Shown one piece after another: positions 1-64,000 of a stretch of DNA of 64,000 nucleotides (positions within the stretch are counted from its first letter, which is position 1; each line of letters opens with the position of its first letter). The notes beneath the pieces were generated by a model. That model was not told the DNA's origin and ran no database searches. It saw only the letters and a list, made by a program, of their open reading frames with translations. The position numbers and the translations under genes are program-made. Source of the DNA: Larkinella sp. Its GTDB lineage: Bacteria > Bacteroidota > Bacteroidia > Cytophagales > Spirosomataceae. The stretch spans positions 760,852 to 824,851 of the forward strand of contig NZ_OZ245776.1 in assembly GCF_965227735.1 (NCBI RefSeq), in the 5' to 3' direction.

Positions 1-1
1 C

Positions 2-469
2 TTTTACCCATCGACCCCCTTTCGTTTCCGCTGTCTGAACGAAAGGCTGGTCTGTTGTGGCTTCCAGCAAAAACCGGATGTCGTAGTGAAGGTGTTCAGG
101 CTCCGAAGCGCTCGCGGGAATCGTGTGAACGTCGACATCATAAATGGCCGGGCTAACCACTTTTATAGTGTGAAGACCGGTTTCCTCTTCGGCTTCCCGC
201 AGTGCCACCCCGAGTAAATCCGGATCACCATCGGCATGTCCGCCGGGTTGAAACCAGCGGTCGAGTTTGGCATGATGCAGCAGAACCACCTGCCGCCGGT
301 CGGGGCTGACGATCCAGGCCGAACCGGTTACATGGCCAATGGCCAGATGTCGCTCGAAGCAGTCGCTGTGGCTCTTGACAAACTGAATAATTTGTTCCAG
401 CATGGTGCCTTCTTCCTCATTAAAGGGCTGGTGACGCTGTAACAATGCTAATAAAGGATGACGGTGCAT
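2..469 (-). CDS. Nudix hydrolase (3' end runs off the window; absent from ORF track)
   Basis: Manual translation from ATG at 469: MHRHPLLALLQRH...WFQPGGHADGDPDLLGVALREAEEETGLHT..., a Nudix-box-like GG...REAEEETG motif; open to the window edge. Confidence 0.9.
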   Translation of the reverse strand, partial: MHRHPLLALLQRHQPFNEEEGTMLEQIIQFVKSHSDCFERHLAIGHVTGSAWIVSPDRRQVVLLHHAKLDRWFQPGGHADGDPDLLGVALREAEEETGLHTIKVVSPAIYDVDVHTIPASASEPEHLHYDIRFLLEATTDQPFVQTAETKGGRWVK

Positions 470-550
470 ATTTGAGAATCGAGTTGGCAATGAAGAGAAA
501 AAACTGCAATTTCGTCCTGATTTTACTACGACATACAATTAACTGAAACC

Positions 551-1468
551 ATGAAAAAAATTTCCTTTCTAGCCACACTGACGCTTATTGCCCAGCTAGC
601 CATTGCCCAGATTAAATTGCCGCAAGCTAGTCCGGGTGCAACGGTCATCCAGACGGTTGGGACCACAGATTTTACGATAACCTATTCGCGGCCCAGTTTA
701 AAAGGACGGGCAGCCCTGGGTGCGCAAACACCCCTGGCGCCATTTGGCCAGCTCTGGCGGACGGGTGCCAACGGCGCTACCAATTTTAAAACGACAACGG
801 ACGTAGTGGTGCAGGGCCAGAAGTTGCCCGCTGGTACCTACTCCGTTTTTACGATCCCGAACCAGAGTGACTGGACGCTGATCTTCAATAAAAACGCGAC
901 CGCCAGCGCGGAAGAAGGCATTCCGAACGGTTACAAAAAAGAAGAAGATGCCATTCGGGTGCAAATAAAAGCAGAAAAAGTGTCCCGCCCCCGCGAAACG
1001 TTCACCATCGACATCAGCGACCTGACCGACAGCACCGCTAACCTGAACTTCTATTGGGCAGATACCCGGGCTATCGCCAACCTCAAAGTCGATGTGATGG
1101 CCAACGCCCAGGCTAACATTGAAAAAGCCGTTGCCGACAAACCCGAGGATGCCGGTATTTTGCAAGCGGCTGCCAACTGGAACCTTTCCAAAAACCGCAA
1201 CCTGGACCAGGCACTGGCGTGGGCCGATAAGTCGATCGGGCTGAAAGAAACTTATTCAAACCTGTGGATTAAAGCCCAAATCCTGTCAAAAATGGGCAAA
1301 GTAGCCGAGGCATTACCCCTGGCTCAAAAGGCATTGACGGTAGGCGAAGCGTCCAATGATCCGGTTTTCAGATTCTACAAAGAGGGTATCCAAAAAGGAG
1401 TTTCCGATTACCAGGCTCTGATTCCGGTGGATACCAAAGTCCTGAAAGGAAAGAAGAAAAAAGCGTAA
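551..1468 (+). CDS. DUF2911 domain protein with signal peptide and C-terminal TPR-like helices
   Basis: Signal peptide, then PQASP...YSRP...WRTGAN motifs typical of DUF2911. Confidence 0.85.
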   Translation: MKKISFLATLTLIAQLAIAQIKLPQASPGATVIQTVGTTDFTITYSRPSLKGRAALGAQTPLAPFGQLWRTGANGATNFKTTTDVVVQGQKLPAGTYSVFTIPNQSDWTLIFNKNATASAEEGIPNGYKKEEDAIRVQIKAEKVSRPRETFTIDISDLTDSTANLNFYWADTRAIANLKVDVMANAQANIEKAVADKPEDAGILQAAANWNLSKNRNLDQALAWADKSIGLKETYSNLWIKAQILSKMGKVAEALPLAQKALTVGEASNDPVFRFYKEGIQKGVSDYQALIPVDTKVLKGKKKKA

Positions 1469-1490
1469 GATTTTGACAATCAACACCCAT

Positions 1491-1529
1491 AAAAAAAGCT
1501 TTCAATCACCAGGATTGAAAGCTTTTTTT
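1491..1529. terminator. Bidirectional intrinsic terminator
   Basis: Perfect 17-bp inverted repeat AAAAAAAGCTTTCAATC-accag-GATTGAAAGCTTTTTTT just after the DUF2911 stop. Confidence 0.9.
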
Positions 1530-1568
1530 ATTTTTACATACAACTATACATCAAAAAATAGTTTTGAG

Positions 1569-1576
1569 TATATTTG
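1569..1576 (+). promoter_or_regulatory. Bacteroidota -7 promoter box (TAnnTTTG)
   Basis: TATATTTG, 3 nt before ATG 1580. Confidence 0.6.
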
Positions 1577-1579
1577 GTC

Positions 1580-2197
1580 ATGCCAACTGAACGCGTCCGT
1601 ATTCAACAACTAGAACATCTCGCCACCGAGCAGGGACATGCCATCGAGAGTGTGGCCCGGGGTTTAGCCAATCTGACCGTTACGGTTAAACAGGAATTCG
1701 CTCAGGTTAACAACCGGCTTAATAGAATAGAAGGTGATGTCGCTGTTCTAAAAACAGATGTCGCCGTTCTAAAAACAGACGTCGCCGTTCTAAAAACAGA
1801 TGTCGCCGTTCTAAAAACAGACGTCGCCGTTCTAAAAACAGACGTCGCTGTTCTAAAAACAGACGTCGCCGAACTGAAAACAGATGTCGCCGAACTGAAA
1901 ACAGACGTCGCCGGATTGAAAATTGATGTCGCCGAACTGAAAACAGACGTCGCCGGGTTGAAAACCGATGTCGCCGAACTGAAAACAGACGTCGCCGGAT
2001 TGAAAACTGATGTCGCCGGATTGAAAACTGATGTCGCCGAATTGAAAACAGACGTCGCCGGATTGAAAATTGATGTGGCTGAAATAAAAACCGATGTCGC
2101 CGGATTGAAAACCGATGTCGCTAGTTTAAAAGTTGGACAGGGTCGTATGCAACTGACACTCGATATGCTCTTGGCGTACCTTCGAGAGCGTCTTTAG
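1580..2197 (+). CDS. Hypothetical protein with 19 tandem heptads (DVA[V/E/G]LKT), long coiled coil
   Basis: Intact frame through a 21-bp repeat, synonymous third-position variation, perfect -7 box upstream. ATG 1580 preferred over TTG 1574. Confidence 0.75.
   Translation: MPTERVRIQQLEHLATEQGHAIESVARGLANLTVTVKQEFAQVNNRLNRIEGDVAVLKTDVAVLKTDVAVLKTDVAVLKTDVAVLKTDVAVLKTDVAELKTDVAELKTDVAGLKIDVAELKTDVAGLKTDVAELKTDVAGLKTDVAGLKTDVAELKTDVAGLKIDVAEIKTDVAGLKTDVASLKVGQGRMQLTLDMLLAYLRERL
1736..2134 (+). repeat. 21-bp coding tandem repeat, 19 copies
   Basis: GA(T/C)GTCGCCG..(C/T)T.AAAAC. units: six V-type copies, then mixed E- and G-type copies. Confidence 0.97.
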
Positions 2198-2206
2198 CCC
2201 CCCAAA

Positions 2207-3910
2207 TTAAGAGGGAGTCGCCGTTTTCTTTAAAGGCATCACCTGTTCCAATACCCAGGCAATCCCGATTAACAGGACGCAACCGATCACATTCAACCAC
2301 AAAAATGCGGTCAGTTCAGCCAGCCAGCACCAGACGACGAGCCCCTCCGTAATCACCGCAGCCCAGAAGGTGGCCTTCCCGCCTATGGATTTGACGTAAA
2401 AAGCCACCAGAAATATCCCCAGAATAACGCCGTAGAAGAGCGACCCCAGGATATTGACGGCTTCGATCATGCTCCCTAATTTGCTGGCAAATTGGGCCAC
2501 AATGATGCAGAACACCCCCCAAATGATGGTCGCCACCTTGGACGCCTTCAAGTAATGCCCATCGGAATAGTCTTTGCAAAATAGCCGTTTGTAAATATCG
2601 ACCACGGTGGTGGATGCGAGCGAGCTGTAGGCCGCGGCAATCGACCCCATCGAAGCGCTGAAAATAACGGCAATCAGCAACCCAATCAAACCGTGGGGCA
2701 GAAAGTCGAGAACGAAACGGAGAAAAACATAATTGACGTCACTCGTATCGCCCACCGGATTGTTCTTTTTAATGAGATCGACCACCTGCCCTTTCACCGC
2801 TTTGGCTTCCTCATCGGTTTTCAGAATCATCGCCTTGGTTTGCTCAACGGAAGCGTCGTTTTCTTCAGAAAGTGCCTTATTTAATGTCAAAACCGCCTTT
2901 TGGCGACGGGCCGCAATGGTCTGGTGTTCCGTTTCCAACTGCCGGTATTGATCCGCATATTGACTTTTCAGCAGTTGATCGGTTTCTACTTTATTGAAAA
3001 AAACCGGCGAGGGGTTGAACTGGTAAAATACAAAGACCAATACGCCCACCAGAAGGATCAGGAACTGCATCGGAACTTTCAACATCCCGTTGGCCAGCAG
3101 CCCCAGTCGGCTTTGGCCAATCGATTGCCCGGTTAAATACCGTCCCACCTGCGACTGATCGGTACCGAAATAAGAAAGCTGTAGAAAAAAACCGCCAATC
3201 AGTCCTGACCAGAGGTTATAGCGGCTATCGGGGTCGAATTTGAGGTCGATGGTATTGAGCCGCCCGGCTTTTCCGGCCACTTCCAGGGCATCCATAAAAC
3301 CGACATCCGCCGGAAGCAGATGGACCGTCATCCAGCCCGCAATAAACATGGCCACCGTCACAATCAGCATTTGCTGGAGGTGGGTGTAAGAAATGGCTTT
3401 GGCCCCACCCGTCACGGTATACACCAGCACAATGCCGCCCATGATGATGTTGGTCCAGAAGATGTTCCACCCCAGAATGGTCGACAGAATGATGGACGGC
3501 GCGTAGATGGAAAGGCCCGTCGATAACCCGCGCTGCAGCAGGAATAGCAAAGCCGTAAAAACGCGAACCCGGGCGTCGAACCGGGATTCGAGATACTCGT
3601 AGGCAGTAAAAACTTTCAGCCGGTGAAAAATGGGAACGAACGTGACGGCCAGCACCACCATCGCCAGCGGCAAGCCGAAGTAAAACTGAACAAACCGCAT
3701 GCCGTCCGTAAAGGCCTGCCCCGGCGTGGAGAGAAAAGTAATGGCACTGGCCTGGGTGGCCATCACAGACAGGCAAACGTGGTACCACGGCAATGACTGG
3801 TTGGCCAGCAGATAGTCGCCCATATTGCGATTTCCCCGGCTACGAACCACCCCATAAACAATGATAATTGCCAGTGTGCCGGCCAGGATGAGCCAATCGA
3901 GACTGCTCAT
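2207..3910 (-). CDS. Sodium:solute symporter (SSS/SLC5 family)
   Basis: Many TM helices; SVMATQASAITFLSTPGQA, AYEYLESRF and FGTDQSQVGRYL motifs. Confidence 0.95.
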   Translation of the reverse strand: MSSLDWLILAGTLAIIIVYGVVRSRGNRNMGDYLLANQSLPWYHVCLSVMATQASAITFLSTPGQAFTDGMRFVQFYFGLPLAMVVLAVTFVPIFHRLKVFTAYEYLESRFDARVRVFTALLFLLQRGLSTGLSIYAPSIILSTILGWNIFWTNIIMGGIVLVYTVTGGAKAISYTHLQQMLIVTVAMFIAGWMTVHLLPADVGFMDALEVAGKAGRLNTIDLKFDPDSRYNLWSGLIGGFFLQLSYFGTDQSQVGRYLTGQSIGQSRLGLLANGMLKVPMQFLILLVGVLVFVFYQFNPSPVFFNKVETDQLLKSQYADQYRQLETEHQTIAARRQKAVLTLNKALSEENDASVEQTKAMILKTDEEAKAVKGQVVDLIKKNNPVGDTSDVNYVFLRFVLDFLPHGLIGLLIAVIFSASMGSIAAAYSSLASTTVVDIYKRLFCKDYSDGHYLKASKVATIIWGVFCIIVAQFASKLGSMIEAVNILGSLFYGVILGIFLVAFYVKSIGGKATFWAAVITEGLVVWCWLAELTAFLWLNVIGCVLLIGIAWVLEQVMPLKKTATPS

Positions 3911-4032
3911 GAAAAATACCGCATAAATCCGTAAAACAAGATTATTTCGAGCAGCAAACTGCCAATGACAATGCTGTATAACTGGCGCCAGGAACGCACG
4001 AAGGGAGGTAAATCCGTAGAGTTTTGGGTCAT
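3907..4032 (-). CDS. Small single-pass membrane protein (41 aa), coupled to the SSS gene; absent from ORF track
   Basis: MTQNSTDLPPFVRSWRQLYSIVIGSLLLEIILFYGFMRYFS*; its TGA overlaps the symporter ATG (ATGA). Confidence 0.85.
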   Translation of the reverse strand: MTQNSTDLPPFVRSWRQLYSIVIGSLLLEIILFYGFMRYFS

Positions 4033-4206
4033 TGCAGAACGGTGGTTGGTTCTTTCTTCTTTATGGCAACGAAAATAGGCAAATCTCTCGTATACAACTT
4101 ACCCATCCAATCATTAAAACTATCCTACCTTGTTTTTGAATTATTCAATTTTAAAGATAGTTTGCAGACAGACTTTCCTCGATCACCCCACAAGATACGG
4201 TCAAAT

Positions 4207-4995
4207 ATGGCAAAACTACCCGGAAATGACGCAGAGAAATCCGTTTTTGGTTTGGACGGCAAAGTGGCACTGATCACGGGAGCCAGCAAAGGAATCGGCG
4301 AGGCCATTGCCCGCATTTTCGCCCGGTTTGGAGCCAAAGTCGTGATTAGCAGCCGTCGGCAAAGCAGCCTTGACGGCGTTGTTGCCAAAATCCGGGAAGA
4401 AGGTGGAGAAGCCTGCGGCATTGCCGCCCATGCCGGTGACCAGGACCAGCTTCGGCACCTCGTCGACAAAACCGTGTCGGTATACGGCGGCATCGACATT
4501 CTGGTCAACAACGCGGCTACCAATCCCATTTTCGGACCAACCATCGACTGTGATCTGACGGCTTTCGATAAAATCATGCAGGTGAACGTCAAGGCTCCTT
4601 TTGAGCTGAGTAAAATGGTGTACCCCATTATGAAAGCCCGGGGCGGAGGCAGCATCATCATGATGAGCAGCATTGCCGGCGAAACGCCCGACCCCGGTTT
4701 GGGCATGTATAGCGTCAGCAAAGCGGGTCTGAACATGCTGACCAAAGTTCTGGCGAAAGAATGGGGACCCGACCACATCCGTGTCAACGCCATCTGCCCC
4801 GGTTTGATTAAAACCAAATTTAGTCAGGCGCTCTGGCAGGACGAAGCGATTCTGGCCCATTTCACCCACCGTTTGCCCATCGCCCGCATGGGAACCACCG
4901 ACGAAATCAGCCCCCTGGCCCTCTTTCTCGCATCCGACGCATCGGCGTATTGTACAGGCAGTCTGTTCCACGCGGATGGCGGAACGTTGATTTGA
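4207..4995 (+). CDS. SDR family NAD(P)-dependent oxidoreductase
   Basis: TGASKGIG, NNAA and YSVSK motifs; start moved to ATG 4207. Confidence 0.93.
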   Translation: MAKLPGNDAEKSVFGLDGKVALITGASKGIGEAIARIFARFGAKVVISSRRQSSLDGVVAKIREEGGEACGIAAHAGDQDQLRHLVDKTVSVYGGIDILVNNAATNPIFGPTIDCDLTAFDKIMQVNVKAPFELSKMVYPIMKARGGGSIIMMSSIAGETPDPGLGMYSVSKAGLNMLTKVLAKEWGPDHIRVNAICPGLIKTKFSQALWQDEAILAHFTHRLPIARMGTTDEISPLALFLASDASAYCTGSLFHADGGTLI

Positions 4996-5053
4996 AACAT
5001 GATTGGGTTACCCCCTTCCGAATATCCGAAAACAGGCATTACACCATTAACCT

Positions 5054-7360
5054 TTACTTTCCAACCGCTTCGGGACGATTGCCCTGAACCGACACAATCT
5101 TGAACTCCGTTCTTCGGTTTTTCTGGTGTTTACTTTCGGGACAGGCTACATCATCCGTACAGCCATTCAGGATTTCGGTTTCACCATACCCCTGAGCATC
5201 CAGCCTTGAAGGGTCTATCCCATGGTTAACCAGATAATCGACCGTGGCTCTGGCCCGGTAAGTCGACAATTGCAGGTTGTAAGCATCGTTGGCGCGGCTG
5301 TCGGTGTGCGACCGAAGTTCAATTTTCATTTCCGGGTATTTTTTCAAAAGCGCGGCTAAATGGTCTAGCTCCCGGGCGGCATCCGGGCGGATGAAAAACT
5401 TGTTGTAGTCGTAATAGATGTTCTTCAGCTCAAATACATCGCCCTCACCGTAGATTCCCTGCTGCTTTTCAATCAGTTTGGGATTTTTTCCGGCCTTCAT
5501 TTTCGGGATCTGTTCGCTGTTGGCCGTATAGCGGTTTTTCTGGGTTGTCAGCGTGTAGGGAGCCCCCGGTTTCATCTCAAATTCATATTTCCCATCCGTT
5601 CCGGTCACAACCTGCTGTTCCGATTTGTCTTTATCGTTCCGCAAAGTCACCGTTACGCCCGGAGCGGGTTGCTGGTTTACTTCGGTTTTCACCGTTCCTT
5701 TCACCAGCGTATTTTCACTTTTTTCCAGATAAATCGACACCGTCATCACCGGTCTTTCCGACTGTGTCATGGTCGAAAACCGGATGCTGTTGGGCGAATA
5801 CCCTTCCTTGATGGCCTTAAATTCATAATCGACGTTGGCATCGAGACAAAAGCCGGTTTTGCCATCGACCCCGGTAAAGCGTAAATCCTGATTCACCCCG
5901 GCTTTGATCACCCGAACATCCGCCACGGCAATGGGCTCGCTTGTTTTGGCATCGTACACAAAAATGTTCAGTTGCTTACAGGTTCGGCGGAAACTGTAAA
6001 TATTGTCGTCACTAACCCCCCGTTTCCGATTGCTGCTGAAATAACCGGACGTCCGGTTTCTGGTGGTAATCAGGCCAAAATCATCCTTTTCAGAATTAAT
6101 CGGATACCCCATGTTCTGAACACCTTTAAAAGCGATTCCTTCCCGCAGTTCGGCATAAAACAGATCGAGACCGCCCAAGCCTTCGTGGCCGTCCGAGGAG
6201 AAATAGAGATTGCTGTTTTCGTCAACAAACGGAAACATCTCGTTACCTTCCGTATTGATTTCCTTGCCCATGTTTACCGGCGGCGACCACTGCCCGTCCC
6301 TGAACTCGACCACATAAAGATCGGTTCCGCCAAAACCGCCCGGCATATCCGACACAAAATACAATTTGGTATCATCCGGTGATAAAGCCGGATGTCCGAC
6401 CGAATAATCATTGCTGCAAAACGGAAGTTCCTCAACCTTCTGCCAACTCCCTTTATTGTTTTCAGCGATGTATAGTTTCAGTTTCCGGATGCCATCGTTA
6501 CTTTTTCCGCCTTTCCCTTTTACTGTGTTGTTGCGGGTGAAAATGATCCGGCTCTGGTCTTTGAAAAACGTCATCGGTCCCTCGTGGTATTTCGTGTTGA
6601 GCGTCCGGCTGAATAATTCGGTTTTAGAAAGCGACTTTTCCTCCACAGGTGCTACCTCAACCGCGTCAGCCGTCGCATTACTTCCGCCCAGCGAAGCCGC
6701 CCGGGCCGCGAGTTCCGCGTTATTTTGCAATTCTGCCGTATCGGGATAAAAATACAAGTCCAGAAACGGGGTTTGATTCCAGCCAAAAACCCGTTTGACC
6801 GGTCCCGTTTCGTCGCGTGCTGATACAAAGGCCAGGCCGTTCTGGTAATACATGGGGCTAAAATCGGCCTGGCGGGAGTTGACCGGCAGAAATTCAACTT
6901 TATAGGAAGAAGAATCCTGAAAAAACCGGCTCATGTCCATGTAGGAAACCGTGAATTTCCGGCCCCGCACGTCCTCATTCTGCTTTTCTCCGTATTTGCT
7001 ATAAAGTTTTTGCGAATCGCGGTATTTACCATTGGCGGCCAGTGCCTGTGCGTAGTAGAGGTAATTTTTGGAGTCAGTTTCGGGGAATTCCCGAATCAAA
7101 TCGGCGTAGATTCGTTCGGCATTTTTCGTATCCTGCAACGCGCGATAACTATAGGCCAGTTTGGTGTAAGCCTCCTGCACTTCGGCGGGGTCTTTCTTTT
7201 TATCGAGCCGCAAAAAATCCTCATACGCCCGGGCCGCATTCACATAGGCCAGATTCTCAAACTGTTTGTTAGCCGCTTTCAGTCGTGCACTTTGCGCCTG
7301 GACGGCAAACGCCACGACACTCAGGATGGCACTCAGCAGGAAAAGTCGAACAAATTTCAT
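5054..7360 (-). CDS. OmpA-family protein with TPR, PD40 propeller, carboxypeptidase-regulatory-like and OmpA_C domains (PorE-like)
   Basis: Signal peptide; TPR helices; FSSDGHEGLGGLD PD40 motifs; C-terminal IELRSHTDSR...YN..LS..RA...NRRTEF. Confidence 0.88.
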   Translation of the reverse strand: MKFVRLFLLSAILSVVAFAVQAQSARLKAANKQFENLAYVNAARAYEDFLRLDKKKDPAEVQEAYTKLAYSYRALQDTKNAERIYADLIREFPETDSKNYLYYAQALAANGKYRDSQKLYSKYGEKQNEDVRGRKFTVSYMDMSRFFQDSSSYKVEFLPVNSRQADFSPMYYQNGLAFVSARDETGPVKRVFGWNQTPFLDLYFYPDTAELQNNAELAARAASLGGSNATADAVEVAPVEEKSLSKTELFSRTLNTKYHEGPMTFFKDQSRIIFTRNNTVKGKGGKSNDGIRKLKLYIAENNKGSWQKVEELPFCSNDYSVGHPALSPDDTKLYFVSDMPGGFGGTDLYVVEFRDGQWSPPVNMGKEINTEGNEMFPFVDENSNLYFSSDGHEGLGGLDLFYAELREGIAFKGVQNMGYPINSEKDDFGLITTRNRTSGYFSSNRKRGVSDDNIYSFRRTCKQLNIFVYDAKTSEPIAVADVRVIKAGVNQDLRFTGVDGKTGFCLDANVDYEFKAIKEGYSPNSIRFSTMTQSERPVMTVSIYLEKSENTLVKGTVKTEVNQQPAPGVTVTLRNDKDKSEQQVVTGTDGKYEFEMKPGAPYTLTTQKNRYTANSEQIPKMKAGKNPKLIEKQQGIYGEGDVFELKNIYYDYNKFFIRPDAARELDHLAALLKKYPEMKIELRSHTDSRANDAYNLQLSTYRARATVDYLVNHGIDPSRLDAQGYGETEILNGCTDDVACPESKHQKNRRTEFKIVSVQGNRPEAVGK

Positions 7361-7500
7361 AAGGAATGGAAAGGGTTACCCGGATGGAGCATCAAAACAA
7401 GTGCCAAAAATTGCTTGTACATCACATTAAAATATACTAAAATCGCATTCCACCGTAATCGTGGGCAAAAAACAGAGACGGTTTTTGAAGAATAAAAGGG

Positions 7501-8871
7501 TTATTGACCGACAAGCCGACGCTCAATTTTCAGAATTTTCCGGGTCTGATCGGTGACCCGAAACCGGTCGTCGGGCCGGTATCCAATGAGCCAGGCGATG
7601 GCATCACCCGCCACAATGACCCAGGCAGAACGCCGGTCGGTCAGGGAGACTTTCTGGTTGGTGAGAAAATTGCCAACCGACTGTTTGCCTTTCATACCCA
7701 GCGGCTGGAAGCGATCACCGGTTTGCCAGCGCCGGATGACCAACGGCCAGGAAATCCGGTCGGCATCCAGACAGGCGATCTCGTGATTTGACGGAATCTG
7801 AAAACCGTTTAAAGACGCAATGATTTCGAACCGCAAAGAAAAGTGGTCAGAAACTGACAGATCGCCAGACGGCAGCTCAACTAATCGAATCTCCTGATTG
7901 GCAACTGCTTGTAATGATGAAATCACCAAATAGTCACGGTCGCGAAGCACCTGATGGGTAGCCGACTGGAACTTTTGCCCAAACCCATCGGCCCGAACGG
8001 CTTCAGCAAGCGGGGCAATCTGAACATACTGAAAACCGTATGGTTTCAGCCATTCGGACAACCGAAACACCCACTCCCGCTGGTTGAGGAGTTGTTGAAG
8101 CGAAAGAAAGACGCCTTCCGGACGGTTTTCGGCCATCTCCTCCCACGACCGGCGCATTTCCTCTGCAAGCAATTGGTCCGCTGATTGCAAGCGCGCAACG
8201 GTGGTTTGCAGGGTTTGCAACAGGCTGGGATTCATCTCTTTCAGAATGGGAATCACCTGATGGCGAAGGCGGTTTCGACGGTATTTGTCGGACACATTGG
8301 AACTGTCTTCGCGCCAAACCAAGTCCTTTTCCCGCGCATAGTCGCCAATGGTTTCACGATCAGCAAACCACAGCGGCCGGATGATGCGTCCCTGCCGGAT
8401 GGGAATTCCCCGCAACCCGGTCAGGCCCGTACCCCGAACGAGGTTGATCAGGATCGTTTCCAAAACATCATCCTGGTGGTGAGCCGTCGCAATTCGGGCG
8501 TAGCCAAACTCGTCAGCCAGTTGTTCAAACCACGCATACCGCAGGTGCCGGGCCGCCATTTGGGTCGAAATCCCCTGCTCTTCGGCCTGCTGCTTTGCCG
8601 GTAAACGAGTGGTATGAAACCGGACGCTATGCTGCTCCGCCAGGGCTCTCACAAAGGCTTCATCCTCATCGGATTCGGTCCCGCGCAACTGAAAATTGAC
8701 GTGAGCGATCACGTATTGAAGACCCGCCGTTCGAAACAACTCCGCCATCACCACCGAATCCAGCCCGCCACTAACCGTCAGCAGGATGCAATCAGTTTGG
8801 CTAAAAAGTTGTTCTGTGTTAATAAAGCTTAAAAACTGGCGTTCTATCGCCCGGTTTTGCGCTAAAGCCAT
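7501..8871 (-). CDS. tilS: tRNA(Ile)-lysidine synthetase
   Basis: SGGLDS PP-loop, TAHHQDD, IIRPL, WREDSSN, RRNRLRH motifs. Confidence 0.97.
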   Translation of the reverse strand: MALAQNRAIERQFLSFINTEQLFSQTDCILLTVSGGLDSVVMAELFRTAGLQYVIAHVNFQLRGTESDEDEAFVRALAEQHSVRFHTTRLPAKQQAEEQGISTQMAARHLRYAWFEQLADEFGYARIATAHHQDDVLETILINLVRGTGLTGLRGIPIRQGRIIRPLWFADRETIGDYAREKDLVWREDSSNVSDKYRRNRLRHQVIPILKEMNPSLLQTLQTTVARLQSADQLLAEEMRRSWEEMAENRPEGVFLSLQQLLNQREWVFRLSEWLKPYGFQYVQIAPLAEAVRADGFGQKFQSATHQVLRDRDYLVISSLQAVANQEIRLVELPSGDLSVSDHFSLRFEIIASLNGFQIPSNHEIACLDADRISWPLVIRRWQTGDRFQPLGMKGKQSVGNFLTNQKVSLTDRRSAWVIVAGDAIAWLIGYRPDDRFRVTDQTRKILKIERRLVGQ

Positions 8872-9032
8872 AATTTTGTATCCAAAATGGTCTGAAATGC
8901 CGTTACGTCGGTAAATAAGAAAAGGATTCCTAGTTAATCATTTAATCCGCGTAATCCCAGTTCAGATGATTCAGAAGATTTTTTTCCATGCATCGCAACC
9001 CTTTGAATAAAACGAGCGTCTATAGCCATAGA

Positions 9033-11147
9033 ATGAGTTACAAGCTTCTGGTAGTGCTTCTGTTTTTGCTGGCCGGTTCAGCAAACGCCCAGATTGGCAG
9101 TCCGGCAGCGGGTGGCGCAACCGATATTGTGATTCTGAAACGGGCCGACCAACTGGAAGGCGTGCAATCGGGAACCGAAGAGATTCGTAAACTGACCGGT
9201 AACGTCGAGCTTCTGCACAAAAATACGCTGATGTTTTGCGACCGGGCGGTTCAGAACCTGACCACCAACGTCATTGAAGCCTACGGCAATGTGCGGATGA
9301 TTCAGGGCGATACGCTGAGTGTCAGAGGGGATACCTTGTTCTATTACGGGGCCAGCCGACAAGCCAACGTCACGGGTCGGACGGTGGTGTTGAAAGACCG
9401 TAAAATGACTTTGACCACCCGCCGGCTGGATTATGACATGGCCAACGGAATAGCTCATTATCCGGTAAAGGGCCGGATTGTTGACCGGGAGAACATTCTG
9501 ACGAGTCGGGAAGGCTATTACAATACGCAGACGAAACTGTTTACGTTTCATGAGAATGTCAAACTGGTCAATCCACAGTATACCCTGACCGCTGATTCGT
9601 TGCTTTACAACTCGTTGAGCAAGATTGCTACGTTTCAGGGGCCAACCAAAATTGTGAGCAAGGAAGGAACGCTGCTGGCCAAAGACGGCGATTACAATAC
9701 CGTCTCGCGCCTGTCGAACTTCCAGCGCCGGGCCACGATTGAAACGGAGAAATATACGCTGACGGGTGATACGCTGTTCGGGAATAATGCCAATGATTAT
9801 TATACCGCCCGTGGCAACGTCGTTCTGTTTGCGAAGGGAGATCAAACGATTTTGACGGGCGATTTCGGTCGATACAATCGAAAAGCCGGTGTAGCCCGCA
9901 TGATTGGGCACGCCCTGGTCAAAAGCATTTCGAGTTCGGATACCTTGTTCATGCGGGCCGACACGCTCTGGTCGTTTGAACTACCGAATCCGAAATACAA
10001 AAAGGGGAGGATCAACACGGATTCAACATACCGTCGGTTGATCGGGCAGCGGAATGTGCTGGTTTTCAAGAATGATTTGCAAAGTAAATGTGACTCAATC
10101 GTGTATGAAACCGCAGACTCGACCATCTACTTTTTCAAAGATCCCATTGTCTGGAGCACAAATTATCAGATGGAAGGTGACTCGATAACGGCATTGATGA
10201 AAAATAATCGCATCCATAAAATGTTACTTCGGGGCCATTCTTTCGTCATATCACAAGATACCCTGCTCAACTTTAACCAGGTGAAAGGCCGGACGCTGAC
10301 CAGTTATTTTGCGTATGACAAGCCAAGAGACCGCTCCGACATCGATCATGTGGTGGTTGAAGGCAACGGGGAGAGTCTGTATTTCGCCGTCGATGACAAC
10401 AATAAAATGGTGGGGATGAACCGGGTATTGTGCAGTAAAATGACGATCCGGTTTGCAGACCGGAAGGTTAATAAAATTAGCTTTTACGGACAACCGGACT
10501 CCAAACTGGTTCCTCCCCAGGAATTGAAGGAAGCCGACAAACAACTGGACGGTTTTAACTGGCGGATGGCCGAAAAGCCAACCAAAGCCCGGATTCTGGG
10601 ATTACCGGAACCAACGACGCCAGCCTCAGCAACCGTTTTAAGTGCAAAAAACGTCAAAAAAGCGGCAGCTCCCATTTTACCCGAAACGTCGGCGACGACC
10701 AAACGGGAGATTCCCGTAAGTGAATCGAAGATGAAGGGGATGATCCGGAAAACAACAGAAAATTCTGTTGGAACCGCACCCGTCAAAGAAGCCGTTTCGG
10801 TGAACAAACCGGCACCCGTTCCGACGGTTGAACCGAAAAAAGAACTGGAAAAAGTGAAAACGGCGGCCGTTCAGCCCGTTGATAGCGCGACCACCGAAGC
10901 CGTAAACCCTATACCGGTAAAAACGACACCTGAGGTAACGAAACCAAAAAAAGTGATGGCTGTCGAATCAAAAAAACCGACCGTTGTCAGTACGGAGAAG
11001 CAAGCGAAACCGGTGGACAGTTTATCGACAGAAACCTTGAAAAATACCATTACAAAACCGGCGCTTCGTACCACACCAGCGCCGTTGGAAGAGAGCGATC
11101 TGGAAAAAGAACTCAATAAAAAACCGGTTCGGAAAACCGGTAACTGA
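9033..11147 (+). CDS. OstA-like (LptA/LptD N-terminal beta-jellyroll) protein with long low-complexity C-terminal tail
   Basis: Signal peptide from ATG 9033; repeated beta-jellyroll segments (GNVELLH, EAYGNVRM, LTADSLLY); about 180-aa K/P/T/A/E tail. Confidence 0.85.
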   Translation: MSYKLLVVLLFLLAGSANAQIGSPAAGGATDIVILKRADQLEGVQSGTEEIRKLTGNVELLHKNTLMFCDRAVQNLTTNVIEAYGNVRMIQGDTLSVRGDTLFYYGASRQANVTGRTVVLKDRKMTLTTRRLDYDMANGIAHYPVKGRIVDRENILTSREGYYNTQTKLFTFHENVKLVNPQYTLTADSLLYNSLSKIATFQGPTKIVSKEGTLLAKDGDYNTVSRLSNFQRRATIETEKYTLTGDTLFGNNANDYYTARGNVVLFAKGDQTILTGDFGRYNRKAGVARMIGHALVKSISSSDTLFMRADTLWSFELPNPKYKKGRINTDSTYRRLIGQRNVLVFKNDLQSKCDSIVYETADSTIYFFKDPIVWSTNYQMEGDSITALMKNNRIHKMLLRGHSFVISQDTLLNFNQVKGRTLTSYFAYDKPRDRSDIDHVVVEGNGESLYFAVDDNNKMVGMNRVLCSKMTIRFADRKVNKISFYGQPDSKLVPPQELKEADKQLDGFNWRMAEKPTKARILGLPEPTTPASATVLSAKNVKKAAAPILPETSATTKREIPVSESKMKGMIRKTTENSVGTAPVKEAVSVNKPAPVPTVEPKKELEKVKTAAVQPVDSATTEAVNPIPVKTTPEVTKPKKVMAVESKKPTVVSTEKQAKPVDSLSTETLKNTITKPALRTTPAPLEESDLEKELNKKPVRKTGN

Positions 11148-11264
11148 TTGGGTCTCCAGCGGTTTACAAAATAATTTTTTGAATCTGTTTTAAACCTTTG
11201 GGGTATCATCCGGTTCTAACTGACAAAAAAGAGTTTGAATTGCAATTTTTTGAGGAAGTGGTCG

Positions 11265-11294
11265 TTGACTTTCTCGTTTTTTTAAATATGTTTG
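11265..11294 (+). promoter_or_regulatory. Bacteroidota primary-sigma promoter (-33 TTG, -7 TATGTTTG)
   Basis: TTG 11265-11267, 19-nt spacer, perfect TAnnTTTG 11287-11294. Confidence 0.65.
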
Positions 11295-11335
11295 TGATGG
11301 GGTATTATATCCACCCAGTTACCGAATGAAATTAT

Positions 11336-11977
11336 ATGAAACAACCTGTACGTTTATATGCCTGGTTAACCGGATTGGCACTTCTGGTATCGCAGAGCCT
11401 GATGGCTCAGAGCGATAGCAGCAAGCCCAAAAGCCGGTTGGAGTTGGGGCAAAAACCCGCACCGACGAGTCGTGTGATTCACTCCCGCAACTTCCCTTTC
11501 CTGAAGCACCCCAGCGTTTCCAGTCTGGATCGTGGCGTCACTGCTCAGAAAAATACCGCCATCAACCAATTTTACCGCAACCAGCTTTTACAGACTTCGG
11601 CGGGTAAAACCCCGGCTCGCAACGCCAGTTCGGATACCGGCAACCTTTCAACCCCTGAAGCCCGCGTGTCGGCGGAAGAAACCCGGAAAGTAGATGATTG
11701 GATGTATGCCAATGAACGGATCACGGTTTCGAATATTTACCCGAATCCAGCCAACGAAAGAGCCGAAATTGATTACCAGATATTTGGTGGCGTAAAAGAC
11801 GCTAAGCTCATCTTCTACAATGTGTTAGGCGCTCCGGTGAAAGAGTATGTACTGGACCGAAACGAGCGAAAAATTCGGATCGCAACCAGCGAAATGAATT
11901 CCGGTATGTACTTTTATCAACTGTCTCTGGAAGGACAGAAAATTGCAACCAAAAAGTTAATGGTCAGTCATCAATGA
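11336..11977 (+). CDS. T9SS type A sorting-domain (CTD) protein with very short passenger
   Basis: Signal peptide; C-terminal NIYPNPA...IFYNVLG...SGMYFYQL...TKKLMV. Confidence 0.88.
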   Translation: MKQPVRLYAWLTGLALLVSQSLMAQSDSSKPKSRLELGQKPAPTSRVIHSRNFPFLKHPSVSSLDRGVTAQKNTAINQFYRNQLLQTSAGKTPARNASSDTGNLSTPEARVSAEETRKVDDWMYANERITVSNIYPNPANERAEIDYQIFGGVKDAKLIFYNVLGAPVKEYVLDRNERKIRIATSEMNSGMYFYQLSLEGQKIATKKLMVSHQ

Positions 11978-12104
11978 TTGTTAATGTAAAGTTTGATAGG
12001 CAGTAGGCAGTTTTTCTGTTTACTGCTTATTTTTTTGCCAGACAGTACCCTCAACGTCAGCACTATTTACGGGGAATGATCGTTAGTCTTACAGAGATTT
12101 TTAT

Positions 12105-12112
12105 TAATTTTG
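12105..12112 (+). promoter_or_regulatory. -7 promoter box upstream of bamD
   Basis: TAATTTTG followed by CA, 7 nt before ATG 12120. Confidence 0.6.
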
Positions 12113-12119
12113 CATCCTT

Positions 12120-13004
12120 ATGCAGCATTGTTTGAAAGCAGGTACATTAGCGGTTGTGTTGTTGGTGATGATTACGTCATGCAGCCCATTTCAGAAATTA
12201 CAGAAAACGGGTACGGATGATCAGAAGTATCAGGCGGCCGTCACGTATTTTAAAAAGGGCGAATTTTACCGGGCGGGTCTGTTGTTTGAAGAACTGATTC
12301 CCATTCTGAAAGGAAGCACGGAATCGGAAATGGCGCAGTTCTACCGGGCTCACTGCGAATACCAGCAGCAAAACTACCAGTTGTCATCGTTTCACTTCAA
12401 GCAATTTTACGAAACCTTTGCCCGAAGCGATTACGCCCACGAAGCGATGTATTTCTACGCCCTTTCGCTGTATAAAGATTCGCCGAACTACAACCTGGAT
12501 CAATCTAATACGCTGACGGCCATGGCCGCTTTGCAGGATTTTATCAATGCCCACCCGCAGAGCCCTTTCCGGCAGGAATGCACGCAGTACATCGCCGTTC
12601 TACGCGATAAACTGGAACTGAAGGCCTACGATAAAGCCAAACAATACTACAAAACCAGTTCCGCCAACATTGCCAATTACCGGTCGTCGGTGGTTTCCAT
12701 TACCAATTTTCTCCGCGAATACCCGGATTCGAAATACAATGAAGAACTGGCCTACCTGCGCGTGGATGCGCAGTACAACCTGGCTAAAAATAGTTTTGCC
12801 GACAAACTGAAGGAGCGACACCAGGAAGTGGTGACCTATTATCTGGCATTGGTGGACAAATTCCCGAAAAGCCCGGATCTAAAAAAAGCCGAACGGATGT
12901 ATGAAGACAGCCGTAAAGAACTGGAAACCATTGCTAATCAGGAAAAAGAGAAATTGAATCAGCAACAAAAACCGGCCAAAGTCACGGCGACAACGGCCAA
13001 TTAA
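12120..13004 (+). CDS. bamD: Outer membrane protein assembly factor BamD (lipoprotein)
   Basis: Lipobox ITSC; TPR repeats; YNLDQSNT, FLREYPDSKY; heads the conserved bamD-rpoZ-coaBC cluster. Confidence 0.93.
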   Translation: MQHCLKAGTLAVVLLVMITSCSPFQKLQKTGTDDQKYQAAVTYFKKGEFYRAGLLFEELIPILKGSTESEMAQFYRAHCEYQQQNYQLSSFHFKQFYETFARSDYAHEAMYFYALSLYKDSPNYNLDQSNTLTAMAALQDFINAHPQSPFRQECTQYIAVLRDKLELKAYDKAKQYYKTSSANIANYRSSVVSITNFLREYPDSKYNEELAYLRVDAQYNLAKNSFADKLKERHQEVVTYYLALVDKFPKSPDLKKAERMYEDSRKELETIANQEKEKLNQQQKPAKVTATTAN

Positions 13005-13072
13005 ACAATACCGGCGGGCCGAATTCACCAGCGTTCGGTGGCTGAAATTTGAGAATAGAAAACCAAAAAACT

Positions 13073-13393
13073 ATGGCAAATAATCCTTCGATCATCACCC
13101 GCGATACCGATAAAATTGCGGCAGCAACGGGTAATCTGTACGAATCAGTATCGATCATTTCAAAACGGGCGCGGCAGATTTCGAGCAAAATGAAAGAAGA
13201 ACTGAGCAACAAGCTTTCAGAATTTGCCTCGGCTGTCGACAACCTGGAAGAAGTGTTCGAAAACCGGGAGCAGATTGAAATTTCAAAATACTACGAACGT
13301 CTTCCTAAACCGACCACGGTGGCAACAGACGAGTTCCTGGAAGGGAAACTGCAATGGCGCACGGTTGAAGAAGACACGAATAGCTCGCTGTAA
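13073..13393 (+). CDS. rpoZ: RNA polymerase omega subunit (Bacteroidota type)
   Basis: GNLYESVSIISKRARQI...FENREQIEISKYYERLPKPT; start moved to ATG 13073. Confidence 0.92.
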   Translation: MANNPSIITRDTDKIAAATGNLYESVSIISKRARQISSKMKEELSNKLSEFASAVDNLEEVFENREQIEISKYYERLPKPTTVATDEFLEGKLQWRTVEEDTNSSL

Positions 13394-13513
13394 TTCTCTG
13401 CATTAGATTTAAAACGAACCGGAAAAGCACAGAGACCACGGAGAAAATCGCACCGGCGACCTCTCTCTGTGTCCTTTGTGCTTCTTCGGTTCGTTTTGTT
13501 TATCCTGTTTATC

Positions 13514-14734
13514 ATGTCCCAATTGACCGGAAAAAAAATTCTGCTGGGTGTAACGGGGAGCATCGCTGCGTATAAAGCCGCCCTGCTGATCCGGCTTTTG
13601 ATCAAGTCGGGAGCCGAAGTGCAGGTGGTCATGACATCCGCAGCCAAAGACTTCATTACGCCCCTGACGCTGGCCACGCTGTCGAAACGACCCGTTTTTT
13701 CGGAGTTCATCCAGGTTGGCGGGCAGGGCGAAGGGCAGTGGAACAACCACGTCGAACTGGCTCTTTGGGCCGATTTGCTGGTCATTGCACCGGTGTCGGC
13801 ACACACGCTGGCGAAATTGGCCCACGGGTTTTGTGATGATTTGCTGTCGGCGGTGTATCTGTCGGCGAAATGCCCGGTTTTTCTGGCACCCGCCATGGAT
13901 CTGGACATGTACCGCCACCCTACGACCCTGGAAAACCTCCGGCGGCTGGAATCCTTTGGCAATCACCTCATTCAGGCCGAACACGGCGAACTGGCGAGCG
14001 GACTGGTGGGCGAAGGCCGGCTGGCAGAACCGGAACACATTGTGAATGAACTGGAACGACATTTTGCCCACCGCCCGGTTTTCAGACACAAACGAATACT
14101 GATTACCGCGGGACCTACGCAGGAACCCATCGACCCGGTTCGCTTTATCAGCAACCATTCGAGCGGCAAAATGGGCTATGCCATTGCCCGCGCTTTTGCC
14201 CAGGCCGGAGCCGACGTTACGCTCGTCAGCGGCCCCACGGTGCAACCCCTCCCCGATCCAACCATCCGGCGCATAGCGGTACGCTCGGCCCGGGAAATGT
14301 TTGAAGCAACGGCGGAAGAATTTCCGAAAGCGCACGTGGTGGTGCTGGCAGCCGCTGTGGCCGATTACACCCCATTGCAACCCGCCGACCAGAAAATCAA
14401 GAAAAAGGAAGCGGTTTTTGGGTTGGAAATGACCAAAACCGTCGATATTGCCGCCACCCTGGGACAGCAGAAACGCCCGGATCAGATTACAGTCGGTTTT
14501 GCACTGGAAACCAACGATGAACTGGCCAATGCGCTGGGAAAACTTCGGGCCAAAAATTTCGATCTGATCGTTCTGAATTCTTTGCGCGATCCGGGAGCCG
14601 GTTTTGGGCACGATACCAACAAAATTACCGTTATTGACAAAGACGAGCGGATGTATGAATTTGATCTGAAATCGAAGGACAAAGTGGCCGAAGATTTGCT
14701 CAATCTCGTTCAGGAACAGCTATCGATGGTATGA
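13514..14734 (+). CDS. coaBC: Bifunctional PPC decarboxylase / PPC synthetase
   Basis: [43 protein letters not shown]; start moved to ATG 13514. Confidence 0.97.
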
Positions 14735-15651
14735 AATTTCAATCCTTATTACGAAGTGTTGCGGTATTCATCGGCCTGTCGACCCAAACCGGTCTGGCCC
14801 AGGAACTCAATTGCCAGGTAACGGTGAATTTCAACCAGGCGCAGTCGACCCAAATCACCGACCGTCAGGTTTTCCCCCAGCTTCAGAGTTTCATTACGGA
14901 TTTCATCAATACCCGCCGTTGGACGACCGATGCGTTCAATCCGGAAGAACGCATCAACTGTAAACTGATCATTGATATTCTGAAAGTTCCCGCTCAGAAT
15001 GTTTACCAGGGTCGTGCGCAGGTCATTGTCACCCGCCCCGTATATGGCACTAATTATGAAACCGTTACGCTGCGTTACATCGACAATTCGTTTGATTTCC
15101 CTTACCGCCCGAACGATGCAATGTTTTTTAACGAAAATACCAATTCCAGTGAATTAACGTCTTTGCTTGCTTTTCACGCGCTCATCATGCTGGGTGTCGA
15201 TTACAATACGTTCAGCAAGCAGGGCGGGAAACCGTTTTTTCAACGGGCCTATAATGTGATGACCCTGGCCAATCAACGGGCCGACGCCGGCGGGGCGTGG
15301 GCGGCCAAGGGGGACATTCGAAACCGATACTGGCTGATCGAAAATCTGCAAAGCCAGCAGTTTATTCCCTACCACGAAGCCTTGTATACCTACCACCGCC
15401 AGGCGTTGGATACCTTCACAACCAACCCTGCGGGAGCGCGCCAGCAGGTTTTAGGCGTTTTATCGACCCTCCAGCAGGTCAGCCAGCAGCGGCTCAATTC
15501 CGTGGTGATCAACACATTTTTTGACGCCAAGGGCGAAGAACTCTTTAACATCATGAACGAAGGGCCGCGCGATGAACGGCAAAAGGCCTTCACGCTTCTT
15601 TCCACCCTCGACCCGGCCAAAACAGAAGTTTACCGGAAGTTACTCAGATAA
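14731..15651 (+). CDS. porD: DUF4835 family / T9SS protein PorD
   Basis: AQELNCQVTVN, FINTRRWT, ERINC motifs; position between coaBC and recN; 4-nt overlap with coaBC. Confidence 0.85.
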   Translation: MKFQSLLRSVAVFIGLSTQTGLAQELNCQVTVNFNQAQSTQITDRQVFPQLQSFITDFINTRRWTTDAFNPEERINCKLIIDILKVPAQNVYQGRAQVIVTRPVYGTNYETVTLRYIDNSFDFPYRPNDAMFFNENTNSSELTSLLAFHALIMLGVDYNTFSKQGGKPFFQRAYNVMTLANQRADAGGAWAAKGDIRNRYWLIENLQSQQFIPYHEALYTYHRQALDTFTTNPAGARQQVLGVLSTLQQVSQQRLNSVVINTFFDAKGEELFNIMNEGPRDERQKAFTLLSTLDPAKTEVYRKLLR

Positions 15652-15654
15652 TTC

Positions 15655-15897
15655 ATGGGTAAACGTTTAATTCGCATTCGGGCTACGGAGCTTCTTAACC
15701 AGTGGACATCCGAATCGGCCACCGGACTCGTAAATGCCGAAATCAATGTGGTTTTCCTTGACGGGCGAACCTTACACGGTCGGCTGATCGACATCCGGGG
15801 GTCTGAATTATCGATTCGAGACAACATTGGCCACGGTCATACGGTCCTGATCCAAACGGTTGATGAAGTCATCCTGGATGAAAAAGCTCCTTTTTAG
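15655..15897 (+). CDS. Hypothetical 80-aa beta-rich protein (possible Sm/SH3-like fold)
   Basis: Fills the gap exactly: 3 nt after porD, 9 nt before recN. Confidence 0.75.
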   Translation: MGKRLIRIRATELLNQWTSESATGLVNAEINVVFLDGRTLHGRLIDIRGSELSIRDNIGHGHTVLIQTVDEVILDEKAPF

Positions 15898-15906
15898 ACT
15901 CTTACC

Positions 15907-17571
15907 ATGCTTTCGCATTTACTGATTAAAAACTACGCCCTGATTGAACATCTGGAAATGGATCCCGATACCGCCCTGAACACCATTACGGGTGAAACGG
16001 GGGCGGGAAAATCCATCATGCTGGGTGCCATTGGTTTGCTGATGGGTAATCGGGCCGACACCAAGGCACTCTACAATCCGGACGAAAAATGCGTAATCGA
16101 AGGTTTTTTCAAGGTATCAGGCTACCTCATCGAGAATTTATTTGAAGAGGCTGACCTCGATTACGATTCAACCTGCGTGGTTCGGCGGGAGATTAGCCCG
16201 AGTGGAAAATCCCGCGCTTTTGTGAACGACACACCAGTGACGCTCGATATTCTCCGGCGGGTGACGAGCCATTTAATGGACATTCATTCGCAGCACGATT
16301 CCATTCTGCTGGGATCAAATGAATACCAACTGGAAATCGTCGATACCTACGCCCAAAACGACGCCCTGTTGCGCCAATACCGCATCGATTACCGCACGTA
16401 TCGACTCAAACAGGAAGCTTACGAGCGCCTGCTGACCGAAACGGCAACCATGAAAAAGGAGTTTGATTACAACAGTTTCCTGTACGAAGAACTTCACAAA
16501 CTGGAGTTGCAAGCCGACGAACAGGAGTTGCTGGAACAGGAACTCACGATTCTGGAAAATGCCGAAGACATCAAAGAGCGGCTTCAGCTCTCGTCTGATT
16601 ACCTCGACAATGCGGAGCAATCGGTCGTCGTTTACCTCAAAAATGTGGTTAACAACCTGAACTACGTCACCCGCCTGACGGACCGGTTCAGCCAGCTTCG
16701 GGACCGGGCGCAAAGTGCCCTGATCGAACTGCGTGACCTCGCCAATGAAATAAACACCGAAGAAGACAACATCGAGACCAATGATGCGCGGGTCGAGGTC
16801 ATTCGGGAACGACTGAATCTTATTTATCAGTTACAAACCAAACACGCGGTAAAAACCGTCGCCGAACTGCTGGTTATTCAGGCGGATCTGGAGAAAAAAG
16901 TTAGTAAAATTCTGAATTCCGATGCCGAACTGGCATTGGCCAAAGCCGAAAGTGAAGCGGCTTTTGAGCAACTCATGACGAGTGCCGATGCGCTTTCGGC
17001 CTCCCGCCGGGAAGCAAACCCCGAGATTGAGGAGCGGGTGGGCAGTCTGCTGGCCGACCTGGGCATGCCGAATGCCTCGTTAAAGATCAGCCAGGACACC
17101 GGCAAGCCGACCGACACGGGTGTCGATACGGTTTCTTTCCTGTTCAGTGCCAACAAAGGCGTCAAGAACCAGCAATTGAAAAATGTCGCTTCAGGGGGTG
17201 AATTTTCCCGGTTAATGATGGCGATTAAATACATTCTGGCCAGCAAACGTTCGCTGCCGACGATTATCTTTGACGAAATTGATACGGGCGTCTCCGGCGA
17301 AATTGCGATCAAAATGGGAAACATGATGCGCGATATGGCACACAGCCACCAGATCATCGCCATTACACACCTGCACCAGATTGCCGCACAGGGCAAAGCC
17401 CATTACTTTGTGTATAAAGACAATTCCGGCAATCGTACCGTGAGCCGGGTGAAAAAACTTAGTTTTAACGAACGGGTTCAGGAAATCGCCCAGATGATCG
17501 GCGGAAACAATCCGTCGGCCAGTGTCCTGAAAAATGCGAAAGAACTGCTTTCGCAGAAAGCGTCGTCCTGA
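15907..17571 (+). CDS. recN: DNA repair protein RecN
   Basis: TGETGAGKS Walker A, ASGGEFSR signature, IIFDEIDTGVSG Walker B. Confidence 0.98.
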   Translation: MLSHLLIKNYALIEHLEMDPDTALNTITGETGAGKSIMLGAIGLLMGNRADTKALYNPDEKCVIEGFFKVSGYLIENLFEEADLDYDSTCVVRREISPSGKSRAFVNDTPVTLDILRRVTSHLMDIHSQHDSILLGSNEYQLEIVDTYAQNDALLRQYRIDYRTYRLKQEAYERLLTETATMKKEFDYNSFLYEELHKLELQADEQELLEQELTILENAEDIKERLQLSSDYLDNAEQSVVVYLKNVVNNLNYVTRLTDRFSQLRDRAQSALIELRDLANEINTEEDNIETNDARVEVIRERLNLIYQLQTKHAVKTVAELLVIQADLEKKVSKILNSDAELALAKAESEAAFEQLMTSADALSASRREANPEIEERVGSLLADLGMPNASLKISQDTGKPTDTGVDTVSFLFSANKGVKNQQLKNVASGGEFSRLMMAIKYILASKRSLPTIIFDEIDTGVSGEIAIKMGNMMRDMAHSHQIIAITHLHQIAAQGKAHYFVYKDNSGNRTVSRVKKLSFNERVQEIAQMIGGNNPSASVLKNAKELLSQKASS

Positions 17572-17608
17572 ATGAAAACCCACCGATTTAAAATACGCCA
17601 TCAATACC

Positions 17609-18031
17609 ATGAAAAAACTAGTGATTTGCCTTGTTGCACTGGCGGGTTGTCAGTCATCCAACGATAAAAAAAGTATTGAACAAATGCAGGACCAGGTTAT
17701 GGTCGTTCATGACGAGATCATGCCCCGCACCGATGATCTGATGGATTTGAAGGAAAAAATAAGCCATCAAATTGATAGTCTTTCCAAAATCACACCCGCT
17801 TCAGCCAGCGTCAAGGCCCGTCAGGAAGAAGGCCTGACTATCAATAAAAACCTGACCGAAACCGACAGCCTGATGTTTGCCTGGATGAATCATTACAACG
17901 CCGATACCGTCAAAGGCATGGATGAAACGCAGGCAAAAGCATACCTGGATCTGGAATTGAAGAAAATCAGTGAGGTGAAAGCCAAAATAAACAGCGGAAT
18001 GACACAGGCGAAGAAATTTCTGGGTAACTAA
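17609..18031 (+). CDS. Helical lipoprotein with Met/His-rich motifs, SCO-associated
   Basis: Lipobox LAGC; VMVVHDEIMP and LMFAWMNHY; directly upstream of SCO. Confidence 0.8.
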   Translation: MKKLVICLVALAGCQSSNDKKSIEQMQDQVMVVHDEIMPRTDDLMDLKEKISHQIDSLSKITPASASVKARQEEGLTINKNLTETDSLMFAWMNHYNADTVKGMDETQAKAYLDLELKKISEVKAKINSGMTQAKKFLGN

Positions 18032-18103
18032 TTCCGGACGCGGGCTGTTGATTGAGTAGGCCCCTTTGCTGTCTGGTTTTTTGCAATTAAACTAAATTTC
18101 AGA

Positions 18104-18751
18104 ATGTATTCAGTGCTAAAAAGCAGCCTGTCGCTGGCCGTTTTCCTTTTTTTAGCGGCTTGCTCATCCACCGAATCCCGGTTGCCCATCATGGGCGAAC
18201 GGGATGTCATCACGAAAGAAGTAGACGGTAAAACCGTCACGGATACGGCCTATTATCAGATACCGGGTTTCCAGTTTACCAATCAGGACAGCCTGCCGGT
18301 AACGGATAAAACCTTTGATGGAAAGATCTACGTTGCCGACTTCTTCTTCATCACCTGCCCGACGATTTGCCCGAAGATGAAAACCCAGATGAAACGGGTT
18401 TACGACCAATTCAGGAACAATCCGGACGTGATGTTGCTGTCATACACCATCGATCCGAAACACGACACCCCGGCGGTGCTGAAAGAGTTTGCGACCAGTC
18501 TGGGCATCACCGGATCGCAGTGGCAATTTGCAACCGGCCCGAAAGAAGAGATTTTTAAAACCGGCAAGAGTTATATGGTGGTGGCTCAGGAAGACGCCGG
18601 AGCGCCAGGCGGTCTTCTTCACAGTGGTCACTTTGTGCTGGTAGACAAAGAGAAACACGTTCGGGGCATGTATGACGGCACCACGGAAGAAGGTGCAGAC
18701 AAACTGATGGCGGACATCGACCGGTTACTCGCCGAATATAAAACGAAATGA
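18104..18751 (+). CDS. SCO1/SenC family copper-binding lipoprotein
   Basis: Lipobox LAAC; FFFITCPTICP (CxxxC) and conserved His in LLHSGHF. Confidence 0.95.
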   Translation: MYSVLKSSLSLAVFLFLAACSSTESRLPIMGERDVITKEVDGKTVTDTAYYQIPGFQFTNQDSLPVTDKTFDGKIYVADFFFITCPTICPKMKTQMKRVYDQFRNNPDVMLLSYTIDPKHDTPAVLKEFATSLGITGSQWQFATGPKEEIFKTGKSYMVVAQEDAGAPGGLLHSGHFVLVDKEKHVRGMYDGTTEEGADKLMADIDRLLAEYKTK

Positions 18752-19176
18752 GAAGACGAACGCTGGGATGTTTGCTCGTACCGCTTCTTTTCCAAACCGC
18801 TTGCCAGAGCCAGGAGGAGTTAAAGCAGGAGAAATATTTTGTGGAGGGCTACCAGCTTTACACCGAACATTGTGCCAATTGCCACCAAACTGACGGTAAG
18901 GGTCTTGAAGCGCTGTACCCGCCCATCAACGGGTCCGACTACCTGAAAAACAAAGAAAAGGTCATCTGTCTGATTCGATATGGGCAGAACGAACCCATTG
19001 TGGTGAATGGTCGGCGATTCAACCGGCCGATGCCCGCCAATCCGCAATTAACCGACATCGACGTGGCGGAAATTACGACTTATATTTACAACAAGTGGGG
19101 CGGAGAAACCGTGATTACGGATGTAAAGGAAGCCAGCAAAGTGCTGGATACGTGTCGGGTGCAGCGTCAACGCTAA
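18748..19176 (+). CDS. Monoheme c-type cytochrome lipoprotein
   Basis: Lipobox QTAC; CANCH heme motif; distal RPMPA Met; 4-nt overlap with SCO. Confidence 0.93.
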   Translation: MRRRTLGCLLVPLLFQTACQSQEELKQEKYFVEGYQLYTEHCANCHQTDGKGLEALYPPINGSDYLKNKEKVICLIRYGQNEPIVVNGRRFNRPMPANPQLTDIDVAEITTYIYNKWGGETVITDVKEASKVLDTCRVQRQR

Positions 19177-19191
19177 GCGGGTGATTCAGCA

Positions 19192-19746
19192 TTAATTCCC
19201 ACTGCCCGACATCTGGAAGACTCCTGACGGTTTTCGAATAAAATAGTGGGAGAACGTTTGATCCGTGTCCAGGCCCACCCCTTCCAGCCGTTCGTTTGAG
19301 TTTTTGCTCAGAATTTTGACCTTTTTTTCGGTGTAAACCTTCTTGGTGGTCGGGTTCCAGTTGAGTTCCGGCGTGTAGAGTTCCTGATTTTTTTTCTTGT
19401 TGACCACCACCACATTCCCCATGACGCGGTAATAATTCTGGGCTTGCACGTAGCGGCCCGAATCCGCCCGCAAGGTGGTCTCGATCTGCTGATCGGGACC
19501 ATAGAACTCGATGTTGACGGTTTTGGGGTAAACGCGGTCGTTGGATTGGTACTTGTACTGCAAGGGCGTTTTCATCTTGACCTTCAACAGCCCCATTTCG
19601 CTGTACAGAATCTGAACGTCGTTGATTTCTTCCAGCGGGCCGGTATACGGTTTTGATTTTTTCGCAGCCGGTTCTTCCGTACAACTCATCAAGGCACTCC
19701 CAAACAGGCCCAAAAGGATGGCCCGAAAAATGTACTTACTCATCAT
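19192..19746 (-). CDS. lptC: LPS export periplasmic protein LptC
   Basis: Lipobox LMSC; TTLRADSG, VMGNVVVVN, LYTPELNWN, VYTEKKV motifs. Confidence 0.88.
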   Translation of the reverse strand: MMSKYIFRAILLGLFGSALMSCTEEPAAKKSKPYTGPLEEINDVQILYSEMGLLKVKMKTPLQYKYQSNDRVYPKTVNIEFYGPDQQIETTLRADSGRYVQAQNYYRVMGNVVVVNKKKNQELYTPELNWNPTTKKVYTEKKVKILSKNSNERLEGVGLDTDQTFSHYFIRKPSGVFQMSGSGN

Positions 19747-19845
19747 GGTTTTCAGTGTGAATCATTCCAACTCTTAGAACGAAAGTCTGAGGGCCCTGGT
19801 TCGCAGCTTTGACTAAACGGCAAGGCTACGCAGTGAAACCATCGG

Positions 19846-21132
19846 TTAATCGATTTTCTGCCGCTGGAACCAGGGCTGATTGAGCGACAGACCCAGGCCA
19901 ATTTTGAAGTACCGTTCCTGAATCTGACCATTCGTAACCGTTCCCCGCTGACCACCGATCAGGGAGATGCTAACCGAATTCACGTATTGGCCTACGGGCA
20001 ACGAAACGCCTAAACTGACGTTTACATCGTTGGGTTGTTTTCCGCCTACCGAATACGGCAGCTTGGAATAATTGAACCCTAACCGGTAGGGAATGAGGTC
20101 CAGGTAACGCGTCGATCGGGTTTTCGGCGTGTATTCCAGCCCGGCGCCAATCGAATAACTATCTTGTAGACTCCCAGAATTACCCTCCAGATCCGAAAAT
20201 TTCGACCAGGGCTGGTACCCAAACTCAACCCCAACCGCTAGTTTTTGCGATTTTTCCAGCACAATACCGCCCCGGAATTGAGTAGGCAGCGTAACCGAAC
20301 CGCCACTGCGGGTGCTCACCGTATCTGGATTTGAAATCTGCGTGCCACTGGCATCGATTTGCTGGTACGTATCGATTGAATTGCCGCCCAATTTCGTCAT
20401 CGGATCGATGGTGGCACCGATGTTCAGGAACCAGTCATTTTTCAGTTTCGGTCGCCAGGCCGCTCCAAATCGCCACACCACATCGCTGTAACTCGTTTGT
20501 GTCGAACGCTTTACGGTAATATCATCTCCACCAATCAGCAGGCGGGAATCGGAATCTTTGGTGGTGTTGCCAAAAAGAAAAGCGGCTTCAAAACCGAAGA
20601 AAAGGCTCTTGGTCAGGCTAAAGCCGTTGGTAAACGTTGCCTTGTTGAGCCCACCCCGTCCCCGGTAAATGTATTCGGATTCGTAAATGGTGCCCGGCAC
20701 TTTCTGGTATTGCGTGGTTTGGTAGTCCACGTAGCTGTAGGGCCGCAAGCCAATACCCGTCGACCAATAGCGGGTGACGGGAAAGGTAAACGTCAGGTAA
20801 CTGAGGTTGGCCCCAAAATCCTGTTGTTTTTGTCCACGGCCATCGGTAAGTCCTTTGCTTTGTCCCAGCAAACCCACTTCAAACAGGGTGTAGCGGTTCC
20901 GAACCAGCAAAGCGGGGTTGACACTATTCAGAAAAAAACTGTTGGCATACGCGGTTCCCATGCCGCCCATGCCCAGGTTGGTGACGTTGCTGTTGCCGTA
21001 GATTTCACCAATACCCAGCGAAGAATAAGGAGAATTGCCTAAACCTTGTGCCTGAGCGGTCAATTGAGCCGTTCCAAACAGGAAAAGGCCGGTAAATAAG
21101 ACGGAATACCATCCGTTACGAGAGGTCGACAT
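19846..21132 (-). CDS. Outer-membrane beta-barrel protein (FadL/Toluene_X-like)
   Basis: Signal peptide; NSPYSSLGIG and LGMGGMG...NPA plug motif; amphipathic strands. Confidence 0.75.
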   Translation of the reverse strand: MSTSRNGWYSVLFTGLFLFGTAQLTAQAQGLGNSPYSSLGIGEIYGNSNVTNLGMGGMGTAYANSFFLNSVNPALLVRNRYTLFEVGLLGQSKGLTDGRGQKQQDFGANLSYLTFTFPVTRYWSTGIGLRPYSYVDYQTTQYQKVPGTIYESEYIYRGRGGLNKATFTNGFSLTKSLFFGFEAAFLFGNTTKDSDSRLLIGGDDITVKRSTQTSYSDVVWRFGAAWRPKLKNDWFLNIGATIDPMTKLGGNSIDTYQQIDASGTQISNPDTVSTRSGGSVTLPTQFRGGIVLEKSQKLAVGVEFGYQPWSKFSDLEGNSGSLQDSYSIGAGLEYTPKTRSTRYLDLIPYRLGFNYSKLPYSVGGKQPNDVNVSLGVSLPVGQYVNSVSISLIGGQRGTVTNGQIQERYFKIGLGLSLNQPWFQRQKID

Positions 21133-21847
21133 TATGTTGTAAAATACGATTCAATCCGATCAGTACCAGTTCCGGTACTGCAAAGATGGGTGGTTTCAGG
21201 CTACTTTCAAAAAACGGAGCGTCTCCCCCGCAGATTAGTACCTTCACATCGGGGTGTTCCCGGCGATGCGCATCGATAATACCGTTCAATTCGGCCAGCA
21301 ATCCATTGACCACCCCGGCCTGCATGGCCTGCCGGGTATTTTTTCCCAAGAGCGAGGGCCTCAACTCATCCGGCTCGACCATCGGTAACCTTTCTGTAAA
21401 CGAATGCATCGCCCGGAATCGCATACGGAAGCCGGGAGAAATCATTCCGCCGTGAAAGACCGAAGCTTGATCGACGTAGTCATACGTGACGCAGGTTCCC
21501 ATATCGATCACCAGACAGGCATCGTCTGGAAACCGGACTTTGGCCCCAACAGCCGACGCAATCCGGTCGGTTCCGAGCGTGTTGGGCGTGTCATACCGCT
21601 TTTCCATCGGCACCGGCGTATAACCATCGACCGCCAGCCAGAACGTTCCCGGTTTTAGCGAAAGTTGGTCCCGCAATTGGTCGGCCGGGCGGTTGGTCGA
21701 CGAAACGACGACCGCATCGGGCGGAGCATTCTGAATCAGGATTTGCAGGTTCTCGACCGATAATTGCGAATAGACTCCCACAGGCTTTCCCTGCTCGAAA
21801 ATTCCGGCTTTGATGGCACTGTTCCCCCAGTCGATGGCGATGTTCAT
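21116..21847 (-). CDS. coaX: Type III pantothenate kinase
   Basis: IDWGNS, TLGTDR, VIDMGTCVT, GGMISPG, CGGDA motifs. Confidence 0.96.
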   Translation of the reverse strand: MNIAIDWGNSAIKAGIFEQGKPVGVYSQLSVENLQILIQNAPPDAVVVSSTNRPADQLRDQLSLKPGTFWLAVDGYTPVPMEKRYDTPNTLGTDRIASAVGAKVRFPDDACLVIDMGTCVTYDYVDQASVFHGGMISPGFRMRFRAMHSFTERLPMVEPDELRPSLLGKNTRQAMQAGVVNGLLAELNGIIDAHRREHPDVKVLICGGDAPFFESSLKPPIFAVPELVLIGLNRILQHNVDLS

Positions 21848-21915
21848 TCCTGCAAAAATTGCAAATTGAGACCAGATTCCTCACGCTTGTGTGTTAAAAA
21901 TGCTTAAAATGCGGC

Positions 21916-23061
21916 ATGGAATCGGTAAAAACGTGGTTTGAGCAGCAGTTGATGGGCAATTCCGTCGGCAATCTGGTCCTGTTCGCTCTCCTTATTCTGT
22001 TGGGTTTGTGGTTAAAACGCATGCTGTCGATGCTGCTGAGCCGGTTTTTCTACCGGCTCGTCAAGCCCGAATCCAACTCCATTCCGATCAGCGATTTTCT
22101 TCGGTTGATGCGCCAGCCGATCGAATTCCTTATTCTGCTGATCATGCTTTTTCTGGCTTTCGACCGACTGGCCACTCCCGAACAATGGGAATTTGTGCCC
22201 CGCACCGAGTTTGGCTACCGCCTGGTGGTGATTCGGTTATACCAGACGACGCTGATGATCACGCTGGCCTGGATTGCCATCCGGTTTGTGAAGTTCGTGG
22301 GCCTGATTTTTCAGAAACGGGCCGAACAAACGGAAACGAAGCTGGACGACCAACTGGTGCCGTTTGTTCGTGATCTGATGATTCTAACCGTTTCCGCGAT
22401 TGCGTTTTTTTCGATTCTGAGTGTTGTTTTCGACGTCAACGTCATTGCGCTCGTAACCAGTCTGGGCATCGGCGGTTTGGCCATTGCCCTGGCGGCCCGC
22501 GAAACGCTCGAAAATTTATTTGCCTCGTTTGCCATTCTACTCGATCGTCCTTTTGTTACGGGCGATACCGTGACCGCCGGAACCGGCCCCAATCAAGTTA
22601 CCGGCACCGTGGAGAAAATCGGTTTCCGAAGCACCCGTCTCCGCACCGACGACGGCAGCCGAATCGCCGTTCCCAACCGCCTGATGATTTCACAGTCTCT
22701 CGATAACCTGACCCAGCGAAGCCAGCGCCGGGCCAAGTTCTACCTCCGGCTTGCCCTCGACACACCGGCCGGGACGCTCCGGAGCATTGTTGACGATACC
22801 CGCCAATGGCTTGAAAACCAGCCAAAAACTAACCAATCTCCTCCCCTTATTCAGTTTGATACCTTTGGCGAAAACTCGCTGGATATTCTGATTCAATATT
22901 ACGTGGCGACCAGCGACTACCGGGAATTTAACGCAATAAAGGAAGAAGTGAACTATCAGTTGATGGCTATTGTTGAGAAACATAGCGGACGGTTTGCATT
23001 TCCATCAAGAATCGTTTATCTTCGATCACAGGCTGAGTTCCCGCTCGAAAATCAAAAATAA
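21916..23061 (+). CDS. Small-conductance mechanosensitive channel (MscS family)
   Basis: GIGGLAIALAARETLENLFAS, DRPFVTGD, VEKIGFRSTRLRT, VPNR. Confidence 0.95.
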   Translation: MESVKTWFEQQLMGNSVGNLVLFALLILLGLWLKRMLSMLLSRFFYRLVKPESNSIPISDFLRLMRQPIEFLILLIMLFLAFDRLATPEQWEFVPRTEFGYRLVVIRLYQTTLMITLAWIAIRFVKFVGLIFQKRAEQTETKLDDQLVPFVRDLMILTVSAIAFFSILSVVFDVNVIALVTSLGIGGLAIALAARETLENLFASFAILLDRPFVTGDTVTAGTGPNQVTGTVEKIGFRSTRLRTDDGSRIAVPNRLMISQSLDNLTQRSQRRAKFYLRLALDTPAGTLRSIVDDTRQWLENQPKTNQSPPLIQFDTFGENSLDILIQYYVATSDYREFNAIKEEVNYQLMAIVEKHSGRFAFPSRIVYLRSQAEFPLENQK

Positions 23062-23116
23062 TTCCTGGCTACTTTTGAATACTTTCTAAAACATTTGCAT
23101 CTTTTGGTCGTTCTTG

Positions 23117-23147
23117 TTGACAAAGCGGGATTAATCTATTAACATTG
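23117..23147 (+). promoter_or_regulatory. Probable rho promoter, implying a leader of about 300 nt
   Basis: TTG 23117-23119, 20-nt spacer, TAACATTG 23140-23147 (one mismatch to TAnnTTTG). Confidence 0.5.
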
Positions 23148-23450
23148 TGGTCATATAGGTTCTGACCCGATATCACAGGTGTTCTGCCTTTATCCATGTA
23201 ATCTGAGGCCGCAAGCCAAATCCACCTGAACAAACTGTCCTGTTGTACCCTACCACGCACCAGCGTAGTTGTGTTACTACACTAAACAGTTGCTGCAAGT
23301 GCATAGGTCAAGCAAATATCTGACTTGTAATCAATCGTATCATTAAAGCACTACTTTTCCTCATTTGGATTCATTCATCCACGGCTTGCCGTAGCGACAA
23401 TTATCTCACACATTTTCAAGTAAAGCCCCCTTTGCTTACTCTGGCTTTTT

Positions 23451-25493
23451 ATGTACAATAAGGAAGAACTCGATCTGAAACTCTTATCAGAATTGAAAGC
23501 GATTGCTGAATCATTCAGTATTCGTGACATCAGTAAATTCAACAAAAAGGAATTGGTTTATAAAATTTTAGACCAGCAATCCTTACTCCCCGACCCCGTT
23601 CCCGCTCCCACTGAAAACGGCAAAAGCGCGGAAGCCACCCCCGTGGTGGTCGCCGAAGCCCCGCGCCGTGGACGGCGTCCACGCCCGGAACCAACACCGG
23701 CAGCCGAGACGGCTCCTGCTGCGCAACCCGCTCCTGCTGACCTGGAAACGCCGGCTTCGGCTCCCGAACCCGTTCAGCCCGAAATGGCAACCCCCACGCC
23801 GGAAGCCCGAACTGAAGAACCGCGCGTATCGGTCGTACGGCCCAATCGCGACAATACGGCCCGAAACGGCCGACCTGCCGATGCTGCTGCAGGCACCCGC
23901 CCGCAAAACCGGCGTGGTCCGGAACAAACCGGCCCCATTCGCCCCGCCCGAAACGAAAATTCAGATTCTCACGATCCACGGCGCGTGCGTCAACGAATTC
24001 GCAAAGACGAAGAGGTGGGCGAAGATATTATTCCCGCAGCCCCTTCTGCGGAGAAATCCAATGAAAAAAAGGGACTTCCCAACCAACCCCAGCGCCCGGA
24101 ACAACTCCGCAACCGCAAAGGAGAACTGGAACAACCCGCACTGGATCTGTCGATTGAAACCGACACCGACGACTTTTTTACGGCACCCGCCGACGGCGAA
24201 CAGCCTGATGTAGCCGCTGTTAGCCCGGCCACGCCGGAAACCCCGGTTCAGGCCGATCAGCCCGAAGCAACCCAAACCCCGGCACAGCAACCCGAACGCC
24301 AGCAGCGTGACGTGGTGCGCCCGGATGAGTATACCAACCGCATTCGCCGGCAGTATAACCAGCACGTTCGGGAATTTGACGGGATTATTGAAAACGAAGG
24401 CGTTCTGGAAATTATGTCCGATGGTGGCTACGGCTTCCTGCGCTCGGCCGATTACAATTACCTGGCCAGTCCGGACGACATATATGTATCACCGTCACAA
24501 ATTAAACTCTTTGGTCTGAAAACCGGGGACACGGTACGCGGTCAGATCCGTCCACCCAAAGAAGGTGAAAAATATTTTGCCCTGCTTCGTGTTTCATCGG
24601 TCAATGGCAAAACGACCGAAGAAATCCGCGATCGGATTCCCTTTGAATACCTGACTCCGCTTTTTCCGGAAGAAAAACTGAACCTGAGCTACCGTTCCGA
24701 TCAGTATTCGACCCGGATTGTAGACCTCTTTGCGCCGATTGGAAAAGGGCAGCGGGGGATGATTGTGGCCCAGCCCAAAACCGGTAAAACCGTGTTGCTG
24801 AAAGACATCGCCAACGCCATCACCAAAAACCACCCGGAAGTTTATCTCATCATTCTGCTGATCGACGAACGCCCGGAAGAAGTGACGGACATGGCCCGGA
24901 GTGTGAACGCAGAAGTCATTTCGTCCACCTTTGATGAACAGGCCGAACGGCACGTAAAAGTGGCCTCGATGGTGCTGGAAAAGGCGAAACGGATGGTTGA
25001 GTGCGGTCACGATGTGGTTATTCTGCTCGATTCGATCACGCGTCTGGCGCGGGCCTACAACACGGTAGTGCCTTCGTCCGGGAAGATTCTGTCGGGTGGT
25101 GTCGATGCCAACGCCCTCCACAAGCCGAAACGTTTTTTCGGAGCCGCCCGAAACGTTGAATTTGGCGGCTCGTTAACGATCATTGCCACGGCGCTGATTG
25201 ATACGGGTTCGAAAATGGACGAAGTAATCTTCGAGGAATTCAAAGGGACCGGTAACATGGAACTCCAACTCGACCGGAAACTGTCCAACAAGCGCGTTTA
25301 TCCGGCGGTCGACGTTCTGTCGTCCGGCACGCGTCGGGAAGACCTGCTGCTCGACAAAGAAACCCTGCAACGCATCTGGATTCTTCGCAAGCACATGGCC
25401 GATATGAACGCGATGGAGTCGATGGACTTCCTGCTCGACCGCATGCGCGGAACCCGCAACAACGAAGAATTTCTGGTGTCGATGAACCGCTAA
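23451..25493 (+). CDS. rho: Transcription termination factor Rho with long N-terminal disordered insertion
   Basis: GYGFLR RNP1, [39 protein letters not shown]. Confidence 0.98.
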
Positions 25494-25523
25494 CGTTCAT
25501 CTTCCGTCCTTCTTTTTATACAC

Positions 25524-25566
25524 AAAAACCGTGTTGCACCCCAAAAGGGTCGCGACACGGTTTTTT
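25524..25566 (+). terminator. Intrinsic terminator after rho
   Basis: AAAAACCGTGTTGC-ACCC...GGGT-CGCGACACGGTTTTTT hairpin with T tail. Confidence 0.85.
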
Positions 25567-25708
25567 AGTTACCAGACAATCCCGTCGCATCTGAGAAAGA
25601 CACAGCCGCGCAAGGCGTTTCTCAAAAAATAATTTCGGGTTTGCATGACTTCACGGCCCTTTTCGAGTCTCAATGAAGGAATATAAACTTCAAACCCGTC
25701 GTTATTTC

Positions 25709-26641
25709 ATGTTCACCAATAAAACACCCTGGGTTGTGCTGCTCCTTGTCTGGATGGGCGGTTCAACCTATTGGCACGTCTGCCACATCAAACAATTGTG
25801 CGCCGACGACGATACTTCCCAGTCAGCCCTTTCTGCGGATTCAAAAACAACTCCTGCCTTCACAGTCCCCGGTTTGCAGTTTGCGGATGGCACAACCGCA
25901 TCCTTCCAGTCAGCGGGTCATCTGGCGTTTGCCAAATCCGGGGCCGAAGTCAACCCGGCGGGCGTTCAGTCTTTGCTGGATTCCCTGGCACTCTATATGA
26001 AAGCAAACCCCGGCAAACGCGTACAACTGACGGGTTTCTATGATCCAAACGAGCAAAACCCTTCGACTGATGCCAATCTGGGACTAGCGCGTGCCAACAG
26101 CGTCCGCACTTATCTCAAAACGCTGGGTGTAGCGGATACGCTCTTCACGATACAAGGCGAATCGACCACCGATCTGGCCTTTACGCCAGCCGGTGATTCG
26201 CTCTACGGCGGGATTCGGTTTGCATTTCTGGAAGAAGTACTGGTGAAAGCCCCCAAACCGGCCGAAGAAAAATTAGCTGACAGTCAGAAATTTGCATCCA
26301 TTTTTGAGCCCATGGACTTGTACTTCAACACCGGCAGAATCGATTACATCAAAACCGCCGGTACCCGTGAATTTCTGGAAAAGACCCGGACCTATCTCAA
26401 AGAGCATCCTGATCAGAAACTGGTCATTACCGGCCATACCGATGATGTCGGCCCCGATGCACTCAATCTGGCACTGTCTAAAAAGCGGGCCACCGCCGTA
26501 AAAATGCAATTGGTGAACGAGGGTATTTCGGCCCGGCAGGTGGAAGTCCAGGGCAAAGGCGAAATCCAGCCCGTCGGCACCAATAAAACCGAAGACGGTC
26601 GCCGGGCCAACCGCCGGGCCTCGATCGTTGTGAAACCCTAA
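25709..26641 (+). CDS. Membrane-anchored OmpA-family protein with two OmpA_C-like domains
   Basis: N-terminal TM PWVVLLLVWMGGSTYWHVC; degenerate domain (LTGFYD...LGLARA) and canonical domain (ITGHTDDVG...LSKKRA...NRRA). Start moved to ATG 25709. Confidence 0.88.
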   Translation: MFTNKTPWVVLLLVWMGGSTYWHVCHIKQLCADDDTSQSALSADSKTTPAFTVPGLQFADGTTASFQSAGHLAFAKSGAEVNPAGVQSLLDSLALYMKANPGKRVQLTGFYDPNEQNPSTDANLGLARANSVRTYLKTLGVADTLFTIQGESTTDLAFTPAGDSLYGGIRFAFLEEVLVKAPKPAEEKLADSQKFASIFEPMDLYFNTGRIDYIKTAGTREFLEKTRTYLKEHPDQKLVITGHTDDVGPDALNLALSKKRATAVKMQLVNEGISARQVEVQGKGEIQPVGTNKTEDGRRANRRASIVVKP

Positions 26642-26672
26642 TGTCCTCCGCTACCAAAAACGCATTACCACT

Positions 26673-27158
26673 ATGTTTGAAATGAATCCCCATCAGTTGC
26701 CCGACGCCGTTCTGCAACACTGGATTATGTTACTAGTTTGTGGAACGCTAGGTTTCATCATCGGTTACATCGGTCGAAAAGTTACGATTCGCCGGCTCGA
26801 AAGTCAGATCAATGCCACCGAAAGCCAGGTGGAAGAGTGCCTGAAATCCAGTCAGGCCCAGCAGGAAGACATCGTGCTCCAACGCATTTCTTCCCGGGCA
26901 AATGAACTGAATTTCACACGAATCGGCCATTCCTCACTCGCTAAAGCCGATGACTTGAAGGAAATTAACGGAATTGGCCCGTTTTTCGAGAAAAAACTGC
27001 ACAGCCTCCGAATCTATACGTTTCAGCAGTTGGCCAATTGTACGACGGAAGACACCAACCAGATTGCCAACATCATTGAGTTCTTCCCCGACCGCATCGA
27101 ACGGGAAGACTGGATCGGCCAGGCAAAAAAGTTACACCGCAAAAAATATGGCGTTTAG
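26673..27158 (+). CDS. Single-pass membrane protein with coiled coil and C-terminal helix-hairpin-helix (COG3743-like) domain
   Basis: TM HWIMLLVCGTLGFIIGYIG; DDLKEINGIGPFFEKKL...FQQLA...RIEREDWIGQAK. Confidence 0.85.
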   Translation: MFEMNPHQLPDAVLQHWIMLLVCGTLGFIIGYIGRKVTIRRLESQINATESQVEECLKSSQAQQEDIVLQRISSRANELNFTRIGHSSLAKADDLKEINGIGPFFEKKLHSLRIYTFQQLANCTTEDTNQIANIIEFFPDRIEREDWIGQAKKLHRKKYGV

Positions 27159-27193
27159 AATTCAACTGTTCGACCTAAAAAAGCACAGACACT

Positions 27194-27781
27194 ATGTTCA
27201 ATTTAGATCCGTTTAGCCGGGGCGTTGCCATTACTGAAATTCTGATCTTGCTGGCCTTTGCCGCCCTTGTGGGTTATTTCCTCGCCCGGTTGATCACCAA
27301 CAACCGCATCAGCGAATTAAAAGCTGCTTTGGCCGATCAGGAAGCGGCCCTGGATGACTGCCACCGCAAGCGGAAAGCGACGGTAGCGATGGCTTCCTCT
27401 CCAGCAACAAAAACCGTCGAGTATACAAGCACCCGAACAGTTGCACCGACAAGCAATGGTAACATAGCAACAGAAAGCGATGAAGAAACCGTTTTCCGTA
27501 AAATTGCGTCACGTGCTTCGGAATTGAATTTTAGCCGCATTGGCTACGCCACCCTGAACGATGCAGATGATCTGAAAGAGATTGTGGGCGTCGGTCCGTT
27601 TTTTGAACGCAAACTGCACACACTCGGCATTTTCAGCTTCCGGCAACTGGCCAATTTTACGACCGAGGATGTAGAAAAGGTGAGTGATATTATTGAATTT
27701 TTCCCCGACCGCATCGAGCGCGAAGACTGGGTTGGACAGGCTAAACAACTGTATAAGAATAAATACGGCCGGGAGGTTTAA
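27194..27781 (+). CDS. Paralogous single-pass membrane protein with HhH (COG3743-like) domain
   Basis: TM EILILLAFAALVGYFLARLI; DDLKEIVGVGPFFERKL...FRQLA...RIEREDWVGQAK. Confidence 0.85.
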   Translation: MFNLDPFSRGVAITEILILLAFAALVGYFLARLITNNRISELKAALADQEAALDDCHRKRKATVAMASSPATKTVEYTSTRTVAPTSNGNIATESDEETVFRKIASRASELNFSRIGYATLNDADDLKEIVGVGPFFERKLHTLGIFSFRQLANFTTEDVEKVSDIIEFFPDRIEREDWVGQAKQLYKNKYGREV

Positions 27782-27784
27782 AGA

Positions 27785-27862
27785 CGGTATTCGGTATTCG
27801 GTGGCTGACGCATTCAGATGCACGCGTCAGCCACCGAATACCGTATACTGAAAACCGAATAC
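27785..27862. repeat. Heptamer-armed hairpin between convergent genes (probable bidirectional terminator/REP-like)
   Basis: Perfect 20-bp arms CGGTATTCGGTGGCTGACGC (27792-27811) and GCGTCAGCCACCGAATACCG (27824-27843), with extra CGGTATT/AATACCG-type units. Confidence 0.85.
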
Positions 27863-27867
27863 CCATT

Positions 27868-29697
27868 TTACAACGTCTCGACCGTGCGACGGATGAACGC
27901 GGTCAGGTCGGAGCCGGAAAGCATGCCCTGTGCCAGTTTGGCCAGATCCAGGCTTTGTTTAACCAGTACCTTTTGCTCGTCTGCATTATCCAATTTCAAA
28001 ATGCGGTCGGCCAGCGGGTGGTTGGCGTTCACGGCAATGTTGTAACTATCCGGCATGGCACCGAACATACCCCGTTCGCCACTCAGCGCGGACATATCTT
28101 TCATCCGGCGGAAAAACTCGGGCAGGGTGATGATCACCGGCAGTTCGTCGGTTGGCATGGCTTCGACGGAAACCGTACCGGTTTTGCTCTCCAGCGCTTC
28201 CTCAAACAACGTTTTCAGTTTCGTTTTGTCGTCTTCCGACAGCACACTTTCGTTGTTGATCCCCTTGTCGATCAGCTTGTCAAACGTATCGGCATCGACG
28301 CGTTTCAGGCTGGTTTTTTCGAGCTTGTATTCCAGTTGATTGATGAAATGGCTGTCGATCACCGTATCGAACAGCAAGACTTCATACCCGCGTTTCCGGG
28401 CCGATGCGATGAAACCGTCCTGTTTTTGCAGATCGTTCGTATAAAGCCAGACAACCGAACCGTTTTTATCAGTCTGATTTTCCTTAACGGCTGCGCTAAA
28501 CTCCTCAAAGGTGAAGTATTTCCCGTCTACGTTTTTCACCAGACAGAAGTCCTTGGCTTTTTCGTAGAATTTCTCATCGCTGATGATACCGTATTTGACA
28601 AACAGGCCGATGTCATCGAATTTCTGTTCAAAACCGGCGCGGTCGTTGCGGAACAGTTCTCCCAGTTTATCAGCAACTTTCCGCGTGATGTACCCGTTGA
28701 TTTTCTTGACATTGCTGTCGGCTTGCAGAAAACTCCGCGACACGTTGAGCGGAATATCCGGCGAGTCGATTACGCCGTGCAGCATCATCAGAAAGTCCGG
28801 CACGATGTCTTTGACCTCGTCAGTGATGAACACCTGGCGACTGTACAATTGAATTTTTTCACGCCGGATCTGAAAATCATTTTTAACCCTTGGGAAATAC
28901 AGCACGCCCGTCAGGTTAAACGGATAATCGACATTCAGGTGAATCCAGAACAGGGGCTCTTCCGACATCGGATAGAGTTCCTTGTAAAAATTCAGGTAAT
29001 CTTCGTCGGTCAGATCAGAAGGCGACTTGGTCCAGATCGGGGCAGTATTGTTGATGGTTGCGCCATCGAATTCGATGTCGATGGGCAGAAACCGGCCGTA
29101 TTTATCCAGAATTGACCGAAGGCGGTCTTTATCCAGAAACTCTTCCGAATCAGCGGCAATGTGCAGAATGATGTCCGTTCCGTGTTCCGCGCGCTCGGCT
29201 TCCGTAATTTCAAACTCAGTCGAACCATCGCAAATCCAGCGGGCGGCTTCCGAGCCTTCCCGATACGATTTGGTGATAATTTCGACGTGATCAGAAACCA
29301 TGAAGGCCGAATAGAAGCCCAGGCCAAAATGACCGATGATCGCGCCTTTTTCGTCCAGCTTGTCTTTGTATTTTTCCAGAAATTCAGAGGCACCGGAAAA
29401 CGCAATCTGGTTGATGTACTTCTTGATTTCTTCCGCCGTCATCCCAATGCCCCGGTCGCTGACGGTGATGGTTTTGGCTTCTTCGTCGAGGGTGACGGTC
29501 ACTTTCAAATCGCCCAGCTCACCGTTAAATTCGCCGAATCCGGCCAGTTTTTTCAGTTTCTGGGATGCATCGACGGCATTAGAAACCAATTCCCGTAAAA
29601 AGATCTCGTGATCGGAATAGAGAAATTTTTTGATGATCGGAAAGATGTTTTCCGTATGAATCGAAATTTGACCTTTTTCCTGAATGGTCGAGCTCAT
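27868..29697 (-). CDS. htpG: Chaperone HtpG (Hsp90)
   Basis: FLYSDHEIFLRELVSNAVDA, IIGHFGLGFYSAFMV, IPLNVSRSFLQ. Confidence 0.98.
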   Translation of the reverse strand: MSSTIQEKGQISIHTENIFPIIKKFLYSDHEIFLRELVSNAVDASQKLKKLAGFGEFNGELGDLKVTVTLDEEAKTITVSDRGIGMTAEEIKKYINQIAFSGASEFLEKYKDKLDEKGAIIGHFGLGFYSAFMVSDHVEIITKSYREGSEAARWICDGSTEFEITEAERAEHGTDIILHIAADSEEFLDKDRLRSILDKYGRFLPIDIEFDGATINNTAPIWTKSPSDLTDEDYLNFYKELYPMSEEPLFWIHLNVDYPFNLTGVLYFPRVKNDFQIRREKIQLYSRQVFITDEVKDIVPDFLMMLHGVIDSPDIPLNVSRSFLQADSNVKKINGYITRKVADKLGELFRNDRAGFEQKFDDIGLFVKYGIISDEKFYEKAKDFCLVKNVDGKYFTFEEFSAAVKENQTDKNGSVVWLYTNDLQKQDGFIASARKRGYEVLLFDTVIDSHFINQLEYKLEKTSLKRVDADTFDKLIDKGINNESVLSEDDKTKLKTLFEEALESKTGTVSVEAMPTDELPVIITLPEFFRRMKDMSALSGERGMFGAMPDSYNIAVNANHPLADRILKLDNADEQKVLVKQSLDLAKLAQGMLSGSDLTAFIRRTVETL

Positions 29698-29893
29698 GAC
29701 AATAAAAATTAGAGTATGATTGACGCAATAAACTGATGCCCACCCGGCACCAACAACTGTTCCAGAGCATCAGAATGTGACAAGTTGGCAGTAAAAAGCC
29801 GGGAAAAGGTCAAGGGAAAATAAAAGATTGCGGTTCCTCTACTATTTTCCGGCCTGAGAAAACACCCTTTCCTATTTTTGTGTTTCGTATGCA

Positions 29894-30244
29894 ATGACAC
29901 CGCATGAGCCACCCATCTACACCGCCCTATCGCCTGTGAACCCGAAAACATATACCGACATTACAACGGAAGAAATGGAGTCACTGGTGATGGAACCGGA
30001 AACCGTCATTGTCGACGTGCGCGACGAATGGGAATTTGAAGAATTCAACATCGGCGGCCTGAACATTCCACTGGCCGAAATCCGCAGCAAACGGCATTAT
30101 CTCCTGCCATATGACAATGTCATCGTGGTCTGCACCAACGGCGTTCGAAGCCGGGTGGCGGTGAAGGATTTCTGCCGCCATCCCGAAATGGAAGAAAAAC
30201 AGTTGTACCACCTCAAAGGCGGCATTCTCGGAGCCGAAGAGTGA
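29894..30244 (+). CDS. Rhodanese-like domain protein
   Basis: IVDVRDEWEF, GGLNIPL, VVCTNGVRS active-site loop, LKGGI. Confidence 0.9.
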   Translation: MTPHEPPIYTALSPVNPKTYTDITTEEMESLVMEPETVIVDVRDEWEFEEFNIGGLNIPLAEIRSKRHYLLPYDNVIVVCTNGVRSRVAVKDFCRHPEMEEKQLYHLKGGILGAEE

Positions 30245-30248
30245 TTGT

Positions 30249-31022
30249 TTAAACCTCTACCGAACCGGTGAATACCCGAACCGCAGGGCCGATTAAATAA
30301 AGATTGCTAAAACCGCCGTCGGCAGTGGTAACGAAGGATACCCGCAAATTACCGCCCAGCGTCTGAATTGAAACCGGACTGCTCATGCCGAGTTGCTGGT
30401 GTGCAACCAAAGCCGAAGCCGTCACGCCCGTCCCGCAGGAATAAGTTTCGTCCTCAACACCCCGCTCGTAGGTTCTGACAAACAAGGCATTAGCACCGAT
30501 GGGTTGCATAAAATTGGCGTTGGTGCCACCGGGTGCAAACCGACTGTCATAGCGAACCGGCCGGCCTTCCGCTACGACATCCATCGACTCAACATCTTCC
30601 ACCACTTTCACGTAATGCGGAGAACCGGTATTCAGAAAAGCATAATCCGCCTGCTGGTCGATCCCGGCAATTTCATTCATTTTCAAGGACACTTCCGCTT
30701 CGGTGACCGAAGCCTGGTGTTCACCATCGACGGCCAGAAAACGGGTTTCTGTTTCGAACAAGCCTAAATCGTGCGCAAACCGAACAATGCAGCGTCCGCC
30801 ATTGCCACACATGCTGCCTTCCGCGCCATCCGCGTTGAAATAGATCATCTGGAAATCATACTCCGGATGATTACGGAGCAGAATCAAGCCATCGGCGCCG
30901 ATTCCGAACCGACGGTGACAAAGCCGGGCAATGCGTTCCTGCGAAACCGGGAAGGTTTCGGCACGGTCGTCGATCAGGATGAAATCGTTGCCCGTTCCCT
31001 GGTATTTGAAGAAATCGATCAT
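30249..31022 (-). CDS. dapF: Diaminopimelate epimerase
   Basis: FFKYQGTGNDF, MCGNGGRC, NTGSPH, ERGVEDETYSCGTG. Confidence 0.98.
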   Translation of the reverse strand: MIDFFKYQGTGNDFILIDDRAETFPVSQERIARLCHRRFGIGADGLILLRNHPEYDFQMIYFNADGAEGSMCGNGGRCIVRFAHDLGLFETETRFLAVDGEHQASVTEAEVSLKMNEIAGIDQQADYAFLNTGSPHYVKVVEDVESMDVVAEGRPVRYDSRFAPGGTNANFMQPIGANALFVRTYERGVEDETYSCGTGVTASALVAHQQLGMSSPVSIQTLGGNLRVSFVTTADGGFSNLYLIGPAVRVFTGSVEV

Positions 31023-31027
31023 TTCGT

Positions 31028-31078
31028 GAGTTAAGAATTAAGAGTTGGCTGACGCATACAAACTCTTAACTCTTTTTT
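31028..31078. repeat. TTAAGAG heptamer-armed hairpin upstream of dapF
   Basis: GAGTTAAGAATTAAGAGTT-ggctgacgcataca-AACTCTTAACTCTT. Confidence 0.7.
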
Positions 31079-31086
31079 TGGGGTAC

Positions 31087-31115
31087 AAAAAAAGCCGTCC
31101 GGACAGACAGCTTTC
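31087..31115 (-). terminator. Intrinsic terminator after rplS
   Basis: Minus strand GAAAGCTGTC-TGTCCG-GACGGCTTTTTTT. Confidence 0.8.
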
Positions 31116-31136
31116 TTACTGAGAAGAGGGGCAGTA

Positions 31137-31514
31137 CTACGCCTGTGGCTGTCTAACTTTAGCCTTGCGTTCCTTGATCCGTGCTGCTTTACCCTGACGA
31201 CCACGCAGATAGAACAAACGTGCCCGGCGAACGCGGCCCAGACGAACCAATTCAACTTTGTCGATATTCGGCGACAGAATCGGGAAAATCCGTTCTACAC
31301 CGATACCATTTGAGATCTTGCGTACTGTAAACGTTTCTCCGTTGGTGTTCGGATTCCGGCGTTGGATCACCGTTCCCGAATAAACCTGAATCCGCTCTTT
31401 GTTTCCTTCACGGATTTTAACATGTACATTGACTGTGTCGCCTGAATTGAAGTCCGGAAAATTGTTCCGCCGACCTGCATTCTCAGCTTCGACCAGTTTA
31501 ATTAATTCACTCAT
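31137..31514 (-). CDS. rplS: 50S ribosomal protein L19
   Basis: [51 protein letters not shown]. Confidence 0.99.
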
Positions 31515-31557
31515 GACCGTAGATATCTTCGGGGGTATGAAATTTCCTAATAAGCCG

Positions 31558-31565
31558 CAAATATA
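31558..31565 (-). promoter_or_regulatory. -7 promoter box for rplS
   Basis: Minus strand TATATTTG followed by CGG. Confidence 0.65.
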
Positions 31566-31699
31566 GCCAAAAGATTCCGTTTTATAAATAGTTGCCCTTA
31601 AAATAAATTGATTGCCACCCGAACCGTGGAAAGTTAACGGGTTTTTAGCTAATTCGCCATCGAAGACCTGAACTCGTTAGTCCCAGTTGATCCAGCCTG

Positions 31700-33199
31700 A
31701 TGAAAATTCTAACCGTTGAACAAACCCGCACCCTCGATCAATATACCATTGAGCATGAACCCATTGCGCCCATCAACCTCATGGAAAGGGCTGCTCAGGC
31801 ATTCACCGACTGGTATACGGCCCGGTTTGACAAAACCCGTCCCGTTCGGGTTTTCTGCGGATTAGGCAACAACGGCGGTGACGGTTTGGCGATTGCGCGT
31901 TTGTTGACCCAGTTGGAATATGCCGTTCAGACGTATGTGGTCCGATACGCTCCCCGCGAATCCGACGACTTCATGCATAACCACCGGCGGATGAAGCTGA
32001 TTTCGTCTATCAATTACATTGAAAATGAACGCGATATACCGATTATCCGAAACCGGGAAGTGGTGATCGATGCCATTCTGGGATCGGGGCTTTCCCGAAC
32101 CACGGAGGGGATTGTTCAGGCCGTGATCGACGCCATCAACCACAGTCCGGCCACAGTCGTTGCGGTTGACATTGCCAGCGGTCTTTTTGCCGACACGGCC
32201 AACGGTCCCAATTCGACCATCATTCAGCCGGATTACACCGTCGCGTTTCACCTGCCAAAACTGGCTTTCCTGCAACCGACTTTGGGGCTTTACGTGGGCG
32301 AATGGCACTGGGTCGACATTGGATTGAGCCGGGTATTCATCGAACGGACACCGACGACCTATTTTTACACCACCGAACAGGAAGCCCGGCATTTGCTGCG
32401 TCCGCGTAAGCGGTTTTCGCACAAAGGATCGTTCGGGCACGCCCTGTTGCTGGTCGGCAGTTACGGGAAAATAGGGGCTGGCGTTCTCGCGTCCAAAGCG
32501 TGTTTGCGGTCGGGGGTTGGATTGCTGACGGTACAGATGCCCCGTTGTGGCTACGAAATCCTGCAAACCACGGTTCCGGAAGCCATGTGCCTGCCCGATG
32601 GCCATCTGCACATCCTGTCGGGACAGTCGGAACTGGAAGCGCCCGAGCCAGGCAGCTATTCGGCCATCGGTGTTGGCCCCGGCATTGGCACCGCTCCCGA
32701 AACGCTGACAATGTTGCGCAAATTGCTGTCGGAAGCCCAAAAACCGATGGTGATCGACGCCGATGCCATTAACCTGATTGCCCGGAATCGCGACCTGATC
32801 GATAAAATTCCGAAGAACAGCATTTTAACACCCCACCCTAAAGAGTTTGAGCGCCTGACGCGACGCTGGACGAGTGATTATGACAAACTGGGAATCCTGC
32901 GGGATTTTGCCCAGCGCAATCAGTTTGTCGTCGTTTTGAAAGGTGCCCATACGGCAATTGCCACGCCGGATGGCACTACCCATTTCAATTCGACCGGGAA
33001 TCCAGGCATGAGCACCGGCGGAACGGGCGATGTTCTGACGGGTATTCTAACGGCCCTGATCGCTCAGGGCTACGACCCAGTAGAAGCGGCAGTACTGGGT
33101 GTTTTCGAACACGGGCGGGCGGGCGACCGCGCGGCCGAACAACGCGGCCCCATTGGTCTGACGGCTTCCGACATCATCGAAGCCCTGCGGTGGGATTAA
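31700..33199 (+). CDS. nnr: Bifunctional NAD(P)HX epimerase/dehydratase
   Basis: LMERAA, CGLGNNGGDG, AVDIASG, HKGSFG, VIDADA, ILTPHPKEF, TGGTGDVL. Confidence 0.96.
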   Translation: MKILTVEQTRTLDQYTIEHEPIAPINLMERAAQAFTDWYTARFDKTRPVRVFCGLGNNGGDGLAIARLLTQLEYAVQTYVVRYAPRESDDFMHNHRRMKLISSINYIENERDIPIIRNREVVIDAILGSGLSRTTEGIVQAVIDAINHSPATVVAVDIASGLFADTANGPNSTIIQPDYTVAFHLPKLAFLQPTLGLYVGEWHWVDIGLSRVFIERTPTTYFYTTEQEARHLLRPRKRFSHKGSFGHALLLVGSYGKIGAGVLASKACLRSGVGLLTVQMPRCGYEILQTTVPEAMCLPDGHLHILSGQSELEAPEPGSYSAIGVGPGIGTAPETLTMLRKLLSEAQKPMVIDADAINLIARNRDLIDKIPKNSILTPHPKEFERLTRRWTSDYDKLGILRDFAQRNQFVVVLKGAHTAIATPDGTTHFNSTGNPGMSTGGTGDVLTGILTALIAQGYDPVEAAVLGVFEHGRAGDRAAEQRGPIGLTASDIIEALRWD

Positions 33200-33637
33200 C
33201 ACCCGTGGCGGTTTTTGATGGTAGAAATACCCGCCTTTAAAAAAGATTTCTTCCAGTCCATCGATTTTCTTACAACCATCGTAGATACGAGCGGGTCTAA
33301 CGCTGTGTAATACGTTCCCAATGGGTGTAGAAAAAAATCTACACTTACCCATCAGCTCTTGTGTATGAAAAACTAGAAAAATGCTTTCCGGCTTTTTTTA
33401 CAATACATAATAGACTGATAATCAGACAAATTTTCCTTTTGGTAAGTCAAGTCAAAAAAACGGTATTCACTGGAATAGTATTTGACTGAAGATTAAGTAG
33501 TCCACTACAACTTGAAATGTAGAAACTACCTGTTTTGAAAATCGCGTAGTTGTACGCATTTCAGAACCACCCGAATTGCCGAATTTTGTAGCCTATATCC
33601 AGCATATCCTATATCAACACCATAATTGACCATTGCC

Positions 33638-33805
33638 ATGAGAAACGTTGTCCCAAAAGAATGGAGAGCAAATCGTACAGGAGGCCGCCGTGCTCGATTT
33701 GAAATTGACCAGATTTCATTGTTAGGCGTCTTGACCGTTATGATATTTGCCTATATTCTCTTCCACTTCGTTTACCCAATCATCTCGAAAGGGTTATTCT
33801 GGTAA
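33638..33805 (+). CDS. Probable 55-aa single-pass membrane protein; absent from ORF track
   Basis: MRNVVPKEWRANRTGGRRARFEIDQISLLGVLTVMIFAYILFHFVYPIISKGLFW*; basic N-terminus plus hydrophobic helix; -7-like GAATTTTG upstream; lies in a 700-bp gap with no other credible gene. Confidence 0.6.
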   Translation: MRNVVPKEWRANRTGGRRARFEIDQISLLGVLTVMIFAYILFHFVYPIISKGLFW

Positions 33806-33906
33806 TGTAAACCGGGTAATCCACACCAAAGAATCATCCACACCAAAACAGATTTCATTAGGAAAAGCGGATTTCAAAACCGGCTGCTCCCGATGAAATC
33901 TGTTTT

Positions 33907-36045
33907 TCATTTCATCAGTTGGTAAACTAAAAAAGCGGCCCCATACGCCAGAACGCTCATGTAGGCCAACTGGATCATGGGCCACTTCCAGCCTTTGGTC
34001 TCGCGGTAAACGGTTGCAATCGTGCTCATGCACATCATTGCGAATACGTAAAAAACCAGTAACGAAAAGGCAACCGCAGGCGTATACATGGGTTCGCCCG
34101 TCTCCGGATTGATTTCTGCCGCCAGTTTTTCCCGAATCGTACTGTCGTTCCCCTCGTCGGCACTCCCGATGCTGTAGATGGTGGCAATGGTTCCAACGAA
34201 CACTTCGCGGGCCGCAAACGAACTGATGAGGGCGATGCCAATTTTCCAGTCGTAGCCCAGCGGTTTGATCACCGGCTCCAGAATTTTCCCAAATCGACCG
34301 GCATACGAGGCTTCCAGTTTCCCGGAAGCGACCCGGTTTTCCACCTGTTCAGCCGGCAGGTTGGCATATTCGCTCCGAACCCGGTTTTCGGCCTGCTCCA
34401 GCGCATCACCGGGGCCGTAGGAGGCCAACACCCACAACACAATCGAAATCGCGACGATGACCCGTCCGGCTTGCCAGACGAACGACGTGACACTGTCCCA
34501 TACCGTGATGCCGACGTGGTTCCAGAGCGGCCATTTATAGGTTGGTAGTTCCATCACAAACAGGCTTCGTTCTTTGGCTTTGATGATGAGTTTGAAAGCA
34601 TAGGCCGCCACCAGAGCCGCCACCAGCCCGAGCAGATACAAACCCATCATTACGATTCCCTGTAGATTCAGGAAACCCAGCACGGTTTTTTCCGGCACCA
34701 CCAGCGCGATCAGAATGGTGTAAATGGGCAATCGGGCCGAACAACTCATCAGGGGCGTCACCAGAATGGTAATCAGTCTCTCGCGCCAGGAACCGATGCT
34801 GCGGGTGGCCATAATAGCCGGAACGGCACAAGCCACGCCCGAAATCAGCGGCACCACACTCCGGCCATTTAGTCCAAACTGCCGCATGATGCGGTCCATC
34901 AACACCATCACCCGCGACATATACCCGGATTCTTCGAGCAGCGAAACCAGCAAGAACAGAAAGGCAATCTGCGGAATAAAAACGACGACTCCGCCCACCC
35001 CGGCAATGATTCCATCCGTTAACAAATCTGTAAGCGGACTGTCGGGAAGTTGATCGTGGAGAGTGCCATTGAGCCAGGCCACACCCGCGTCGATGCCATC
35101 GACAAAGGGTTGCGCCCAGGCAAAAATGGCCTGAAAAATCAGGAGCAAAACCGTGGCAAAAATGGCGTATCCCCAGACCGGATGCAGCAGAATTCGGTCG
35201 ATTCGCTGGCTCCAGGTCGACTGGTTGAGGGGCCGTTTGTCCGTCACGACGGTTTTGACCACTTCGCCAATGCGCTGGTACCGCCCAATGGTTTCTTTCG
35301 CCTGAAAATCGACCTCGTCGAACTGGTATTTTTCAATCAGACCGTCCAGTTTAACCCGTTGCGGTTGTCCGAGAAATGAAAAACCGTCGTGTTGGATGAG
35401 GTATTGCAGCGCGACGTAGTTGTTAGTAAGCTGGTATTGTTGCCGAACATCGGAAATCAGCCCCTTCATGTCGTGTCCGGCTAAGACCGTCGGCTGGGCG
35501 GGATCGAAAAAAAGCGTTCCCGAAACCGTCGGCTGGCCAACTTGCTGCTCGATGGCTACCTTCAACAGCTCCAGCCCCTCTCCGATACGCGCATTAATTT
35601 TCACCACCGGAACGCCCAGTTGCATCGACAATCGCACGGCGTTTATTTCCAGGTGCTGCTGCCGGGCAATGTCCAGCATATTCAACGCCATGATAACCGG
35701 CACGCCCAAATCCTGAATCTGACTGAACAACAGCAGGTTGCGGTTTAGATTGGACGCATCGACCACCACCACGGCCACGTCCGGATAATCCGGGTGCTGC
35801 GGGTTGGCCAGAATATCCGTTACGACCTGTTCGTCGACGGACTTGGGATAAATACTGTAAACACCCGGCAAGTCGATGACCGAAATTTCGGTGTTCTCAT
35901 TCAGAAAAGCCGTTCCCGATTTTTTGTCGACGGTTACACCGGGAAAGTTGCCCACTTTCTGGCGAAGGCCGGTTAATTGATTAAACAGCGATGATTTTCC
36001 GGAGTTCGGATTGCCCACGAGGGCGATGACAGGTTTTGATTTCAA
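33907..36045 (-). CDS. feoB: Ferrous iron transport protein B
   Basis: ALVGNPNSGKSSLFNQLTG, VGNFPGVTVD, DLPGVYS, LEESGYM, PLMSCSARLP. Likely TTG start at 36045; the ORF-track extension overlaps feoA. Confidence 0.97.
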   Translation of the reverse strand: MKSKPVIALVGNPNSGKSSLFNQLTGLRQKVGNFPGVTVDKKSGTAFLNENTEISVIDLPGVYSIYPKSVDEQVVTDILANPQHPDYPDVAVVVVDASNLNRNLLLFSQIQDLGVPVIMALNMLDIARQQHLEINAVRLSMQLGVPVVKINARIGEGLELLKVAIEQQVGQPTVSGTLFFDPAQPTVLAGHDMKGLISDVRQQYQLTNNYVALQYLIQHDGFSFLGQPQRVKLDGLIEKYQFDEVDFQAKETIGRYQRIGEVVKTVVTDKRPLNQSTWSQRIDRILLHPVWGYAIFATVLLLIFQAIFAWAQPFVDGIDAGVAWLNGTLHDQLPDSPLTDLLTDGIIAGVGGVVVFIPQIAFLFLLVSLLEESGYMSRVMVLMDRIMRQFGLNGRSVVPLISGVACAVPAIMATRSIGSWRERLITILVTPLMSCSARLPIYTILIALVVPEKTVLGFLNLQGIVMMGLYLLGLVAALVAAYAFKLIIKAKERSLFVMELPTYKWPLWNHVGITVWDSVTSFVWQAGRVIVAISIVLWVLASYGPGDALEQAENRVRSEYANLPAEQVENRVASGKLEASYAGRFGKILEPVIKPLGYDWKIGIALISSFAAREVFVGTIATIYSIGSADEGNDSTIREKLAAEINPETGEPMYTPAVAFSLLVFYVFAMMCMSTIATVYRETKGWKWPMIQLAYMSVLAYGAAFLVYQLMK

Positions 36046-36104
36046 GGAAACTATGGAATGAAAAAGCCGGGAACTGTCGTACAACACCCGGCCCCCTGAC
36101 GATA

Positions 36105-36347
36105 TTATTGTTCGATTAATATGGTAGCCGCTTCTGATTTCCGCATCGATAAACAGTACCCGGAAACATTCAGACAAATGGGATCTCCCAACGGCGCTTT
36201 GCAGTGAAGACACACTTCCGTGCCGGGTAAACATCCCATTTCAAGCAACTTCAGCGACATCCACTGGTCACTAAATGACTCGATTACCGCTTTTTCGCCA
36301 ACCTTTAAATCGGCGACACTGCGCTTCTGTATTTTTCGGTGGGGCAT
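36105..36347 (-). CDS. feoA: Ferrous iron transport protein A (five Cys)
   Basis: LLEMGCLPG...APLGDPI...LSMRKSEA motif; directly upstream of feoB. Confidence 0.95.
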   Translation of the reverse strand: MPHRKIQKRSVADLKVGEKAVIESFSDQWMSLKLLEMGCLPGTEVCLHCKAPLGDPICLNVSGYCLSMRKSEAATILIEQ

Positions 36348-36358
36348 TCGCGTACGAT

Positions 36359-36377
36359 ATTTAGACTCATTACAAAT
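36359..36377. promoter_or_regulatory. Putative Fur-type operator upstream of feoA
   Basis: 19-bp imperfect palindrome ATTTAGACTCATTACAAAT, 11 nt upstream of the feoA start and next to a promoter-like TTAACTTGCA on the minus strand. Confidence 0.55.
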
Positions 36378-36570
36378 TAATGCAAGTTAACGGATATCCG
36401 TTCGTTTTTACAAGAAATGTTTCAAAAAAACCGGGCTTTTCTGGCAGAGTGCGTAAACGAAAAAACTAGTTCCAATGGGTGGATTACACAAACCGGACAA
36501 ATTTTGGGAGCCTTCTTCCCTGTCCGTGAAAAAACCACCTTTGTATCAAGCTGAACTGGGGTTTGTGTTG

Positions 36571-36578
36571 TAATTTTG
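36571..36578 (+). promoter_or_regulatory. -7 promoter box for the ccm operon
   Basis: Perfect TAATTTTG. Confidence 0.55.
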
Positions 36579-36656
36579 TAGAATCTGGTACAAACACTCG
36601 AAATTCATACATTTTGACCGGATGACGGAGGGTAAAATCCCTCAGGCAATAGCGCG

Positions 36657-37325
36657 ATGCAACAGCTCAGAGTATTAATCAGCAAAGAATTTCGGTTGGA
36701 ATGGCGTCAGCGATATGCCCTGAACGGGATGCTGCTCTACATCGTCAGCACGGTTTTCGTCTGTTTTCTGAGCTTCAGCCTGCGCCGGAACCAACTGACG
36801 CCAATGGTCTGGAACGCTTTGTTCTGGATTATTCTGTTGTTTACGGCCATCAATGCCATTGCCAAAAGTTTTGTTCAGGAACGCGCCGGGCGGCTTTTAT
36901 ACTACTACACGCTGGTCAGTCCGCAGAAAATCATCCTGTCCAAAATTGTGTATAACACCCTGCTGATGCTGGTGTTAGCCGGTTTGGGCTTCGGGATATA
37001 CACGCTGGTGATGGGCGTTCCCGGTGAGGGAATGGACATGCCGCTGTTTGTGGTCAATCTGCTGCTGGGTGCCATCGGCTTTGCGGCCTCGCTGACGCTG
37101 GTTGCGGGCATTGCCTCCAAAGCCGAAAATAGTGCGACGCTCATGGCGGTTTTGAGTTTTCCGGTGGTGCTTCCTATGCTGCTTATGCTGATTCGGGTGT
37201 CGAAAAATGCACTTGATGGCTTAGACCGTAGCGTTAGTCTGGACGAAATCGGAACTTTGCTGGCGATCGATGCCATTGTTTTGGTGTTGTCGGTGTTGTT
37301 ATTTCCCTATCTGTGGAGAAGTTAA
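36657..37325 (+). CDS. ccmB: Heme exporter protein B
   Basis: KEFRLEWR, about six TM helices, LMAVLSFPVVLPML; first gene of the ccm cluster. Confidence 0.92.
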   Translation: MQQLRVLISKEFRLEWRQRYALNGMLLYIVSTVFVCFLSFSLRRNQLTPMVWNALFWIILLFTAINAIAKSFVQERAGRLLYYYTLVSPQKIILSKIVYNTLLMLVLAGLGFGIYTLVMGVPGEGMDMPLFVVNLLLGAIGFAASLTLVAGIASKAENSATLMAVLSFPVVLPMLLMLIRVSKNALDGLDRSVSLDEIGTLLAIDAIVLVLSVLLFPYLWRS

Positions 37326-37326
37326 A

Positions 37327-38031
37327 ATGACTATGAAAAAAAACTGGTGGAAAGCCCTGGCCGTCGTCATCATGACGTATGTGATCTGGGTCGGCCTTCT
37401 GGGAACGGTTCCCCGTCAACCCATTCTGAATGAGAGCATTCGCAACGTCTATTTTCACGTTCCGCTGTGGTTTTCGATGATCATCCTGATGCTGACATCG
37501 ATGATTTACTCGATTCGGTATCTGCGAAAAGGACGAATGGACGACGATCATATTTCGGTGGAGTTTGCCAATAGCGCCATTTTATACGGTATTCTGGGCT
37601 GTGCCACCGGTTCACTCTGGGCCAGCGTCACCTGGGGAGATCCGTGGCCCAACGACCCCAAACTGAACAGCGTCGCGGTCGGCATGCTGATGTATTTTGC
37701 CTACCTGATTCTGCGGAACTCGTTCGACGACGAACTGCGCCGGGCCCGGATTTCGGCGATCTACAACATTTTTGCCTTTGCGGTTTTTGTTCCGCTCATT
37801 TTTATCCTGCCCCGGCTCACCGATTCACTGCATCCGGGCAATGGCGGCAACCCGGCTTTCGGCAAATACGACATGGACAGCGGCATGCGGCTGGTGCTGT
37901 ATCCGTCCGTAATCGGGATGACGTTGCTGGGCGTCTGGATTACCCAACTGCGGGTGCGGCTGCGTCGGTTGCGCGACCGGCTGGATCATGTCAACGATGC
38001 CCTACCCAAAGCCCATTCCACCGCGGAATGA
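37327..38031 (+). CDS. ccmC: Heme exporter protein C
   Basis: RNVYFHVP, TGSLWASVTWGDPWPNDPKL (WWD domain), SLHP; start moved to ATG 37327. Confidence 0.95.
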   Translation: MTMKKNWWKALAVVIMTYVIWVGLLGTVPRQPILNESIRNVYFHVPLWFSMIILMLTSMIYSIRYLRKGRMDDDHISVEFANSAILYGILGCATGSLWASVTWGDPWPNDPKLNSVAVGMLMYFAYLILRNSFDDELRRARISAIYNIFAFAVFVPLIFILPRLTDSLHPGNGGNPAFGKYDMDSGMRLVLYPSVIGMTLLGVWITQLRVRLRRLRDRLDHVNDALPKAHSTAE

Positions 38032-38073
38032 TTACCTGTTGAAACGTGTTACCACTTTACACTACTCACTACT

Positions 38074-38283
38074 ATGATACCTAAATTCCTAGTCTTTTGC
38101 TTTTTGGTATTGCTGTCGTTCAGCAGTCAGGCACAGGAAATTGAGATGGCTGACCGGCTTCGGGCCGATGGTAAAATCTGGGTTGTTGTGGCCGTCTTTC
38201 TGGTCACCTTTGCGGGGGTCATTGCGTACCTCATCCGACTGGATACGAAAATTAGTAAACTGGAAAAAGAGATTTCTAAATAG
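38074..38283 (+). CDS. ccmD: CcmD-family small membrane protein
   Basis: MRADGKIWVVVAV-type TM followed by YLIRLDTKISKLEK; lies between ccmC and ccmE. Confidence 0.8.
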   Translation: MIPKFLVFCFLVLLSFSSQAQEIEMADRLRADGKIWVVVAVFLVTFAGVIAYLIRLDTKISKLEKEISK

Positions 38284-38366
38284 ACAAGAGAGCCGCGACG
38301 GCGGACCGTTTAGACAAGAGAGTAAAGAAAAACCGGATGCGTTTTTGTCTTTACTCTCTTGTCTAA
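38281..38366. repeat. AGACAAGAG-armed hairpin between ccmD and ccmE
   Basis: Perfect 19-bp arms at 38310-38328 and 38348-38366, plus a direct copy TAGACAAGAGAG at 38281. Confidence 0.85.
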
Positions 38367-38383
38367 CCTCTTTATTCTCAATC

Positions 38384-38824
38384 ATGAAAAAAACACATAT
38401 TCTCGGTATTGTCGTGATTGCCCTGGCAATCGGTATCATCATCTCCACGGCGGGGGATGCCAGTTCCTACGTGACTTTCACCCAGGCGGCTGAACTGGCG
38501 AAAAGTGGCGAATCCGACGGCGTTCACGTCGTGGGCACGCTGACCAAAGACGCGCAGGGCAAGATCATCAACATGGTGTATCAACCCCAGGTCGACCCCA
38601 ACCGCTTTGAATTTACGCTGGTCGACACCGAAAACCACCTTCAGAAAGTGGTGTATAACTCGCCCAAACCGCAGGATTTCGACCGTTCCGAACAGGTGGT
38701 GGTCATCGGCAGCATGCAGGGCGATCATTTCCGCGCGGACAAAATCCTGCTGAAATGTCCGTCGAAATACCAGGATAACAAGCTGGAAACCAAAGAATAC
38801 GAAGCGAAAACGGCAAAGTTATGA
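38384..38824 (+). CDS. ccmE: Heme chaperone CcmE, CxxxY variant
   Basis: N-terminal TM from ATG 38384; SEQVVVIG...ILLKCPSKY. Confidence 0.93.
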   Translation: MKKTHILGIVVIALAIGIIISTAGDASSYVTFTQAAELAKSGESDGVHVVGTLTKDAQGKIINMVYQPQVDPNRFEFTLVDTENHLQKVVYNSPKPQDFDRSEQVVVIGSMQGDHFRADKILLKCPSKYQDNKLETKEYEAKTAKL

Positions 38825-38930
38825 ATGAATGGTTCTGCTGGCTGAATAGGGTTGAATGGTTAAAAAACCGTCAACCATTCAACCATCAGAACCATCTAAC
38901 CATCCCTTTAGCCATTCGAACCATTCAATC
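38822..38930. repeat. GAATGGTT/AACCATT-armed hairpin between ccmE and ccmF
   Basis: GGTTGAATGGTT (38850-38861) pairs with AACCATTCAACC (38873-38884); several AACCAT(T/C) units run up to ATG 38931. Confidence 0.75.
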
Positions 38931-41567
38931 ATGATTCATACAACCGTCGGTAATATCGGCCACCTTTTTGTCATTATCTCATTCGTTACGGCGCTGATGT
39001 CCACGTTTGCGTACCTGCGGATTTCGCTGGCGGGTAACGAGCTGTTGCAAAACAAACGGGAAATCACGCAGTGGCGCTGGCTGGCCCGGGGTGCTTTCTA
39101 CCTCCACGGCGTGGCCATTTTTGGTATCGTCGCCTGTCTGTTCTACATCATTTCCAATCATTATTACGAATACCATTACGCCTGGAGTTACTCGTCGCGC
39201 GCGTTGCCGGCCGAATACATCATCTCGAGTTTCTGGCACGGACAGGAAGGCAGTTTTCTGCTGTGGCTGTTCTGGAACGTCATTCTGGGTATCGTTCTGA
39301 TTCAAACCAACCGCGACGACCGGGCGAAAAGCCTGAGTTCACGCCAGTGGGAAGCGCCCATGATGACGGTTTTTGCGCTGGTTCAGGCGTTTCTGGCATC
39401 CATGATTCTGGGTGTGGTCTTTGGCGATACGTTCAAGATTGGCAGTTCGCCGTTCCTGTTGCTGCGGGATGCGATGGCCGATGCGCCGATTTTCACCAGC
39501 AATCCGAATTACATTCCGGAAGATGGCAAGGGTATGAACCCGCTGCTGCAAAATTACTGGATGGTCATTCACCCGCCGACGCTGTTTCTGGGCTATGCCA
39601 CGACGCTGATTCCGTTCGCTTTTTGCATCGCCGGTTTGTGGAAAAACGAGCCGAAAGAATGGATGCGGCCCGCCCTTCCCTGGGCGTTGTTTTCGGCGAT
39701 GGTGCTGGGCGTCGGGATTCTGATGGGTGGCTATTGGGCTTACGAAACGCTTAATTTCGGGGGCTACTGGAACTGGGACCCGGTCGAAAACTCGGTGTTG
39801 GTGCCCTGGATGGTGCTGATTGCCGCCATTCACGCCATGCTGATTGCCAAAAAGAGTTCGACTGGTTTGAAAACCGCCATCATTCTTTCCGTAGCGACGT
39901 TCCTGCTGATTCTGTATTCGACCTTCCTGACCCGCAGCGGTATTCTGGGCAATGCCTCGGTTCACTCGTTTACGGATCTAGGACTTTCCGGCCAGTTGCT
40001 GGTTTACATGCTGGTTTTCGTGGCCATGGCCGTGGTGTTAATCAGTTTCAAGTGGAAATTGATCGAGAAAGACGAAGAAGAAACCTCCGTGTATTCCAAA
40101 GAATTCTGGCTTTTCATCGGTGCCATCGTGCTCTGTCTGGCCGGTTTTCAGGTTCTGAACACCACCTCGTTTCCGGTTTATAACAAAATTGGCGAAGCTT
40201 TCGGATTTAGCCCCAACATCGCCATGCCCGCCGATCAGGTGGCGCACTACAACAAATTCCAGATCTGGTTTTTCTCGGCCATTGCGCTTTTGACAGGAAT
40301 CGGACAATTCATCTGGTGGCGCAAAGTGGGCAAAGGCAACCTGAACGCCCTTATCACTTCCGGCATCCTTACGATGTTCATCAGTGGCGGTTTGATTGCT
40401 TATGGTGATATTACCAAACCGGCCTTCATGGTGTTGCTCACCACTTCGGTTTTTGCCATTGTTGCGAATTCCAGCATTTTTTGGGGCGTCGTTCGGGGGA
40501 ATTACAAGCTGTCGGGTGGCGCGGTGGCCCACATTGGTGTGGCATTGATGCTGGTCGGGATTTTGTTTTCGTCGGGCTATTCCAAAATTGTCTCCCTGAA
40601 CAACACCGGTTTGCTGATTTCGAAAGGGGACGATTTTACGAAAAATGATAACAAGGAAAACAAGGAAAATGTCATCCTGTGGCTCAATCAGCCGCAGAAA
40701 ATGAGCGGTTATTTGCTGACCTACCGGGGCCAGCGGATCGAGATTCGCGACGTGCCGGACTACGTTCCCCGCAACTGGGTCGAGCCGATTGTGGGCGCCA
40801 CGCCTGAACTGAGTTTCCACGGCATTGCGACACGGGATATTGAACAAAACGGTAAGCTGTACCACAAAAAAGGCGATACCGTTGCCCTGCACCCCGAAAA
40901 CACCTATTACGAAGTGGAATACCGCGAACCGGGGGGCAAAATTTTCACTTTGTACCCGCGCGGTCAGATCAACGAGCAAATGGGCGCAGGCGGTTTTCTG
41001 CCTTCGCCGGACATTCGCCGGATGCCCGACAAAGACCTGTATACTTACGTAGCGACCGTTCCGGACCCCAGCAGCGAAGGCACCTGGAGTCCGACGGAAA
41101 CTTACCGGATTGCGCCCAAAGACACGTTCTTTGTGAACGATTACGTAGCGGTTTTTGACAATGTGATCCAAACCCGCGAAATTGAAGGAACGCCCCTCGG
41201 ACCGAACGATGCGGCCGTCAAAGCCGTGGTTCGCGTGCTGGACAAAGAGCGGGAATATACCCTGTCGCCAGCCTTCATCATCAAAGACCGTATGGTGGGC
41301 CGCAAAGCAGAAACCAACGAAGAACTTGGTTTGCGGCTCCAACTGAACGAAATCGATCCGCGAACCGGCCTGTTTACCTTCACGGCCAACACCACCCAGC
41401 GCGATTACATCGTAATGAAAGCCAAGGAAATGCCGCTCATCAACCTGCTCTGGATCGGGACGTTTGTGCTCGTGATCGGTTTCTCAATGGCTGCAATCCG
41501 TCGCTACCGGGAATTCACCAAGATGCGGGACAAAAAGAAGCCGACGCTGGTGGGCAGTTCACAGTAG
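38931..41567 (+). CDS. ccmF: Cytochrome c biogenesis protein CcmF (large form)
   Basis: FWHGQEGSFLLW, LLQNYWMVIHPP, GGYWAYETLNFGGYWNWDPVEN, LTRSGILG..SVHSF; start moved to ATG 38931. Confidence 0.96.
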   Translation: MIHTTVGNIGHLFVIISFVTALMSTFAYLRISLAGNELLQNKREITQWRWLARGAFYLHGVAIFGIVACLFYIISNHYYEYHYAWSYSSRALPAEYIISSFWHGQEGSFLLWLFWNVILGIVLIQTNRDDRAKSLSSRQWEAPMMTVFALVQAFLASMILGVVFGDTFKIGSSPFLLLRDAMADAPIFTSNPNYIPEDGKGMNPLLQNYWMVIHPPTLFLGYATTLIPFAFCIAGLWKNEPKEWMRPALPWALFSAMVLGVGILMGGYWAYETLNFGGYWNWDPVENSVLVPWMVLIAAIHAMLIAKKSSTGLKTAIILSVATFLLILYSTFLTRSGILGNASVHSFTDLGLSGQLLVYMLVFVAMAVVLISFKWKLIEKDEEETSVYSKEFWLFIGAIVLCLAGFQVLNTTSFPVYNKIGEAFGFSPNIAMPADQVAHYNKFQIWFFSAIALLTGIGQFIWWRKVGKGNLNALITSGILTMFISGGLIAYGDITKPAFMVLLTTSVFAIVANSSIFWGVVRGNYKLSGGAVAHIGVALMLVGILFSSGYSKIVSLNNTGLLISKGDDFTKNDNKENKENVILWLNQPQKMSGYLLTYRGQRIEIRDVPDYVPRNWVEPIVGATPELSFHGIATRDIEQNGKLYHKKGDTVALHPENTYYEVEYREPGGKIFTLYPRGQINEQMGAGGFLPSPDIRRMPDKDLYTYVATVPDPSSEGTWSPTETYRIAPKDTFFVNDYVAVFDNVIQTREIEGTPLGPNDAAVKAVVRVLDKEREYTLSPAFIIKDRMVGRKAETNEELGLRLQLNEIDPRTGLFTFTANTTQRDYIVMKAKEMPLINLLWIGTFVLVIGFSMAAIRRYREFTKMRDKKKPTLVGSSQ

Positions 41568-41574
41568 GCACTTT

Positions 41575-41802
41575 ATGAAAATCAGAGAAACCGTTCTTAT
41601 TTCCCTTTCCATCGGCTGCCTCATTCTCTGGGTTCTGGAGTTCCGGCGGACGCGTACGTTTGGCGAACATTACTGGCTAATTATGCTGTGTCTGGCGTTT
41701 TTGCTGGCTTTTATGTATGTTCGTGGCGTACACCTGAATTCGGTCAAACAAAAACCAACCGTTCCGGTGAAACCAACCCGAAAAAAGAAGAAAAAGTCTT
41801 GA
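41575..41802 (+). CDS. Hypothetical two-TM membrane protein with basic tail
   Basis: Two hydrophobic segments and a KPTRKKKKKS tail; 7 nt after ccmF. Confidence 0.7.
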   Translation: MKIRETVLISLSIGCLILWVLEFRRTRTFGEHYWLIMLCLAFLLAFMYVRGVHLNSVKQKPTVPVKPTRKKKKKS

Positions 41803-41876
41803 ACTCGGATTACCAGGATTAAAGGATTAACCAGGATTGCTGACGCGGTCTTTTAATCCGCGTAATCCAAGTTCAG
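41800..41876. repeat. GGATTA-armed hairpin; right arm repeated at 8941-8965
   Basis: TGAACTCGGATTACCAGGATTAAAG ... CTTTTAATCCGCGTAATCCAAGTTCA; 41852-41876 matches 8941-8965 at 24/25. Confidence 0.8.
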
Positions 41877-41883
41877 AAACCTT

Positions 41884-43179
41884 ATGGAATCCTACAGTAT
41901 TCTCCTCGGAGCATTCGTGGCACTGGTGCTGGCCGGTTTTTTTTCGGCGGTCGAAATGGCCTACCAATCGGTGAACCGGCTTTATTTTGAGCTACACAGT
42001 AAACAGGGACCGCTGGGCGAGAAGCTGGTGTCGGCCTTTCTGAAACAACCCATTCTGTTTGTTGGCACAACCCTGACCGGGAATACACTCTTTCTGGTTT
42101 TATACGGTGTGCTGGGTGTGACGGCGCTCAACCCGTTTCTGTCGGCCTATCTCCCGGAAGCGTTTAACCACCCCGTTACTCTGATCGTCATCGAAACGCT
42201 GATTCTGACGGTTGTCTTCATGCCCTTTGCAGATTATGTACCCAAAAGTCTCGCCCTGATTCATCCTGATGCGTTCATGGAAAGACTGGCGATTCCGATC
42301 TGGGTCATCTACAAAGCCATTGCCCCCATCGTCCGGCTGATGGTCTGGCTCACCAAAGGCATCGTCAAGATTATTCCGGGAAGTCAGTACTCCGAAGTTC
42401 GGCCGGTTTTTGGCCTGATCGACCTGAACCATTACCTCCAGCAGTTCAACCAGCAGAAACAGCAGGTCGATTCGAGCCAGGAGGAAATCGACATCGATAC
42501 CGAAATCCTGAACAACGCCATCGATTTCCGCAATGTGGCCGTGCGGGATTGCATGATTCCACGGACGGAAATCACGGCGGTGGATGTGGAAGACAGCATT
42601 GAGGAGTTGAAAAACTGTTTTCAGGACAGCGGTCACTCAAAAATTATCGTATACCGTGACAACATCGACGACGTAATTGGCTATTGCCACGCCCTCGCCC
42701 TGTTTCAGAAACCACAAAGCATCGAGAGCATCCTGACGCCCATTCGGGTCGTGCCGGACAGTATGCCCGCCCGGTTGTTGCTCGAAAAGTTTCTGGCCGA
42801 ACGCAAAAGCCTTGCTTTGGTGGTCGATGAGTTTGGAGGGACATCGGGCCTGGTTAGCGTCGAGGATCTGGTCGAACAGATTTTCGGGGAGATTCAGGAC
42901 GAATACGACACCAACGAAGACTGGGACGAACGGCAACTGGACGACAATACCTGGCTCCTGAGCGCCCGGCACGAGATTGAAAATTTGAATGAAAAATACG
43001 GCTGGGGCATCCCTGAAGGCGATTATGACACGCTGGGTGGCTTGATTTTATCGATTAACGGCGAAATTCCGAACGTAAACGATGTGATCGAAATGCCGCC
43101 GTTCACGTTCACGATTCTGTCCATGACGGAAGCCCGGATCGATCTAGTGCGGGTTCAGATTGTTCAAAAAGAAGACTAG
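41884..43179 (+). CDS. HlyC/CorC (CNNM-CBS-CorC_HlyC) family transporter / hemolysin-family protein
   Basis: GFFSAVEMA, DYVPKSLA, VRDCMIPRTEI, SGHSKI, VVDEFGGTSGLVSVEDLVEQIFGEIQDEYD. Confidence 0.95.
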   Translation: MESYSILLGAFVALVLAGFFSAVEMAYQSVNRLYFELHSKQGPLGEKLVSAFLKQPILFVGTTLTGNTLFLVLYGVLGVTALNPFLSAYLPEAFNHPVTLIVIETLILTVVFMPFADYVPKSLALIHPDAFMERLAIPIWVIYKAIAPIVRLMVWLTKGIVKIIPGSQYSEVRPVFGLIDLNHYLQQFNQQKQQVDSSQEEIDIDTEILNNAIDFRNVAVRDCMIPRTEITAVDVEDSIEELKNCFQDSGHSKIIVYRDNIDDVIGYCHALALFQKPQSIESILTPIRVVPDSMPARLLLEKFLAERKSLALVVDEFGGTSGLVSVEDLVEQIFGEIQDEYDTNEDWDERQLDDNTWLLSARHEIENLNEKYGWGIPEGDYDTLGGLILSINGEIPNVNDVIEMPPFTFTILSMTEARIDLVRVQIVQKED

Positions 43180-43261
43180 ATGCAAGAGTAAAGACAAGAG
43201 AGTAAAGACATCCTCTGAAATTCCGTTACCACCTCTCTATTCTCACTTCTCTATTCTAAAA

Positions 43262-44047
43262 TCACCCCTGCTCAAACCACTCCCGAAACACGGCGGCTTT
43301 TTCTTTGCTGATGGTCAATTCGGTCGTAGCCGGTTTTCGGATTGTAACAATCAGCTTGCCGCTGTAATGCGATTGATAACCCGCAATCGCATTCAGATTG
43401 ACCAGACACTGGCGGTTGGCGCGGATGAAAACGCCCGGGTCGGTGAGTTCCTCCAGTTCGTCCAGCGAGCCGTAATCCGTCACCAGTTTCTGGCCGTCCA
43501 TTGTGTAGAGGTAAATCAACTCATCCCGGCAGAAATACGCCACGTTTTCTTCCAGAACCGGCACGATGTTTCGGAGGTAATGCGCCATAAACCGGTGTTT
43601 GTACTTTTTGCTCGGTGCCGACACATCCGCCAGTAAATCCCGGATCTGATCCCGAAAATCGGTCGAAGTACCGCCCTGCCGCCAGCGGTGGTATTTGTCG
43701 AAGGCAGCTTTCAATTCATCCGGTTCGACCGGTTTCAAAAGGTAATCGATGCTGTTGAGTTTGAACGCCCGAATGGCATACTCGTCGTAGGCCGTCGTAA
43801 AAATGATGGGACACTTTGGATTTATTTCACGGTAGATGTCAAAACTGACGCCGTCGGAAAGTTGAATATCGGACAGGATCAAATCCGGCTCCGGAAGATC
43901 GGTGGCGCGGTGGCGGCCAAACCACTCCATCGCCATCTGCACACTCTCCAGCGGGCCTTCGAGATGAGCCTCCGGCTCCAGTTGCCGAACCAGTCGGGCC
44001 AACGTTTTGGCAACCAGCGGTTCATCTTCGATCAGTAAAATAGTCAT
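43262..44047 (-). CDS. LytR/AlgR family response regulator (REC + LytTR)
   Basis: IEDE, LILSDIQLSDG, AIRAFKLNSIDYLLKP, FIRANRQCLVN, ISKEKA. Confidence 0.96.
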   Translation of the reverse strand: MTILLIEDEPLVAKTLARLVRQLEPEAHLEGPLESVQMAMEWFGRHRATDLPEPDLILSDIQLSDGVSFDIYREINPKCPIIFTTAYDEYAIRAFKLNSIDYLLKPVEPDELKAAFDKYHRWRQGGTSTDFRDQIRDLLADVSAPSKKYKHRFMAHYLRNIVPVLEENVAYFCRDELIYLYTMDGQKLVTDYGSLDELEELTDPGVFIRANRQCLVNLNAIAGYQSHYSGKLIVTIRKPATTELTISKEKAAVFREWFEQG

Positions 44048-44134
44048 GCCTTTTTTACGCTCAAAATCGCTTTTTGTTAAACATTCGCTGAATGATCCAG
44101 TTAAAATAGGTAATAATCAACACACCTTGCAATC

Positions 44135-44587
44135 ATGACAAACGACGAAATAGTTGACTCTCTGAACGATCTGGTTAAAATAAACAACGACCGCATTAAT
44201 GGCTTTGAAAAAGCCGCCGAGGACATTGAAGACGCCGAACTGGCTTCTCTCTTCAAGAACCTGACTTCACAGAGCCGGAAATTCCGGAGTGAACTGGCCG
44301 ACAGCATCGTTCGCATTGGCGGAGTGGTTCCCGGCGTTGACGAAACCAGTACTGGCAGCAAAATTCACCGCGCCTGGATCGACATCAAATCGGCCTTTAC
44401 GGGAAAAGACCGTAATACGGTTCTCGAATCCTGCGTTTTTGGCGAAAATGCTGCGGTTGAAGAATACGAAGAAACGCTGGAAGACGAAAGCATTCCATCC
44501 TACATCCGCCAGACCCTCAGCACCCAACTCGACGAACTCCGCCAGACCCGCGATCAAATCGCGACGCTGCGGAACGTTACAGAGTAA
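44135..44587 (+). CDS. PA2169/DUF2383 family four-helix-bundle protein
   Basis: LNDLVKINNDRINGFEKAA, IHRAWIDIK, ESCVFGENAAVEEY. Confidence 0.92.
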   Translation: MTNDEIVDSLNDLVKINNDRINGFEKAAEDIEDAELASLFKNLTSQSRKFRSELADSIVRIGGVVPGVDETSTGSKIHRAWIDIKSAFTGKDRNTVLESCVFGENAAVEEYEETLEDESIPSYIRQTLSTQLDELRQTRDQIATLRNVTE

Positions 44588-44596
44588 TATTTAGCA

Positions 44597-44695
44597 AATA
44601 ATGAATGTTGAATAACGAATATCGAATAATGAAAAAAGAAGGCTCATGCGTTCAAGACTTCATTATTCGATATTCGTTATTCAATATTCATTATT
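44597..44695. repeat. NNNGAAT heptamer-armed hairpin, copy 1
   Basis: 37-bp arms at 44597-44633 and 44659-44695 with one G-T mismatch; between convergent genes. Confidence 0.92.
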
Positions 44696-44707
44696 ATCCT
44701 TCTTCTT

Positions 44708-45052
44708 TTATTTTCCTTTTCTTCCCAATCCCGTCGAAACCGCATCCAGCGTGGTCGCCAGTTCCTGAAGTTTTCCTTTCATCTCCTCCTCCGCATTTTC
44801 CAGACTTTTCCGGGTCAGCTTCGCCAGTGAATGCAGCGACTCGGCAATCAGCAAGCTTTTTCCGGTGGCCAGAGCGGCTTTCAGTTGCTCCAGTTCATCC
44901 GAAATATCATCCAGAACCAGGTGTCCCGATCCCAGCGCCCGGACCCATTGATCAATAAAGCTGTTGGCCATCGGTTGCAAATGAACCGGATCGGTTGTCA
45001 ACTCCCGGAGCGTGATGTCCAGCAGTTGGTCGGCATTGTGTGCGTGCGTCAT
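44708..45052 (-). CDS. Hypothetical helical protein (114 aa)
   Basis: Clean ORF with amphipathic helices (FIDQWVRAL, ISDELEQLKAAL); no recognised domain. Confidence 0.7.
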   Translation of the reverse strand: MTHAHNADQLLDITLRELTTDPVHLQPMANSFIDQWVRALGSGHLVLDDISDELEQLKAALATGKSLLIAESLHSLAKLTRKSLENAEEEMKGKLQELATTLDAVSTGLGRKGK

Positions 45053-45131
45053 AGTTTTTTACGAAATGATGATTGCGCACAATGTACGACGATTGGCCAT
45101 TCATTTGTTATTTTTCAGGGTTCATTTTTCA

Positions 45132-46157
45132 TTAAACCAAGGGAACGCTCACCCGAAACCGGTCTTCATGCTCTTCCACTTTTACTTCCTTCTCACTCAA
45201 AAAATGGTATAAGGCTTTCAAATTCGTCAACCCTTGCCCATTCGACGTTTCAACCCGCGGTTTTCGCTGCAGGTTATTTTCGACGGAGATGTAGTCTTCA
45301 TCCACCACGATCTGAATGGTCAGCGGCTGCCCGGCATTGGCGACATTGTGCTTGATGGCATTCTCAATCAGAATTTGTAAAGTTACCGGCACAATGGCTT
45401 TGTCAGCGTAGGCTTGTGGAATTTTTACCTGAATATCAAGCGATCCGTTAAAGCGGGTTTTCAGGAGCAGAATATAGTTATTTATAAAGTCGGTTTCGGT
45501 GGTTAAACTCACCAGATCCTTGTCTTTGTGCTGGATGACATACCGGAATACTTTCGATAACTGCCGCAAAAACTGAGAGGCTAAATCCGGGTTTTCATGA
45601 ATCAAGCCGTCCAGCGACGACAAACTATTGAAGAGAAAATGCGGGCTGATCTGATTTTTTAAGCTATCGAGCTGCACCTGAACTTTTTCCTTTTCAAGTT
45701 GCGTCGCCCGAATGGCATTCTCCTGCCATTGTTTCAGAAAATGGCTGGCGATAAAGCCCAGACACACCACCGTATTCGCTAAAAAAACTGTCATCCCAAT
45801 GATAATGACACTGAACCGGTTGAGTAAGGGAATGCTGATTAGTTTAGCCGATAAAAACTCGGTATAAACGAAATAACTAATTACCAGATACACGGTTTTT
45901 ACAATGCCCCAGCCACCAATGATCTGAATCACAACGCGTAATTTGATATTTTTCTCAAAGGGTAATCGCTGGTTCAGGTAGTCGTTGAACCAGTAATGAA
46001 AAAGCCAGATGGCGTTCAAAACAAAAAAAGACAAAAAGAATAATTCAATCTGAACCTGCCACGTAATATCAGGCATCAGCCACTGGCGACCCACCACGCC
46101 ACCCAGCGCTCCCCACAGCAATAGCAGCTCGACGTATTTGTTAAACTTGATTTTCAT
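45132..46157 (-). CDS. LytS-family sensor histidine kinase
   Basis: TM N-terminus; LKNQISPHFLFNSL, LQILIENAIKHN, NGQGLTNL. Confidence 0.95.
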   Translation of the reverse strand: MKIKFNKYVELLLLWGALGGVVGRQWLMPDITWQVQIELFFLSFFVLNAIWLFHYWFNDYLNQRLPFEKNIKLRVVIQIIGGWGIVKTVYLVISYFVYTEFLSAKLISIPLLNRFSVIIIGMTVFLANTVVCLGFIASHFLKQWQENAIRATQLEKEKVQVQLDSLKNQISPHFLFNSLSSLDGLIHENPDLASQFLRQLSKVFRYVIQHKDKDLVSLTTETDFINNYILLLKTRFNGSLDIQVKIPQAYADKAIVPVTLQILIENAIKHNVANAGQPLTIQIVVDEDYISVENNLQRKPRVETSNGQGLTNLKALYHFLSEKEVKVEEHEDRFRVSVPLV

Positions 46158-46833
46158 GGCTGGAAATAATCATGCCGTCCGACATCTCAATAACCCGGTC
46201 GCAACCAGCCGCAAAGTCGGGATCATGGGTGACTGCAATTATGGTTTGGTGGTTTTCCTGCGCAATTTCGCGGAAAATATCGAAAACAATCCCGGTATTG
46301 GTCTTGTCCAGGTTTCCCGTTGGTTCGTCGCCCATCACGATGGTCGGATCGTTGATCAAGGCGCGGGCAATGGCCACGCGTTGCTGCTGTCCGCCCGATA
46401 ACTTGCTCGACAGCTTGCGGGCGTGGTCTTCCATCCCGATCATTTTCAGCTTTTCGTAGGCCCGGTGTTCCACTTCTTTTTCTGAATATTTCCCCAGTTT
46501 TAAGGCTGGGAGCATTACGTTTTGTAAGGTGGTGAATTCCGGCAGCAAAAAGTGAAACTGAAACACAAAACCGAGGTGTTCATTGCGAAACTTCGACAGA
46601 TAATCCTGACTTCGCCCCGTTAACGTCTGCCCATTAATTTCCAGCGTTCCTTCATACTCCGTATCCATCGTCGACAGCAAATACAACAACGTCGATTTGC
46701 CACAACCCGACTTGCCAACGATCGCCAGAAATTCACCTTTATCGACCTCGAACGTCACATCTTTCAGCACCTGAAATCGATCGGGTTCGGTGAAGTACTT
46801 ATTGAAATGGGACGCTTTTAATACCTTTTCCAT
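46141..46833 (-). CDS. ABC transporter ATP-binding protein (LolD/MacB-like)
   Basis: GKSGCGKST, GFVFQFHFLL, LSGGQQQRVAIARAL, DEPTGNLD. Confidence 0.96.
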   Translation of the reverse strand: MEKVLKASHFNKYFTEPDRFQVLKDVTFEVDKGEFLAIVGKSGCGKSTLLYLLSTMDTEYEGTLEINGQTLTGRSQDYLSKFRNEHLGFVFQFHFLLPEFTTLQNVMLPALKLGKYSEKEVEHRAYEKLKMIGMEDHARKLSSKLSGGQQQRVAIARALINDPTIVMGDEPTGNLDKTNTGIVFDIFREIAQENHQTIIAVTHDPDFAAGCDRVIEMSDGMIISSHENQV

Positions 46834-46835
46834 CG

Positions 46836-48092
46836 TTATCCTCTTAATATCGAAACCGGGTCCACTTTTGAAGCTTTGCGCGAAGGAAAATAACCGGCTA
46901 AAACAGTCGTCATCAACCCGAAGAGCAGCCCCATTCCATAGTATTTCAAATCAAAAATAACCGGGAACGTTTTGAGGCTTACAAAGCCTCCCGTATCGAA
47001 GGGGGTGATTGATAATAAATAACTGAGCGTAAAACCAATGGCTAATCCCATAAAACCGCCCAATAAACCAATAAAAACCGCCTGGAACAGAAAAATCAGG
47101 ACGATATCTTTTCCCTCAAAACCGGTCGCTTTTAGAATGGCGATGTCCTTTATTTTATTGATGACATTCATGTTCATGATGTTATAAATGCCAAACCCAG
47201 CCACCACCAACAGCGTCATCGATACCACAAACGTCATGACATTCCGGATTTTTTCGCCTGCCAGGATGGCCGAGTTTGCCGTGGCCCAATCTTCTGTATA
47301 ATATCCGTACATGGCCCGCAGTTTTTTACCCAGTGGCAGTGCCCGCAACGGATCGAACATTTTGATGTGAATATCGGTCACGTAGCTGGCATCTTTCTGC
47401 AAAATCTCCTGCACCGTCGACAGATTGGCGTAACTCTTGGTGTTATCGACCGTTCCGATGCCAAACCCAAAGGTTCCGACCACCCGCAGAATCATCGTCC
47501 CCCCCGTCGGCGTGGTCACACTCACCTTATCCCCCTCGCGAACGTTGAGCTTCCGGGCCAGCACATTGCCCATAATCAGGCCATTCGGGTTGCTCCGCAA
47601 GGCTTCAATGGTTCCGGATTTTAACCGGCTTTTCAGGTTGTACAGGCGGTTTTCACGATCAATGTCAACCCCGGAAATCGTGCCGGAAATCTGAATGGGA
47701 CCATTGTTATAGAACGCCTGCGTGCTGAGTTGGGGCGAAACCCCCAGCACGCCCGGTTCCTGCTCAATCCGGCGGGCGATCAAAAAACCGTTTTTCAGCC
47801 GTGACAACTGTTCCTTCGGTTTCTGGTGGTGGATGACGTTGAATGCCGAGTCGCTCCGATTCAACTGGTCGATCAGGGCGGGGCGTTGCGTGTTCACCTC
47901 GTTGTACATCCGCACGTGCGGACTGGCGTCCAGCGCCGAGTCTTCCAGAAACTGGTTGACGCCCTGCATGAACGAAATCATGGTGATGAACATGGCAATC
48001 CCGAACGTCACGCCCAGCATGGCAACGAGGGTTTGCCGCTTCTTCGACAGCAGGTGCGTTTTGGCAATCTGGGTGGTGATGCTGAGATTCAT
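46836..48092 (-). CDS. ABC transporter permease (LolC/E-MacB family)
   Basis: KKRQTLVAMLGVTFGIA, KIKDIAILKATG, YFPSRKASKVDPVSILRG; start moved to ATG 48092. Confidence 0.93.
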   Translation of the reverse strand: MNLSITTQIAKTHLLSKKRQTLVAMLGVTFGIAMFITMISFMQGVNQFLEDSALDASPHVRMYNEVNTQRPALIDQLNRSDSAFNVIHHQKPKEQLSRLKNGFLIARRIEQEPGVLGVSPQLSTQAFYNNGPIQISGTISGVDIDRENRLYNLKSRLKSGTIEALRSNPNGLIMGNVLARKLNVREGDKVSVTTPTGGTMILRVVGTFGFGIGTVDNTKSYANLSTVQEILQKDASYVTDIHIKMFDPLRALPLGKKLRAMYGYYTEDWATANSAILAGEKIRNVMTFVVSMTLLVVAGFGIYNIMNMNVINKIKDIAILKATGFEGKDIVLIFLFQAVFIGLLGGFMGLAIGFTLSYLLSITPFDTGGFVSLKTFPVIFDLKYYGMGLLFGLMTTVLAGYFPSRKASKVDPVSILRG

Positions 48093-48113
48093 GAAATTTA
48101 AAGGTGGTTGTTG

Positions 48114-48187
48114 CACAGAGTTAATCAGAGGGTATCAGAGAAAATCGTTGATTAACTCTGCTATCCTCTGATTAACTCTGTGTAATT
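48114..48187. repeat. CAGAG 10-mer-armed hairpin, copy 1
   Basis: Perfect 18-bp arms at 48114-48131 and 48165-48182; units CAGAGTTAAT, CAGAGGGTAT, CAGAGAAAAT. Confidence 0.85.
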
Positions 48188-48190
48188 ACT

Positions 48191-49342
48191 TCATTCTGGA
48201 TTAACCACAACAGACTTCTCGTTCAAACCGCTTTTCACCTGAACCAGATCGAAATTTTCGGCGCCCTTCACGATTCGAATCTTCTTTTTTTCGCCGTTCT
48301 CACTCACCCAAACGCTATCATTTCCAACCACATACGACTTCGGAATCGTCAGTACCCGGTTGTTCTGGCTGATGATGATGTTGGCTTCGACCGTCAATCC
48401 GTAATACGCATCGGGCCGTTCACCGACAAAATCCGCATCGACCCGGAACGACTGATCGACCCGGTTCAGCTTCGGATAAATCTTCCGCACCCGGGCTTTG
48501 AACACTTTATTGGGATAGACATCCGCTTTGACGACCACGTCCTGCCCCTGCCGCATCTTTCCGAAATCGCTTTCATCGACCGCCAGTTTCACATACACAT
48601 CATGACCGCTTCCAATCAGCGCAAGCTGGTCGTTCCGGCGGATGACTTCGCCCGGTTCTTTCAAAATCTCGTACACCTTACCATCCACAAAACTCCGGAC
48701 GCGGGTATTGCCCTGCTCCTGCCCGCTGGCCACGTACTGACTCCGTGAGTTTTGCAAGTCGACATACAACTGATTCCGGGTGCGTTGCAGCGAACTTCGC
48801 CGGGCGGTATAGTCGTTTCGGGATGTCTGGTAGGCCAGTTGAACCCGCTCCAGTTCGGCTTTGGAAGTCGCGTTTTGCTGGTACAAATCCCGGTAACGGG
48901 CATAGTTGACCGAGTCGTTGGCCAGGCGGGTTTGCGCCGTGCGAACCTGCGCTTCGAGTTCGGCTAAAACCGGCGAGTTGTCGCTCAGGTTGGCCTGCGA
49001 CTGCCGGTAAATGTTGGCCGTAGCCTGTTCACGTGCACCCTGCGTAATGCCTTCCAGCACAAACAGCAACTGACTGCGTTTGACCGAATCGCCTTCGCTG
49101 ACGAGCTTTTGTTGCAAAATACCGTCGGCATTGGCCAGCACTTTGTACTCATTCCGCGGGTAAATACCGCCCGATGCATAAACCGCTTCCGTCAGGTCTC
49201 TATAAGTCGGCGAAGTGCCTTCTTCTTTCCGGTTACAGCCGGATAAAACCGCTATAGCCAGCAGAATGAGTCCCTTTCGCTTTCCCGCAACGGATGAAAG
49301 CAGGCATCTGTGTGCAGTTCCGGGGTGTGCTTTATTGTCCAT
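48191..49342 (-). CDS. Efflux membrane fusion protein (periplasmic adaptor)
   Basis: Lipobox-like LSGC; biotinyl-lipoyl halves, alpha-helical hairpin, VKLAVDESD, LTIPKSYV; start probably ATG 49342. Confidence 0.92.
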   Translation of the reverse strand: MDNKAHPGTAHRCLLSSVAGKRKGLILLAIAVLSGCNRKEEGTSPTYRDLTEAVYASGGIYPRNEYKVLANADGILQQKLVSEGDSVKRSQLLFVLEGITQGAREQATANIYRQSQANLSDNSPVLAELEAQVRTAQTRLANDSVNYARYRDLYQQNATSKAELERVQLAYQTSRNDYTARRSSLQRTRNQLYVDLQNSRSQYVASGQEQGNTRVRSFVDGKVYEILKEPGEVIRRNDQLALIGSGHDVYVKLAVDESDFGKMRQGQDVVVKADVYPNKVFKARVRKIYPKLNRVDQSFRVDADFVGERPDAYYGLTVEANIIISQNNRVLTIPKSYVVGNDSVWVSENGEKKKIRIVKGAENFDLVQVKSGLNEKSVVVNPE

Positions 49343-50645
49343 TTCTGATCTGCAAAATCGTCTGATTAATAAACACATTCGACAACGTATTCAGGTAGCG
49401 GTTCTGGGCGTTCAACGACTCATTGAATACGTTCAGATACTGGTCGTATGCAAAAACTCCCGCCCGGTATTTCACCAGGGCAATCTGCGTATTCTGCTCG
49501 TTCAATTCGAAATTCTGCCGGTTAAAAACCAGCGAACGAACGGCCTGGTTATACGCATTCAGAATATCCTGATTGTCGACTTCCGCGCGCATTTGTTCAT
49601 ACGCCAGTTCGGTCTGGGCCTGCTCGATCCGCAGCCGGGCGCGGCTCAGGTTAGCCGTTCGCAAGCCGCCCGTATACAGGGGAATATTGAGTTGTAAACC
49701 GGCTACACCAATAGGAAACCACTTTTCGCTAAAATCCAGAAAGTCGAACTGTTTCCGTTGCGCCTGGGCCGAATACCGGGCATATACCGACAAAGTTGGC
49801 CATCGTAAGGCATTTTCCCGGTTCAACTGCTGTTGAAACAGCGCCAGTTGCGAACGGCGAACGATGATCTGTGGGCGTTCGACGGTTCCGTTCAGGGCCG
49901 CAAAACCGGTTTGCGCAGACGACCCAATAAGATCCTGCTCCAGCACCAGCGAATCCTGCACGGTAAGCCCCAGCAACACTTTCATCTGGTTTCGGTTGCG
50001 GACATAACTCAGTTCATTTTGCCGCAGCACATCCTCGGCCGTCAGCCGGATGGATTGCAGGCGGTTGTATTCCAGCGGTTCGATCTGGCCTTTTTCCAGC
50101 CGATACCGGGCAATGGTCGCGACAGTATCGGCGTTGGCCACGTTTCGGCGGGCAATGTCGATGGCCGAACGGGTCAGCAGCGTGGCGTGGTACACCCGCG
50201 CAACCTGCGTCGCCACCTCGTCCTGCAACACCAGATTCTGGTCGTCGATGATCCGTAAATTCTGGTTGGTCAATCCAACATCCAGGCGGTTCGGGCGACT
50301 CAGCAAGGGCATCGAAACCTCCACGCCCGCCGTCAGGTTGAATGGGACGCCAAATTGCAGTGACCGGAATTCGCCGGGCTGACCACCCAGAAACTCCGCC
50401 GGAATCAACTGCGTCGGCAGGGCATAATTATAGTCGAGGTTGGTAAATGCCCGGGCCGTTGGCATCAGGCCGGCGCGGGTGGCGGCCCGTTGCTGCTCCT
50501 GCGTGATGCGGTTTTGCCGGGCAATTTTCAGATCGGGATTTTGCTGCCGGGCCAGTTGAACGGCCTCCTGCACCGTCCGAACGACGGTTTGCGCCCCTCC
50601 TTCACGGCAGACTAACAACAGGATGACGATGAACACCTTTTTCAT
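49332..50645 (-). CDS. TolC family outer membrane efflux protein
   Basis: Signal peptide from ATG 50645; EAVQLARQQNPDL, VARVYH, RWPTLS..., GLQLNIPLYTG. Confidence 0.93.
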   Translation of the reverse strand: MKKVFIVILLLVCREGGAQTVVRTVQEAVQLARQQNPDLKIARQNRITQEQQRAATRAGLMPTARAFTNLDYNYALPTQLIPAEFLGGQPGEFRSLQFGVPFNLTAGVEVSMPLLSRPNRLDVGLTNQNLRIIDDQNLVLQDEVATQVARVYHATLLTRSAIDIARRNVANADTVATIARYRLEKGQIEPLEYNRLQSIRLTAEDVLRQNELSYVRNRNQMKVLLGLTVQDSLVLEQDLIGSSAQTGFAALNGTVERPQIIVRRSQLALFQQQLNRENALRWPTLSVYARYSAQAQRKQFDFLDFSEKWFPIGVAGLQLNIPLYTGGLRTANLSRARLRIEQAQTELAYEQMRAEVDNQDILNAYNQAVRSLVFNRQNFELNEQNTQIALVKYRAGVFAYDQYLNVFNESLNAQNRYLNTLSNVFINQTILQIRNGQ

Positions 50646-50707
50646 ACACGAATCGAAATTCCTGTACAAATCAAAAAAAAAGGTTTCTCCTTGTCTTTTT
50701 TACCTCC

Positions 50708-50759
50708 GCGAACCGGAAGAATAAAGCCCCAAACCGGACATTTAGGCGAGCGAATGAAT
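50708..50759. promoter_or_regulatory. Putative LytTR-binding direct repeats (21-bp period) upstream of tolC
   Basis: GCGAACCGGA (50708), CCAAACCGGA (50729), GCGAATGAAT (50750). Confidence 0.5.
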
Positions 50760-50760
50760 C

Positions 50761-50787
50761 AAAAAAGGCAACCCGCTGCGGATTGCC
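50761..50787 (-). terminator. Intrinsic terminator after the lipoprotein gene
   Basis: Minus strand GGCAATCCGC-A-GCGGGTTGCC-TTTTTT. Confidence 0.75.
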
Positions 50788-50820
50788 CTCTGGTTCGGTT
50801 TTATTTTGCGAAACCGGTCT

Positions 50821-51597
50821 TCAATACGTATACCGGATAATTCCTGCAATCATCACGCACAGAAAGGGATTGTTCACCTTGGTTTCTTCGGTTAAAATCC
50901 GCCCCTGTTTATCGTAGATCTTTTCAATTAGCGCAATTTGATCGCTGCTGTTGGGTAAATGTTCGCTGATTTGCCGGCGGTTTCCGGCGAACGTATGCGT
51001 AAACAAGCGAAATGCTTTATCGGTATCCAAATACCATGTTTCGCGGATCAACACATTCTCCTGATATTCATAGACCACTCGCCGACTCAGTTTTTGGTTG
51101 GAATCGAACCACTTTTGCTCTGTTTTTTTTCCGTCTTTATACGTGTATTCGACCAGACCGGTCAGCACGCGTTGCTCCGGATTACGCTGGTTGAAATAAT
51201 TTCGCTCGGTTTTCAGCACCCCATCGGCGTACTCATACTCGGTTTCTTCGTAAGCGACCCATTCGGAAGCACTGCCGTATTTGCCAAACCGGGTTTTTCC
51301 AACCAACTGACCATTCGAATTATAACGGTATTCATAGTACGAATACGTCTCCATTTTCCCGCTGGCGACCCGGCCAACGTAATCGATTCGTGTCAACTTT
51401 CCGGCCGAGTTGTAGGAGTACTTTTCAATGTTGTTGGGGTTATCACAGTTGGTGCCGTTGCAATAGAGCTTTTGGGTCGGCGACGCTTCGTCGTTGTAGG
51501 TATTGCCGCCGGGTTCGATGCCAAATTCAGAAGAGTCACCGGGCTGACAGGCTAGCCACAAGGATGCCGAAAGCAACAGAAGTAGTCGGTTTTTCAT
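50821..51597 (-). CDS. Hypothetical lipoprotein with YD/RHS-like beta-hairpin repeats
   Basis: Lipobox LWLAC from ATG 51597; repeated YSYNSAGKL, YRYNSNGQL, YTYKDGK, YDKQGRIL segments. Confidence 0.75.
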   Translation of the reverse strand: MKNRLLLLLSASLWLACQPGDSSEFGIEPGGNTYNDEASPTQKLYCNGTNCDNPNNIEKYSYNSAGKLTRIDYVGRVASGKMETYSYYEYRYNSNGQLVGKTRFGKYGSASEWVAYEETEYEYADGVLKTERNYFNQRNPEQRVLTGLVEYTYKDGKKTEQKWFDSNQKLSRRVVYEYQENVLIRETWYLDTDKAFRLFTHTFAGNRRQISEHLPNSSDQIALIEKIYDKQGRILTEETKVNNPFLCVMIAGIIRYTY

Positions 51598-51693
51598 AAG
51601 AGAACGGGGTTTGGTCATTTGGAGGGTAGACCCGATAGTCACCTGAACCGTTGGAAGTTACCCTCAAATTATTATCATCATCACACGTATCGT

Positions 51694-52015
51694 AGCCCAA
51701 CGGGCTACCATCACTAGCCCCGGACATCGTCCGGGGAACCCGGGGCGTCGTTCGGGGAACCCGGGGTGTCGTTCGGAGAATCCAGGGTGTCGGGAAATTC
51801 GGGCATCCGAAACAGGTACGATTAACCGCCTAGCACCCTGAAAAGATATATTCCAATTCTATTCAACCCTTTCAGGGTTCTACTCAGACCAGCATAAGCC
51901 ATTAGCCCCGGACGATGTCCGGGGTTAATGATGAAGAGCCCTTCGGGCTATATAATCGCCCCTCACCAACAGCCCAACGGGCTGTCATCATTAGCCCCGG
52001 ACATCGTCCGGGGAA
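51694..52015. repeat. Cluster of three ~45-bp bipartite REP-like elements plus an ACCCTGAAA inverted pair
   Basis: AGCCCnnnGGGCT, spacer, CCCCGGACATCGTCCGGGG at 51694-51738 (+), 51906-51949 (-) and 51971-52015 (+); ACCCTGAAA...TTTCAGGGT at 51835-51878. Confidence 0.88.
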
Positions 52016-52034
52016 TCGGGATGGTCGGGGCGTC

Positions 52035-52262
52035 CGGGTATCCGGAAAATCCGGGGCGTCCGGGGAAATCCGGGACGTTCGGAAAATCTGGGGTATCCTG
52101 GAAATCCGGGAAATCCGGGGCGTTCGGAAAATCTGGGGTATCCTGGAAATCCGGGAAATCCGGGACGTTCGGAAAATCCGGGGTATCCTGGAAATCCGGG
52201 GTGTTCGGAAAATTCGGGGTGCCCGGAAAAATCCGGGGCGTCCGGGAAATTCGAGGAATCCG
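52035..52262. repeat. GC-rich 9-bp tandem array with 45-bp higher-order period
   Basis: CCGGG/GGAAAT-type nonamers; CGTTC recurs at 52076, 52121 and 52166, then TGTTC at 52202. Confidence 0.9.
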
Positions 52263-52378
52263 GAGCGGTTTTATTCAAAAAAATCCTCCAAACAAAAAAT
52301 GCACAGATGGTGTATGGTATTACACCGATGCTGTAATTTCCGGAACGAATACCGGCCCAATTGCCTATACTTGACCCC

Positions 52379-53623
52379 ATGAACCAACCCCTGCAATCCC
52401 AGATCAGTGAGGTCCTACAAAAACTGGAAACCTTGCTTGATCGTGTCCCGGAGTCTGTCGCCAAAGACGTCCGCCAGGAAATCCGCGAATTCCGCCAGTT
52501 GCTCGTTGAAACGCGTTCTCCCCGTTTTGCCCTCGTCGGACGGCGGGGCAGCGGCAAGTCATCCCTGATCAACGCGATTTTTGGGCGGAAGGTCGCGGAA
52601 GTGGGTCACGAAAAAGCCCAAACCGGCGAAGCCACCTGGTGGCCGTATTCGAGCGACATGGGAACCCTCGACATTCTGGACACCCGCGGTTTACAGGAGG
52701 GTTCGCGCCCCGACGAAGCCGATGCCGCAGCCTCTCCCATCGAGTCGATCCTCAACGCCTTAAAAGAGAAAGCCCCGGATTTAATCCTGTTTCTGATCAA
52801 GGCCACCGAAGCCGATGCCGGGATCAACCCCGACCTCGAAGCGCTCACGGAAATCAGTAAAACCGTTGAAAAAGTCCACAATTACCGCCCGCCCATTCTG
52901 GTCGTCGCCACCCATTGCGATACGCTCGAACCCAAAAATGTGCGGTTGCACCAACCGGAAGACGAAGACCCGGACGACCTGAACGAAAAGCTGGAACGGG
53001 TCAAGGTCATTGAAAATCTGCTCAAAACGAAATTCGAAGCCGACCCGTATCTAAAAGAATCGCTGATTACGGTACTGGGCGTCTCATCGTACCAGTCCTG
53101 GAAAAATGACGCTCTTCGCTCCGACGAGCGCTGGCGGATCGATGAATTGCTGGATTATATTTTCAATGAACTGCCGAAAGAAGGCAAACTGGCTTTTGCC
53201 CGGCTGAGTCAGGTTCGTACGCTCCAGGAGTCGATTGCCAACCGGCTCACCAAAGTGGTCGCAGCCATTTGTGGAGGCATTGCCGCCGTTCCGATTCCAT
53301 TGGGCGATATCATTCCGATCACTTCGTTGCAGATCACGCTGATCATCGCCATTGCCTACGTCGCTGGTCGTCAGTTGAGTCAGGATACCGCGAAAGAATT
53401 CCTAACCGCCATCGGGGCTACAATCAGTGCGGGTCTGGTGCTGCGCGAACTGGCCCGGGCTTCCGTCAAAATCTTCTTTCCGGGGGTGGGCAGTGCGGTT
53501 TCCGCCGGTATTGCGACCACCGCAACCCTGGGCATCGGCAGAGCGGCAACCACTCACTTCATTCAAAAGAAAAGCATTGAGAAAGCCAAAGCGGTTTTTG
53601 AAGGGGAACGAAGCAAGGCATAA
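52379..53623 (+). CDS. TRAFAC GTPase (YeeP/YfjP/IRG-like) fused to DUF697/YcjF-like C-terminal helical domain
   Basis: G1 GRRGSGKSS, G3 DTRG, G4 THCD; C-terminal IAAVPIPLGD...LQITLI...; start ATG 52379 follows TATACTTG (52366-52373). Confidence 0.85.
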   Translation: MNQPLQSQISEVLQKLETLLDRVPESVAKDVRQEIREFRQLLVETRSPRFALVGRRGSGKSSLINAIFGRKVAEVGHEKAQTGEATWWPYSSDMGTLDILDTRGLQEGSRPDEADAAASPIESILNALKEKAPDLILFLIKATEADAGINPDLEALTEISKTVEKVHNYRPPILVVATHCDTLEPKNVRLHQPEDEDPDDLNEKLERVKVIENLLKTKFEADPYLKESLITVLGVSSYQSWKNDALRSDERWRIDELLDYIFNELPKEGKLAFARLSQVRTLQESIANRLTKVVAAICGGIAAVPIPLGDIIPITSLQITLIIAIAYVAGRQLSQDTAKEFLTAIGATISAGLVLRELARASVKIFFPGVGSAVSAGIATTATLGIGRAATTHFIQKKSIEKAKAVFEGERSKA

Positions 53624-53698
53624 GCCCCTAAATCCCCTGAAGGGGACTTGGACTCGCCAATTTAGGATGCAAAAGTCCTCTTTAGGGGATTTAGGGGC
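53624..53698. repeat. REP-like inverted doublet between convergent genes
   Basis: GCCCCTAAATCCCCTGAAGGGGACTT (53624-53649) and AAGTCCTCTTTAGGGGATTTAGGGGC (53673-53698), 24/26 complementary. Confidence 0.88.
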
Positions 53699-53702
53699 GT
53701 TT

Positions 53703-54560
53703 TCACTTCCGGTCGATTCCCTCCAACACCCGACGGATCTGGTTGGCTTTGGCCATAAATTCAAATGAATCGTCCAGGTTCTGATCGTCGATAATGGCTT
53801 TAAACTGCTGCAAAAATTCGATGTAATCGGCAAGAGCCTGGGAGACATTCGTCCGGTTCTGGTCGAAAATGGGGGCCCACATTTGCGGAGAACTTTTCGC
53901 CAGCCGCACCGTGGAGCTAAAACCGGTGCTGGCCATGTCGAAAATGGCCTGTTCGTCTTTTTCCTTTTCCAAAACCGTCAGTCCCAACGCAAAGGCACTG
54001 ATGTGGCTCAGGTGCGAAACGTAGGCCAGGTGCAAATCATGCTCCTGTGGGTTCATGTAAAAGAGCTTCATGCCGATGTCGCTGAACAAGGCCTCCACCA
54101 GTTTCAGACTGTCATGGTCGCTTTTCTCCCGGTCGCAAATGATGAGGTTTTTACCGGGCAGCAACTCCCGGAAAGCCGCCCCCGGCCCCGAATTTTCGGT
54201 CCCCGCCATCGGGTGAACAGGCACAAACTGCGACCGTTTCGGATGATTATCAACCAATTGGCAAATCAGTTCTTTCGTTGATCCCAGGTCGGTGACGGTG
54301 GCTCCTTTCGGCAATTGATCCAGAATCCGGGGCAGCAATTCCAGAATGCTGTTGACGGGTGTAGCCAGCACAACCAGGTCGCTGATGTCCACGGCCTCGT
54401 CCAACGGTTTCATTTCGTCGACGATGCCTTTAGCCAATGCCAATTTGCCATGCACAGGAGACGCATCCACGCCGATAAATTTCGCCTTCGGGTATTTCTC
54501 CCGAACCGCCAGCGCAAACGACCCACCCAATAAACCCACTCCAATGATTGTGATTACCAT
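53703..54560 (-). CDS. tyrA: Prephenate dehydrogenase
   Basis: IIGVGLLGGS, TDLGSTK, HPMAGTE, HDLHLAYVSHLSH, GFSSTVRLA; start moved to ATG 54560. Confidence 0.95.
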   Translation of the reverse strand: MVITIIGVGLLGGSFALAVREKYPKAKFIGVDASPVHGKLALAKGIVDEMKPLDEAVDISDLVVLATPVNSILELLPRILDQLPKGATVTDLGSTKELICQLVDNHPKRSQFVPVHPMAGTENSGPGAAFRELLPGKNLIICDREKSDHDSLKLVEALFSDIGMKLFYMNPQEHDLHLAYVSHLSHISAFALGLTVLEKEKDEQAIFDMASTGFSSTVRLAKSSPQMWAPIFDQNRTNVSQALADYIEFLQQFKAIIDDQNLDDSFEFMAKANQIRRVLEGIDRK

Positions 54561-54575
54561 ATTATTTTGCTCCGC

Positions 54576-54649
54576 TTCCCTCTGATGTACTCTGATCAAC
54601 TCTGTGTAATCGTTGTTTCACAGAGTTGATCAGAGTACATCAGAGGGAA
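54576..54649. repeat. CAGAG 10-mer-armed hairpin, copy 2 (arms in reverse order)
   Basis: Perfect 31-bp inverted repeat at 54576-54606 and 54619-54649. Confidence 0.92.
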
Positions 54650-54656
54650 TCAGGGT

Positions 54657-55814
54657 TTATTTAGAGATTCTTTGAACAGCTTCCCAGATTCGCTCTTTGG
54701 GCATACACAACGACACCCGGATGTAACGGTTTCCTTTCGGGCCAAAGATAAAACCGGGGGCAATGAAAATGTGCTTGTTGTAGAGCAGGTCATCCACCAG
54801 CGTTGCGGCCGATTCAATAGAATCCGGCAGTTTGGCCCACAAAAACATGCCCTCCTGATCGTTGGTGTAGGTGCAATTCAGGGCTTCCAGAAAAGCGGTA
54901 GCGGCTTCCAGACGGCCTTCATACACCGCGTTTCGCTCCGCGTGCCAGGCGTCCGAATTGGTCAATGCTTCGGCGGCCGCGTCCATAACCGGTTTGAACA
55001 TCCCCGAATCGACGTTACTTTTGATCGACAAAACCGCATCGATGTACGGTTTCGACGACGCCATCCAGCCAACCCGCCAGCCTGCCATGTTGTGCGACTT
55101 GCTCATCGAGTTCATTTCAATCACCACCTCCTTGGCCCCGTCAATGGAAAGCAGGCTGATGGGCGGTTTTTTATTCAGAACCAGGCTATACGGATTGTCG
55201 TGGCAAAGCAACAGACTATAGTCGTAGGCAAACCGAACAGCCTGCTCGAAGAGTTTTTGCGTGGCCGGAGCGCCCGTTGGCATGTGCGGGTAATTGAGCC
55301 AGAGAATCTTGGCATTGTCAGACACCAGTTCTTCCATTGCTTCCCAATCCGGTTGCCAGCCCCGGTTTTCCAAAAGCGGATAGTTGCGCACATGGGCACC
55401 CACCATTTTGCTCACGGCGTTGTAGGCCGGATAGCCCAGTTCCGGCACCAACACTTCGTCTCCTTCGTTCAGGAAGGTCAGCGAAATGTGCGTAATGCCT
55501 TCTTTTGATCCCAGAAGTGGCAGGATTTCCGTTTCGGGATCAAGCGAGACGCCGTACGTATGGGCGTAATAACCGGCAATGGCGTTCCGAAAACCGGGCG
55601 TTCCTTTGTAAGACTGATACCCGTGTGCATTCGGTTGCTGCGCCGATTGCGTCAAGGCCTGAATCGTATTGTCGGACGGCATCATATCGGGATTACCGAT
55701 GCCGATGTTGATCACATCGTGCCCGGCAGCCAGCAGTTTACGAACTTCGGCCAACTTGACCGAGAAGTAATATTCCTGCGTTTGTCCGGCACGGTGGGCT
55801 AATGGAATAATCAT
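54657..55814 (-). CDS. Class I/II PLP-dependent aminotransferase (aromatic-pathway associated)
   Basis: IGIGNPD, LLGSKEGI, NYPHMPTG, CHDNPY, SMSKSHNMAGWRVG. Confidence 0.95.
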   Translation of the reverse strand: MIIPLAHRAGQTQEYYFSVKLAEVRKLLAAGHDVINIGIGNPDMMPSDNTIQALTQSAQQPNAHGYQSYKGTPGFRNAIAGYYAHTYGVSLDPETEILPLLGSKEGITHISLTFLNEGDEVLVPELGYPAYNAVSKMVGAHVRNYPLLENRGWQPDWEAMEELVSDNAKILWLNYPHMPTGAPATQKLFEQAVRFAYDYSLLLCHDNPYSLVLNKKPPISLLSIDGAKEVVIEMNSMSKSHNMAGWRVGWMASSKPYIDAVLSIKSNVDSGMFKPVMDAAAEALTNSDAWHAERNAVYEGRLEAATAFLEALNCTYTNDQEGMFLWAKLPDSIESAATLVDDLLYNKHIFIAPGFIFGPKGNRYIRVSLCMPKERIWEAVQRISK

Positions 55815-55867
55815 TGGTTAATTCGGGTCGCCAAAGCGATCATTACACGGATAAAATAACGAGACCG

Positions 55868-55875
55868 CAAAAGTA
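55868..55875 (-). promoter_or_regulatory. -7 promoter box for aminotransferase-tyrA
   Basis: Minus strand TACTTTTG followed by CGG. Confidence 0.6.
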
Positions 55876-55891
55876 CGCTATTTCCGTGTAA

Positions 55892-58555
55892 TTACTCGCT
55901 CCGCAACGACTTCACCGGATTCATCAGGGCCGCCCGGATGCTTTGGAAACTGATCGTCAACAGAGCGATGAAAACCGCCAGGAGACCGGCCAGGGCAAAG
56001 ACCCACCACTCGATGTCTACTTTGTAGGCAAAGTCTTTCAGCCATTCGTTCATGGCCCACCAGGCCACGGGCGCGGCCAGCATCAGGGCAATGAACACCA
56101 GTTTCAGGAAGTCCTTCGACAAAAGGGCAACAATGCCGGCTACCGACGCGCCCAGCACTTTCCGGATGCTGATTTCTTTGGTGCGCTGCTCGGCAGTAAA
56201 CGTCGCCAGACCAAACAGTCCCATGCAGGAAATCAGGATGGCAATGGCCGTTGCGGTATTAACTAATCGACTGGTTTTCTGTTCCTTTTCGTAGAGTTGA
56301 GCAATCCGGTCGTCCAGAAAATCGTACTCGAATTTTTTATCGGGATGCACGGTTTTCCATTGGGCTTCAATGCTTGCCAGCGTCGCTTTCAAATCGTTGG
56401 CGGACTTGCCTTTCGTCGTCATTTTGACACCGATATTTCGGGCTTGCGGCAGGAGACCGATAAAAGTCGGATCAATTTTGTAGTGAAATGACTGCTCATG
56501 AAAATCGGCCACTACGCCGACAATGGGGTATTTTTTACCGTCAAAATCCAGGAATTGATTTAGCGCATCTGCCGGTTTTTGGAAACCCAATCGTTTTGCG
56601 AATGTGGCATTAATGACCAGTTCCCGGAGCGAATCGCTTTTGTGGAAGTTTCGGCCAGCCAGTAACCGAAGGTTGTAGAGCGGAATAAAATTCGCATCGC
56701 CCACTTTAGCTGACACATCCAGTTCAATTTCTTTTTTGTAGTGGTACTTCATTTTGGTCATCATGTAGCCCATGCCCATCGGCGGAAACCACTGCTTCGT
56801 CACCCGTTCGACGCCGGAAAGCTGTCTGATTTTTTCGGCCAGCAATTCGGTTTTTCCCACCCGCGCGGTCTTTACTTCAATAATGGCGTCGGTCGAAAAG
56901 CCCAGGTCTTTATTCCGGACGTAATTGAGCTGGCGTTCAACGATCAGCGATCCGCTTATAAAGGTCAACGAAACCGAAAACTGAAAGACAATCAATCCTT
57001 TGCGCAGATATCCTTTATTTCCACCTTTCAGCGCACTTTGCCCTTTGAGCGTCAGCGCGGGCAAATAAGACGATAGAATCAGCGCAGGATAAAAACCGGC
57101 CAGCAAAGTCGTTGTAATCGTGACGATCAATAAAAACACCAAGGTTTGCAGACTGAATAAGTCGAAAGTCAGGCCTCTGGGCGTGAGCGATTGAAATGCG
57201 GAAAGGATTGGATTGACAAGCACCAACGCAATACCAACAGCCAGAAGGGTCAGTAAAGTTGTTTCGCTCAAGAACTGAAAAATCAGGCTTTTCCGGCTAC
57301 TTCCCAGCACCTTCCGAACGCCCACTTCCTTCGACCGCTGCACCGATTGCGCCGTTGCCAGATTGATGAAATTGATGGCGGCAATCAGCAGGATAAAAAC
57401 TGCCACGCCCATCATGCCATATAAAGTGGGTAGGTGGGCTTTCCGGGCATAATTATCGGCATAATCCGCATTAAAATGCAGATCGGAAAGCGGTTGCAAG
57501 CCAGGTACAAATTTGAATTTATTCTGAAAATGACGACGGGAAAATTGTTGAAAAGAAGTCGAAAACTGCTCGGGTTTCGCGCCTTCGGGTAATTTTACAA
57601 ATGCCTGCGACGCCGACCAGAGGGCCTCCCACTGATCGAGGTCAATGCTCCCTTTCATCATCTGGTTACTGCGAATGGTTGCGAAAGAAATGAAATCCGT
57701 AAACGTGAAATCGGTCGGTCTGTCCCATTCCTTCACAATACCGCTCACCCTGACCCGAAGCGAATCCCAATAAATGACATCTTTCCCAATGATTTGTTCG
57801 AGTGGCAAATCGCCGAAGTATTTGCGGGCTTTTCGCTCAGAAAGCACGAGTTGATACGGTTCTTTCAAAGCGGTTTTCGGATCACCGACCAGCCATTGGT
57901 ACTTGAAAATGTCGAAGTACTGGGGTTCGGCAACGATAATCTCCTCATTGTCGACATTGTGTTTTCCGGCTTCAAACCGCTTCGGCTTTTCCTGCCCATT
58001 CGGAATTAAAACCGCTGAGTTGATATTGTGAAAAGCCGCGACCGTTCCCAGTCCCGTAACCTCGTTCCGAACCGCCAGCGGCATGCCATTGGGAACGAAA
58101 CCCGCCGGTCGGGTTTCTCCTTCGGGGTCGGACTTTTCAACCCCAACCAACCGATAAATCCGTTCCCGGTCGGGGTGAAACGTATCGTAGCTCAATTCAT
58201 AATTGGTAATCAGGTATATCACCAGACAGGCGGTTACGCCCAGACTCAGGCCGAAAAGATTGATCAGCGAACTAACCTTGTTTTTGGTCAGGTTTCGGAA
58301 CGAGGTTTTGAGATAATTGCGAATCATGACAGGATGCAGAAAAGAGGGTGACGGATACTGATTGGTCTGACGTTTCAGCGCAAAAGGCTTAATAAATTTC
58401 AACACATTAGCCACATACCGGTGGTTGGCTTTTCGGACGCCCACCTCCGCCAGATCCCGCCCGTAGCGTTCGTACAAATCGCCCTGCACCTCCTCCAGCA
58501 AGTGAGGAGCGCAAAAGAATTGCAACAATTTATCAGCATATCCAGGCGGCTTCAT
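55892..58555 (-). CDS. Duplicated MacB/FtsX-type ABC permease with N-terminal permease-prefix domain, paralog 1
   Basis: MKPPGYADKLLQFFC...EEVQGDLYE prefix; MIRNYLK; RSKEVGVRKVLG; QRTKEISIRKVLGAS; NPVKSLRSE. Confidence 0.95.
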   Translation of the reverse strand: MKPPGYADKLLQFFCAPHLLEEVQGDLYERYGRDLAEVGVRKANHRYVANVLKFIKPFALKRQTNQYPSPSFLHPVMIRNYLKTSFRNLTKNKVSSLINLFGLSLGVTACLVIYLITNYELSYDTFHPDRERIYRLVGVEKSDPEGETRPAGFVPNGMPLAVRNEVTGLGTVAAFHNINSAVLIPNGQEKPKRFEAGKHNVDNEEIIVAEPQYFDIFKYQWLVGDPKTALKEPYQLVLSERKARKYFGDLPLEQIIGKDVIYWDSLRVRVSGIVKEWDRPTDFTFTDFISFATIRSNQMMKGSIDLDQWEALWSASQAFVKLPEGAKPEQFSTSFQQFSRRHFQNKFKFVPGLQPLSDLHFNADYADNYARKAHLPTLYGMMGVAVFILLIAAINFINLATAQSVQRSKEVGVRKVLGSSRKSLIFQFLSETTLLTLLAVGIALVLVNPILSAFQSLTPRGLTFDLFSLQTLVFLLIVTITTTLLAGFYPALILSSYLPALTLKGQSALKGGNKGYLRKGLIVFQFSVSLTFISGSLIVERQLNYVRNKDLGFSTDAIIEVKTARVGKTELLAEKIRQLSGVERVTKQWFPPMGMGYMMTKMKYHYKKEIELDVSAKVGDANFIPLYNLRLLAGRNFHKSDSLRELVINATFAKRLGFQKPADALNQFLDFDGKKYPIVGVVADFHEQSFHYKIDPTFIGLLPQARNIGVKMTTKGKSANDLKATLASIEAQWKTVHPDKKFEYDFLDDRIAQLYEKEQKTSRLVNTATAIAILISCMGLFGLATFTAEQRTKEISIRKVLGASVAGIVALLSKDFLKLVFIALMLAAPVAWWAMNEWLKDFAYKVDIEWWVFALAGLLAVFIALLTISFQSIRAALMNPVKSLRSE

Positions 58556-58559
58556 ATCA

Positions 58560-58652
58560 TTTTAATATCGAATACTGAATGTTGAATAATGAATATCGAA
58601 GTAATCGGACCGCACTTCGATATTCGTTATTCAACATTCGATATTCAGTGTT
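58560..58652. repeat. NNNGAAT heptamer-armed hairpin, copy 2
   Basis: 26-bp stem at 58577-58602 and 58614-58639 with one T-G pair. Confidence 0.92.
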
Positions 58653-58657
58653 ACTTT

Positions 58658-61282
58658 TCATTCCGAACGCAGACTCTTCACCGGATTCATCAACGCGGCT
58701 TTGATGCTTTGGAAACTGATGGTGAGCAAGGCAACGCCGACCGCCAGCAAGCCCGCCAACGCAAACACCCACCATGCGATGTCGACTTTGTAGGCATAAT
58801 CCTGCAACCACCGGTTCATGGCATACCAGGCTACGGGCGTGGAAAAGACGATGGCGACCCCTACAAGTTTGAGAAAATCCTGCGAAAGCAGACCCACAAT
58901 GCTCGTCACCGAAGCACCCAGCACTTTCCGGACACCAATTTCTTTCGTGCGCTGTTCGGCCATGAAAGCCGCCAGCCCAAACAAGCCTAAACAGGAAATA
59001 AAAATGGCCAGAAACGCGAAGGAGTTGGCCAGCGTGCCGACCACGGTTTCGCTGCGGTACAATCGCTGAAAGGCCTCATCAGCAAACTGGTAGGTGAACG
59101 GAAACTTTGGATTCAGTTGTCGCCACATCATTTCCAGACTCGCCAGGGCTTGTTTGGTTTGGCCCGGCTGGGTGCGAATGATGATGTTTTTCCCCCCGGC
59201 GGCCGGACTCAATTTAGCAATGAACGGTTCGATGGCCACGTGCATGGAATTCTGGTGGAAATCGTCGACCACTCCGATGATCAAACCGGGTTTGCCCCAC
59301 AAAGTCAGCGGTTTTCCGATCGGGTCCCGGTAGCCAATCCGGCGGGCTGCGGTTTTGTTGATCAGATAACTGACCGAGTCGGTGGCAAAATCGCGTGAGA
59401 AATCGCGCCCGGCAACCTTGACTTTCAGGGTCTTCGTGAAATCATAATCGACTTGTGAAAACTGAAACTGGACGTTGGTGGCCGGATCTTTACCCGGCCA
59501 TTGGACGTTGCCCGTCGTGCCGAAACTGGTAGTTGGCGTTCCGTTCATGAACGTTACGGTCTGAATGCCCGGCATTCGGAGCAGTTCCTGTTTGAACGTT
59601 TCGTATTTGGCGGCCAAATCCCCCTCAGCCTGGAGGTAAATCATTCCCTCCCGGTCGTAGCCCAGGTTTTTGGTCTGGATAAAATCGATTTGCCGGTAGA
59701 CCATGATGGTTCCGATGATCAACAGCATCGACAGGGCGAACTGAAAAACCACCAGGCTCTGCCGGAAAAGTCGCGCCCCGGAACCAAACCGGATGCTTCC
59801 TTTCAAGATCCGAACCGGATTTAGTGACGATAAGAAAAGGGCGGGGTAACTGCCCGCAATCAAACCCGTGGCCAGGGTCATGACCAGCAAGGTTACCCAG
59901 AACGATGGGTCCGTAAACTGGAACGTGATGTGCTTCTCGGTCAGTGTGTTGAAGGTTGGCAATAGCATCCAGACCACGCCCACGGCCACCACCAGTGCCA
60001 GCGACGTCAGCACCATTGCCTCGCCAATGAACTGCCCGATCAGCAAGCCCCGACCGGCGCCAACCACCTTCCGAACGCCTACTTCCCGCGCCCGCTTCAC
60101 CGACCGGGCCGTGGCCAGATTCATGAAATTGATGCAGGCAATCAGCAGGATAAAAACCGCCACGACGCCAAACAACCGGACGTATTCGATGCGCCCGCCA
60201 TCCTGATAGCCGTTTTTGAAATTGGAATAGAGATACGCTTCCGGGTAGGGTTGCAGAAAAAGCTGAATATCCAACCCCTCCTTTTCCATTTTCGGATTGT
60301 ACTTTTTCAGAAAAGCCTTCATCTTGGCTTCCAGCCGACCGGGATCGGCGGCTACACCGTTGCGGTCAGTTCGAAGTTGGATGCGGGTTTGAAGCGCGTT
60401 GGTGCCCCATTCTTTGAGCCATTCATTGTGCCGCATAAAATCGGCCCAACTCAGCACATAATCGTAGGTTTCGGAGCTGTTTTTCGGCATCTCATAAACC
60501 GCACTGACCTGATAATCGTCTTTGTTACCGAGTCGAATGCTCTGTCCCATAGCCGCCTGCGGGCTACCAAAATAATTCTCCGCGAGTTTCCGCGAAATGG
60601 CAATGTTTGTCGGCCCGTTTAAGGCGGTTTCGGCCGTTCCGGCTAACAAGGGAAGACTGTACATTTTAAACCAGTCGGCACCGACAGCCCGGCCTTTTTC
60701 CTTGTTCAGCTTTTCGCCCACCGAAAACGTCAGTTCCTGCTCCCAGGAAAGGCCGGACGCGTAGACAATTTCCGGGAATTCTTTTTTCAGTTCATCAGCC
60801 AGCAAAGCGGGTGTTCCCGGGCTTGCCTCCACTTTGCCGTCGTAGAACTGGCGTTCCATGACGTTGTAAAGCTGCGGGCCATTGGCGTGATAGGCGTCGA
60901 CGCTCCATTCGTCCTGAATCCAGAGCAGAATGAGCAGGCTGCACGCCAGGCCAAGCGCCAGGCCCAGAATGTTGATGGTCGAAAACGATTTGTTGTGGGC
61001 GATGTTCCGCCAGGCGATTTTCAGATAATTGCGAATCATACCAGGATTCAGGAAAGAGATGGATGGATGTTCGTTCGCTTGTCGTTTGAAGAAAAAGGGC
61101 AATCCAGCCCGGGGTTTTAGAAAACTCAGCACTTCCCGCGCATATTGCCGCCGGGCGTAGGGGAGTCCAAATAGCTTCGCATTTCGCAAAAACCGCTCGT
61201 ATAAATCCCCCTGAATCTCCTCAAAAAGATGAGGAGCGCAGAAGAATTGTAACAGTTTATCAGCGTATTTTGGCGGTTTCAT
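58658..61282 (-). CDS. Duplicated MacB/FtsX-type ABC permease with prefix domain, paralog 2
   Basis: MKPPKYADKLLQFFC prefix; MIRNYLKIAWRN; KRAREVGVRKVVGA; NPVKSLRSE. Confidence 0.95.
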   Translation of the reverse strand: MKPPKYADKLLQFFCAPHLFEEIQGDLYERFLRNAKLFGLPYARRQYAREVLSFLKPRAGLPFFFKRQANEHPSISFLNPGMIRNYLKIAWRNIAHNKSFSTINILGLALGLACSLLILLWIQDEWSVDAYHANGPQLYNVMERQFYDGKVEASPGTPALLADELKKEFPEIVYASGLSWEQELTFSVGEKLNKEKGRAVGADWFKMYSLPLLAGTAETALNGPTNIAISRKLAENYFGSPQAAMGQSIRLGNKDDYQVSAVYEMPKNSSETYDYVLSWADFMRHNEWLKEWGTNALQTRIQLRTDRNGVAADPGRLEAKMKAFLKKYNPKMEKEGLDIQLFLQPYPEAYLYSNFKNGYQDGGRIEYVRLFGVVAVFILLIACINFMNLATARSVKRAREVGVRKVVGAGRGLLIGQFIGEAMVLTSLALVVAVGVVWMLLPTFNTLTEKHITFQFTDPSFWVTLLVMTLATGLIAGSYPALFLSSLNPVRILKGSIRFGSGARLFRQSLVVFQFALSMLLIIGTIMVYRQIDFIQTKNLGYDREGMIYLQAEGDLAAKYETFKQELLRMPGIQTVTFMNGTPTTSFGTTGNVQWPGKDPATNVQFQFSQVDYDFTKTLKVKVAGRDFSRDFATDSVSYLINKTAARRIGYRDPIGKPLTLWGKPGLIIGVVDDFHQNSMHVAIEPFIAKLSPAAGGKNIIIRTQPGQTKQALASLEMMWRQLNPKFPFTYQFADEAFQRLYRSETVVGTLANSFAFLAIFISCLGLFGLAAFMAEQRTKEIGVRKVLGASVTSIVGLLSQDFLKLVGVAIVFSTPVAWYAMNRWLQDYAYKVDIAWWVFALAGLLAVGVALLTISFQSIKAALMNPVKSLRSE

Positions 61283-61286
61283 GTGG

Positions 61287-61385
61287 TTTTAATATCGAAT
61301 ACTGAATGTTGAATAACGAATATCGAAGTAATCGGGCCGCTTTTCGGTGTTCGATATTCAACATTCAATATTCGTTATTCAGTGC
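61287..61385. repeat. NNNGAAT heptamer-armed hairpin, copy 3
   Basis: 61287-61335 matches 58560-58608 at 48/49; right-arm heptamers are in a different order. Confidence 0.92.
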
Positions 61386-61391
61386 TATTTT

Positions 61392-64000
61392 TCACTCCGA
61401 ACGCAGACTCTTCACCGGATTCATCAACGCGGCTTTGATGCTTTGGAAACTAACCGTCAGCAGCGCGATGGCCAGCGCCAGCACCCCCGCCGTGGCAAAC
61501 ATCCACCAGTGGATAGCAATGCGATACGCAAACCCTTCGAGCCACGAATCCATCGCATACCACGCCACCGGAACCGCCAGAACGATGGCGATCAACACCA
61601 GCTTGACGAAATCTTTGGCCAGTAACCCGATGATGCCCGGCACGGTGGCTCCCAGCACCTTGCGAACGCCAATCTCGCGGGTGCGGACCTGCGCCGTGTA
61701 GGCAACCAGACCGAACAAGCCCAGACAGGAAATCAGGATGGCAATGGTGGCAAACACGTTAAAGAGTGTGCCGGTGCGTTGCTCGGTCTTGTAGAGGTCA
61801 TCGAAGGTTTCGTCCAGAAAAGCGTAGTTGAAGGGAAACTCGGCATTGTATTGCTTCCACAACCGTTCGGCCGAAGCAATGGCCGAAGCAGCATCCTTTC
61901 CCGTCGTTTTTATAAAAATCCGTCCTTCATCGTTGGGGTAATAAAAAAAGATTGACGGCTCGATTTTTTGCTTCATAGAAGCGAAATGAAAATCTTTTAC
62001 GACGCCGATAATGGTTCCTTCTTTGTTCCAGAGTTTAAAACGTTTTCCTACCGGATTGGTAAGACGAGCCGCTTTTACGGCCGTTTCATTTAAAATAAAA
62101 TGCGTTGTATCCGTTACGGAACCGGTGAAGTTTTCACCCACCTTTAGCTTCATTTTAAAGAAGGAAATAAAATCCTTATCGATGGCCATGGGTCGCATCA
62201 TCATGGTCTCGCCCGCTTCTTTTCCATCCCATTCATTGCTACCGGTTTGCATACCAATCGACACAATATTACCATTTGATCGGGTCACGTCCGATATGCC
62301 CGGCTGATTCAGCAAATCGGCTTTTACCACCTCATAATGGCGTTGCATATCCCGCATATAAAAAGAAAATACGTAACTTTTATCATAGCCTAATTCCTTC
62401 GAGCGGATGTATTCCAACTGATTGCCGATGATCAAGGTCCCGGAAATCAGAATGACGGTGAACGCAAACTGCGTTACGACCAGAATCTTCCGAAAAACCG
62501 CATCGGTCAACCGCGCCGAGACTTTCCCTTTTAAGGCTTTCAGGGGTTCGAATGAAGAGAGCAACAGGGCCGGGTAGATGCTCGACACCAGCAGGGTGGC
62601 CGTGATGGTCAACCCGATTACCAGCCACATCCGAAGGTCTGTTAAATCGATGACGAGCTGTTTTCCCGAAAGCTCGTTGTAGAAAGGCATCAACACCCTC
62701 ATCAACCCAATGGCCAGCAGTGCCGAAAGCATGAAAAGCAGGGCGGTTTCAATGATGAACTGCAGGAATAACTGCCCTTTGGCCGCGCCGACGATTTTCC
62801 GCATACTCACCTCCTTGGAACGCAGCATGGAGCGGGCGGTGGAAAGGTTAACGTAATTGATGCAGGCAATGACCAGAATCAGCAGGGCAATGATGGTAAA
62901 CATGCGAACGGTCTCGATACCGCCATCACTGCCGTCCGACTTGTACAAATGCATGTCGGGCAGGGCTTGCAGCAGATACGTCAGATCGGTATCATCCGCT
63001 TTGTTCCGCAGGTGAATGTTCCGCAGTTTGGTGGCCAGAACCTCCGTGGAAACGCCCGGTTCGAGCAGTAAAAACGTGACATAGTTGAATTCATGAAAAT
63101 CGTTATCCTTGTTTCGGCCATCCTTCCGTTCCGCATAAATGGTTTTAAACCAGAGCGAAATCGGTAACAGCAGATCAAGTTCTCCGTTAAAAGCGGTGTT
63201 TTTCGGAAAATTCCGGATCACGCCGGTGACAGTAAAGCGGTTTTTTCCGTCGGCCGTAATCACTTTTCCAATGGGTTCGGCATCGCCAAAATACCGCCGG
63301 GCGGTGGCTTCCGTCAACACAACCGACTGGTCATTCGGGAACGGATTCGCCGGATTTCCTTTGATCAGCCCAAAATCGAAGATTGAAAACAGGGAAGGAT
63401 CGACAAAGGCCGAGCGTTCGCTGGTGAAGGTCTTTTCCTCATACTTGTATAGGCTGTAGAGACTGCTTTGGGTGATGCGAACGGCATCTTTTATTTCGGG
63501 CAGTTCCCTTCTTCCCATTTCAGCGATGGGCGCAACGGTGGACCGCCAGATTTGCTGGCTGCTTCCCGTTCCCACCCGGTTTTCAAGCCGGTAAATCTGG
63601 TCGGCTTTGGCATGAAACCGGTCGAAGCTCAGTTCGTCCTGCACCCACAGCAGAATCAGCATTCCAACGGCCAGCCCGACCGTCAGGCCGGTCATATTGA
63701 TGAGGGAGTAAAACCGGTTTTTCAGCAAATTACGCCAGGCGGTTTTGAAATAGTTACGGATCATAGCAGGTTGAAATAGATATACTTGTGAATACGCTAA
63801 TGACGTTTTTTTCCGGATTACGCCCGACGTTCGGCCCGGTCGCCGTCGCACAAACCCTAGCACTTCCCGGACATACTGCCGACGGGCGTACGGTTCTCCG
63901 AACAGCCGGGCATTCCGCAAAAACCGCTCGTACAAATCGCCTTCCATCTCCTCCAGCAAAGGAGGAGCGCAGGCCATTTCCAGCAGTCGGGTAGCCCAGC
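61392..64000 (-). CDS. Duplicated MacB/FtsX-type ABC permease with prefix domain, paralog 3 (5' end beyond the window)
   Basis: Frame stays open to 64000 (WATRLLEMACAPPLLEEMEGDL); MIRNYFKTAWRN; NPVKSLRSE. Confidence 0.94.
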   Translation of the reverse strand, partial: WATRLLEMACAPPLLEEMEGDLYERFLRNARLFGEPYARRQYVREVLGFVRRRPGRTSGVIRKKTSLAYSQVYLFQPAMIRNYFKTAWRNLLKNRFYSLINMTGLTVGLAVGMLILLWVQDELSFDRFHAKADQIYRLENRVGTGSSQQIWRSTVAPIAEMGRRELPEIKDAVRITQSSLYSLYKYEEKTFTSERSAFVDPSLFSIFDFGLIKGNPANPFPNDQSVVLTEATARRYFGDAEPIGKVITADGKNRFTVTGVIRNFPKNTAFNGELDLLLPISLWFKTIYAERKDGRNKDNDFHEFNYVTFLLLEPGVSTEVLATKLRNIHLRNKADDTDLTYLLQALPDMHLYKSDGSDGGIETVRMFTIIALLILVIACINYVNLSTARSMLRSKEVSMRKIVGAAKGQLFLQFIIETALLFMLSALLAIGLMRVLMPFYNELSGKQLVIDLTDLRMWLVIGLTITATLLVSSIYPALLLSSFEPLKALKGKVSARLTDAVFRKILVVTQFAFTVILISGTLIIGNQLEYIRSKELGYDKSYVFSFYMRDMQRHYEVVKADLLNQPGISDVTRSNGNIVSIGMQTGSNEWDGKEAGETMMMRPMAIDKDFISFFKMKLKVGENFTGSVTDTTHFILNETAVKAARLTNPVGKRFKLWNKEGTIIGVVKDFHFASMKQKIEPSIFFYYPNDEGRIFIKTTGKDAASAIASAERLWKQYNAEFPFNYAFLDETFDDLYKTEQRTGTLFNVFATIAILISCLGLFGLVAYTAQVRTREIGVRKVLGATVPGIIGLLAKDFVKLVLIAIVLAVPVAWYAMDSWLEGFAYRIAIHWWMFATAGVLALAIALLTVSFQSIKAALMNPVKSLRSE

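Follow-up and report, generated by a model that had tools for sequence, protein, structure and literature searches.

A conserved three-gene module of Larkinella pairs a membrane-anchored OmpA-like protein with twin membrane-anchored H3TH/HhH proteins

Three small genes lie between rho and htpG in the 64,000-nt stretch of Larkinella sp. DNA analysed here (the window), and they raise the question of whether a protein with OmpA-like domains and two proteins with HhH domains act as one envelope complex, and what such a complex would hold. All three genes are on the + strand, at 25709..26641 (gene 1, 310 aa, the predicted peptidoglycan anchor subunit), 26673..27158 (gene 2, 161 aa) and 27194..27781 (gene 3, 195 aa). 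The ORF list of the window showed gaps of 31 nt between genes 1 and 2 and 35 nt between genes 2 and 3, as the initial annotation had described for this co-directional set. An in-frame ATG is also present at 25673, 5' of gene 1, but the start was taken as 25709 because the alignment of 27 homologs begins at the conserved MFTNKT encoded there. Upstream, rho occupies 23451-25493 and is followed by its intrinsic terminator hairpin at 25524..25565 (+ strand, U run 3' of the stem), which forms the 5' boundary of the module with a fold of -26.6 kcal/mol (z = -6.8). Downstream, htpG is convergent with gene 3, and an unstranded hairpin at 27785..27850 sits between them as the 3' boundary (-47.7 kcal/mol, z = -9.1). 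Folding confirmed both the terminator and the strong downstream hairpin that had been noted at the two ends.

Gene 1 begins with an N-terminal helix (residues 6-30 in the AF2 model, pLDDT 78.6) ending in WHVCHIKQLC, so that the AF2 helix and the 27-sequence alignment agree with the earlier description of one TM helix followed by two cysteines. The TM helix (residues 6-24) and the motif W22-H23-x-C25-x5-C31, which is on the predicted periplasmic side, are encoded at 25724..25801 (+ strand). W8, L12, W15, S19, W22, H23, C25, L30 and C31 were invariant in the 27 sequences, and the motif WHVCxIKxLC was invariant in gene 1 homologs. The N terminus is predicted to be inside because K5 precedes the TM helix, and the charge distribution would place the OmpA domains outside. 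We rejected gene 1 as a lipoprotein since, on inspection only, its Cys motifs formed no consistent lipobox across the family. The TM region also showed a sub-threshold likeness to LapA_dom (E 0.004-0.07), which we took as generic TM likeness.

Pfam OmpA (PF00691) matched gene 1 in two stretches with 101 bits against a cut-off of 27.2, and together with a custom OmpA HMM it upheld the assignment of one degenerate and one canonical OmpA_C domain. The canonical domain (residues 196-309, 26294..26635, + strand) had an HMM E-value of 6e-47. The degenerate domain (residues 56-173, 25874..26227, + strand) matched the custom model over residues 72-151 at E 9e-13. Both domains, the degenerate one included, showed the beta-alpha-beta-alpha-beta-beta order in the AF2 model. 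Foldseek gave the C-domains of OprF, OmpA and Pal as best matches (E 1e-11, target-normalised TM-score 0.7-0.8), and relatives in the PDB included OmpA, OprF, Pal, YiaD and Rv0899. D245 and R260 of the canonical TD...LSxxRA segment (TD..G ... LSxxRA) were invariant in the 27 sequences; we take them to be the Asp and Arg contacts that hold DAP, as mapped from PDB 3td5. The degenerate domain keeps only the Arg (R128) of this pair, and it is missing altogether from the orthologs of 189-193 aa (P0128, P0129, L016). No BON domain was found in gene 1 by Pfam scan. In BLAST against fetched loci, gene 1 aligned end to end with partner proteins from other Bacteroidota classes; a word-index search with residues 1-200 returned Spirosomataceae matches only, which reflects the sensitivity limit of that search.

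Genes 2 and 3 are paralogs, with 40% identity overall (E 2e-53) and about 70% identity over the C-terminal 70 residues, and each combines a TM helix, a coiled coil running to a conserved Cys and a similar HhH domain, just as had been read at first sight. Gene 2 consists of an acidic 16-aa tail, a TM helix at residues 17-34 (G27xxxG31), a coiled coil at 36-60 and an H3TH/HhH head at 63-160. Gene 3 likewise has a short acidic tail, then a TM helix at 11-31 (E15, G27xxxA31), a coil extending to residue 67, a disordered linker at 69-92 and an H3TH/HhH head at 93-191; its AF2 model (pLDDT 82.1) showed a single helix at 9-67, low confidence over 69-92 and a helical domain at 93-191. The coiled coils of both span three heptads in the same register. 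A near-invariant Cys occupies residue 56 and heptad position d in both, within EECLK of gene 2 (codon 26838-26840, + strand) and DDCHR of gene 3 (codon 27359-27361, + strand), and the distance from the invariant TM Gly to Cys56 is 29 residues in each paralog. This equal spacing and shared register make a gene 2/gene 3 heterodimer plausible, and to that extent the heterodimer suggested earlier stands. Conserved cysteines at d positions typify coils that are locked by disulfides outside the cytoplasm, and Cys56 therefore fits poorly with a cytoplasmic stalk. Trees of the first 60 residues split the two paralogs (100/100), while in trees of the heads the sequences clustered by lineage with both paralogs inside each clade (100/100). 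Because the heads cluster by lineage and not by paralog, they have been exchanged together, that is, by concerted evolution.

The heads belong to the COG3743 / DUF4332 / HHH_5-type H3TH, with an HhH hairpin (DDLKxIxGIGP) ahead of three or four helices that end in W..Q, and D126, K128, I130, G132, G134, P135, W179 and Q182 were invariant in 40 sequences. Pfam HHH_5 and Cdd1 gave only sub-threshold matches to genes 2 and 3 (E 0.02-0.06). NCBIfam gave partial matches to the C-termini of NuoE, L21, S2 and PhaH (E 1e-11 to 4e-22), with the PhaH model at E 1e-11 and 3e-13 for the two heads, and the PDB sequence matches were 9wqv_a and 8yy9_O (E 1e-11 to 1e-13). Foldseek with the whole gene 3 model, in which the long helix is dominant, returned no significant structural neighbour (best, the Pol iota thumb, E 0.7). 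Homologs are named "flap endonuclease-1-like 5' DNA nuclease" or DUF4332 in databases. Pfam and AF2 showed only a TM helix, coil and head in genes 2 and 3 and no PIN/FEN nuclease catalytic domain, so the nuclease name is not to be taken literally.

This head is abundant, with 19,015 cluster representatives at E <= 1e-3 and up to 26 tandem copies in single proteins. L17 of this same genome carries an appended head, and elsewhere the head is fused to L27, L20, S1, S2, S16, NuoE, an NrfD-type membrane subunit and a glycogen/starch-binding module. The mean net charge was about -1 over 169 head domains; the gene 2 head has a pI of 8.1 and a net charge of +1, and the gene 3 head a pI of 4.9 and a net charge of -4. 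Lys-rich tracts adjoin heads in many other fusions, and neither gene 2 nor gene 3 contains one. A polymeric polyanion fits as a ligand, because proteins with as many as 26 heads exist and because heads occur beside Lys-rich tracts.

Of 12 further genomes of the genus, 11 had the three genes side by side, as did nine other genera of the family. Full-length gene 1 orthologs adjoined the twin genes in 21/21 related genomes where they were found, and no full-length ortholog without the twin genes was found among the related genomes searched. With 8-20 OmpA_C genes per genome, such genes are abundant; the conservation of the trio is far above chance. The module is vertically inherited, with fixed synteny within the family. 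One congeneric species has rho directly beside htpG and cleanly lacks the trio, so the module is dispensable. We dropped a functional link of the trio to rho or htpG because that synteny is restricted to the family; the exception outside it was one Rhodothermales-like contig with rho about 3 kb away.

Beyond the family, the trio is the Spirosomataceae three-gene version of a two-gene module made of a TM-anchored OmpA_C protein and a TM/coiled-coil/H3TH protein. Our sample of 301 Bacteroidota genomes contained 25 single-TM H3TH genes and 36 others. An OmpA_C gene lay directly upstream on the same strand of 17/25 single-TM genes, at a distance of 4-129 nt, versus 0/36 of the others (Fisher p = 2e-9), and the proposed pairing was thus upheld by a neighbourhood survey across the phylum. 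The remaining 8/25 had no OmpA neighbour. Pairs of Flavobacteriaceae type were among the loci surveyed. The pair was also present in a Rhodothermales-like metagenome lineage (Rhodothermia), Saprospiraceae, Alpha-, Gamma- and Delta-proteobacteria and Actinomycetota, with gene order and strand fixed across phyla. Around the pair at 16 loci we found no other conserved genes, only the H3TH gene being kept beside the OmpA gene. Some lineages have two tandem heads in one protein and not twin genes, and OmpA partners of other lineages carry a BON domain (L023, L027, L061, L073, L091). No description of this pair was found in the literature.

Charge asymmetry around the TM helices was seen in both partners of the pair. 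Genes 2 and 3 carry basic residues only after the TM helix; gene 2 has no K/R ahead of it and RK..RR following it. Among H3TH partners with a located TM helix, 36/39 had no K/R in the 15 residues ahead of it and 39/39 had one to nine K/R after it. By flank count, most OmpA partners had K/R ahead of the TM helix, and about 10/32 had none. On this pattern the two partners are predicted to be oppositely oriented in the membrane, genes 2 and 3 being N-out/C-in with their heads in the cytoplasm. A cytoplasmic location is also favoured because the same head is otherwise fused to cytoplasmic proteins (L17, L27, L20, S1, S2, S16 and NuoE).

Our preferred reading, which we hold tentatively and at somewhat less than even confidence, is an inner-membrane complex that is anchored to peptidoglycan and has paired heads in the cytoplasm. 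These heads would keep nucleic acid at the envelope, and that nucleic acid is probably the nucleoid. The three gene products would form one inner-membrane complex, with gene 1 inserted N-in and its periplasmic part made up of a Cys-pair collar, the degenerate OmpA-like domain and the canonical OmpA_C domain. The canonical OmpA_C domain of gene 1 would bind peptidoglycan and so fix the complex to the sacculus. Genes 2 and 3 would be inserted the opposite way, N-out/C-in, and contacts of their GxxxG/A TM helices with one another and with the TM helix of gene 1 are probable. In the cytoplasm, the stalks of genes 2 and 3 could form a short parallel, in-register coiled-coil heterodimer that ends at the two Cys56 residues and would position a matched pair of H3TH (HhH) heads a few nanometres below the membrane. 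The ligand of the paired heads would most likely be a polymer of nucleic acid, held regardless of its sequence, with chromosomal DNA as the likeliest candidate, and the module would then serve as a passive wall-membrane-nucleoid tether.

A nucleic-acid ligand is proposed for genes 2 and 3 because their heads are homologous to the HhH head of Caulobacter PhaH, and we infer nucleic-acid binding from that homology. PhaH is the only studied relative of the head. According to a review (PMC13052382, which cites Salinas 2023, doi 10.1111/mmi.15124), its C-terminal HhH domain binds DNA non-specifically and links PHB granules with the nucleoid as a tether. PhaH (NF045508) has the same C-terminal H3TH/HhH head, at model positions of about 93-232 of 234, and it would follow the same logic as the module, with an N-terminal part that binds a cell structure and a head reported in that review to tether it to the nucleoid. 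The N-terminal part of PhaH is soluble and binds PHB granules, whereas genes 2 and 3 have a TM helix, a coiled coil and a peptidoglycan-binding partner. Against the 250-bit cut-off of the PhaH equivalog, genes 2 and 3 scored 42 and 50 bits, at C-terminal positions only, and are therefore not PhaH. Among the points against a DNA tether are that the heads are not basic and that the same head is found on ribosomal and respiratory proteins, which have no obvious need for DNA binding. The initial annotation had proposed an inner-membrane complex linking the wall to nucleic acid. Its single assembly is favoured by the 21/21 adjacency and by the pair across phyla; its nucleic-acid ligand follows by homology to PhaH, with heads that are neutral to acidic.

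The same architecture with another ligand is unlikely but credible. On this alternative the head would be a general docking tag for RNA, ribosomes, polyphosphate or some other polyanion, or for further H3TH heads, and the complex would be a fixed cortical dock for head-bearing ribosomes, NuoE, NrfD-type complexes and granule proteins, not for DNA. The head on L17 in this genome fits it, as do the fusions to the other ribosomal, respiratory and glycogen/starch-binding proteins listed above and the near-neutral or acidic charge of the heads. The joint exchange of both paralog heads is also what would be expected if the heads must match each other. A further point in its favour is Urf1/protein-O/protein-3h of the alphaproteobacterial nuo operon (8yy9_O, 9wqv_a), a membrane-anchored protein in which a flexible linker leads to this same head at the C terminus, and of which Urf1/protein-O resides in RC-LH1 complexes. 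The anchor of this protein is a U-shaped two- or three-helix hairpin in RC-LH1, and in contrast to the module it has no OmpA partner and no coiled coil. Its head was not resolved in the structures, and the function of this type of C-terminal domain was called unknown in two structure papers from 2025-26 (PMC12079452, PMC13066640). However, PhaH, the only tested homolog, is reported to bind DNA in the review cited above, many fusions place heads beside Lys-rich tracts, which classically bind nucleic acid, and many genomes have the ribosomal-protein fusions without a TM-anchored partner.

Co-transcription without a complex, in which gene 1 would be an ordinary OmpA-family protein and genes 2 and 3 independent membrane-tethered HhH proteins, appears improbable. 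The abundance of OmpA_C genes and the 8/25 single-TM H3TH genes without an OmpA neighbour would agree with it, but adjacency was specific to the TM-anchored class at the p-value given above, and order and strand do not vary across phyla. It also has to contend with a family of dedicated partners (a TM helix, a Cys pair and two OmpA domains) that was accompanied by the twin genes in every related genome examined.

We also considered a reading, which we regard as quite improbable, in which H3TH heads serve as address tags throughout the cell, with the OmpA-anchored complex as their fixed receptor or co-tenant at the envelope, coupling the sacculus to the nucleoid and to other head-bearing assemblies. 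The peptidoglycan-pinned complex would possibly be redox-gated through the Cys56 pair, and it may also couple the sacculus to ribosomes, respiratory complexes and storage-granule proteins, via the same ligand or by head-to-head pairing. If true, this would be a previously unrecognised spatial organisation system of the bacterial cytoplasm in several phyla.

A role of the module as a sensor of envelope state or of redox is doubtful and, in our view, decidedly improbable. In such a sensor, wall state would be read by the OmpA domains, or redox by the Cys pair in the periplasm, and the Cys56 pair would switch between thiols and an interchain disulfide or metal bridge and so alter the action of the heads. 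The cysteines themselves are the attraction here: C25 and C31 of gene 1 do not vary and Cys56 hardly does, Cys pairs follow the TM helix in nearly all Bacteroidota OmpA partners, and [DE]LxxC[RKN] stands at the coil end in about 18/35 partner proteins, including one from Actinomycetota. Proteobacterial and most Saprospiraceae versions have no cysteines and still keep the pair, however, and the module has no recognisable output domain and no kinase, cyclase or sigma/anti-sigma partner in a neighbourhood that conserves only the pair.

A stator-like or Zorya-like motor, or a ComEA-like receptor for DNA uptake or incoming-DNA sensing, is highly improbable: the OmpA_C part does match ZorB and MotB models and ComEA is likewise a TM-anchored HhH protein, but the gene 1 TM helix (TPWVVLLLVWMGGSTYWHV) contains no D/E and none is conserved in the 27 homologs, no MotA/ExbB/ZorA-like gene is nearby or conserved with the pair, HHH_3 (PF12836) gave no match at E <= 1, the charge pattern (basic residues after the TM helix in nearly all homologs) places the heads in the cytoplasm, and the stable synteny within the family is unlike that of mobile defence islands. 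As MotB/PomB candidates, gene 1 and its neighbours were rejected on two further counts. MotB models scored 39-53 bits, and MotB and MotD models taken together 39-58 bits, against cut-offs of 250-301, and the genes adjacent to the trio are rho and htpG with no MotA/PomA-type 4-TM gene, the pair alone being conserved at 16 loci. The absence of a MotA-like channel gene, remarked on earlier, thus holds in the window and at those loci. PADLOC matched only the OmpA_C part of ZorB (E 1e-10) and returned no defence-family match below E 0.005 for genes 2 and 3. The suggested roles in DNA uptake or injected-DNA sensing found no support, given heads predicted to be cytoplasmic, vertical inheritance and a PADLOC match to this generic part of ZorB.

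Like gene 1 as predicted here, MotB/PomB and ZorB nevertheless cross the inner membrane once with the N terminus inside and use a C-terminal OmpA_C domain to fix a complex to peptidoglycan. Gene 1 differs in lacking a TM Asp, a plug region and a 4-TM partner of the MotA/ZorA kind, and its own partners are single-pass and of predicted opposite orientation. Another related system is M. tuberculosis ArfA (Rv0899/OmpATb), which like gene 1 has an N-terminal TM anchor and a periplasmic or wall-facing OmpA_C domain, and whose structures (PDB 2l26, 2lbt, 2lca) matched gene 1. ArfA is co-transcribed with small membrane proteins in arfABC. In other phyla, partners of the H3TH proteins show the ArfA order of TM helix, BON and OmpA. 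In gene 1 the place of BON is taken by a second OmpA-like domain, and the Cys pair is an addition. The likeness to arfABC mentioned in the initial annotation applies to the BON+OmpA partners of other phyla but not to gene 1, which is without BON. To our knowledge ArfB and ArfC have no HhH head, and Pfam and NCBIfam scans returned no ArfB/ArfC-type family for genes 2 and 3.

A functional precedent for the trio is found in the polar landmarks HubP/FimV/TspA, in which a domain in the periplasm binds peptidoglycan and a single TM helix joins it to a cytoplasmic portion where chromosome-associated machinery is anchored. They are single polypeptides with LysM in place of OmpA_C and acidic repeats in place of HhH heads, reach DNA indirectly via ParA/ParB and are not homologous to the trio proteins. 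Anchoring of inner-membrane proteins to the wall (MotB, ArfA, HubP) and tethering to the nucleoid through an HhH domain (PhaH) are already known separately, and we found no description in the literature of a dedicated wall-membrane-nucleic-acid link made of two or three small proteins. The ligand of the head, once shown, would give a function to thousands of proteins and might explain how the contents of the cytoplasm are held at the envelope in some bacteria. The Larkinella trio is favourable for such experiments, with short stalks, separately encoded heads that can be expressed singly or together and an in-register cysteine pair, and the congener without the trio is a natural knock-out.

The hairpin at the 3' boundary has a repetitive composition of its own. 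It has a 20-bp perfect inner stem made of GGTATTC heptamers, and GGTATTCGGT is present in four exact copies at 27786-27863.

The initial annotation had described three co-directional ORFs with gaps of 31 and 35 nt between two bracketing hairpins, and every element of this layout was confirmed. Gene 1 (25709-26641, + strand, 310 aa), gene 2 (26673-27158, + strand, 161 aa) and gene 3 (27194-27781, + strand, 195 aa) lie between rho (23451-25493, + strand, 680 aa) on the 5' side and htpG (27868-29697, - strand), convergent with the trio, on the 3' side. The trio is bracketed upstream by the rho terminator hairpin and its U run (25524-25565; fold -26.6 kcal/mol, z = -6.8) and downstream by a hairpin whose inner stem pairs perfectly over 20 bp (27785-27850; fold -47.7 kcal/mol, z = -9.1). 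The downstream region (27785-27863) is made of GGTATTC heptamers, with four exact copies of GGTATTCGGT. Near its N terminus the Rho protein carries a ~300-aa low-complexity insertion rich in Pro, Ala, Glu and Arg; Rho orthologs of relatives range from 484 to 726 aa.

Pfam matched OmpA to gene 1 with 101 bits in two stretches, placed at residues 72-151 and 196-309 by our own HMM. The AlphaFold2 model (pLDDT 78.6) showed a helix at residues 6-30, disorder to about residue 53 and then two beta-alpha-beta-alpha-beta-beta domains, and the top Foldseek matches were the C-domains of OprF, OmpA and Pal (E 1e-11). Across 27 homologs the invariant residues were W8, L12, W15, S19, W22, H23, C25, L30 and C31 round the TM helix and D245, N253, L256, S257 and R260 in the second domain, whose D/R pair we take to be the expected peptidoglycan contacts (PDB 3td5). 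The first OmpA-like domain kept only the Arg of this pair in the homolog alignment, and orthologs of 189-193 aa lack that domain. Homolog conservation placed the start at MFTNKT (25709), not at the upstream ATG (25673). The single TM helix, two-Cys motif and degenerate plus canonical OmpA domains first read from the sequence are thus confirmed by Pfam, HMM, model and alignment.

Genes 2 and 3 were likewise borne out as paralogs (40% identity, E 2e-53), each with a TM helix, a coiled coil ending in Cys and a C-terminal HhH domain of the COG3743/H3TH type, here called the head. Homologs of gene 3 with 93% identity were found in Larkinella, which assigns the organism to this genus (Spirosomataceae, Bacteroidota). 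Its AlphaFold2 model (pLDDT 82.1) showed a single continuous helix (9-67) comprising TM helix and stalk, a low-confidence linker (69-92) and a helical domain (93-191). The head contains a classical HhH hairpin with D126, K128, I130, G132, G134 and P135 invariant in 40 sequences. Pfam detected the heads weakly (HHH_5 and Cdd1, E 0.02-0.06), while NCBIfam models of phasin PhaH and of alphaproteobacterial NuoE, L21 and S2 in versions bearing C-terminal extensions matched at E 1e-11 to 4e-22. Head homologs are named DUF4332 or HhH-domain protein, or 'predicted flap endonuclease-1-like 5' DNA nuclease', which is the COG3743 label; despite this name, no nuclease domain was found in genes 2 and 3. 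The head family comprises 19,015 cluster representatives at E <= 1e-3, with up to 26 tandem heads in single proteins and fusions to ribosomal L27, L20, S1, S2 and S16, a NuoE-type 2Fe-2S subunit, an NrfD-type membrane subunit and a glycogen/starch-binding module.

We surveyed the gene neighbourhood of heads with a head profile against 301 Bacteroidota genomes, fetching 60 places. A same-strand OmpA_C gene lay immediately upstream of 17 of 25 single-pass head proteins with an N-terminal TM helix (gaps 4-129 nt), against 0 of 36 head proteins without this anchor (Fisher p = 2e-9), and no other gene was conserved round the surveyed pairs. All four distant TM/coiled-coil/H3TH proteins examined had an OmpA_C gene directly upstream, two of these genes also encoding BON domains; of the four proteins, two are encoded on unassigned metagenome contigs, one belongs to a Rhodothermales-like lineage and one to a further family of Cytophagales. 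The GTDB species-genome scan added pairs in Saprospiraceae, Flammeovirgaceae, Rhodothermia, Alpha-, Gamma- and Delta-proteobacterial bins, Inquilinus limosus, Caulobacterales and Actinomycetota. Gene 1 aligned end to end with upstream partners of Saprospiraceae and other Bacteroidota loci at 24-32% identity, and thus the TM helix, Cys pair and double OmpA define a Bacteroidota-wide partner family. At one locus (L079:5512-5916) the gene before a two-headed TM-H3TH gene encodes a 134-aa protein whose N-terminal anchor (WLLPGISCW) resembles that of gene 1 and which our OmpA profile did not match. The components are of known kinds and their combination is a conserved module; we found no description of it as a module in the literature.

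The two subunit types most likely cross the membrane in opposite directions. Among the 39 head proteins of pairs whose TM helix our script located, 36 had no Lys/Arg in the 15 residues preceding the helix and all 39 had 1-9 in the 15 following it. The OmpA partners showed a mostly reversed, less uniform pattern; Lys precedes the TM helix in gene 1, as in most partners elsewhere, which predicts a periplasmic location for its OmpA domains. A head-bearing protein, protein-O, is present in two solved complexes (8yy9, 9wqv) with the head itself unresolved. The disulfide linking the two ends of its TM hairpin faces the cytoplasm, and this places the C-terminal head on that side too. Given the flanking charges, the cytoplasmic fusion partners and the side of the protein-O head, the products of genes 2 and 3 most likely have their heads in the cytoplasm.

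Our best reading, offered tentatively, is a passive wall-membrane tether whose heads hold nucleic acid, with the nucleoid as the most likely ligand. Gene 1 would fix the complex to peptidoglycan, all three proteins would associate through their TM helices, and genes 2 and 3 would form a short parallel heterodimeric stalk presenting two matched heads just under the membrane, where the pair would hold its ligand. The only characterised relative of the head is PhaH of Caulobacter crescentus. A 2025 review (PMC13052382, citing Salinas et al. 2023) reports that this protein attaches to PHB granules through its N-terminal part and to DNA, non-specifically, through its C-terminal HhH domain, thereby spreading granules along the nucleoid. 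The huge family, the tandem heads and the Lys-rich tracts that adjoin heads in many fusions speak in favour of a polymeric polyanion as ligand. Less probable, though first among the alternatives, is the same architecture with another ligand or with heads docking to each other. The mean net charge of heads is about -1, the pI is 8.1 for gene 2 and 4.9 for gene 3, neither protein has a Lys-rich tract, and Foldseek returned no significant structural neighbour, all of which counts against strong DNA binding by these heads. Two structure papers of 2025-26 state the function of this type of C-terminal domain as unknown.

That the three products form no complex at all is unlikely. The trio was adjacent in 11 of 12 further genomes from the genus and in nine other genera of Spirosomataceae; among the relatives examined a full-length gene-1 ortholog was always adjoined by the twin genes, and the two were absent only together. 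In one congener the trio is cleanly gone and ~800 bp separate rho from htpG, and the module is therefore dispensable; an oppositely oriented ORF of 182 aa (L172:2226-2774) lies in that interval. In one genus the gene-3-type copy is a pseudogene, a 60-aa stub (L021:4955-5137; G015:C32:4928-5125) whose match crosses two TAA stops beside an intact gene 1 and gene-2-type copy. Several features suggest that the two heads act as a matched set. The paralogs share a heptad register (a = 39, 46, 53; d = 42, 49, 56) and a spacing of 29 residues from the invariant TM glycine to the coil-end Cys56, and the Spirosomataceae sequences showed no indels. Their TM helices carry GxxxG/A motifs (G27 invariant), a pattern that may fit helix-helix packing. 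A tree built from residues 1-60 separated gene-2-type from gene-3-type sequences (support 100/100), so the duplication is old. The head tree split first by lineage (100/100), with an 'FFPxRIER' subtype in both paralogs of Larkinella and two other genera and a 'GPRFQMHDP' subtype in both paralogs of the remaining genera. This means that the two heads underwent replacement or conversion jointly, as expected if they must match. Other lineages have two tandem heads in one gene where Larkinella has two genes. Twin genes with in-register Cys, concerted head exchange and a natural knock-out congener are what the Larkinella version adds.

A redox or envelope sensor based on the conserved cysteines is a little less likely still. 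Cys56 at a d position, which is uncommon in cytoplasmic coils, suggests a disulfide between the chains or a metal bridge, and the coil-end motif [DE]LxxC[RKN] occurs in about half of all head partners, including an actinobacterial one. The juxtamembrane Cys pair of gene 1 (Cx5C) takes the forms CC, CCxCC, CxxC or [YW][YW]VCxIKxxC in other Bacteroidota OmpA partners and is absent from proteobacterial ones. A stator, Zorya system or ComEA-like receptor is disfavoured as very improbable, since the gene 1 TM helix has no Asp, no MotA-like partner is present, MotB scores are sub-threshold, PADLOC matches are confined to the OmpA_C part and the predicted topology speaks against it.

Besides its syntenic trio, one relative carries another OmpA-plus-H3TH locus, which is diverged (G018:C1:3779668-3780773). 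Outside the window, the own genome encodes a ribosomal L17 with a C-terminal head after an Arg/Lys-rich tract (L059:4450-5217; G000:C1:3412592-3412795), in which Pfam found Ribosomal_L17, HHH_5 and DUF4332. Three giant proteins of 2,280-3,115 aa (P0131, P0132 and P0133) carry 20-26 tandem heads each. The NrfD-type (polysulfide-reductase-like) subunit with a C-terminal head, 575-616 aa long and a second respiratory-complex fusion beside NuoE, was found in one of the Bacteroidota families sampled and in Flavobacteriaceae/Cellulophaga bins (L049:2911-4761, L057, L058, L062, L068, L083, L156, L157, L165 and L171).

Follow-up and report, generated by a model that had tools for sequence, protein, structure and literature searches.

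The Larkinella genome carries hairpins whose arms are arrays of degenerate 7-, 8-, 9- and 10-nt units, and we consider it reasonably probable (about 0.6) that these are genome-wide, dispersed palindromic repeat elements that behave like REPs and MITEs. The elements occupy the 3' ends of genes and fill convergent and intra-operon spacers. They sit where distant relatives have ordinary terminator-type hairpins, and they persist for a long time at a junction. They change by DNA-level processes: whole units slip in mirrored fashion on the two arms, the arms exchange sequence and stay complementary, loops flip, and one family takes the place of another. Other repeats and small genes insert into the loops, and the elements grow more or less abundant from one species of the genus to another.

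Census, families and placement of the hairpins

To count the hairpins, we scanned the 7.74-Mb Larkinella genome (ungapped, +1/-3, score of at least 18, loop of at most 60) and obtained 829 long-hairpin loci. An order-3 Markov genome of equal size yielded none, with a top score of 16, which excludes a chance origin. A preliminary description, made from the 64-kb window (the whole stretch of DNA analyzed here), had claimed that inverted repeats of tandem units pervade intergenic gaps; the scan extends this to the whole genome. It had also claimed several unit families, found between convergent genes and within operons alike, which we confirmed. About 300-350 of the 829 hairpins have periodic arms, and period 7 is the commonest: among the 299 counted as periodic, the period was 7 in 183, 10 in 49, 9 in 32, and 8 in 32. 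Intergenic tracts detected by TRF numbered 529 at period 7, 46 at period 11, and 11 at period 6, and 394 of the 529 period-7 tracts (74%) have an inverted partner within 160 nt. These tracts have the features of heptamer arrays: 7-nt units run head to tail and are commoner than other periods, and the arrays form facing inverted pairs that recur at the same junctions in relatives with variable length.

The periodic elements are 60-110 bp in total, with arms of median 29 nt and an arm GC content of 35%. RNA folding gave very stable hairpins at nine of the eleven junctions named in the preliminary description (-34.8 to -60.9 kcal/mol, z = -6.3 to -13.6), and none of 200 shuffles folded as well. 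The sites named at 43183 and 8941 did not hold up, the former being decayed and the latter a solo arm. Rfam 15 returned no matches in the 64-kb window at the gathering score.

The periodic hairpins form dispersed families of 10-100 copies each, with a common unit order and polarity. There are at least eight unit families with periods of 7-10, in which degenerate units follow a fixed order, some with a conserved stem top. Units consist of a conserved core plus variable spacer positions (e.g., GAATnnn, CGGTnnn, and CAGAGnnnAT). Each GAAT or CGGT element has 43-57 matching loci in the genome, and copies of one family are alike in unit order while their loops are unrelated. The hairpins had been proposed to arise repeatedly by slippage plus inversion; slippage is borne out, whereas the dispersed families with shared unit order and polarity speak against an independent origin at each site. 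Some of the spread reflects co-duplication with FtsX/MacB gene arrays. In four congeners, periodic hairpins number 21, 18, 5, and 0 per 400 kb. The GAATnnn x4 pattern occurs 127 times in the Larkinella genome versus 1-28 times in congeners, and it is patchy across the family. Each genome examined has its own unit variant; for instance, genome G005 has a private GAACAAT/TAACAAT variant, which it carries at orthologous loci as well as at other places.

Most hairpins (88%) are intergenic, and they occupy 22% of convergent, 10.7% of tandem, and 5.4% of divergent junctions. They begin a median of 8 nt (IQR 3-22) after the stop codon. On the 5' side of genes, about 30% lie at a distance of 0-20 nt (median 25 nt), so the earlier statement, by which arms often stop 0-20 nt short of an ATG, holds in part, for about 30%, while the stop-codon side is more regular. 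Periodic hairpins share the placement of REPs and REPINs, being extragenic, 3' of ORFs, and enriched in convergent and unidirectional gaps. Their orientation is polar, the G-rich unit belonging to the 5' arm 304 times and to the 3' arm 28 times. Two ideas about placement were set aside. That units of period 7, 8, and 10 place stop codons in all three frames is weakly indicated (30% of periodic arms block all frames versus 14% of shuffled ones). Inverted arm pairs lying far apart (150-3000 nt) are poor candidates for cassettes: most bracket housekeeping genes (e.g., hslV, ispD, trpS, and transaldolase), and they are mostly neighboring junction hairpins of the same family.

Junctions in the window and their orthologs

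Gene positions in the window come from a crude longest-ORF call, and distances to start codons are approximate; none of the hairpin features below is assigned to a strand. The CGGTnnn heptamer hairpin at 27779..27870 (inverted repeat 27787-27848; -47.7 kcal/mol, z -8.8) has a GGCTGACGC/GCGTCAGCC stem top and separates the convergent genes 27194-27781 (+) and htpG, 27868-29697 (-). Its family comprises about 80-96 loci, and its loop is inverted in G002 and G004. The short TTAAGAG heptamer hairpin at 31026..31075, whose loop contains GGCTGACGC, is contracted, with ~2 units per arm in the Larkinella window versus 4-5 in relatives.

Within the ccm operon, the AGACAAGAG(AGTAAAG) hairpin at 38281..38372 (inverted repeat 38310-38366) has arms of 23 nt that are 96% complementary, and its loop is inverted relative to G003, G002, and G004. 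The AACCATT/GAATGGTT hairpin at 38815..38935 (inverted repeat 38815-38932) has a distal arm that reaches the true ccmF start, the ATG at 38931; in the long ccmF ORF, conservation starts near residue 26. The extension of this ORF into the hairpin is an example of a misled start call. In G010, a GC-rich repeat is inserted into the loop of the same hairpin. At the other end of the gene, the GGATTA hairpin at 41800..41875 (-34.8 kcal/mol, z -6.3) includes the ccmF stop TGA as the first bases of its 5' arm, and a CNNM/CorC gene begins 9 nt past its 3' arm. In G002, the interior of this hairpin is swapped for an 8-bp GC stem with the outer TGAAC/GTTCA pairs unchanged. A solo GGATTA-type arm, related to the 3' arm at 41849, lies between divergent genes at 8930..8975, and folding gave no hairpin there (z = -1.55). 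Likewise, the decayed AGAGTAAAGAC / CTCTATTCT pair at 43180..43260 gave no significant hairpin by folding (-13.7 kcal/mol, z = -1.3); in G004 and G005, a GC-rich repeat is inserted centrally.

The nnnGAAT heptamer hairpin at 44597..44695 (-54.5 kcal/mol, z -13.6; arms of 37 nt, 97% complementary) lies between a DUF2383 gene and a convergent minus-strand gene. Further nnnGAAT hairpins at 58563..58653 and 61291..61380 each lie between two FtsX/MacB paralogs. The former junction has an AAATG-type family in G004 and a TTAAGAG-type in G009 instead, and the latter has a GAGTTAA family in G004 and the GAACAAT variant in G005. The CAGAGnnnAT decamer hairpin at 48111..48185 (-39.8 kcal/mol, z -10) separates two minus-strand genes, one of the HlyD family and one of the FtsX/MacB type. 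A decamer hairpin of opposite polarity (CTCTG...CAGAG) at 54576..54649 (-60.9 kcal/mol, z -13.1) starts 7 nt downstream of an aminotransferase stop codon and ends about 14 nt upstream of the tyrA start. Lastly, the non-periodic, GC-rich, REPIN-like hairpin at 53624..53698 (GCCCCTAAATCCCCTGAAGGGGACTT; 97 loci) exactly spans the gap between two convergent stop codons. This class is distinct from the periodic hairpins yet shares junctions with them, and in other species the 53624 junction holds four different hairpin families.

Seven congeners have hairpins at the same junctions, with co-varying arms. The covariation check across relatives suggested by the preliminary description was positive at the 54576 hairpin: among orthologs from seven genomes, 94.6% of positions are paired and both sides changed in 11 of 37 pairs, which none of 500 shuffles matched. 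Whole units are gained or lost at orthologous junctions in the seven genomes, mirrored on both arms. Between close relatives (~90% identical), the loop is inverted at five junctions (27785, 38281, 38822, 53624, and 54576). Together, the flipped loops and the mirrored gains and losses of units demonstrate an active process at the DNA level that can keep the arms complementary. One family has replaced another at 53624, 58560, and 61287, and all four GC-rich repeat insertions lie in the loops of periodic hairpins. The unit cores are invariant over seven genomes in which four-fold degenerate sites are only 51-55% identical; from these alignments, the invariance looks like purifying selection or homogenization between loci rather than drift.

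The retention of some hairpin at most junctions fits a selected function and the targeting of existing hairpins equally well. At junction 44597, the hairpins of G001, G006, and G008 are plain and 15-16 bp long, and that of G011 is a GC stem with T7 after it; five other genera have a plain hairpin at the 3' end of ccmF. Orthologous sites in G011 and Dyadobacter have the short GC-rich stem and U-tract of an intrinsic terminator. Such terminator-type hairpins at the same junctions lend indirect support to a possible role at RNA 3' ends. Among the junctions compared, we caught no periodic element inserting at a site that had demonstrably been empty; apart from the site of an arms-plus-PF05635 cassette (see below), relatives always have some hairpin. 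The family-conserved arms behave like the terminal inverted repeats of MITEs, with no target-site duplication seen at the periodic elements and no mobilizing enzyme identified for them.

Comparison with described repeat systems

The analogy to cyanobacterial STRRs and to REPs drawn in the preliminary description is a fair one. STRRs are lineage-specific intergenic heptamer arrays of several families, some of which lengthen an RNA helix (P12 of RNase P). Work by Mazel in 1990, Vioque in 1997, and Elhai in 2008 reportedly covers these heptamers and the small dispersed repeats embedded in them. Such small mobile repeats within heptamer arrays resemble the GC-rich repeat within Larkinella loops, whereas STRRs are mostly described as direct arrays. 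Their description is not known to include a systematic stop-codon-adjacent hairpin design in Bacteroidota. The loop flips recall the minute inversions of chloroplast spacers, which lie between inverted repeats able to form hairpins and which Kelchner and Wendel are said to have described in 1996. In both, loops flip between close relatives while arms stay complementary, but the chloroplast cases are single sites in an organelle and the Larkinella hairpins are a dispersed family.

The closest published analog is the inverted GGGAATC heptamer arrays found in intergenic regions of Xanthomonas campestris and X. axonopodis (Rehm et al. 2015, PMC4692102). These include 70-75 cases per genome of facing opposite-strand arrays capable of forming stem-loops (PMC4692102). 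The preliminary description had named a match to an already described MITE/REP family as refuting its proposal; inverted heptamer arrays are known in Xanthomonas (PMC4692102), which counts against it. That system has one G-rich, G-quadruplex-capable unit in another phylum, whereas Larkinella has at least eight AT-rich families (35% GC) with periods of 7-10. Loop inversion, family replacement, and cargo genes are features of the Larkinella elements that are not reported for the Xanthomonas arrays (PMC4692102). TAACTGA direct heptamer repeats occur in intergenic regions near start codons in Beggiatoaceae, cyanobacteria, and five Bacteroidetes; they are missing from the same junctions of relatives, and only one inverted case is reported (MacGregor 2015, PMC4679880). 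These share with our elements an intergenic position close to start codons but consist of a single, direct heptamer upstream of starts, with no hairpin design described (PMC4679880).

REPs, BIMEs, and REPINs are dispersed extragenic palindromes located 3' of ORFs, mainly in convergent or unidirectional gaps, with several families per genome that serve as targets for other insertions (Di Nocera 2013, PMC3733652; Bertels and Rainey 2011, PMC3116915). The Larkinella hairpins have the same dispersed extragenic placement, multiple families, and role as insertion targets. REPs proper are GC-rich palindromes of 20-40 bp that carry an unpaired GTAG or CGTC tag and flank a RAYT gene (PMC3733652; PMC3116915), whereas the periodic hairpins are longer (60-110 bp) and AT-rich, bear no tag, and show no linkage to a RAYT. 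The genome has six intact Y1_Tnp genes, which are flanked by separate GC-rich REP families of the GTAG/CTAC type (e.g., ATCCCTACGGGAT and GGTCGCTACGCGACC); one short CGGT tract occurs in these flanks, at chance level. Because the Y1_Tnp genes carry their own GC-rich REPs, we rejected mobilization of the periodic hairpins by RAYT. We found no conserved unpaired tetranucleotide tag on the periodic elements, and the GGCTGACGC core is not a CGTC-tagged REP since the CGTC in GCGTCAGCC is base-paired.

Maintenance, possible RNA role, and significance

An RNA role for the periodic hairpins is plausible, but none of our tests showed them acting as tuned regulators at the RNA level. The stronger proposal, that they are selected RNA elements (3'-end stabilizers, processing sites, or non-canonical terminators) that set operon stoichiometry and whose complementarity is kept by selection on RNA folding, appears unlikely. 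The very stable stems, the strong covariation at the orthologous 54576 hairpin, the retention of a hairpin despite family change, and the plain terminators of relatives all argue for it, and so does the fact that the hairpins begin less than one ribosome footprint past the stop codon; in E. coli, a REP no more than 15 nt from a stop codon reduces translation of the upstream gene. Yet an active DNA-level process can keep the arms complementary, as the loop flips and mirrored units indicate. The mismatches do not point to RNA either: the sense strand has 77 G-U versus 92 A-C (p = 0.28), so the excess of G-U-compatible mismatches expected earlier is absent, and the observation that mismatches are G-T compatible stands only in that transitions dominate, with no strand asymmetry. 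At least five T occur within the 8 nt after the stem in 10.6% of cases on the sense strand and 15% on the antisense strand. Lacking a T-run, and with 35% GC arms and a median stem of 29 bp, the periodic hairpins are not canonical intrinsic terminators. Furthermore, stems of 25-40 bp go far beyond the length that stabilizers are known to require, and the congener with none in 400 kb shows that the hairpins are dispensable. It is very improbable that the arrays instead serve as phased sites whose cores are recognized by a DNA- or RNA-binding protein, such as a nucleoid-associated protein, a partner resembling gyrase (as for BIMEs), or a TRAP/HutP-like ring. Invariant cores with variable spacers, a 10-nt period equal to one helical turn, and strict polarity would suit such a protein, and genome-specific unit variants could track a co-evolving factor. 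Against this, at least five unrelated cores and four periods would call for several factors, the cores vary between congeners, the arrays are absent from one congener, and no candidate gene is linked to them.

The genes found between arms raise the question of selfish DNA. Every one of the genome's four small PF05635 and PF13366 genes is bracketed by inverted periodic tracts, which belong to four different unit families. The background is low: periodic tracts flank only 2.0% of genes on both sides, and inverted tracts of one and the same family flank only 0.29%. In addition, G009 and G011 lack the arms-plus-PF05635 cassette at the orthologous convergent junction. These patterns, along with arms that are alike among copies around wholly different loops, would fit arms that are the ends or landing pads of selfish cassettes encoding a four-helix-bundle protein (PF05635) or a GxxExxY nuclease-like protein (PF13366), with RNase III cutting the long stem and so freeing the gene in the loop from host transcripts, much as in rRNA intervening sequences, and the ~300 hairpins without ORFs being MITE-like derivatives. 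We find this reading decidedly improbable. Only four loops bear genes versus about 300 that do not, and the PF13366 gene at 1849456 is in place across almost the whole genus. Two unrelated gene families occur in the same setting, which suggests that the loops are a safe harbor rather than one transposon. The three 23S rRNA genes have no intervening sequence, measuring 2910 nt against a 2925-position model. A search for a related transposase-encoding autonomous element, as expected of MITEs, found between arms only the PF05635 and PF13366 genes, and to our knowledge neither protein is a known transposase.

For the dispersed REP/MITE-like elements that we favor, the palindrome may maintain itself, by fold-back or template-switch repair and by recombination of one arm with the other. 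New copies may favor landing in, or growing from, existing hairpins, which would keep a hairpin at the same junction. Once transcribed, a stem of -35 to -60 kcal/mol may replace the former terminator or 3'-protective hairpin, and the perfect 25-40-bp duplexes would also be RNase III substrates. A broader synthesis, which we consider quite unlikely, would unite these features in one self-maintaining system that homes into or grows from terminator hairpins, is homogenized between loci into species dialects, and provides processing stems and safe harbors for PF05635/PF13366 genes, as rRNA intervening sequences do. If true, Bacteroidota would harbor a mobile or concertedly evolving element of a kind not yet described, its members following one common 5'-G-rich / 3'-C-rich polarity rule.

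The elements occupy about 5% of gene junctions in the Larkinella genome and many in other Spirosomataceae, and at such occupancy they would shape operon transcripts; they also break short-read assemblies and mislead start-codon calls. DNA read sets from the same strain show flat depth and 30-kb contigs, which end at hairpins, and a further low-depth set (X4) proved to be that strain too. RNA sets carrying the same organism label (X27-X29) had 0 reads matching 8.4 kb of the genome, and set X24 likewise had 0. If the link to PF05635 and PF13366 is general, it would give a genomic context to two abundant families of unknown function, and it would tie the heptamer hairpins of Bacteroidota to cyanobacterial STRRs and rRNA intervening sequences. 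Altogether, these hairpins make it possible to study in nature how bacterial genomes keep and remodel long palindromes, with loop flipping, mirrored slippage, family succession, and species-specific unit variants visible among sequenced congeners.

Periodic hairpins in the window and across the genome

The Larkinella genome is a single 7.74-Mb contig (52% GC), of which the window covers positions 760852-824851; the window CcmF shares 79% identity with Larkinella soli and about 66% with Spirosoma (Spirosomataceae, Cytophagales). Pfam confirmed the gene names of the preliminary description, including htpG, tyrA, ccmF, the aminotransferase, and HlyD; it places the "hemolysin" gene in CNNM/CorC and identifies three FtsX/MacB permease paralogues of roughly 870 aa each. 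TRF and an inverted-repeat finder recovered the named inverted repeats at their junctions, except that the pair at 43183 has decayed (no significant fold, z = -1.3) and the arm at 8941 stands alone (no significant fold, z = -1.55). The arms at 44597-44633 and 44659-44695 (37 nt, period 7) and at 54576-54609 and 54616-54649 (34 nt, period 10) are 97% complementary in both cases. The arm at 27787 pairs with 27819, 38310 with 38344, 38815 with 38877, 41800 with 41849, 48111 with 48150, 58563 with 58614, and 61291 with 61343. Two named sites excepted, the hairpins fold as RNA at -34.8 to -60.9 kcal/mol (z = -6.3 to -13.6), and no window hairpin matched Rfam. Separate from the hairpins, the window carries an in-frame tandem repeat (21-nt unit x18, 1736-2121, within ORF 1574-2197) and long in-frame 9/18/45-nt GGGAAATCC-type repeats at 52033-52264.

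The claim that such hairpins are pervasive was borne out genome-wide. An ungapped scan (+1/-3, score >=18, loop <=60) found 829 hairpin loci; a simulated order-3 Markov genome as large as the real one yielded none, its top score being 16. Arms were periodic (self-match of at least 60% at a period of 5-12) in 299 of the 829, with period 7 in 183, period 10 in 49, and periods 8 and 9 in 32 each. A second, independent count sought inverted partners within 160 nt of intergenic TRF tracts and found them for 394 of 529 tracts of period 7, 80/122 of period 8, 90/155 of period 10, 44/74 of period 14, 2/11 of period 6, and 2/46 of period 11. Altogether, the scan and the partner counts give roughly 300-350 periodic hairpins, with median arms of 29 nt (35% GC) and a median loop of 20 nt.

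Unit families include GAATnnn, CAGAGnnnAT, AAATGnn, GAATGAnT, GATGAAn, AGACAAGAG, TTAAGAG, AAACCGTTn, and CGGTnnn, the last with a stem top of GGCTGACGC...GCGTCAGCC at 96 loci. Window elements each match 7-57 further loci; copies of one element have unrelated loops and a common order of degenerate units. One element is nested: at genome position 481657, a CGGT/GGCTGACGC hairpin has GAAT-family heptamers in its loop. Across the genome, it is the 5' arm that carries the G-rich unit, with the complement on the 3' side (304 vs 28 hairpins), and all main families share this polarity. Because the palindrome is identical on both strands, polarity is independent of transcription or replication direction; since the GAAT, AAATG, GATGAA, and GAATGAnT types may be related, it represents about 4-5 independent cases.

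On a crude longest-ORF map (6208 genes), 88% of hairpins are intergenic, occupying 246 of 1120 convergent, 425 of 3968 tandem, and 61 of 1119 divergent junctions. Periodic hairpins start a median of 8 nt past the adjoining stop codon (IQR 3-22) and end, on this crude map, a median of 25 nt before the downstream start codon. Several contain the stop codon, such as the ccmF TGA at 41800, and at junction 53624 in the congener G009 the hairpin includes both convergent stops. The true ccmF ATG (38931) marks the end of the hairpin at 38815-38935, and the longer ccmF ORF call is an over-extension reaching into this hairpin. FtsX/MacB paralogue arrays (~870-900 aa) lie at window 55892-63998 and at genome 2807279-2834227 and 4814209-4819883, each time with a GAAT-family hairpin between members. 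Because hairpins separate these tandem paralogues, GAAT-family copy number comes partly from gene-array duplication, and the spread of periodic hairpins is partly co-duplication with the arrays.

Hairpin turnover among congeners

The comparison covered 34 kb of syntenic sequence in seven congeners, with four-fold degenerate site identities of 72-76% (G003, G002, G004, G010) or 51-55% (G009, G005, G012). Hairpins are kept at the same junctions across this set. The co-variation check across relatives was positive at 54576, where 94.6% of cells are paired and both sides changed in 11 of 37 pairs; none of 500 shuffles equalled this, and sliding the pairing register left 36-43% paired. Compensatory changes fall at spacer positions, and the unit cores (CTCTGAT) are invariant. 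Whole units were gained or lost jointly on both arms at 44597 (in G003), 31028, and 41800, and G002 has at 41800 a plain 8-bp GC stem within kept outer TGAAC/GTTCA pairs.

At 27785, 38281, 38822, 53624, and 54576, close relatives carry the loop in opposite orientations, which is direct evidence of DNA-level exchange between arms. Junction 53624 carries four different hairpin families depending on species, and at 58560 and 61287 GAAT is replaced by AAATG, GAGTTAA, TTAAGAG, or GAACAAT types. All four GC-rich "CCCCTAAATCCCC" repeat insertions seen in relatives lie in periodic-hairpin loops. A GC-rich REPIN-like hairpin, GCCCCTAAATCCCCTGAAGGGGACTT (window 53624-53698), occurs at 97 loci genome-wide and was recently mobile in relatives, all four of its insertions seen there lying in periodic-hairpin loops.

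A GAACAAT/TAACAAT variant at orthologous junctions of G005 and G012 is also found elsewhere in G005, indicating that within-genome copies are more alike than orthologues. Periodic hairpins number 21 per 400 kb in this genome, 18 in G005, 5 in G009, and 0 in G001, a wide spread for one genus. GAATnnn x4 occurs 127 times here and 1-28 times in congeners; it is patchy in Spirosomataceae (64/121 genomes), and spacer variants differ genome by genome. A further dispersed repeat of about 85-125 nt (genome 1850819-1850942) has many ~90%-identity copies here and in G003, G010, G005, and G007. In DNA runs of this very strain, Logan contigs stop precisely at long hairpins (window 54605-54620, 58690, 61320); such hairpins will fragment short-read assemblies, and assemblers may mis-orient loops.

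Terminator positions and RNA-level tests

At convergent junction 44597, plain hairpins of 15-16 bp are present in G001, G006, and G008; in G011 the junction holds a GC stem with T7 behind it, a textbook terminator. A plain 11-19-bp hairpin follows ccmF in L. soli, Dyadobacter, Arundinibacter, Arcicella, Emticicia, and Pontibacter, whereas Spirosoma utsteinense and S. terrae have a long periodic hairpin there instead. This indicates that periodic elements occupy terminator positions. Operon-internal ones, such as ccmE-ccmF, are lineage-specific additions.

The preliminary description read the hairpins as RNA-level elements and noted several G-T-compatible mismatches. On the transcribed strand at tandem junctions, periodic hairpins have no G-U excess (77 G-U-type vs 92 A-C-type mismatches, p = 0.28), and non-periodic hairpins have 107 vs 97. 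Since G-U does not exceed A-C, the mismatches noted earlier reflect a mere predominance of transitions. T-runs follow the stem on the sense side in 10.6% and on the antisense side in 15%. Selected RNA regulators are an unlikely reading; in its favour are the invariant unit cores, some hairpin retained at each site, and hairpins adjoining stop codons.

Cassettes, RAYT genes, and the nature of the hairpins

Cassette or intervening-sequence-like elements are less likely still. The genome has two PF05635 (23S_rRNA_IVP, four-helix-bundle) genes and two PF13366 (GxxExxY) genes, and inverted periodic tracts flank every one of them (ATTGAGTG 8-mers, GAATAAC 7-mers, CAGAGTTAAT 10-mers, CGGATTTAA 9-mers); among all genes, just 2.0% carry periodic tracts on both sides. 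At the orthologous convergent junction, G009 and G011 lack the GAAT-armed PF05635 cassette; one PF13366 gene has a site fixed through nearly all of the genus. The genome's 23S genes contain no intervening sequence, and the other widely spaced arm pairs enclose just housekeeping genes. That the hairpins are protein-binding arrays is the most improbable of these readings.

The best-supported reading (probability about 0.6) is a REP/MITE-like palindromic repeat population with DNA-level upkeep, in or replacing terminator hairpins. The arms would be short-unit arrays prone to slippage, DNA-level processes would maintain and reshape the hairpins, and these would sit within, or take over from, terminator hairpins; whatever they did at the RNA level would be the work of a very strong 3' stem or an RNase III site. 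A RAYT link was rejected: each of the six intact RAYT-like Y1_Tnp genes is bordered by a GC-rich REP family of its own (GTAG/CTAC type) and not by periodic hairpins. These genes and repeats (including genome 5726941-5727636 with flanks, 6719724, 4149077, and 5157179; one family, ATCCCTACGGGAT, has about 100 copies) form REP-RAYT units of the classical kind within a Bacteroidota genome, and a relationship to the REPIN-like cluster at window 51694-52015 is probable.

Cyanobacterial STRR heptamers and small dispersed repeats are one point of comparison. REP biology has been described previously (PMC3733652, PMC3116915). The closest published analogue is in Xanthomonas, with 70-75 facing GGGAATC heptamer-array pairs per genome at conserved junctions and of variable length (Rehm et al. 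2015, PMC4692102). Direct TAACTGA heptamers lie close to start codons in hosts that include five Bacteroidetes (MacGregor 2015, PMC4679880). Our literature search found no description of such hairpins for Spirosomataceae or Cytophagales. To the known heptamer arrays, the Larkinella hairpins add many unit families, fixed-order degenerate units, and a polarity rule, as well as loop flipping, family succession at one site, and cargo genes.

Follow-up and report, generated by a model that had tools for sequence, protein, structure and literature searches.

Based on sequence homology, a gene at positions 52379..53623 (+ strand) of the 64,000-nucleotide stretch of Larkinella DNA analyzed here (the window) was identified as encoding a fusion of an Era/AIG1-type G domain with a helical domain of divergent DUF697 type. 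The gene is real, strongly conserved and under strong purifying selection. It is a member of a family which is already annotated ("GTPase family protein", or COG "predicted GTPase + DUF697 family") and uncharacterized; a literature search on DUF697 returned nothing functional and no experiment on any member of the GTPase-DUF697 family. With moderate confidence, the GTP cycle of the protein is proposed to control DUF697 helices of marginal hydrophobicity that would lie at the inner membrane, in a maintenance or stress role.

No function has been assigned to DUF697 or to the GTPases that are fused with it, and the Larkinella locus provides an uncluttered example. It is a self-contained gene that has undergone cross-phylum transfer, occupies one site in one genus and is strongly constrained, and a sister lineage in which that site is empty offers a natural control.

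The gene and its surroundings

The coding sequence of the 414-aa GTPase-DUF697 protein (P0001) was defined from the open reading frame and its translation, and extends from the ATG at 52379 to the TAA at 53623, stop included. The product begins with MNQPLQ and lacks Gly2. The G1 motif, GRRGSGKSSLINAIFG, spans residues 54-69 and starts at nt 52538, its GRRGSGKS portion being encoded by nt 52538-52561. G3 (DTRG) was found at residues 101-104 (nt 52679-52690) and G4 (THCD), a variant of [NT]KxD, at residues 178-181 (nt 52910-52921), and the sequence IAAVPIPLGD occupies residues 301-310. When 42 homologues, drawn from several phyla, were aligned, 66 columns proved to be invariant. In the N-terminal region and the G domain these include L20, P24, the G1 residues, G76/H77, D101/R103/G104/Q106/E107/G108, T178/D181 and E184/P185; in the C-terminal region they include P305, P307, D310, P313, T315 and Q318. 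Since the G1 residues, D101/R103/G104, T178/D181 and P305/P307/D310 are invariant in all 42 homologues, the motifs are not the result of chance. The reading frame and motifs listed in an earlier note made from the sequence alone were all found where it had placed them.

Comparison with nine orthologues gave dN/dS values of 0.03-0.09, which match those of the neighboring tyrA (0.05-0.13) and aminotransferase (0.03-0.10) genes; the lipoprotein gene has a dN/dS above that of the GTPase gene. The GC and GC3 contents of the GTPase gene are host-like.

The upstream neighbor is a lipoprotein gene (50821-51642, - strand), divergent from the GTPase gene, and the downstream neighbor is the prephenate dehydrogenase gene tyrA (53703-54599, - strand), which is convergent with it. 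Because it diverges from the former and converges on the latter, the GTPase gene forms its own transcription unit. It had previously been described as solitary and as interrupting a housekeeping context. Both descriptions hold: the flanking genes lie on the opposite strand, and the gene is an insertion between the lipoprotein gene and tyrA, the empty site being preserved in one Larkinella genome (G011).

Alignment of 10 Larkinella upstream regions revealed two conserved, promoter-like blocks, ACCGATGcTGTAATTTCCGGAA and CTATACTTGA, within 52324..52374 (+ strand). The second, at 52365-52374, lies 5 nt upstream of the ATG, is conserved among the Larkinella orthologues and includes the -7-box-like sequence TAtaCTTG, so that a conserved promoter-like block directly before the start codon agrees with the "-7 box" proposed earlier. 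No sigma-70 consensus site was identified near these blocks. A -7-box-like sequence only 5 nt from the ATG implies no leader or a very short one, a leaderless transcript being predicted to begin at about 52378, and the sequence is consistent with a GTPase mRNA of this kind.

The upstream spacer measures 736 bp here, as compared to about 140-380 bp in other Larkinella. The repeat tract reported in it was recovered at 52033..52264 as a tandem array (TRF: 45-mer x3.1 at 96%; periods of 9, 18, 36 and 45 bp), and is strain-specific and probably without a role in the function of the GTPase gene. A REP-like palindrome at 53624..53698 separates the GTPase gene from the prephenate dehydrogenase gene convergent with it; the 26-nt inverted arms of the palindrome (53624-53649 and 53673-53698) are 92% complementary. 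Its 14-mer core occurs 156 times in the genome (76 + 80), identifying it as a genome-wide REP-like element and bearing out the "REP doublet" noted previously. The palindrome could act as a bidirectional terminator. An Rfam scan of the flanking repeats returned sub-threshold hairpin matches only.

Distribution and origin

The gene was found in single copy in 12 of 13 Larkinella genomes, its orthologues showing 80-98% identity to it, the closest species match being L. humicola (98%). In all 12 carriers the flanking genes are this lipoprotein gene and tyrA. In G011, the most divergent Larkinella sampled, the site is empty and these two genes are 138 bp apart. No homologue was detected in 28 other genera of the order or in 400 further Bacteroidota genomes.

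The next relatives, with 50-59% identity, belong to the Myxococcota, Bradymonadales and Rhodothermales, and include Archangium, Vitiosangium, Labilithrix, Polyangiaceae, Lujinxingia, Longimonas and Rubrivirga. A maximum-likelihood tree groups the Larkinella proteins in a single clade (support 100) that branches from within those of the Myxococcota, Bradymonadales and Rhodothermales, its sister being a Lujinxingia genome bin (support 90). Carriage is uncommon even in the Myxococcota, at 2 of 200 evenly sampled genomes (about 1%). This placement of the nearest relatives points to one old horizontal gain, likely by an ancestor of most Larkinella and from a Myxococcota- or Bradymonadales-like donor. 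Since that gain the gene has been inherited vertically, in single copy, and is fixed in the genus at one site.

Distant full-length homologues (30-40% identity) are encoded on large plasmids of Streptomyces, of the Bacillaceae Rossellomorea and Priestia, and of haloarchaea. Plasmid carriage was considered for the close relatives as well and rejected, only these distant homologues being located on large plasmids. An exhaustive search recovered 412 clusters (50% identity level) at E<=1e-30, nearly all of about 400-450 residues, and no full-length homologue was present in 50,697 phage records.

In every locus inspected the gene is solitary and its neighbors vary by lineage. Clustering of the neighbors at 70 loci revealed no conserved partner gene or operon; no neighbor family occurred in more than about 10 loci, and all such cases reflected lineage-specific synteny. 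A suspected upstream paralogue at one locus (L117) proved to be a PAS histidine kinase. The family is thus rare, always solitary, roughly 415 residues in length and moving horizontally between phyla.

Domain architecture and relationship to known GTPases

An AlphaFold model of the full protein, built from the 42-sequence alignment (pLDDT 84, pTM 0.83), places two N-terminal helices before the G domain and eight helices after it. The N-terminal helix pair (residues 5-42; 52391..52504, + strand) consists of predicted helices 5-20 and 25-42 (pLDDT 82-90), contains the invariant L20 and P24, and lies within a weak PADLOC match to LeoA (residues 5-118). The G domain (residues 49-252; 52523..53134, + strand) was delimited from its motifs, the family invariants, secondary structure and a sequence profile. 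Its probable G5 is the candidate GVSSY at residues 234-238, and an extra beta-hairpin is predicted at residues 236-252. The C-terminal domain (residues 253-414; 53135..53620, + strand) is all-helical in the AlphaFold model, rich in Gly, Ala, Ser and Thr, and has a DUF697-like core at residues 281-367. It contains the conserved hairpin turn P305-x-P307-x-x-D310-x-x-P313-x-T315-x-x-Q318.

Pfam MMR_HSR1 (PF01926) matched residues 50-176 with 46.9 bits against a cut-off of 21.9 (3.5e-12), which together with G1, G3 and the variant G4 places the domain among the TRAFAC Era-like GTPases. Because all five G motifs are present, the protein is predicted from its sequence to be, and should be, an active, guanine-specific TRAFAC-class GTPase. 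Pfam AIG1 (PF04548) was also matched above its cut-off (31.3 bits vs 27, 1.6e-7), as it was by 42 of 42 family members. Toc33/34 gave the best structural matches by G domain alone (Foldseek E 1.6e-6 to 1e-5, TMt 0.5-0.57), so that the domain agrees with the AIG1/GIMAP/Toc34 group on both counts. Toc34 has Thr-His at G4. G3 in the AIG1/GIMAP and Toc33/34 families is DTPG; in the window protein it is DTRG with an invariant Arg. In those families hydrophobic segments at the C-terminus anchor the G domain to membranes, whereas the C-terminal part of the window protein is a six-helix DUF697 bundle and not a single tail anchor.

The earlier DUF697 label is supported at the level of the family. On its own the protein scored 18.4 bits against a cut-off of 27.7 for Pfam DUF697 (PF05128; E 0.0019, residues 281-367), while 40 of 42 family members matched the same region at E<=0.01, the best at 1.6e-7. 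It is the sole DUF697-like gene found in a search of the genome. The annotated GTPase-DUF697 proteins, which share 50-98% identity with it in Larkinella, Archangium, Lujinxingia and Longimonas and 30-40% in the plasmid copies of Streptomyces, Rossellomorea, Priestia and haloarchaea, have the same full-length architecture of about 400-450 aa. They differ from it in that the DUF697 region is divergent in the subfamily of the window protein, and in nothing else of substance.

Membership in two other groups was considered and rejected. NCBIfam equivalog models gave nothing near their cut-offs (Der 36.1 vs 306.7, Era 30.8 vs 237 and YsxC 24 vs 124 bits), and no KH or other RNA-binding domain was found in a Pfam scan; the protein is not a housekeeping equivalog of Era, Der, EngB or MnmE. 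Dynamin_N was matched below its cut-off (24.6 bits vs 27) and only over the P-loop (residues 51-76), and the LeoA match is confined to the N-terminus, which removes the protein from the dynamin-like group (Dynamin_N, LeoA/Eleos). There are nonetheless likenesses to bacterial dynamin-like proteins (BDLP, DynA, LeoA/Eleos) and to the mitofusin/atlastin type, with Foldseek matches at E~1e-5 (5oxf, 5owv, mitofusin 1/2, EHD) and a common plan of G domain, helices and hydrophobic hairpin. In contrast to them, the window protein is at most half the size, has no stalk/GED or paddle domains, and has no paired paralogue in its locus.

The resemblance to the immunity-related GTPases (IRG) of animals, which the earlier note had put forward, is one of G-domain class and overall layout, not of family membership. 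When the full AlphaFold model was compared with the PDB using Foldseek, the top 20 matches were all IRG proteins (Irga6/IIGP1, Irgb6, Irgb10, GM4951), aligned end to end with E values of 8e-8 to 1.5e-6, and were followed by Toc33/34, bacterial dynamin-like proteins, EHD, mitofusins, GIMAP and Era. The comparison with IIGP1/Irga6 thus did not return Era/EngB-type GTPases only, the IRG proteins ranking ahead of Era. The two groups also have the same order of N-terminal helices, G domain and C-terminal helices, nearly the same length (414 vs 413 aa), a similar P-loop context (GxxGSGKSS.IN) and a Thr-initial G4. These observations would fit a prokaryotic protein that is truly homologous, or ancestral, to the vertebrate IRG (p47/IIGP) family, with a common helical domain and mechanism, but such kinship is considered highly improbable. 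The IRG superpositions had TM-scores of just 0.40-0.48, little above the 0.36 of G-domain-only matches, and rmsd values of 10-13 A. When the C-terminal domain (residues 253-414) was folded separately (pLDDT 78), its best Foldseek match in the PDB had an E value of 1.3 and no IRG was among the top 50. For the profile comparison, residues 76-413 of IIGP1 were verified against PDB entry 1tqd and IRG homologues were collected, 25 of which were aligned. With hhalign the family alignment matched the IRG alignment with a probability of 95%, yet the match is limited to 63 columns that run from beta1 past G1 to G3. The C-terminal domain gave 0.4%; the helical domain therefore has no detectable similarity to that of IRG in sequence or fold.

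Sequence models point the same way. Pfam IIGP (PF05049) gave 11 bits against a cut-off of 24 for the window protein (E 0.21, P-loop only) and was matched by 0 of 42 family members at E<=0.01. A profile search of PDB sequences ranked EngA/Der, TrmE and Era at the top, then GIMAP/Toc34, with the IRGs below all of these. Gly2 myristoylation is a feature of Irga6. The window protein has no such signal, no IIGP match and no IRG-type helical domain, and its gene is slow-evolving and single-copy, whereas IRG genes are fast-evolving and multi-copy. What stood of the earlier likeness, then, is the layout, the Foldseek rank and the beta1-G3 segment, which is universal, and not kinship. The "VPIP" motif that had been put forward as a shared element did not survive, as the IRG consensus at that position is AFKAGxLATxPxVG. 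A local likeness between 'GFAADLVNIIPSL' of IIGP1 and 'GIAAVPIPLGDIIPITSL' is absent from the IRG consensus and was not seen by hhalign, and was treated as chance. A search for bacterial IRG homologues found nothing in the literature collection used here.

Proposed function and alternatives

In the proposed mechanism the G domain would serve as a nucleotide-dependent switch, probably activated by nucleotide-dependent dimerization by analogy with Toc34, GIMAP, IRG and dynamin-like proteins. Through its GTP cycle, the protein would then control how the Gly/Ala-rich DUF697 helices pack or become exposed on the cytoplasmic side of the inner membrane. Physiologically it would help to maintain the inner membrane or take part in a stress response, and would not act in ribosome assembly. 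Dimerization, membrane association and the stress role are steps that we infer. The DUF697 protein YcjF of E. coli is an inner-membrane protein. Membership in DUF697, a marginal hydrophobicity and the nature of the structural neighbors together suggest that the window protein may associate with the membrane. Those neighbors are membrane-associated, dimerizing GTPases (IRG, Toc33/34, BDLP, EHD, mitofusin and GIMAP), all of which rank ahead of Era, an observation which favors the membrane-switch mechanism.

The C-terminal helices appear only marginally hydrophobic, with Kyte-Doolittle maxima (19-residue windows) of 1.8-2.1 at residues 290-329. Rough Hessa-type insertion free energies over 19-residue windows were all positive, the best being +1.9 kcal/mol here and +2 to +7 kcal/mol in the homologues, and in the AlphaFold model the helices form a compact bundle; their insertion into the membrane is, on this reckoning, doubtful. 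The positive sums, the compact bundle and the sub-cut-off DUF697 score of the window protein count against the membrane-switch mechanism.

By analogy, the protein might be a one-polypeptide counterpart of the E. coli pair YcjX-YcjF, a DUF463 NTPase and a DUF697 inner-membrane protein encoded beside the psp operon, in which a P-loop NTPase is likewise coupled to DUF697. In E. coli, however, the NTPase and the DUF697 domain reside on two proteins, and YcjX has no Era/AIG1-type G domain. No YcjF-type gene was found in the Larkinella genome. The link is an analogy, and a thematic one only, YcjX belonging to a different NTPase family, which also weighs against the membrane-switch mechanism. In published work the ycjXF genes are connected with the Psp system and with the response to membrane damage and heat (PMC3041696, PMC8125068). 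Should a membrane-active helical domain indeed be under the control of the GTP cycle, the protein would be a minimal bacterial analogue of the eukaryotic membrane-tethered GTPases of the Toc34, GIMAP, IRG and atlastin-like types, and might explain YcjXF.

The same compact bundle (pTM 0.83) and positive insertion sums would suit a soluble GTPase of the Era/EngA/YfjP type, regulatory or bound to ribosomes, in which the C-terminal helices form a globular interaction domain with no role at the membrane. Such a protein would also account for EngA/Der, TrmE and Era being the top sequence matches, and for the alignment of E. coli YeeP/YfjP-type "GTPase family proteins" to residues 10-208. It is nevertheless considered unlikely: the equivalog scores are far under their cut-offs (Der 36 vs 307 bits) and no RNA-binding domain is present, the C-terminal domain is DUF697-like and YcjF, a DUF697 protein, is located in the inner membrane, membrane GTPases outrank Era among the structural neighbors, and a protein missing from nearly all bacteria cannot be a core assembly factor. 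A different alternative is a single-gene abortive-infection effector, in which a GTPase triggered by infection frees the Gly/Ala-rich helices into the inner membrane, leading to depolarization or death of the cell. Its attractions are a self-contained, solitary gene with a rare and patchy spread across phyla and domains, carriage on large plasmids in some hosts and proximity to an IS element or a CHAT protein in some, immune GTPases among the structural neighbors, helices of a glycine-zipper-like character, and the N-terminal LeoA match in PADLOC-DB v2 (3.9e-6, residues 5-118 of a 559-position model). That match is weak, though, and PADLOC-DB v2 contained nothing of substance beyond it. Moreover, the gene is fixed, syntenic and single-copy in the genus and not strain-variable, its dN/dS is as low as that of the adjacent enzymes, 50-59% identity and 66 invariant columns have been kept across phyla, full-length homologues are lacking in the phage records, and its neighbors are housekeeping genes in 22 independent loci. 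An effector of this type is accordingly viewed as distinctly improbable.

The membrane-switch mechanism, to return to it, is set against one further feature of the family, since a patchy, transfer-driven spread fits accessory or conflict genes better than it fits genes for membrane housekeeping. Because of this patchy, transfer-prone distribution an accessory or conflict role of the wider family is possible. As a speculation to which little credence is attached, GTPase-DUF697 might be a horizontally mobile, one-polypeptide, GTP-gated membrane-perturbing module, a prokaryotic functional counterpart of the membrane-targeting immune GTPases of the IRG/GIMAP type, acting in abortive infection or some other conflict and domesticated and fixed in Larkinella.

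The phage-defence role proposed in the earlier note is not supported. Counting against it are the lack of a substantive PADLOC match and of a defence island, the fixed and syntenic state of the gene, and purifying selection like that on its neighbors. The two genomic checks attached to that proposal also went against it, the gene being syntenic in 12 of 13 Larkinella and not variable between strains, and the 22 loci having housekeeping neighbors. In the window itself the neighbors of the GTPase gene are housekeeping genes. No defence genes or mobile elements were found beside the gene in the 22 other loci. The 128 neighbor proteins from these 22 non-Larkinella loci were searched with PADLOC, which revealed no defence island and matched generic Ser/Thr kinases only; such kinases are abundant in myxobacteria. 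A Pfam scan of the same 128 proteins identified ordinary metabolic and repair enzymes.

The empty site and the neighbouring lipoprotein gene

In G011, the one Larkinella genome of the 13 in which the GTPase gene is missing, the corresponding locus (L025, G011:C3:63152-78012) carries an empty site at about 6863-7001, where only 138 bp separate the lipoprotein gene from that for prephenate dehydrogenase. This site constitutes a useful natural control.

The putative lipoprotein gene next to the GTPase gene (window 50821-51642, minus strand) encodes a product of 273 amino acids for which no Pfam match was found. Its sequence shows 61-94% identity across the genus and has evolved much faster than the adjacent genes; the counterpart in the species lacking the GTPase is only 44% identical.

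Repeats and hairpins flanking the GTPase gene

The spacer between the lipoprotein and GTPase genes, which measures about 140-380 bp elsewhere in the genus, reaches 736 bp in the window because it is inflated by a tandem repeat tract (52033-52264, core 52063-52200) with nested periods of 9, 18, 36 and 45 bp. This tract includes 3.1 copies of a 45-mer at 96% and gives rise to spurious ORFs of 148-193 amino acids on both strands. Distinct from it is a 21-bp tandem repeat (3.1 copies, 88%), recorded together with an adjoining inverted repeat at 51727-51792 and 51900-52013. The inverted repeat, which can form a long hairpin, has 29-nt arms with 97% complementarity separated by 50 nt, and its core, CCCCGGAC(G/A)(A/T)(T/C)GTCCGGGG, occurs only about six times genome-wide.

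Downstream, the convergent GTPase and prephenate dehydrogenase genes are separated by a REP-like palindrome (53624-53698). Its 14-mer GCCCCTAAATCCCC was found 156 times in the 7.7-Mb genome, and the palindrome therefore belongs to a family of repeats dispersed through this Larkinella genome. A strong hairpin lies in the spacer between the prephenate dehydrogenase and aminotransferase genes (54576-54649); its matches to Rfam miRNA precursors were below threshold (best E 8e-7, 43 bits against a cut-off of 88 bits).

Homologue contexts outside Larkinella

Several myxobacterial copies of the GTPase (L068-L098, Polyangiaceae/Labilithrix) are located near genes for O6-methylguanine methyltransferase, HhH-GPD glycosylase, SprT-like and DUF2786/DUF7168 proteins. 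These neighbours were observed at four to five of the 22 non-Larkinella loci scanned, and their recurrence probably reflects lineage-specific synteny. A distant full-length homologue (39.5% identity) is carried by Streptomyces avidinii plasmid NZ_CP108617.1 (L114, 262803-275993), where hypothetical genes surround it and its neighbours include a CHAT-domain protein of 1135 amino acids as well as an IS21 element. This context alone, among those seen, has the look of a variable or conflict region.
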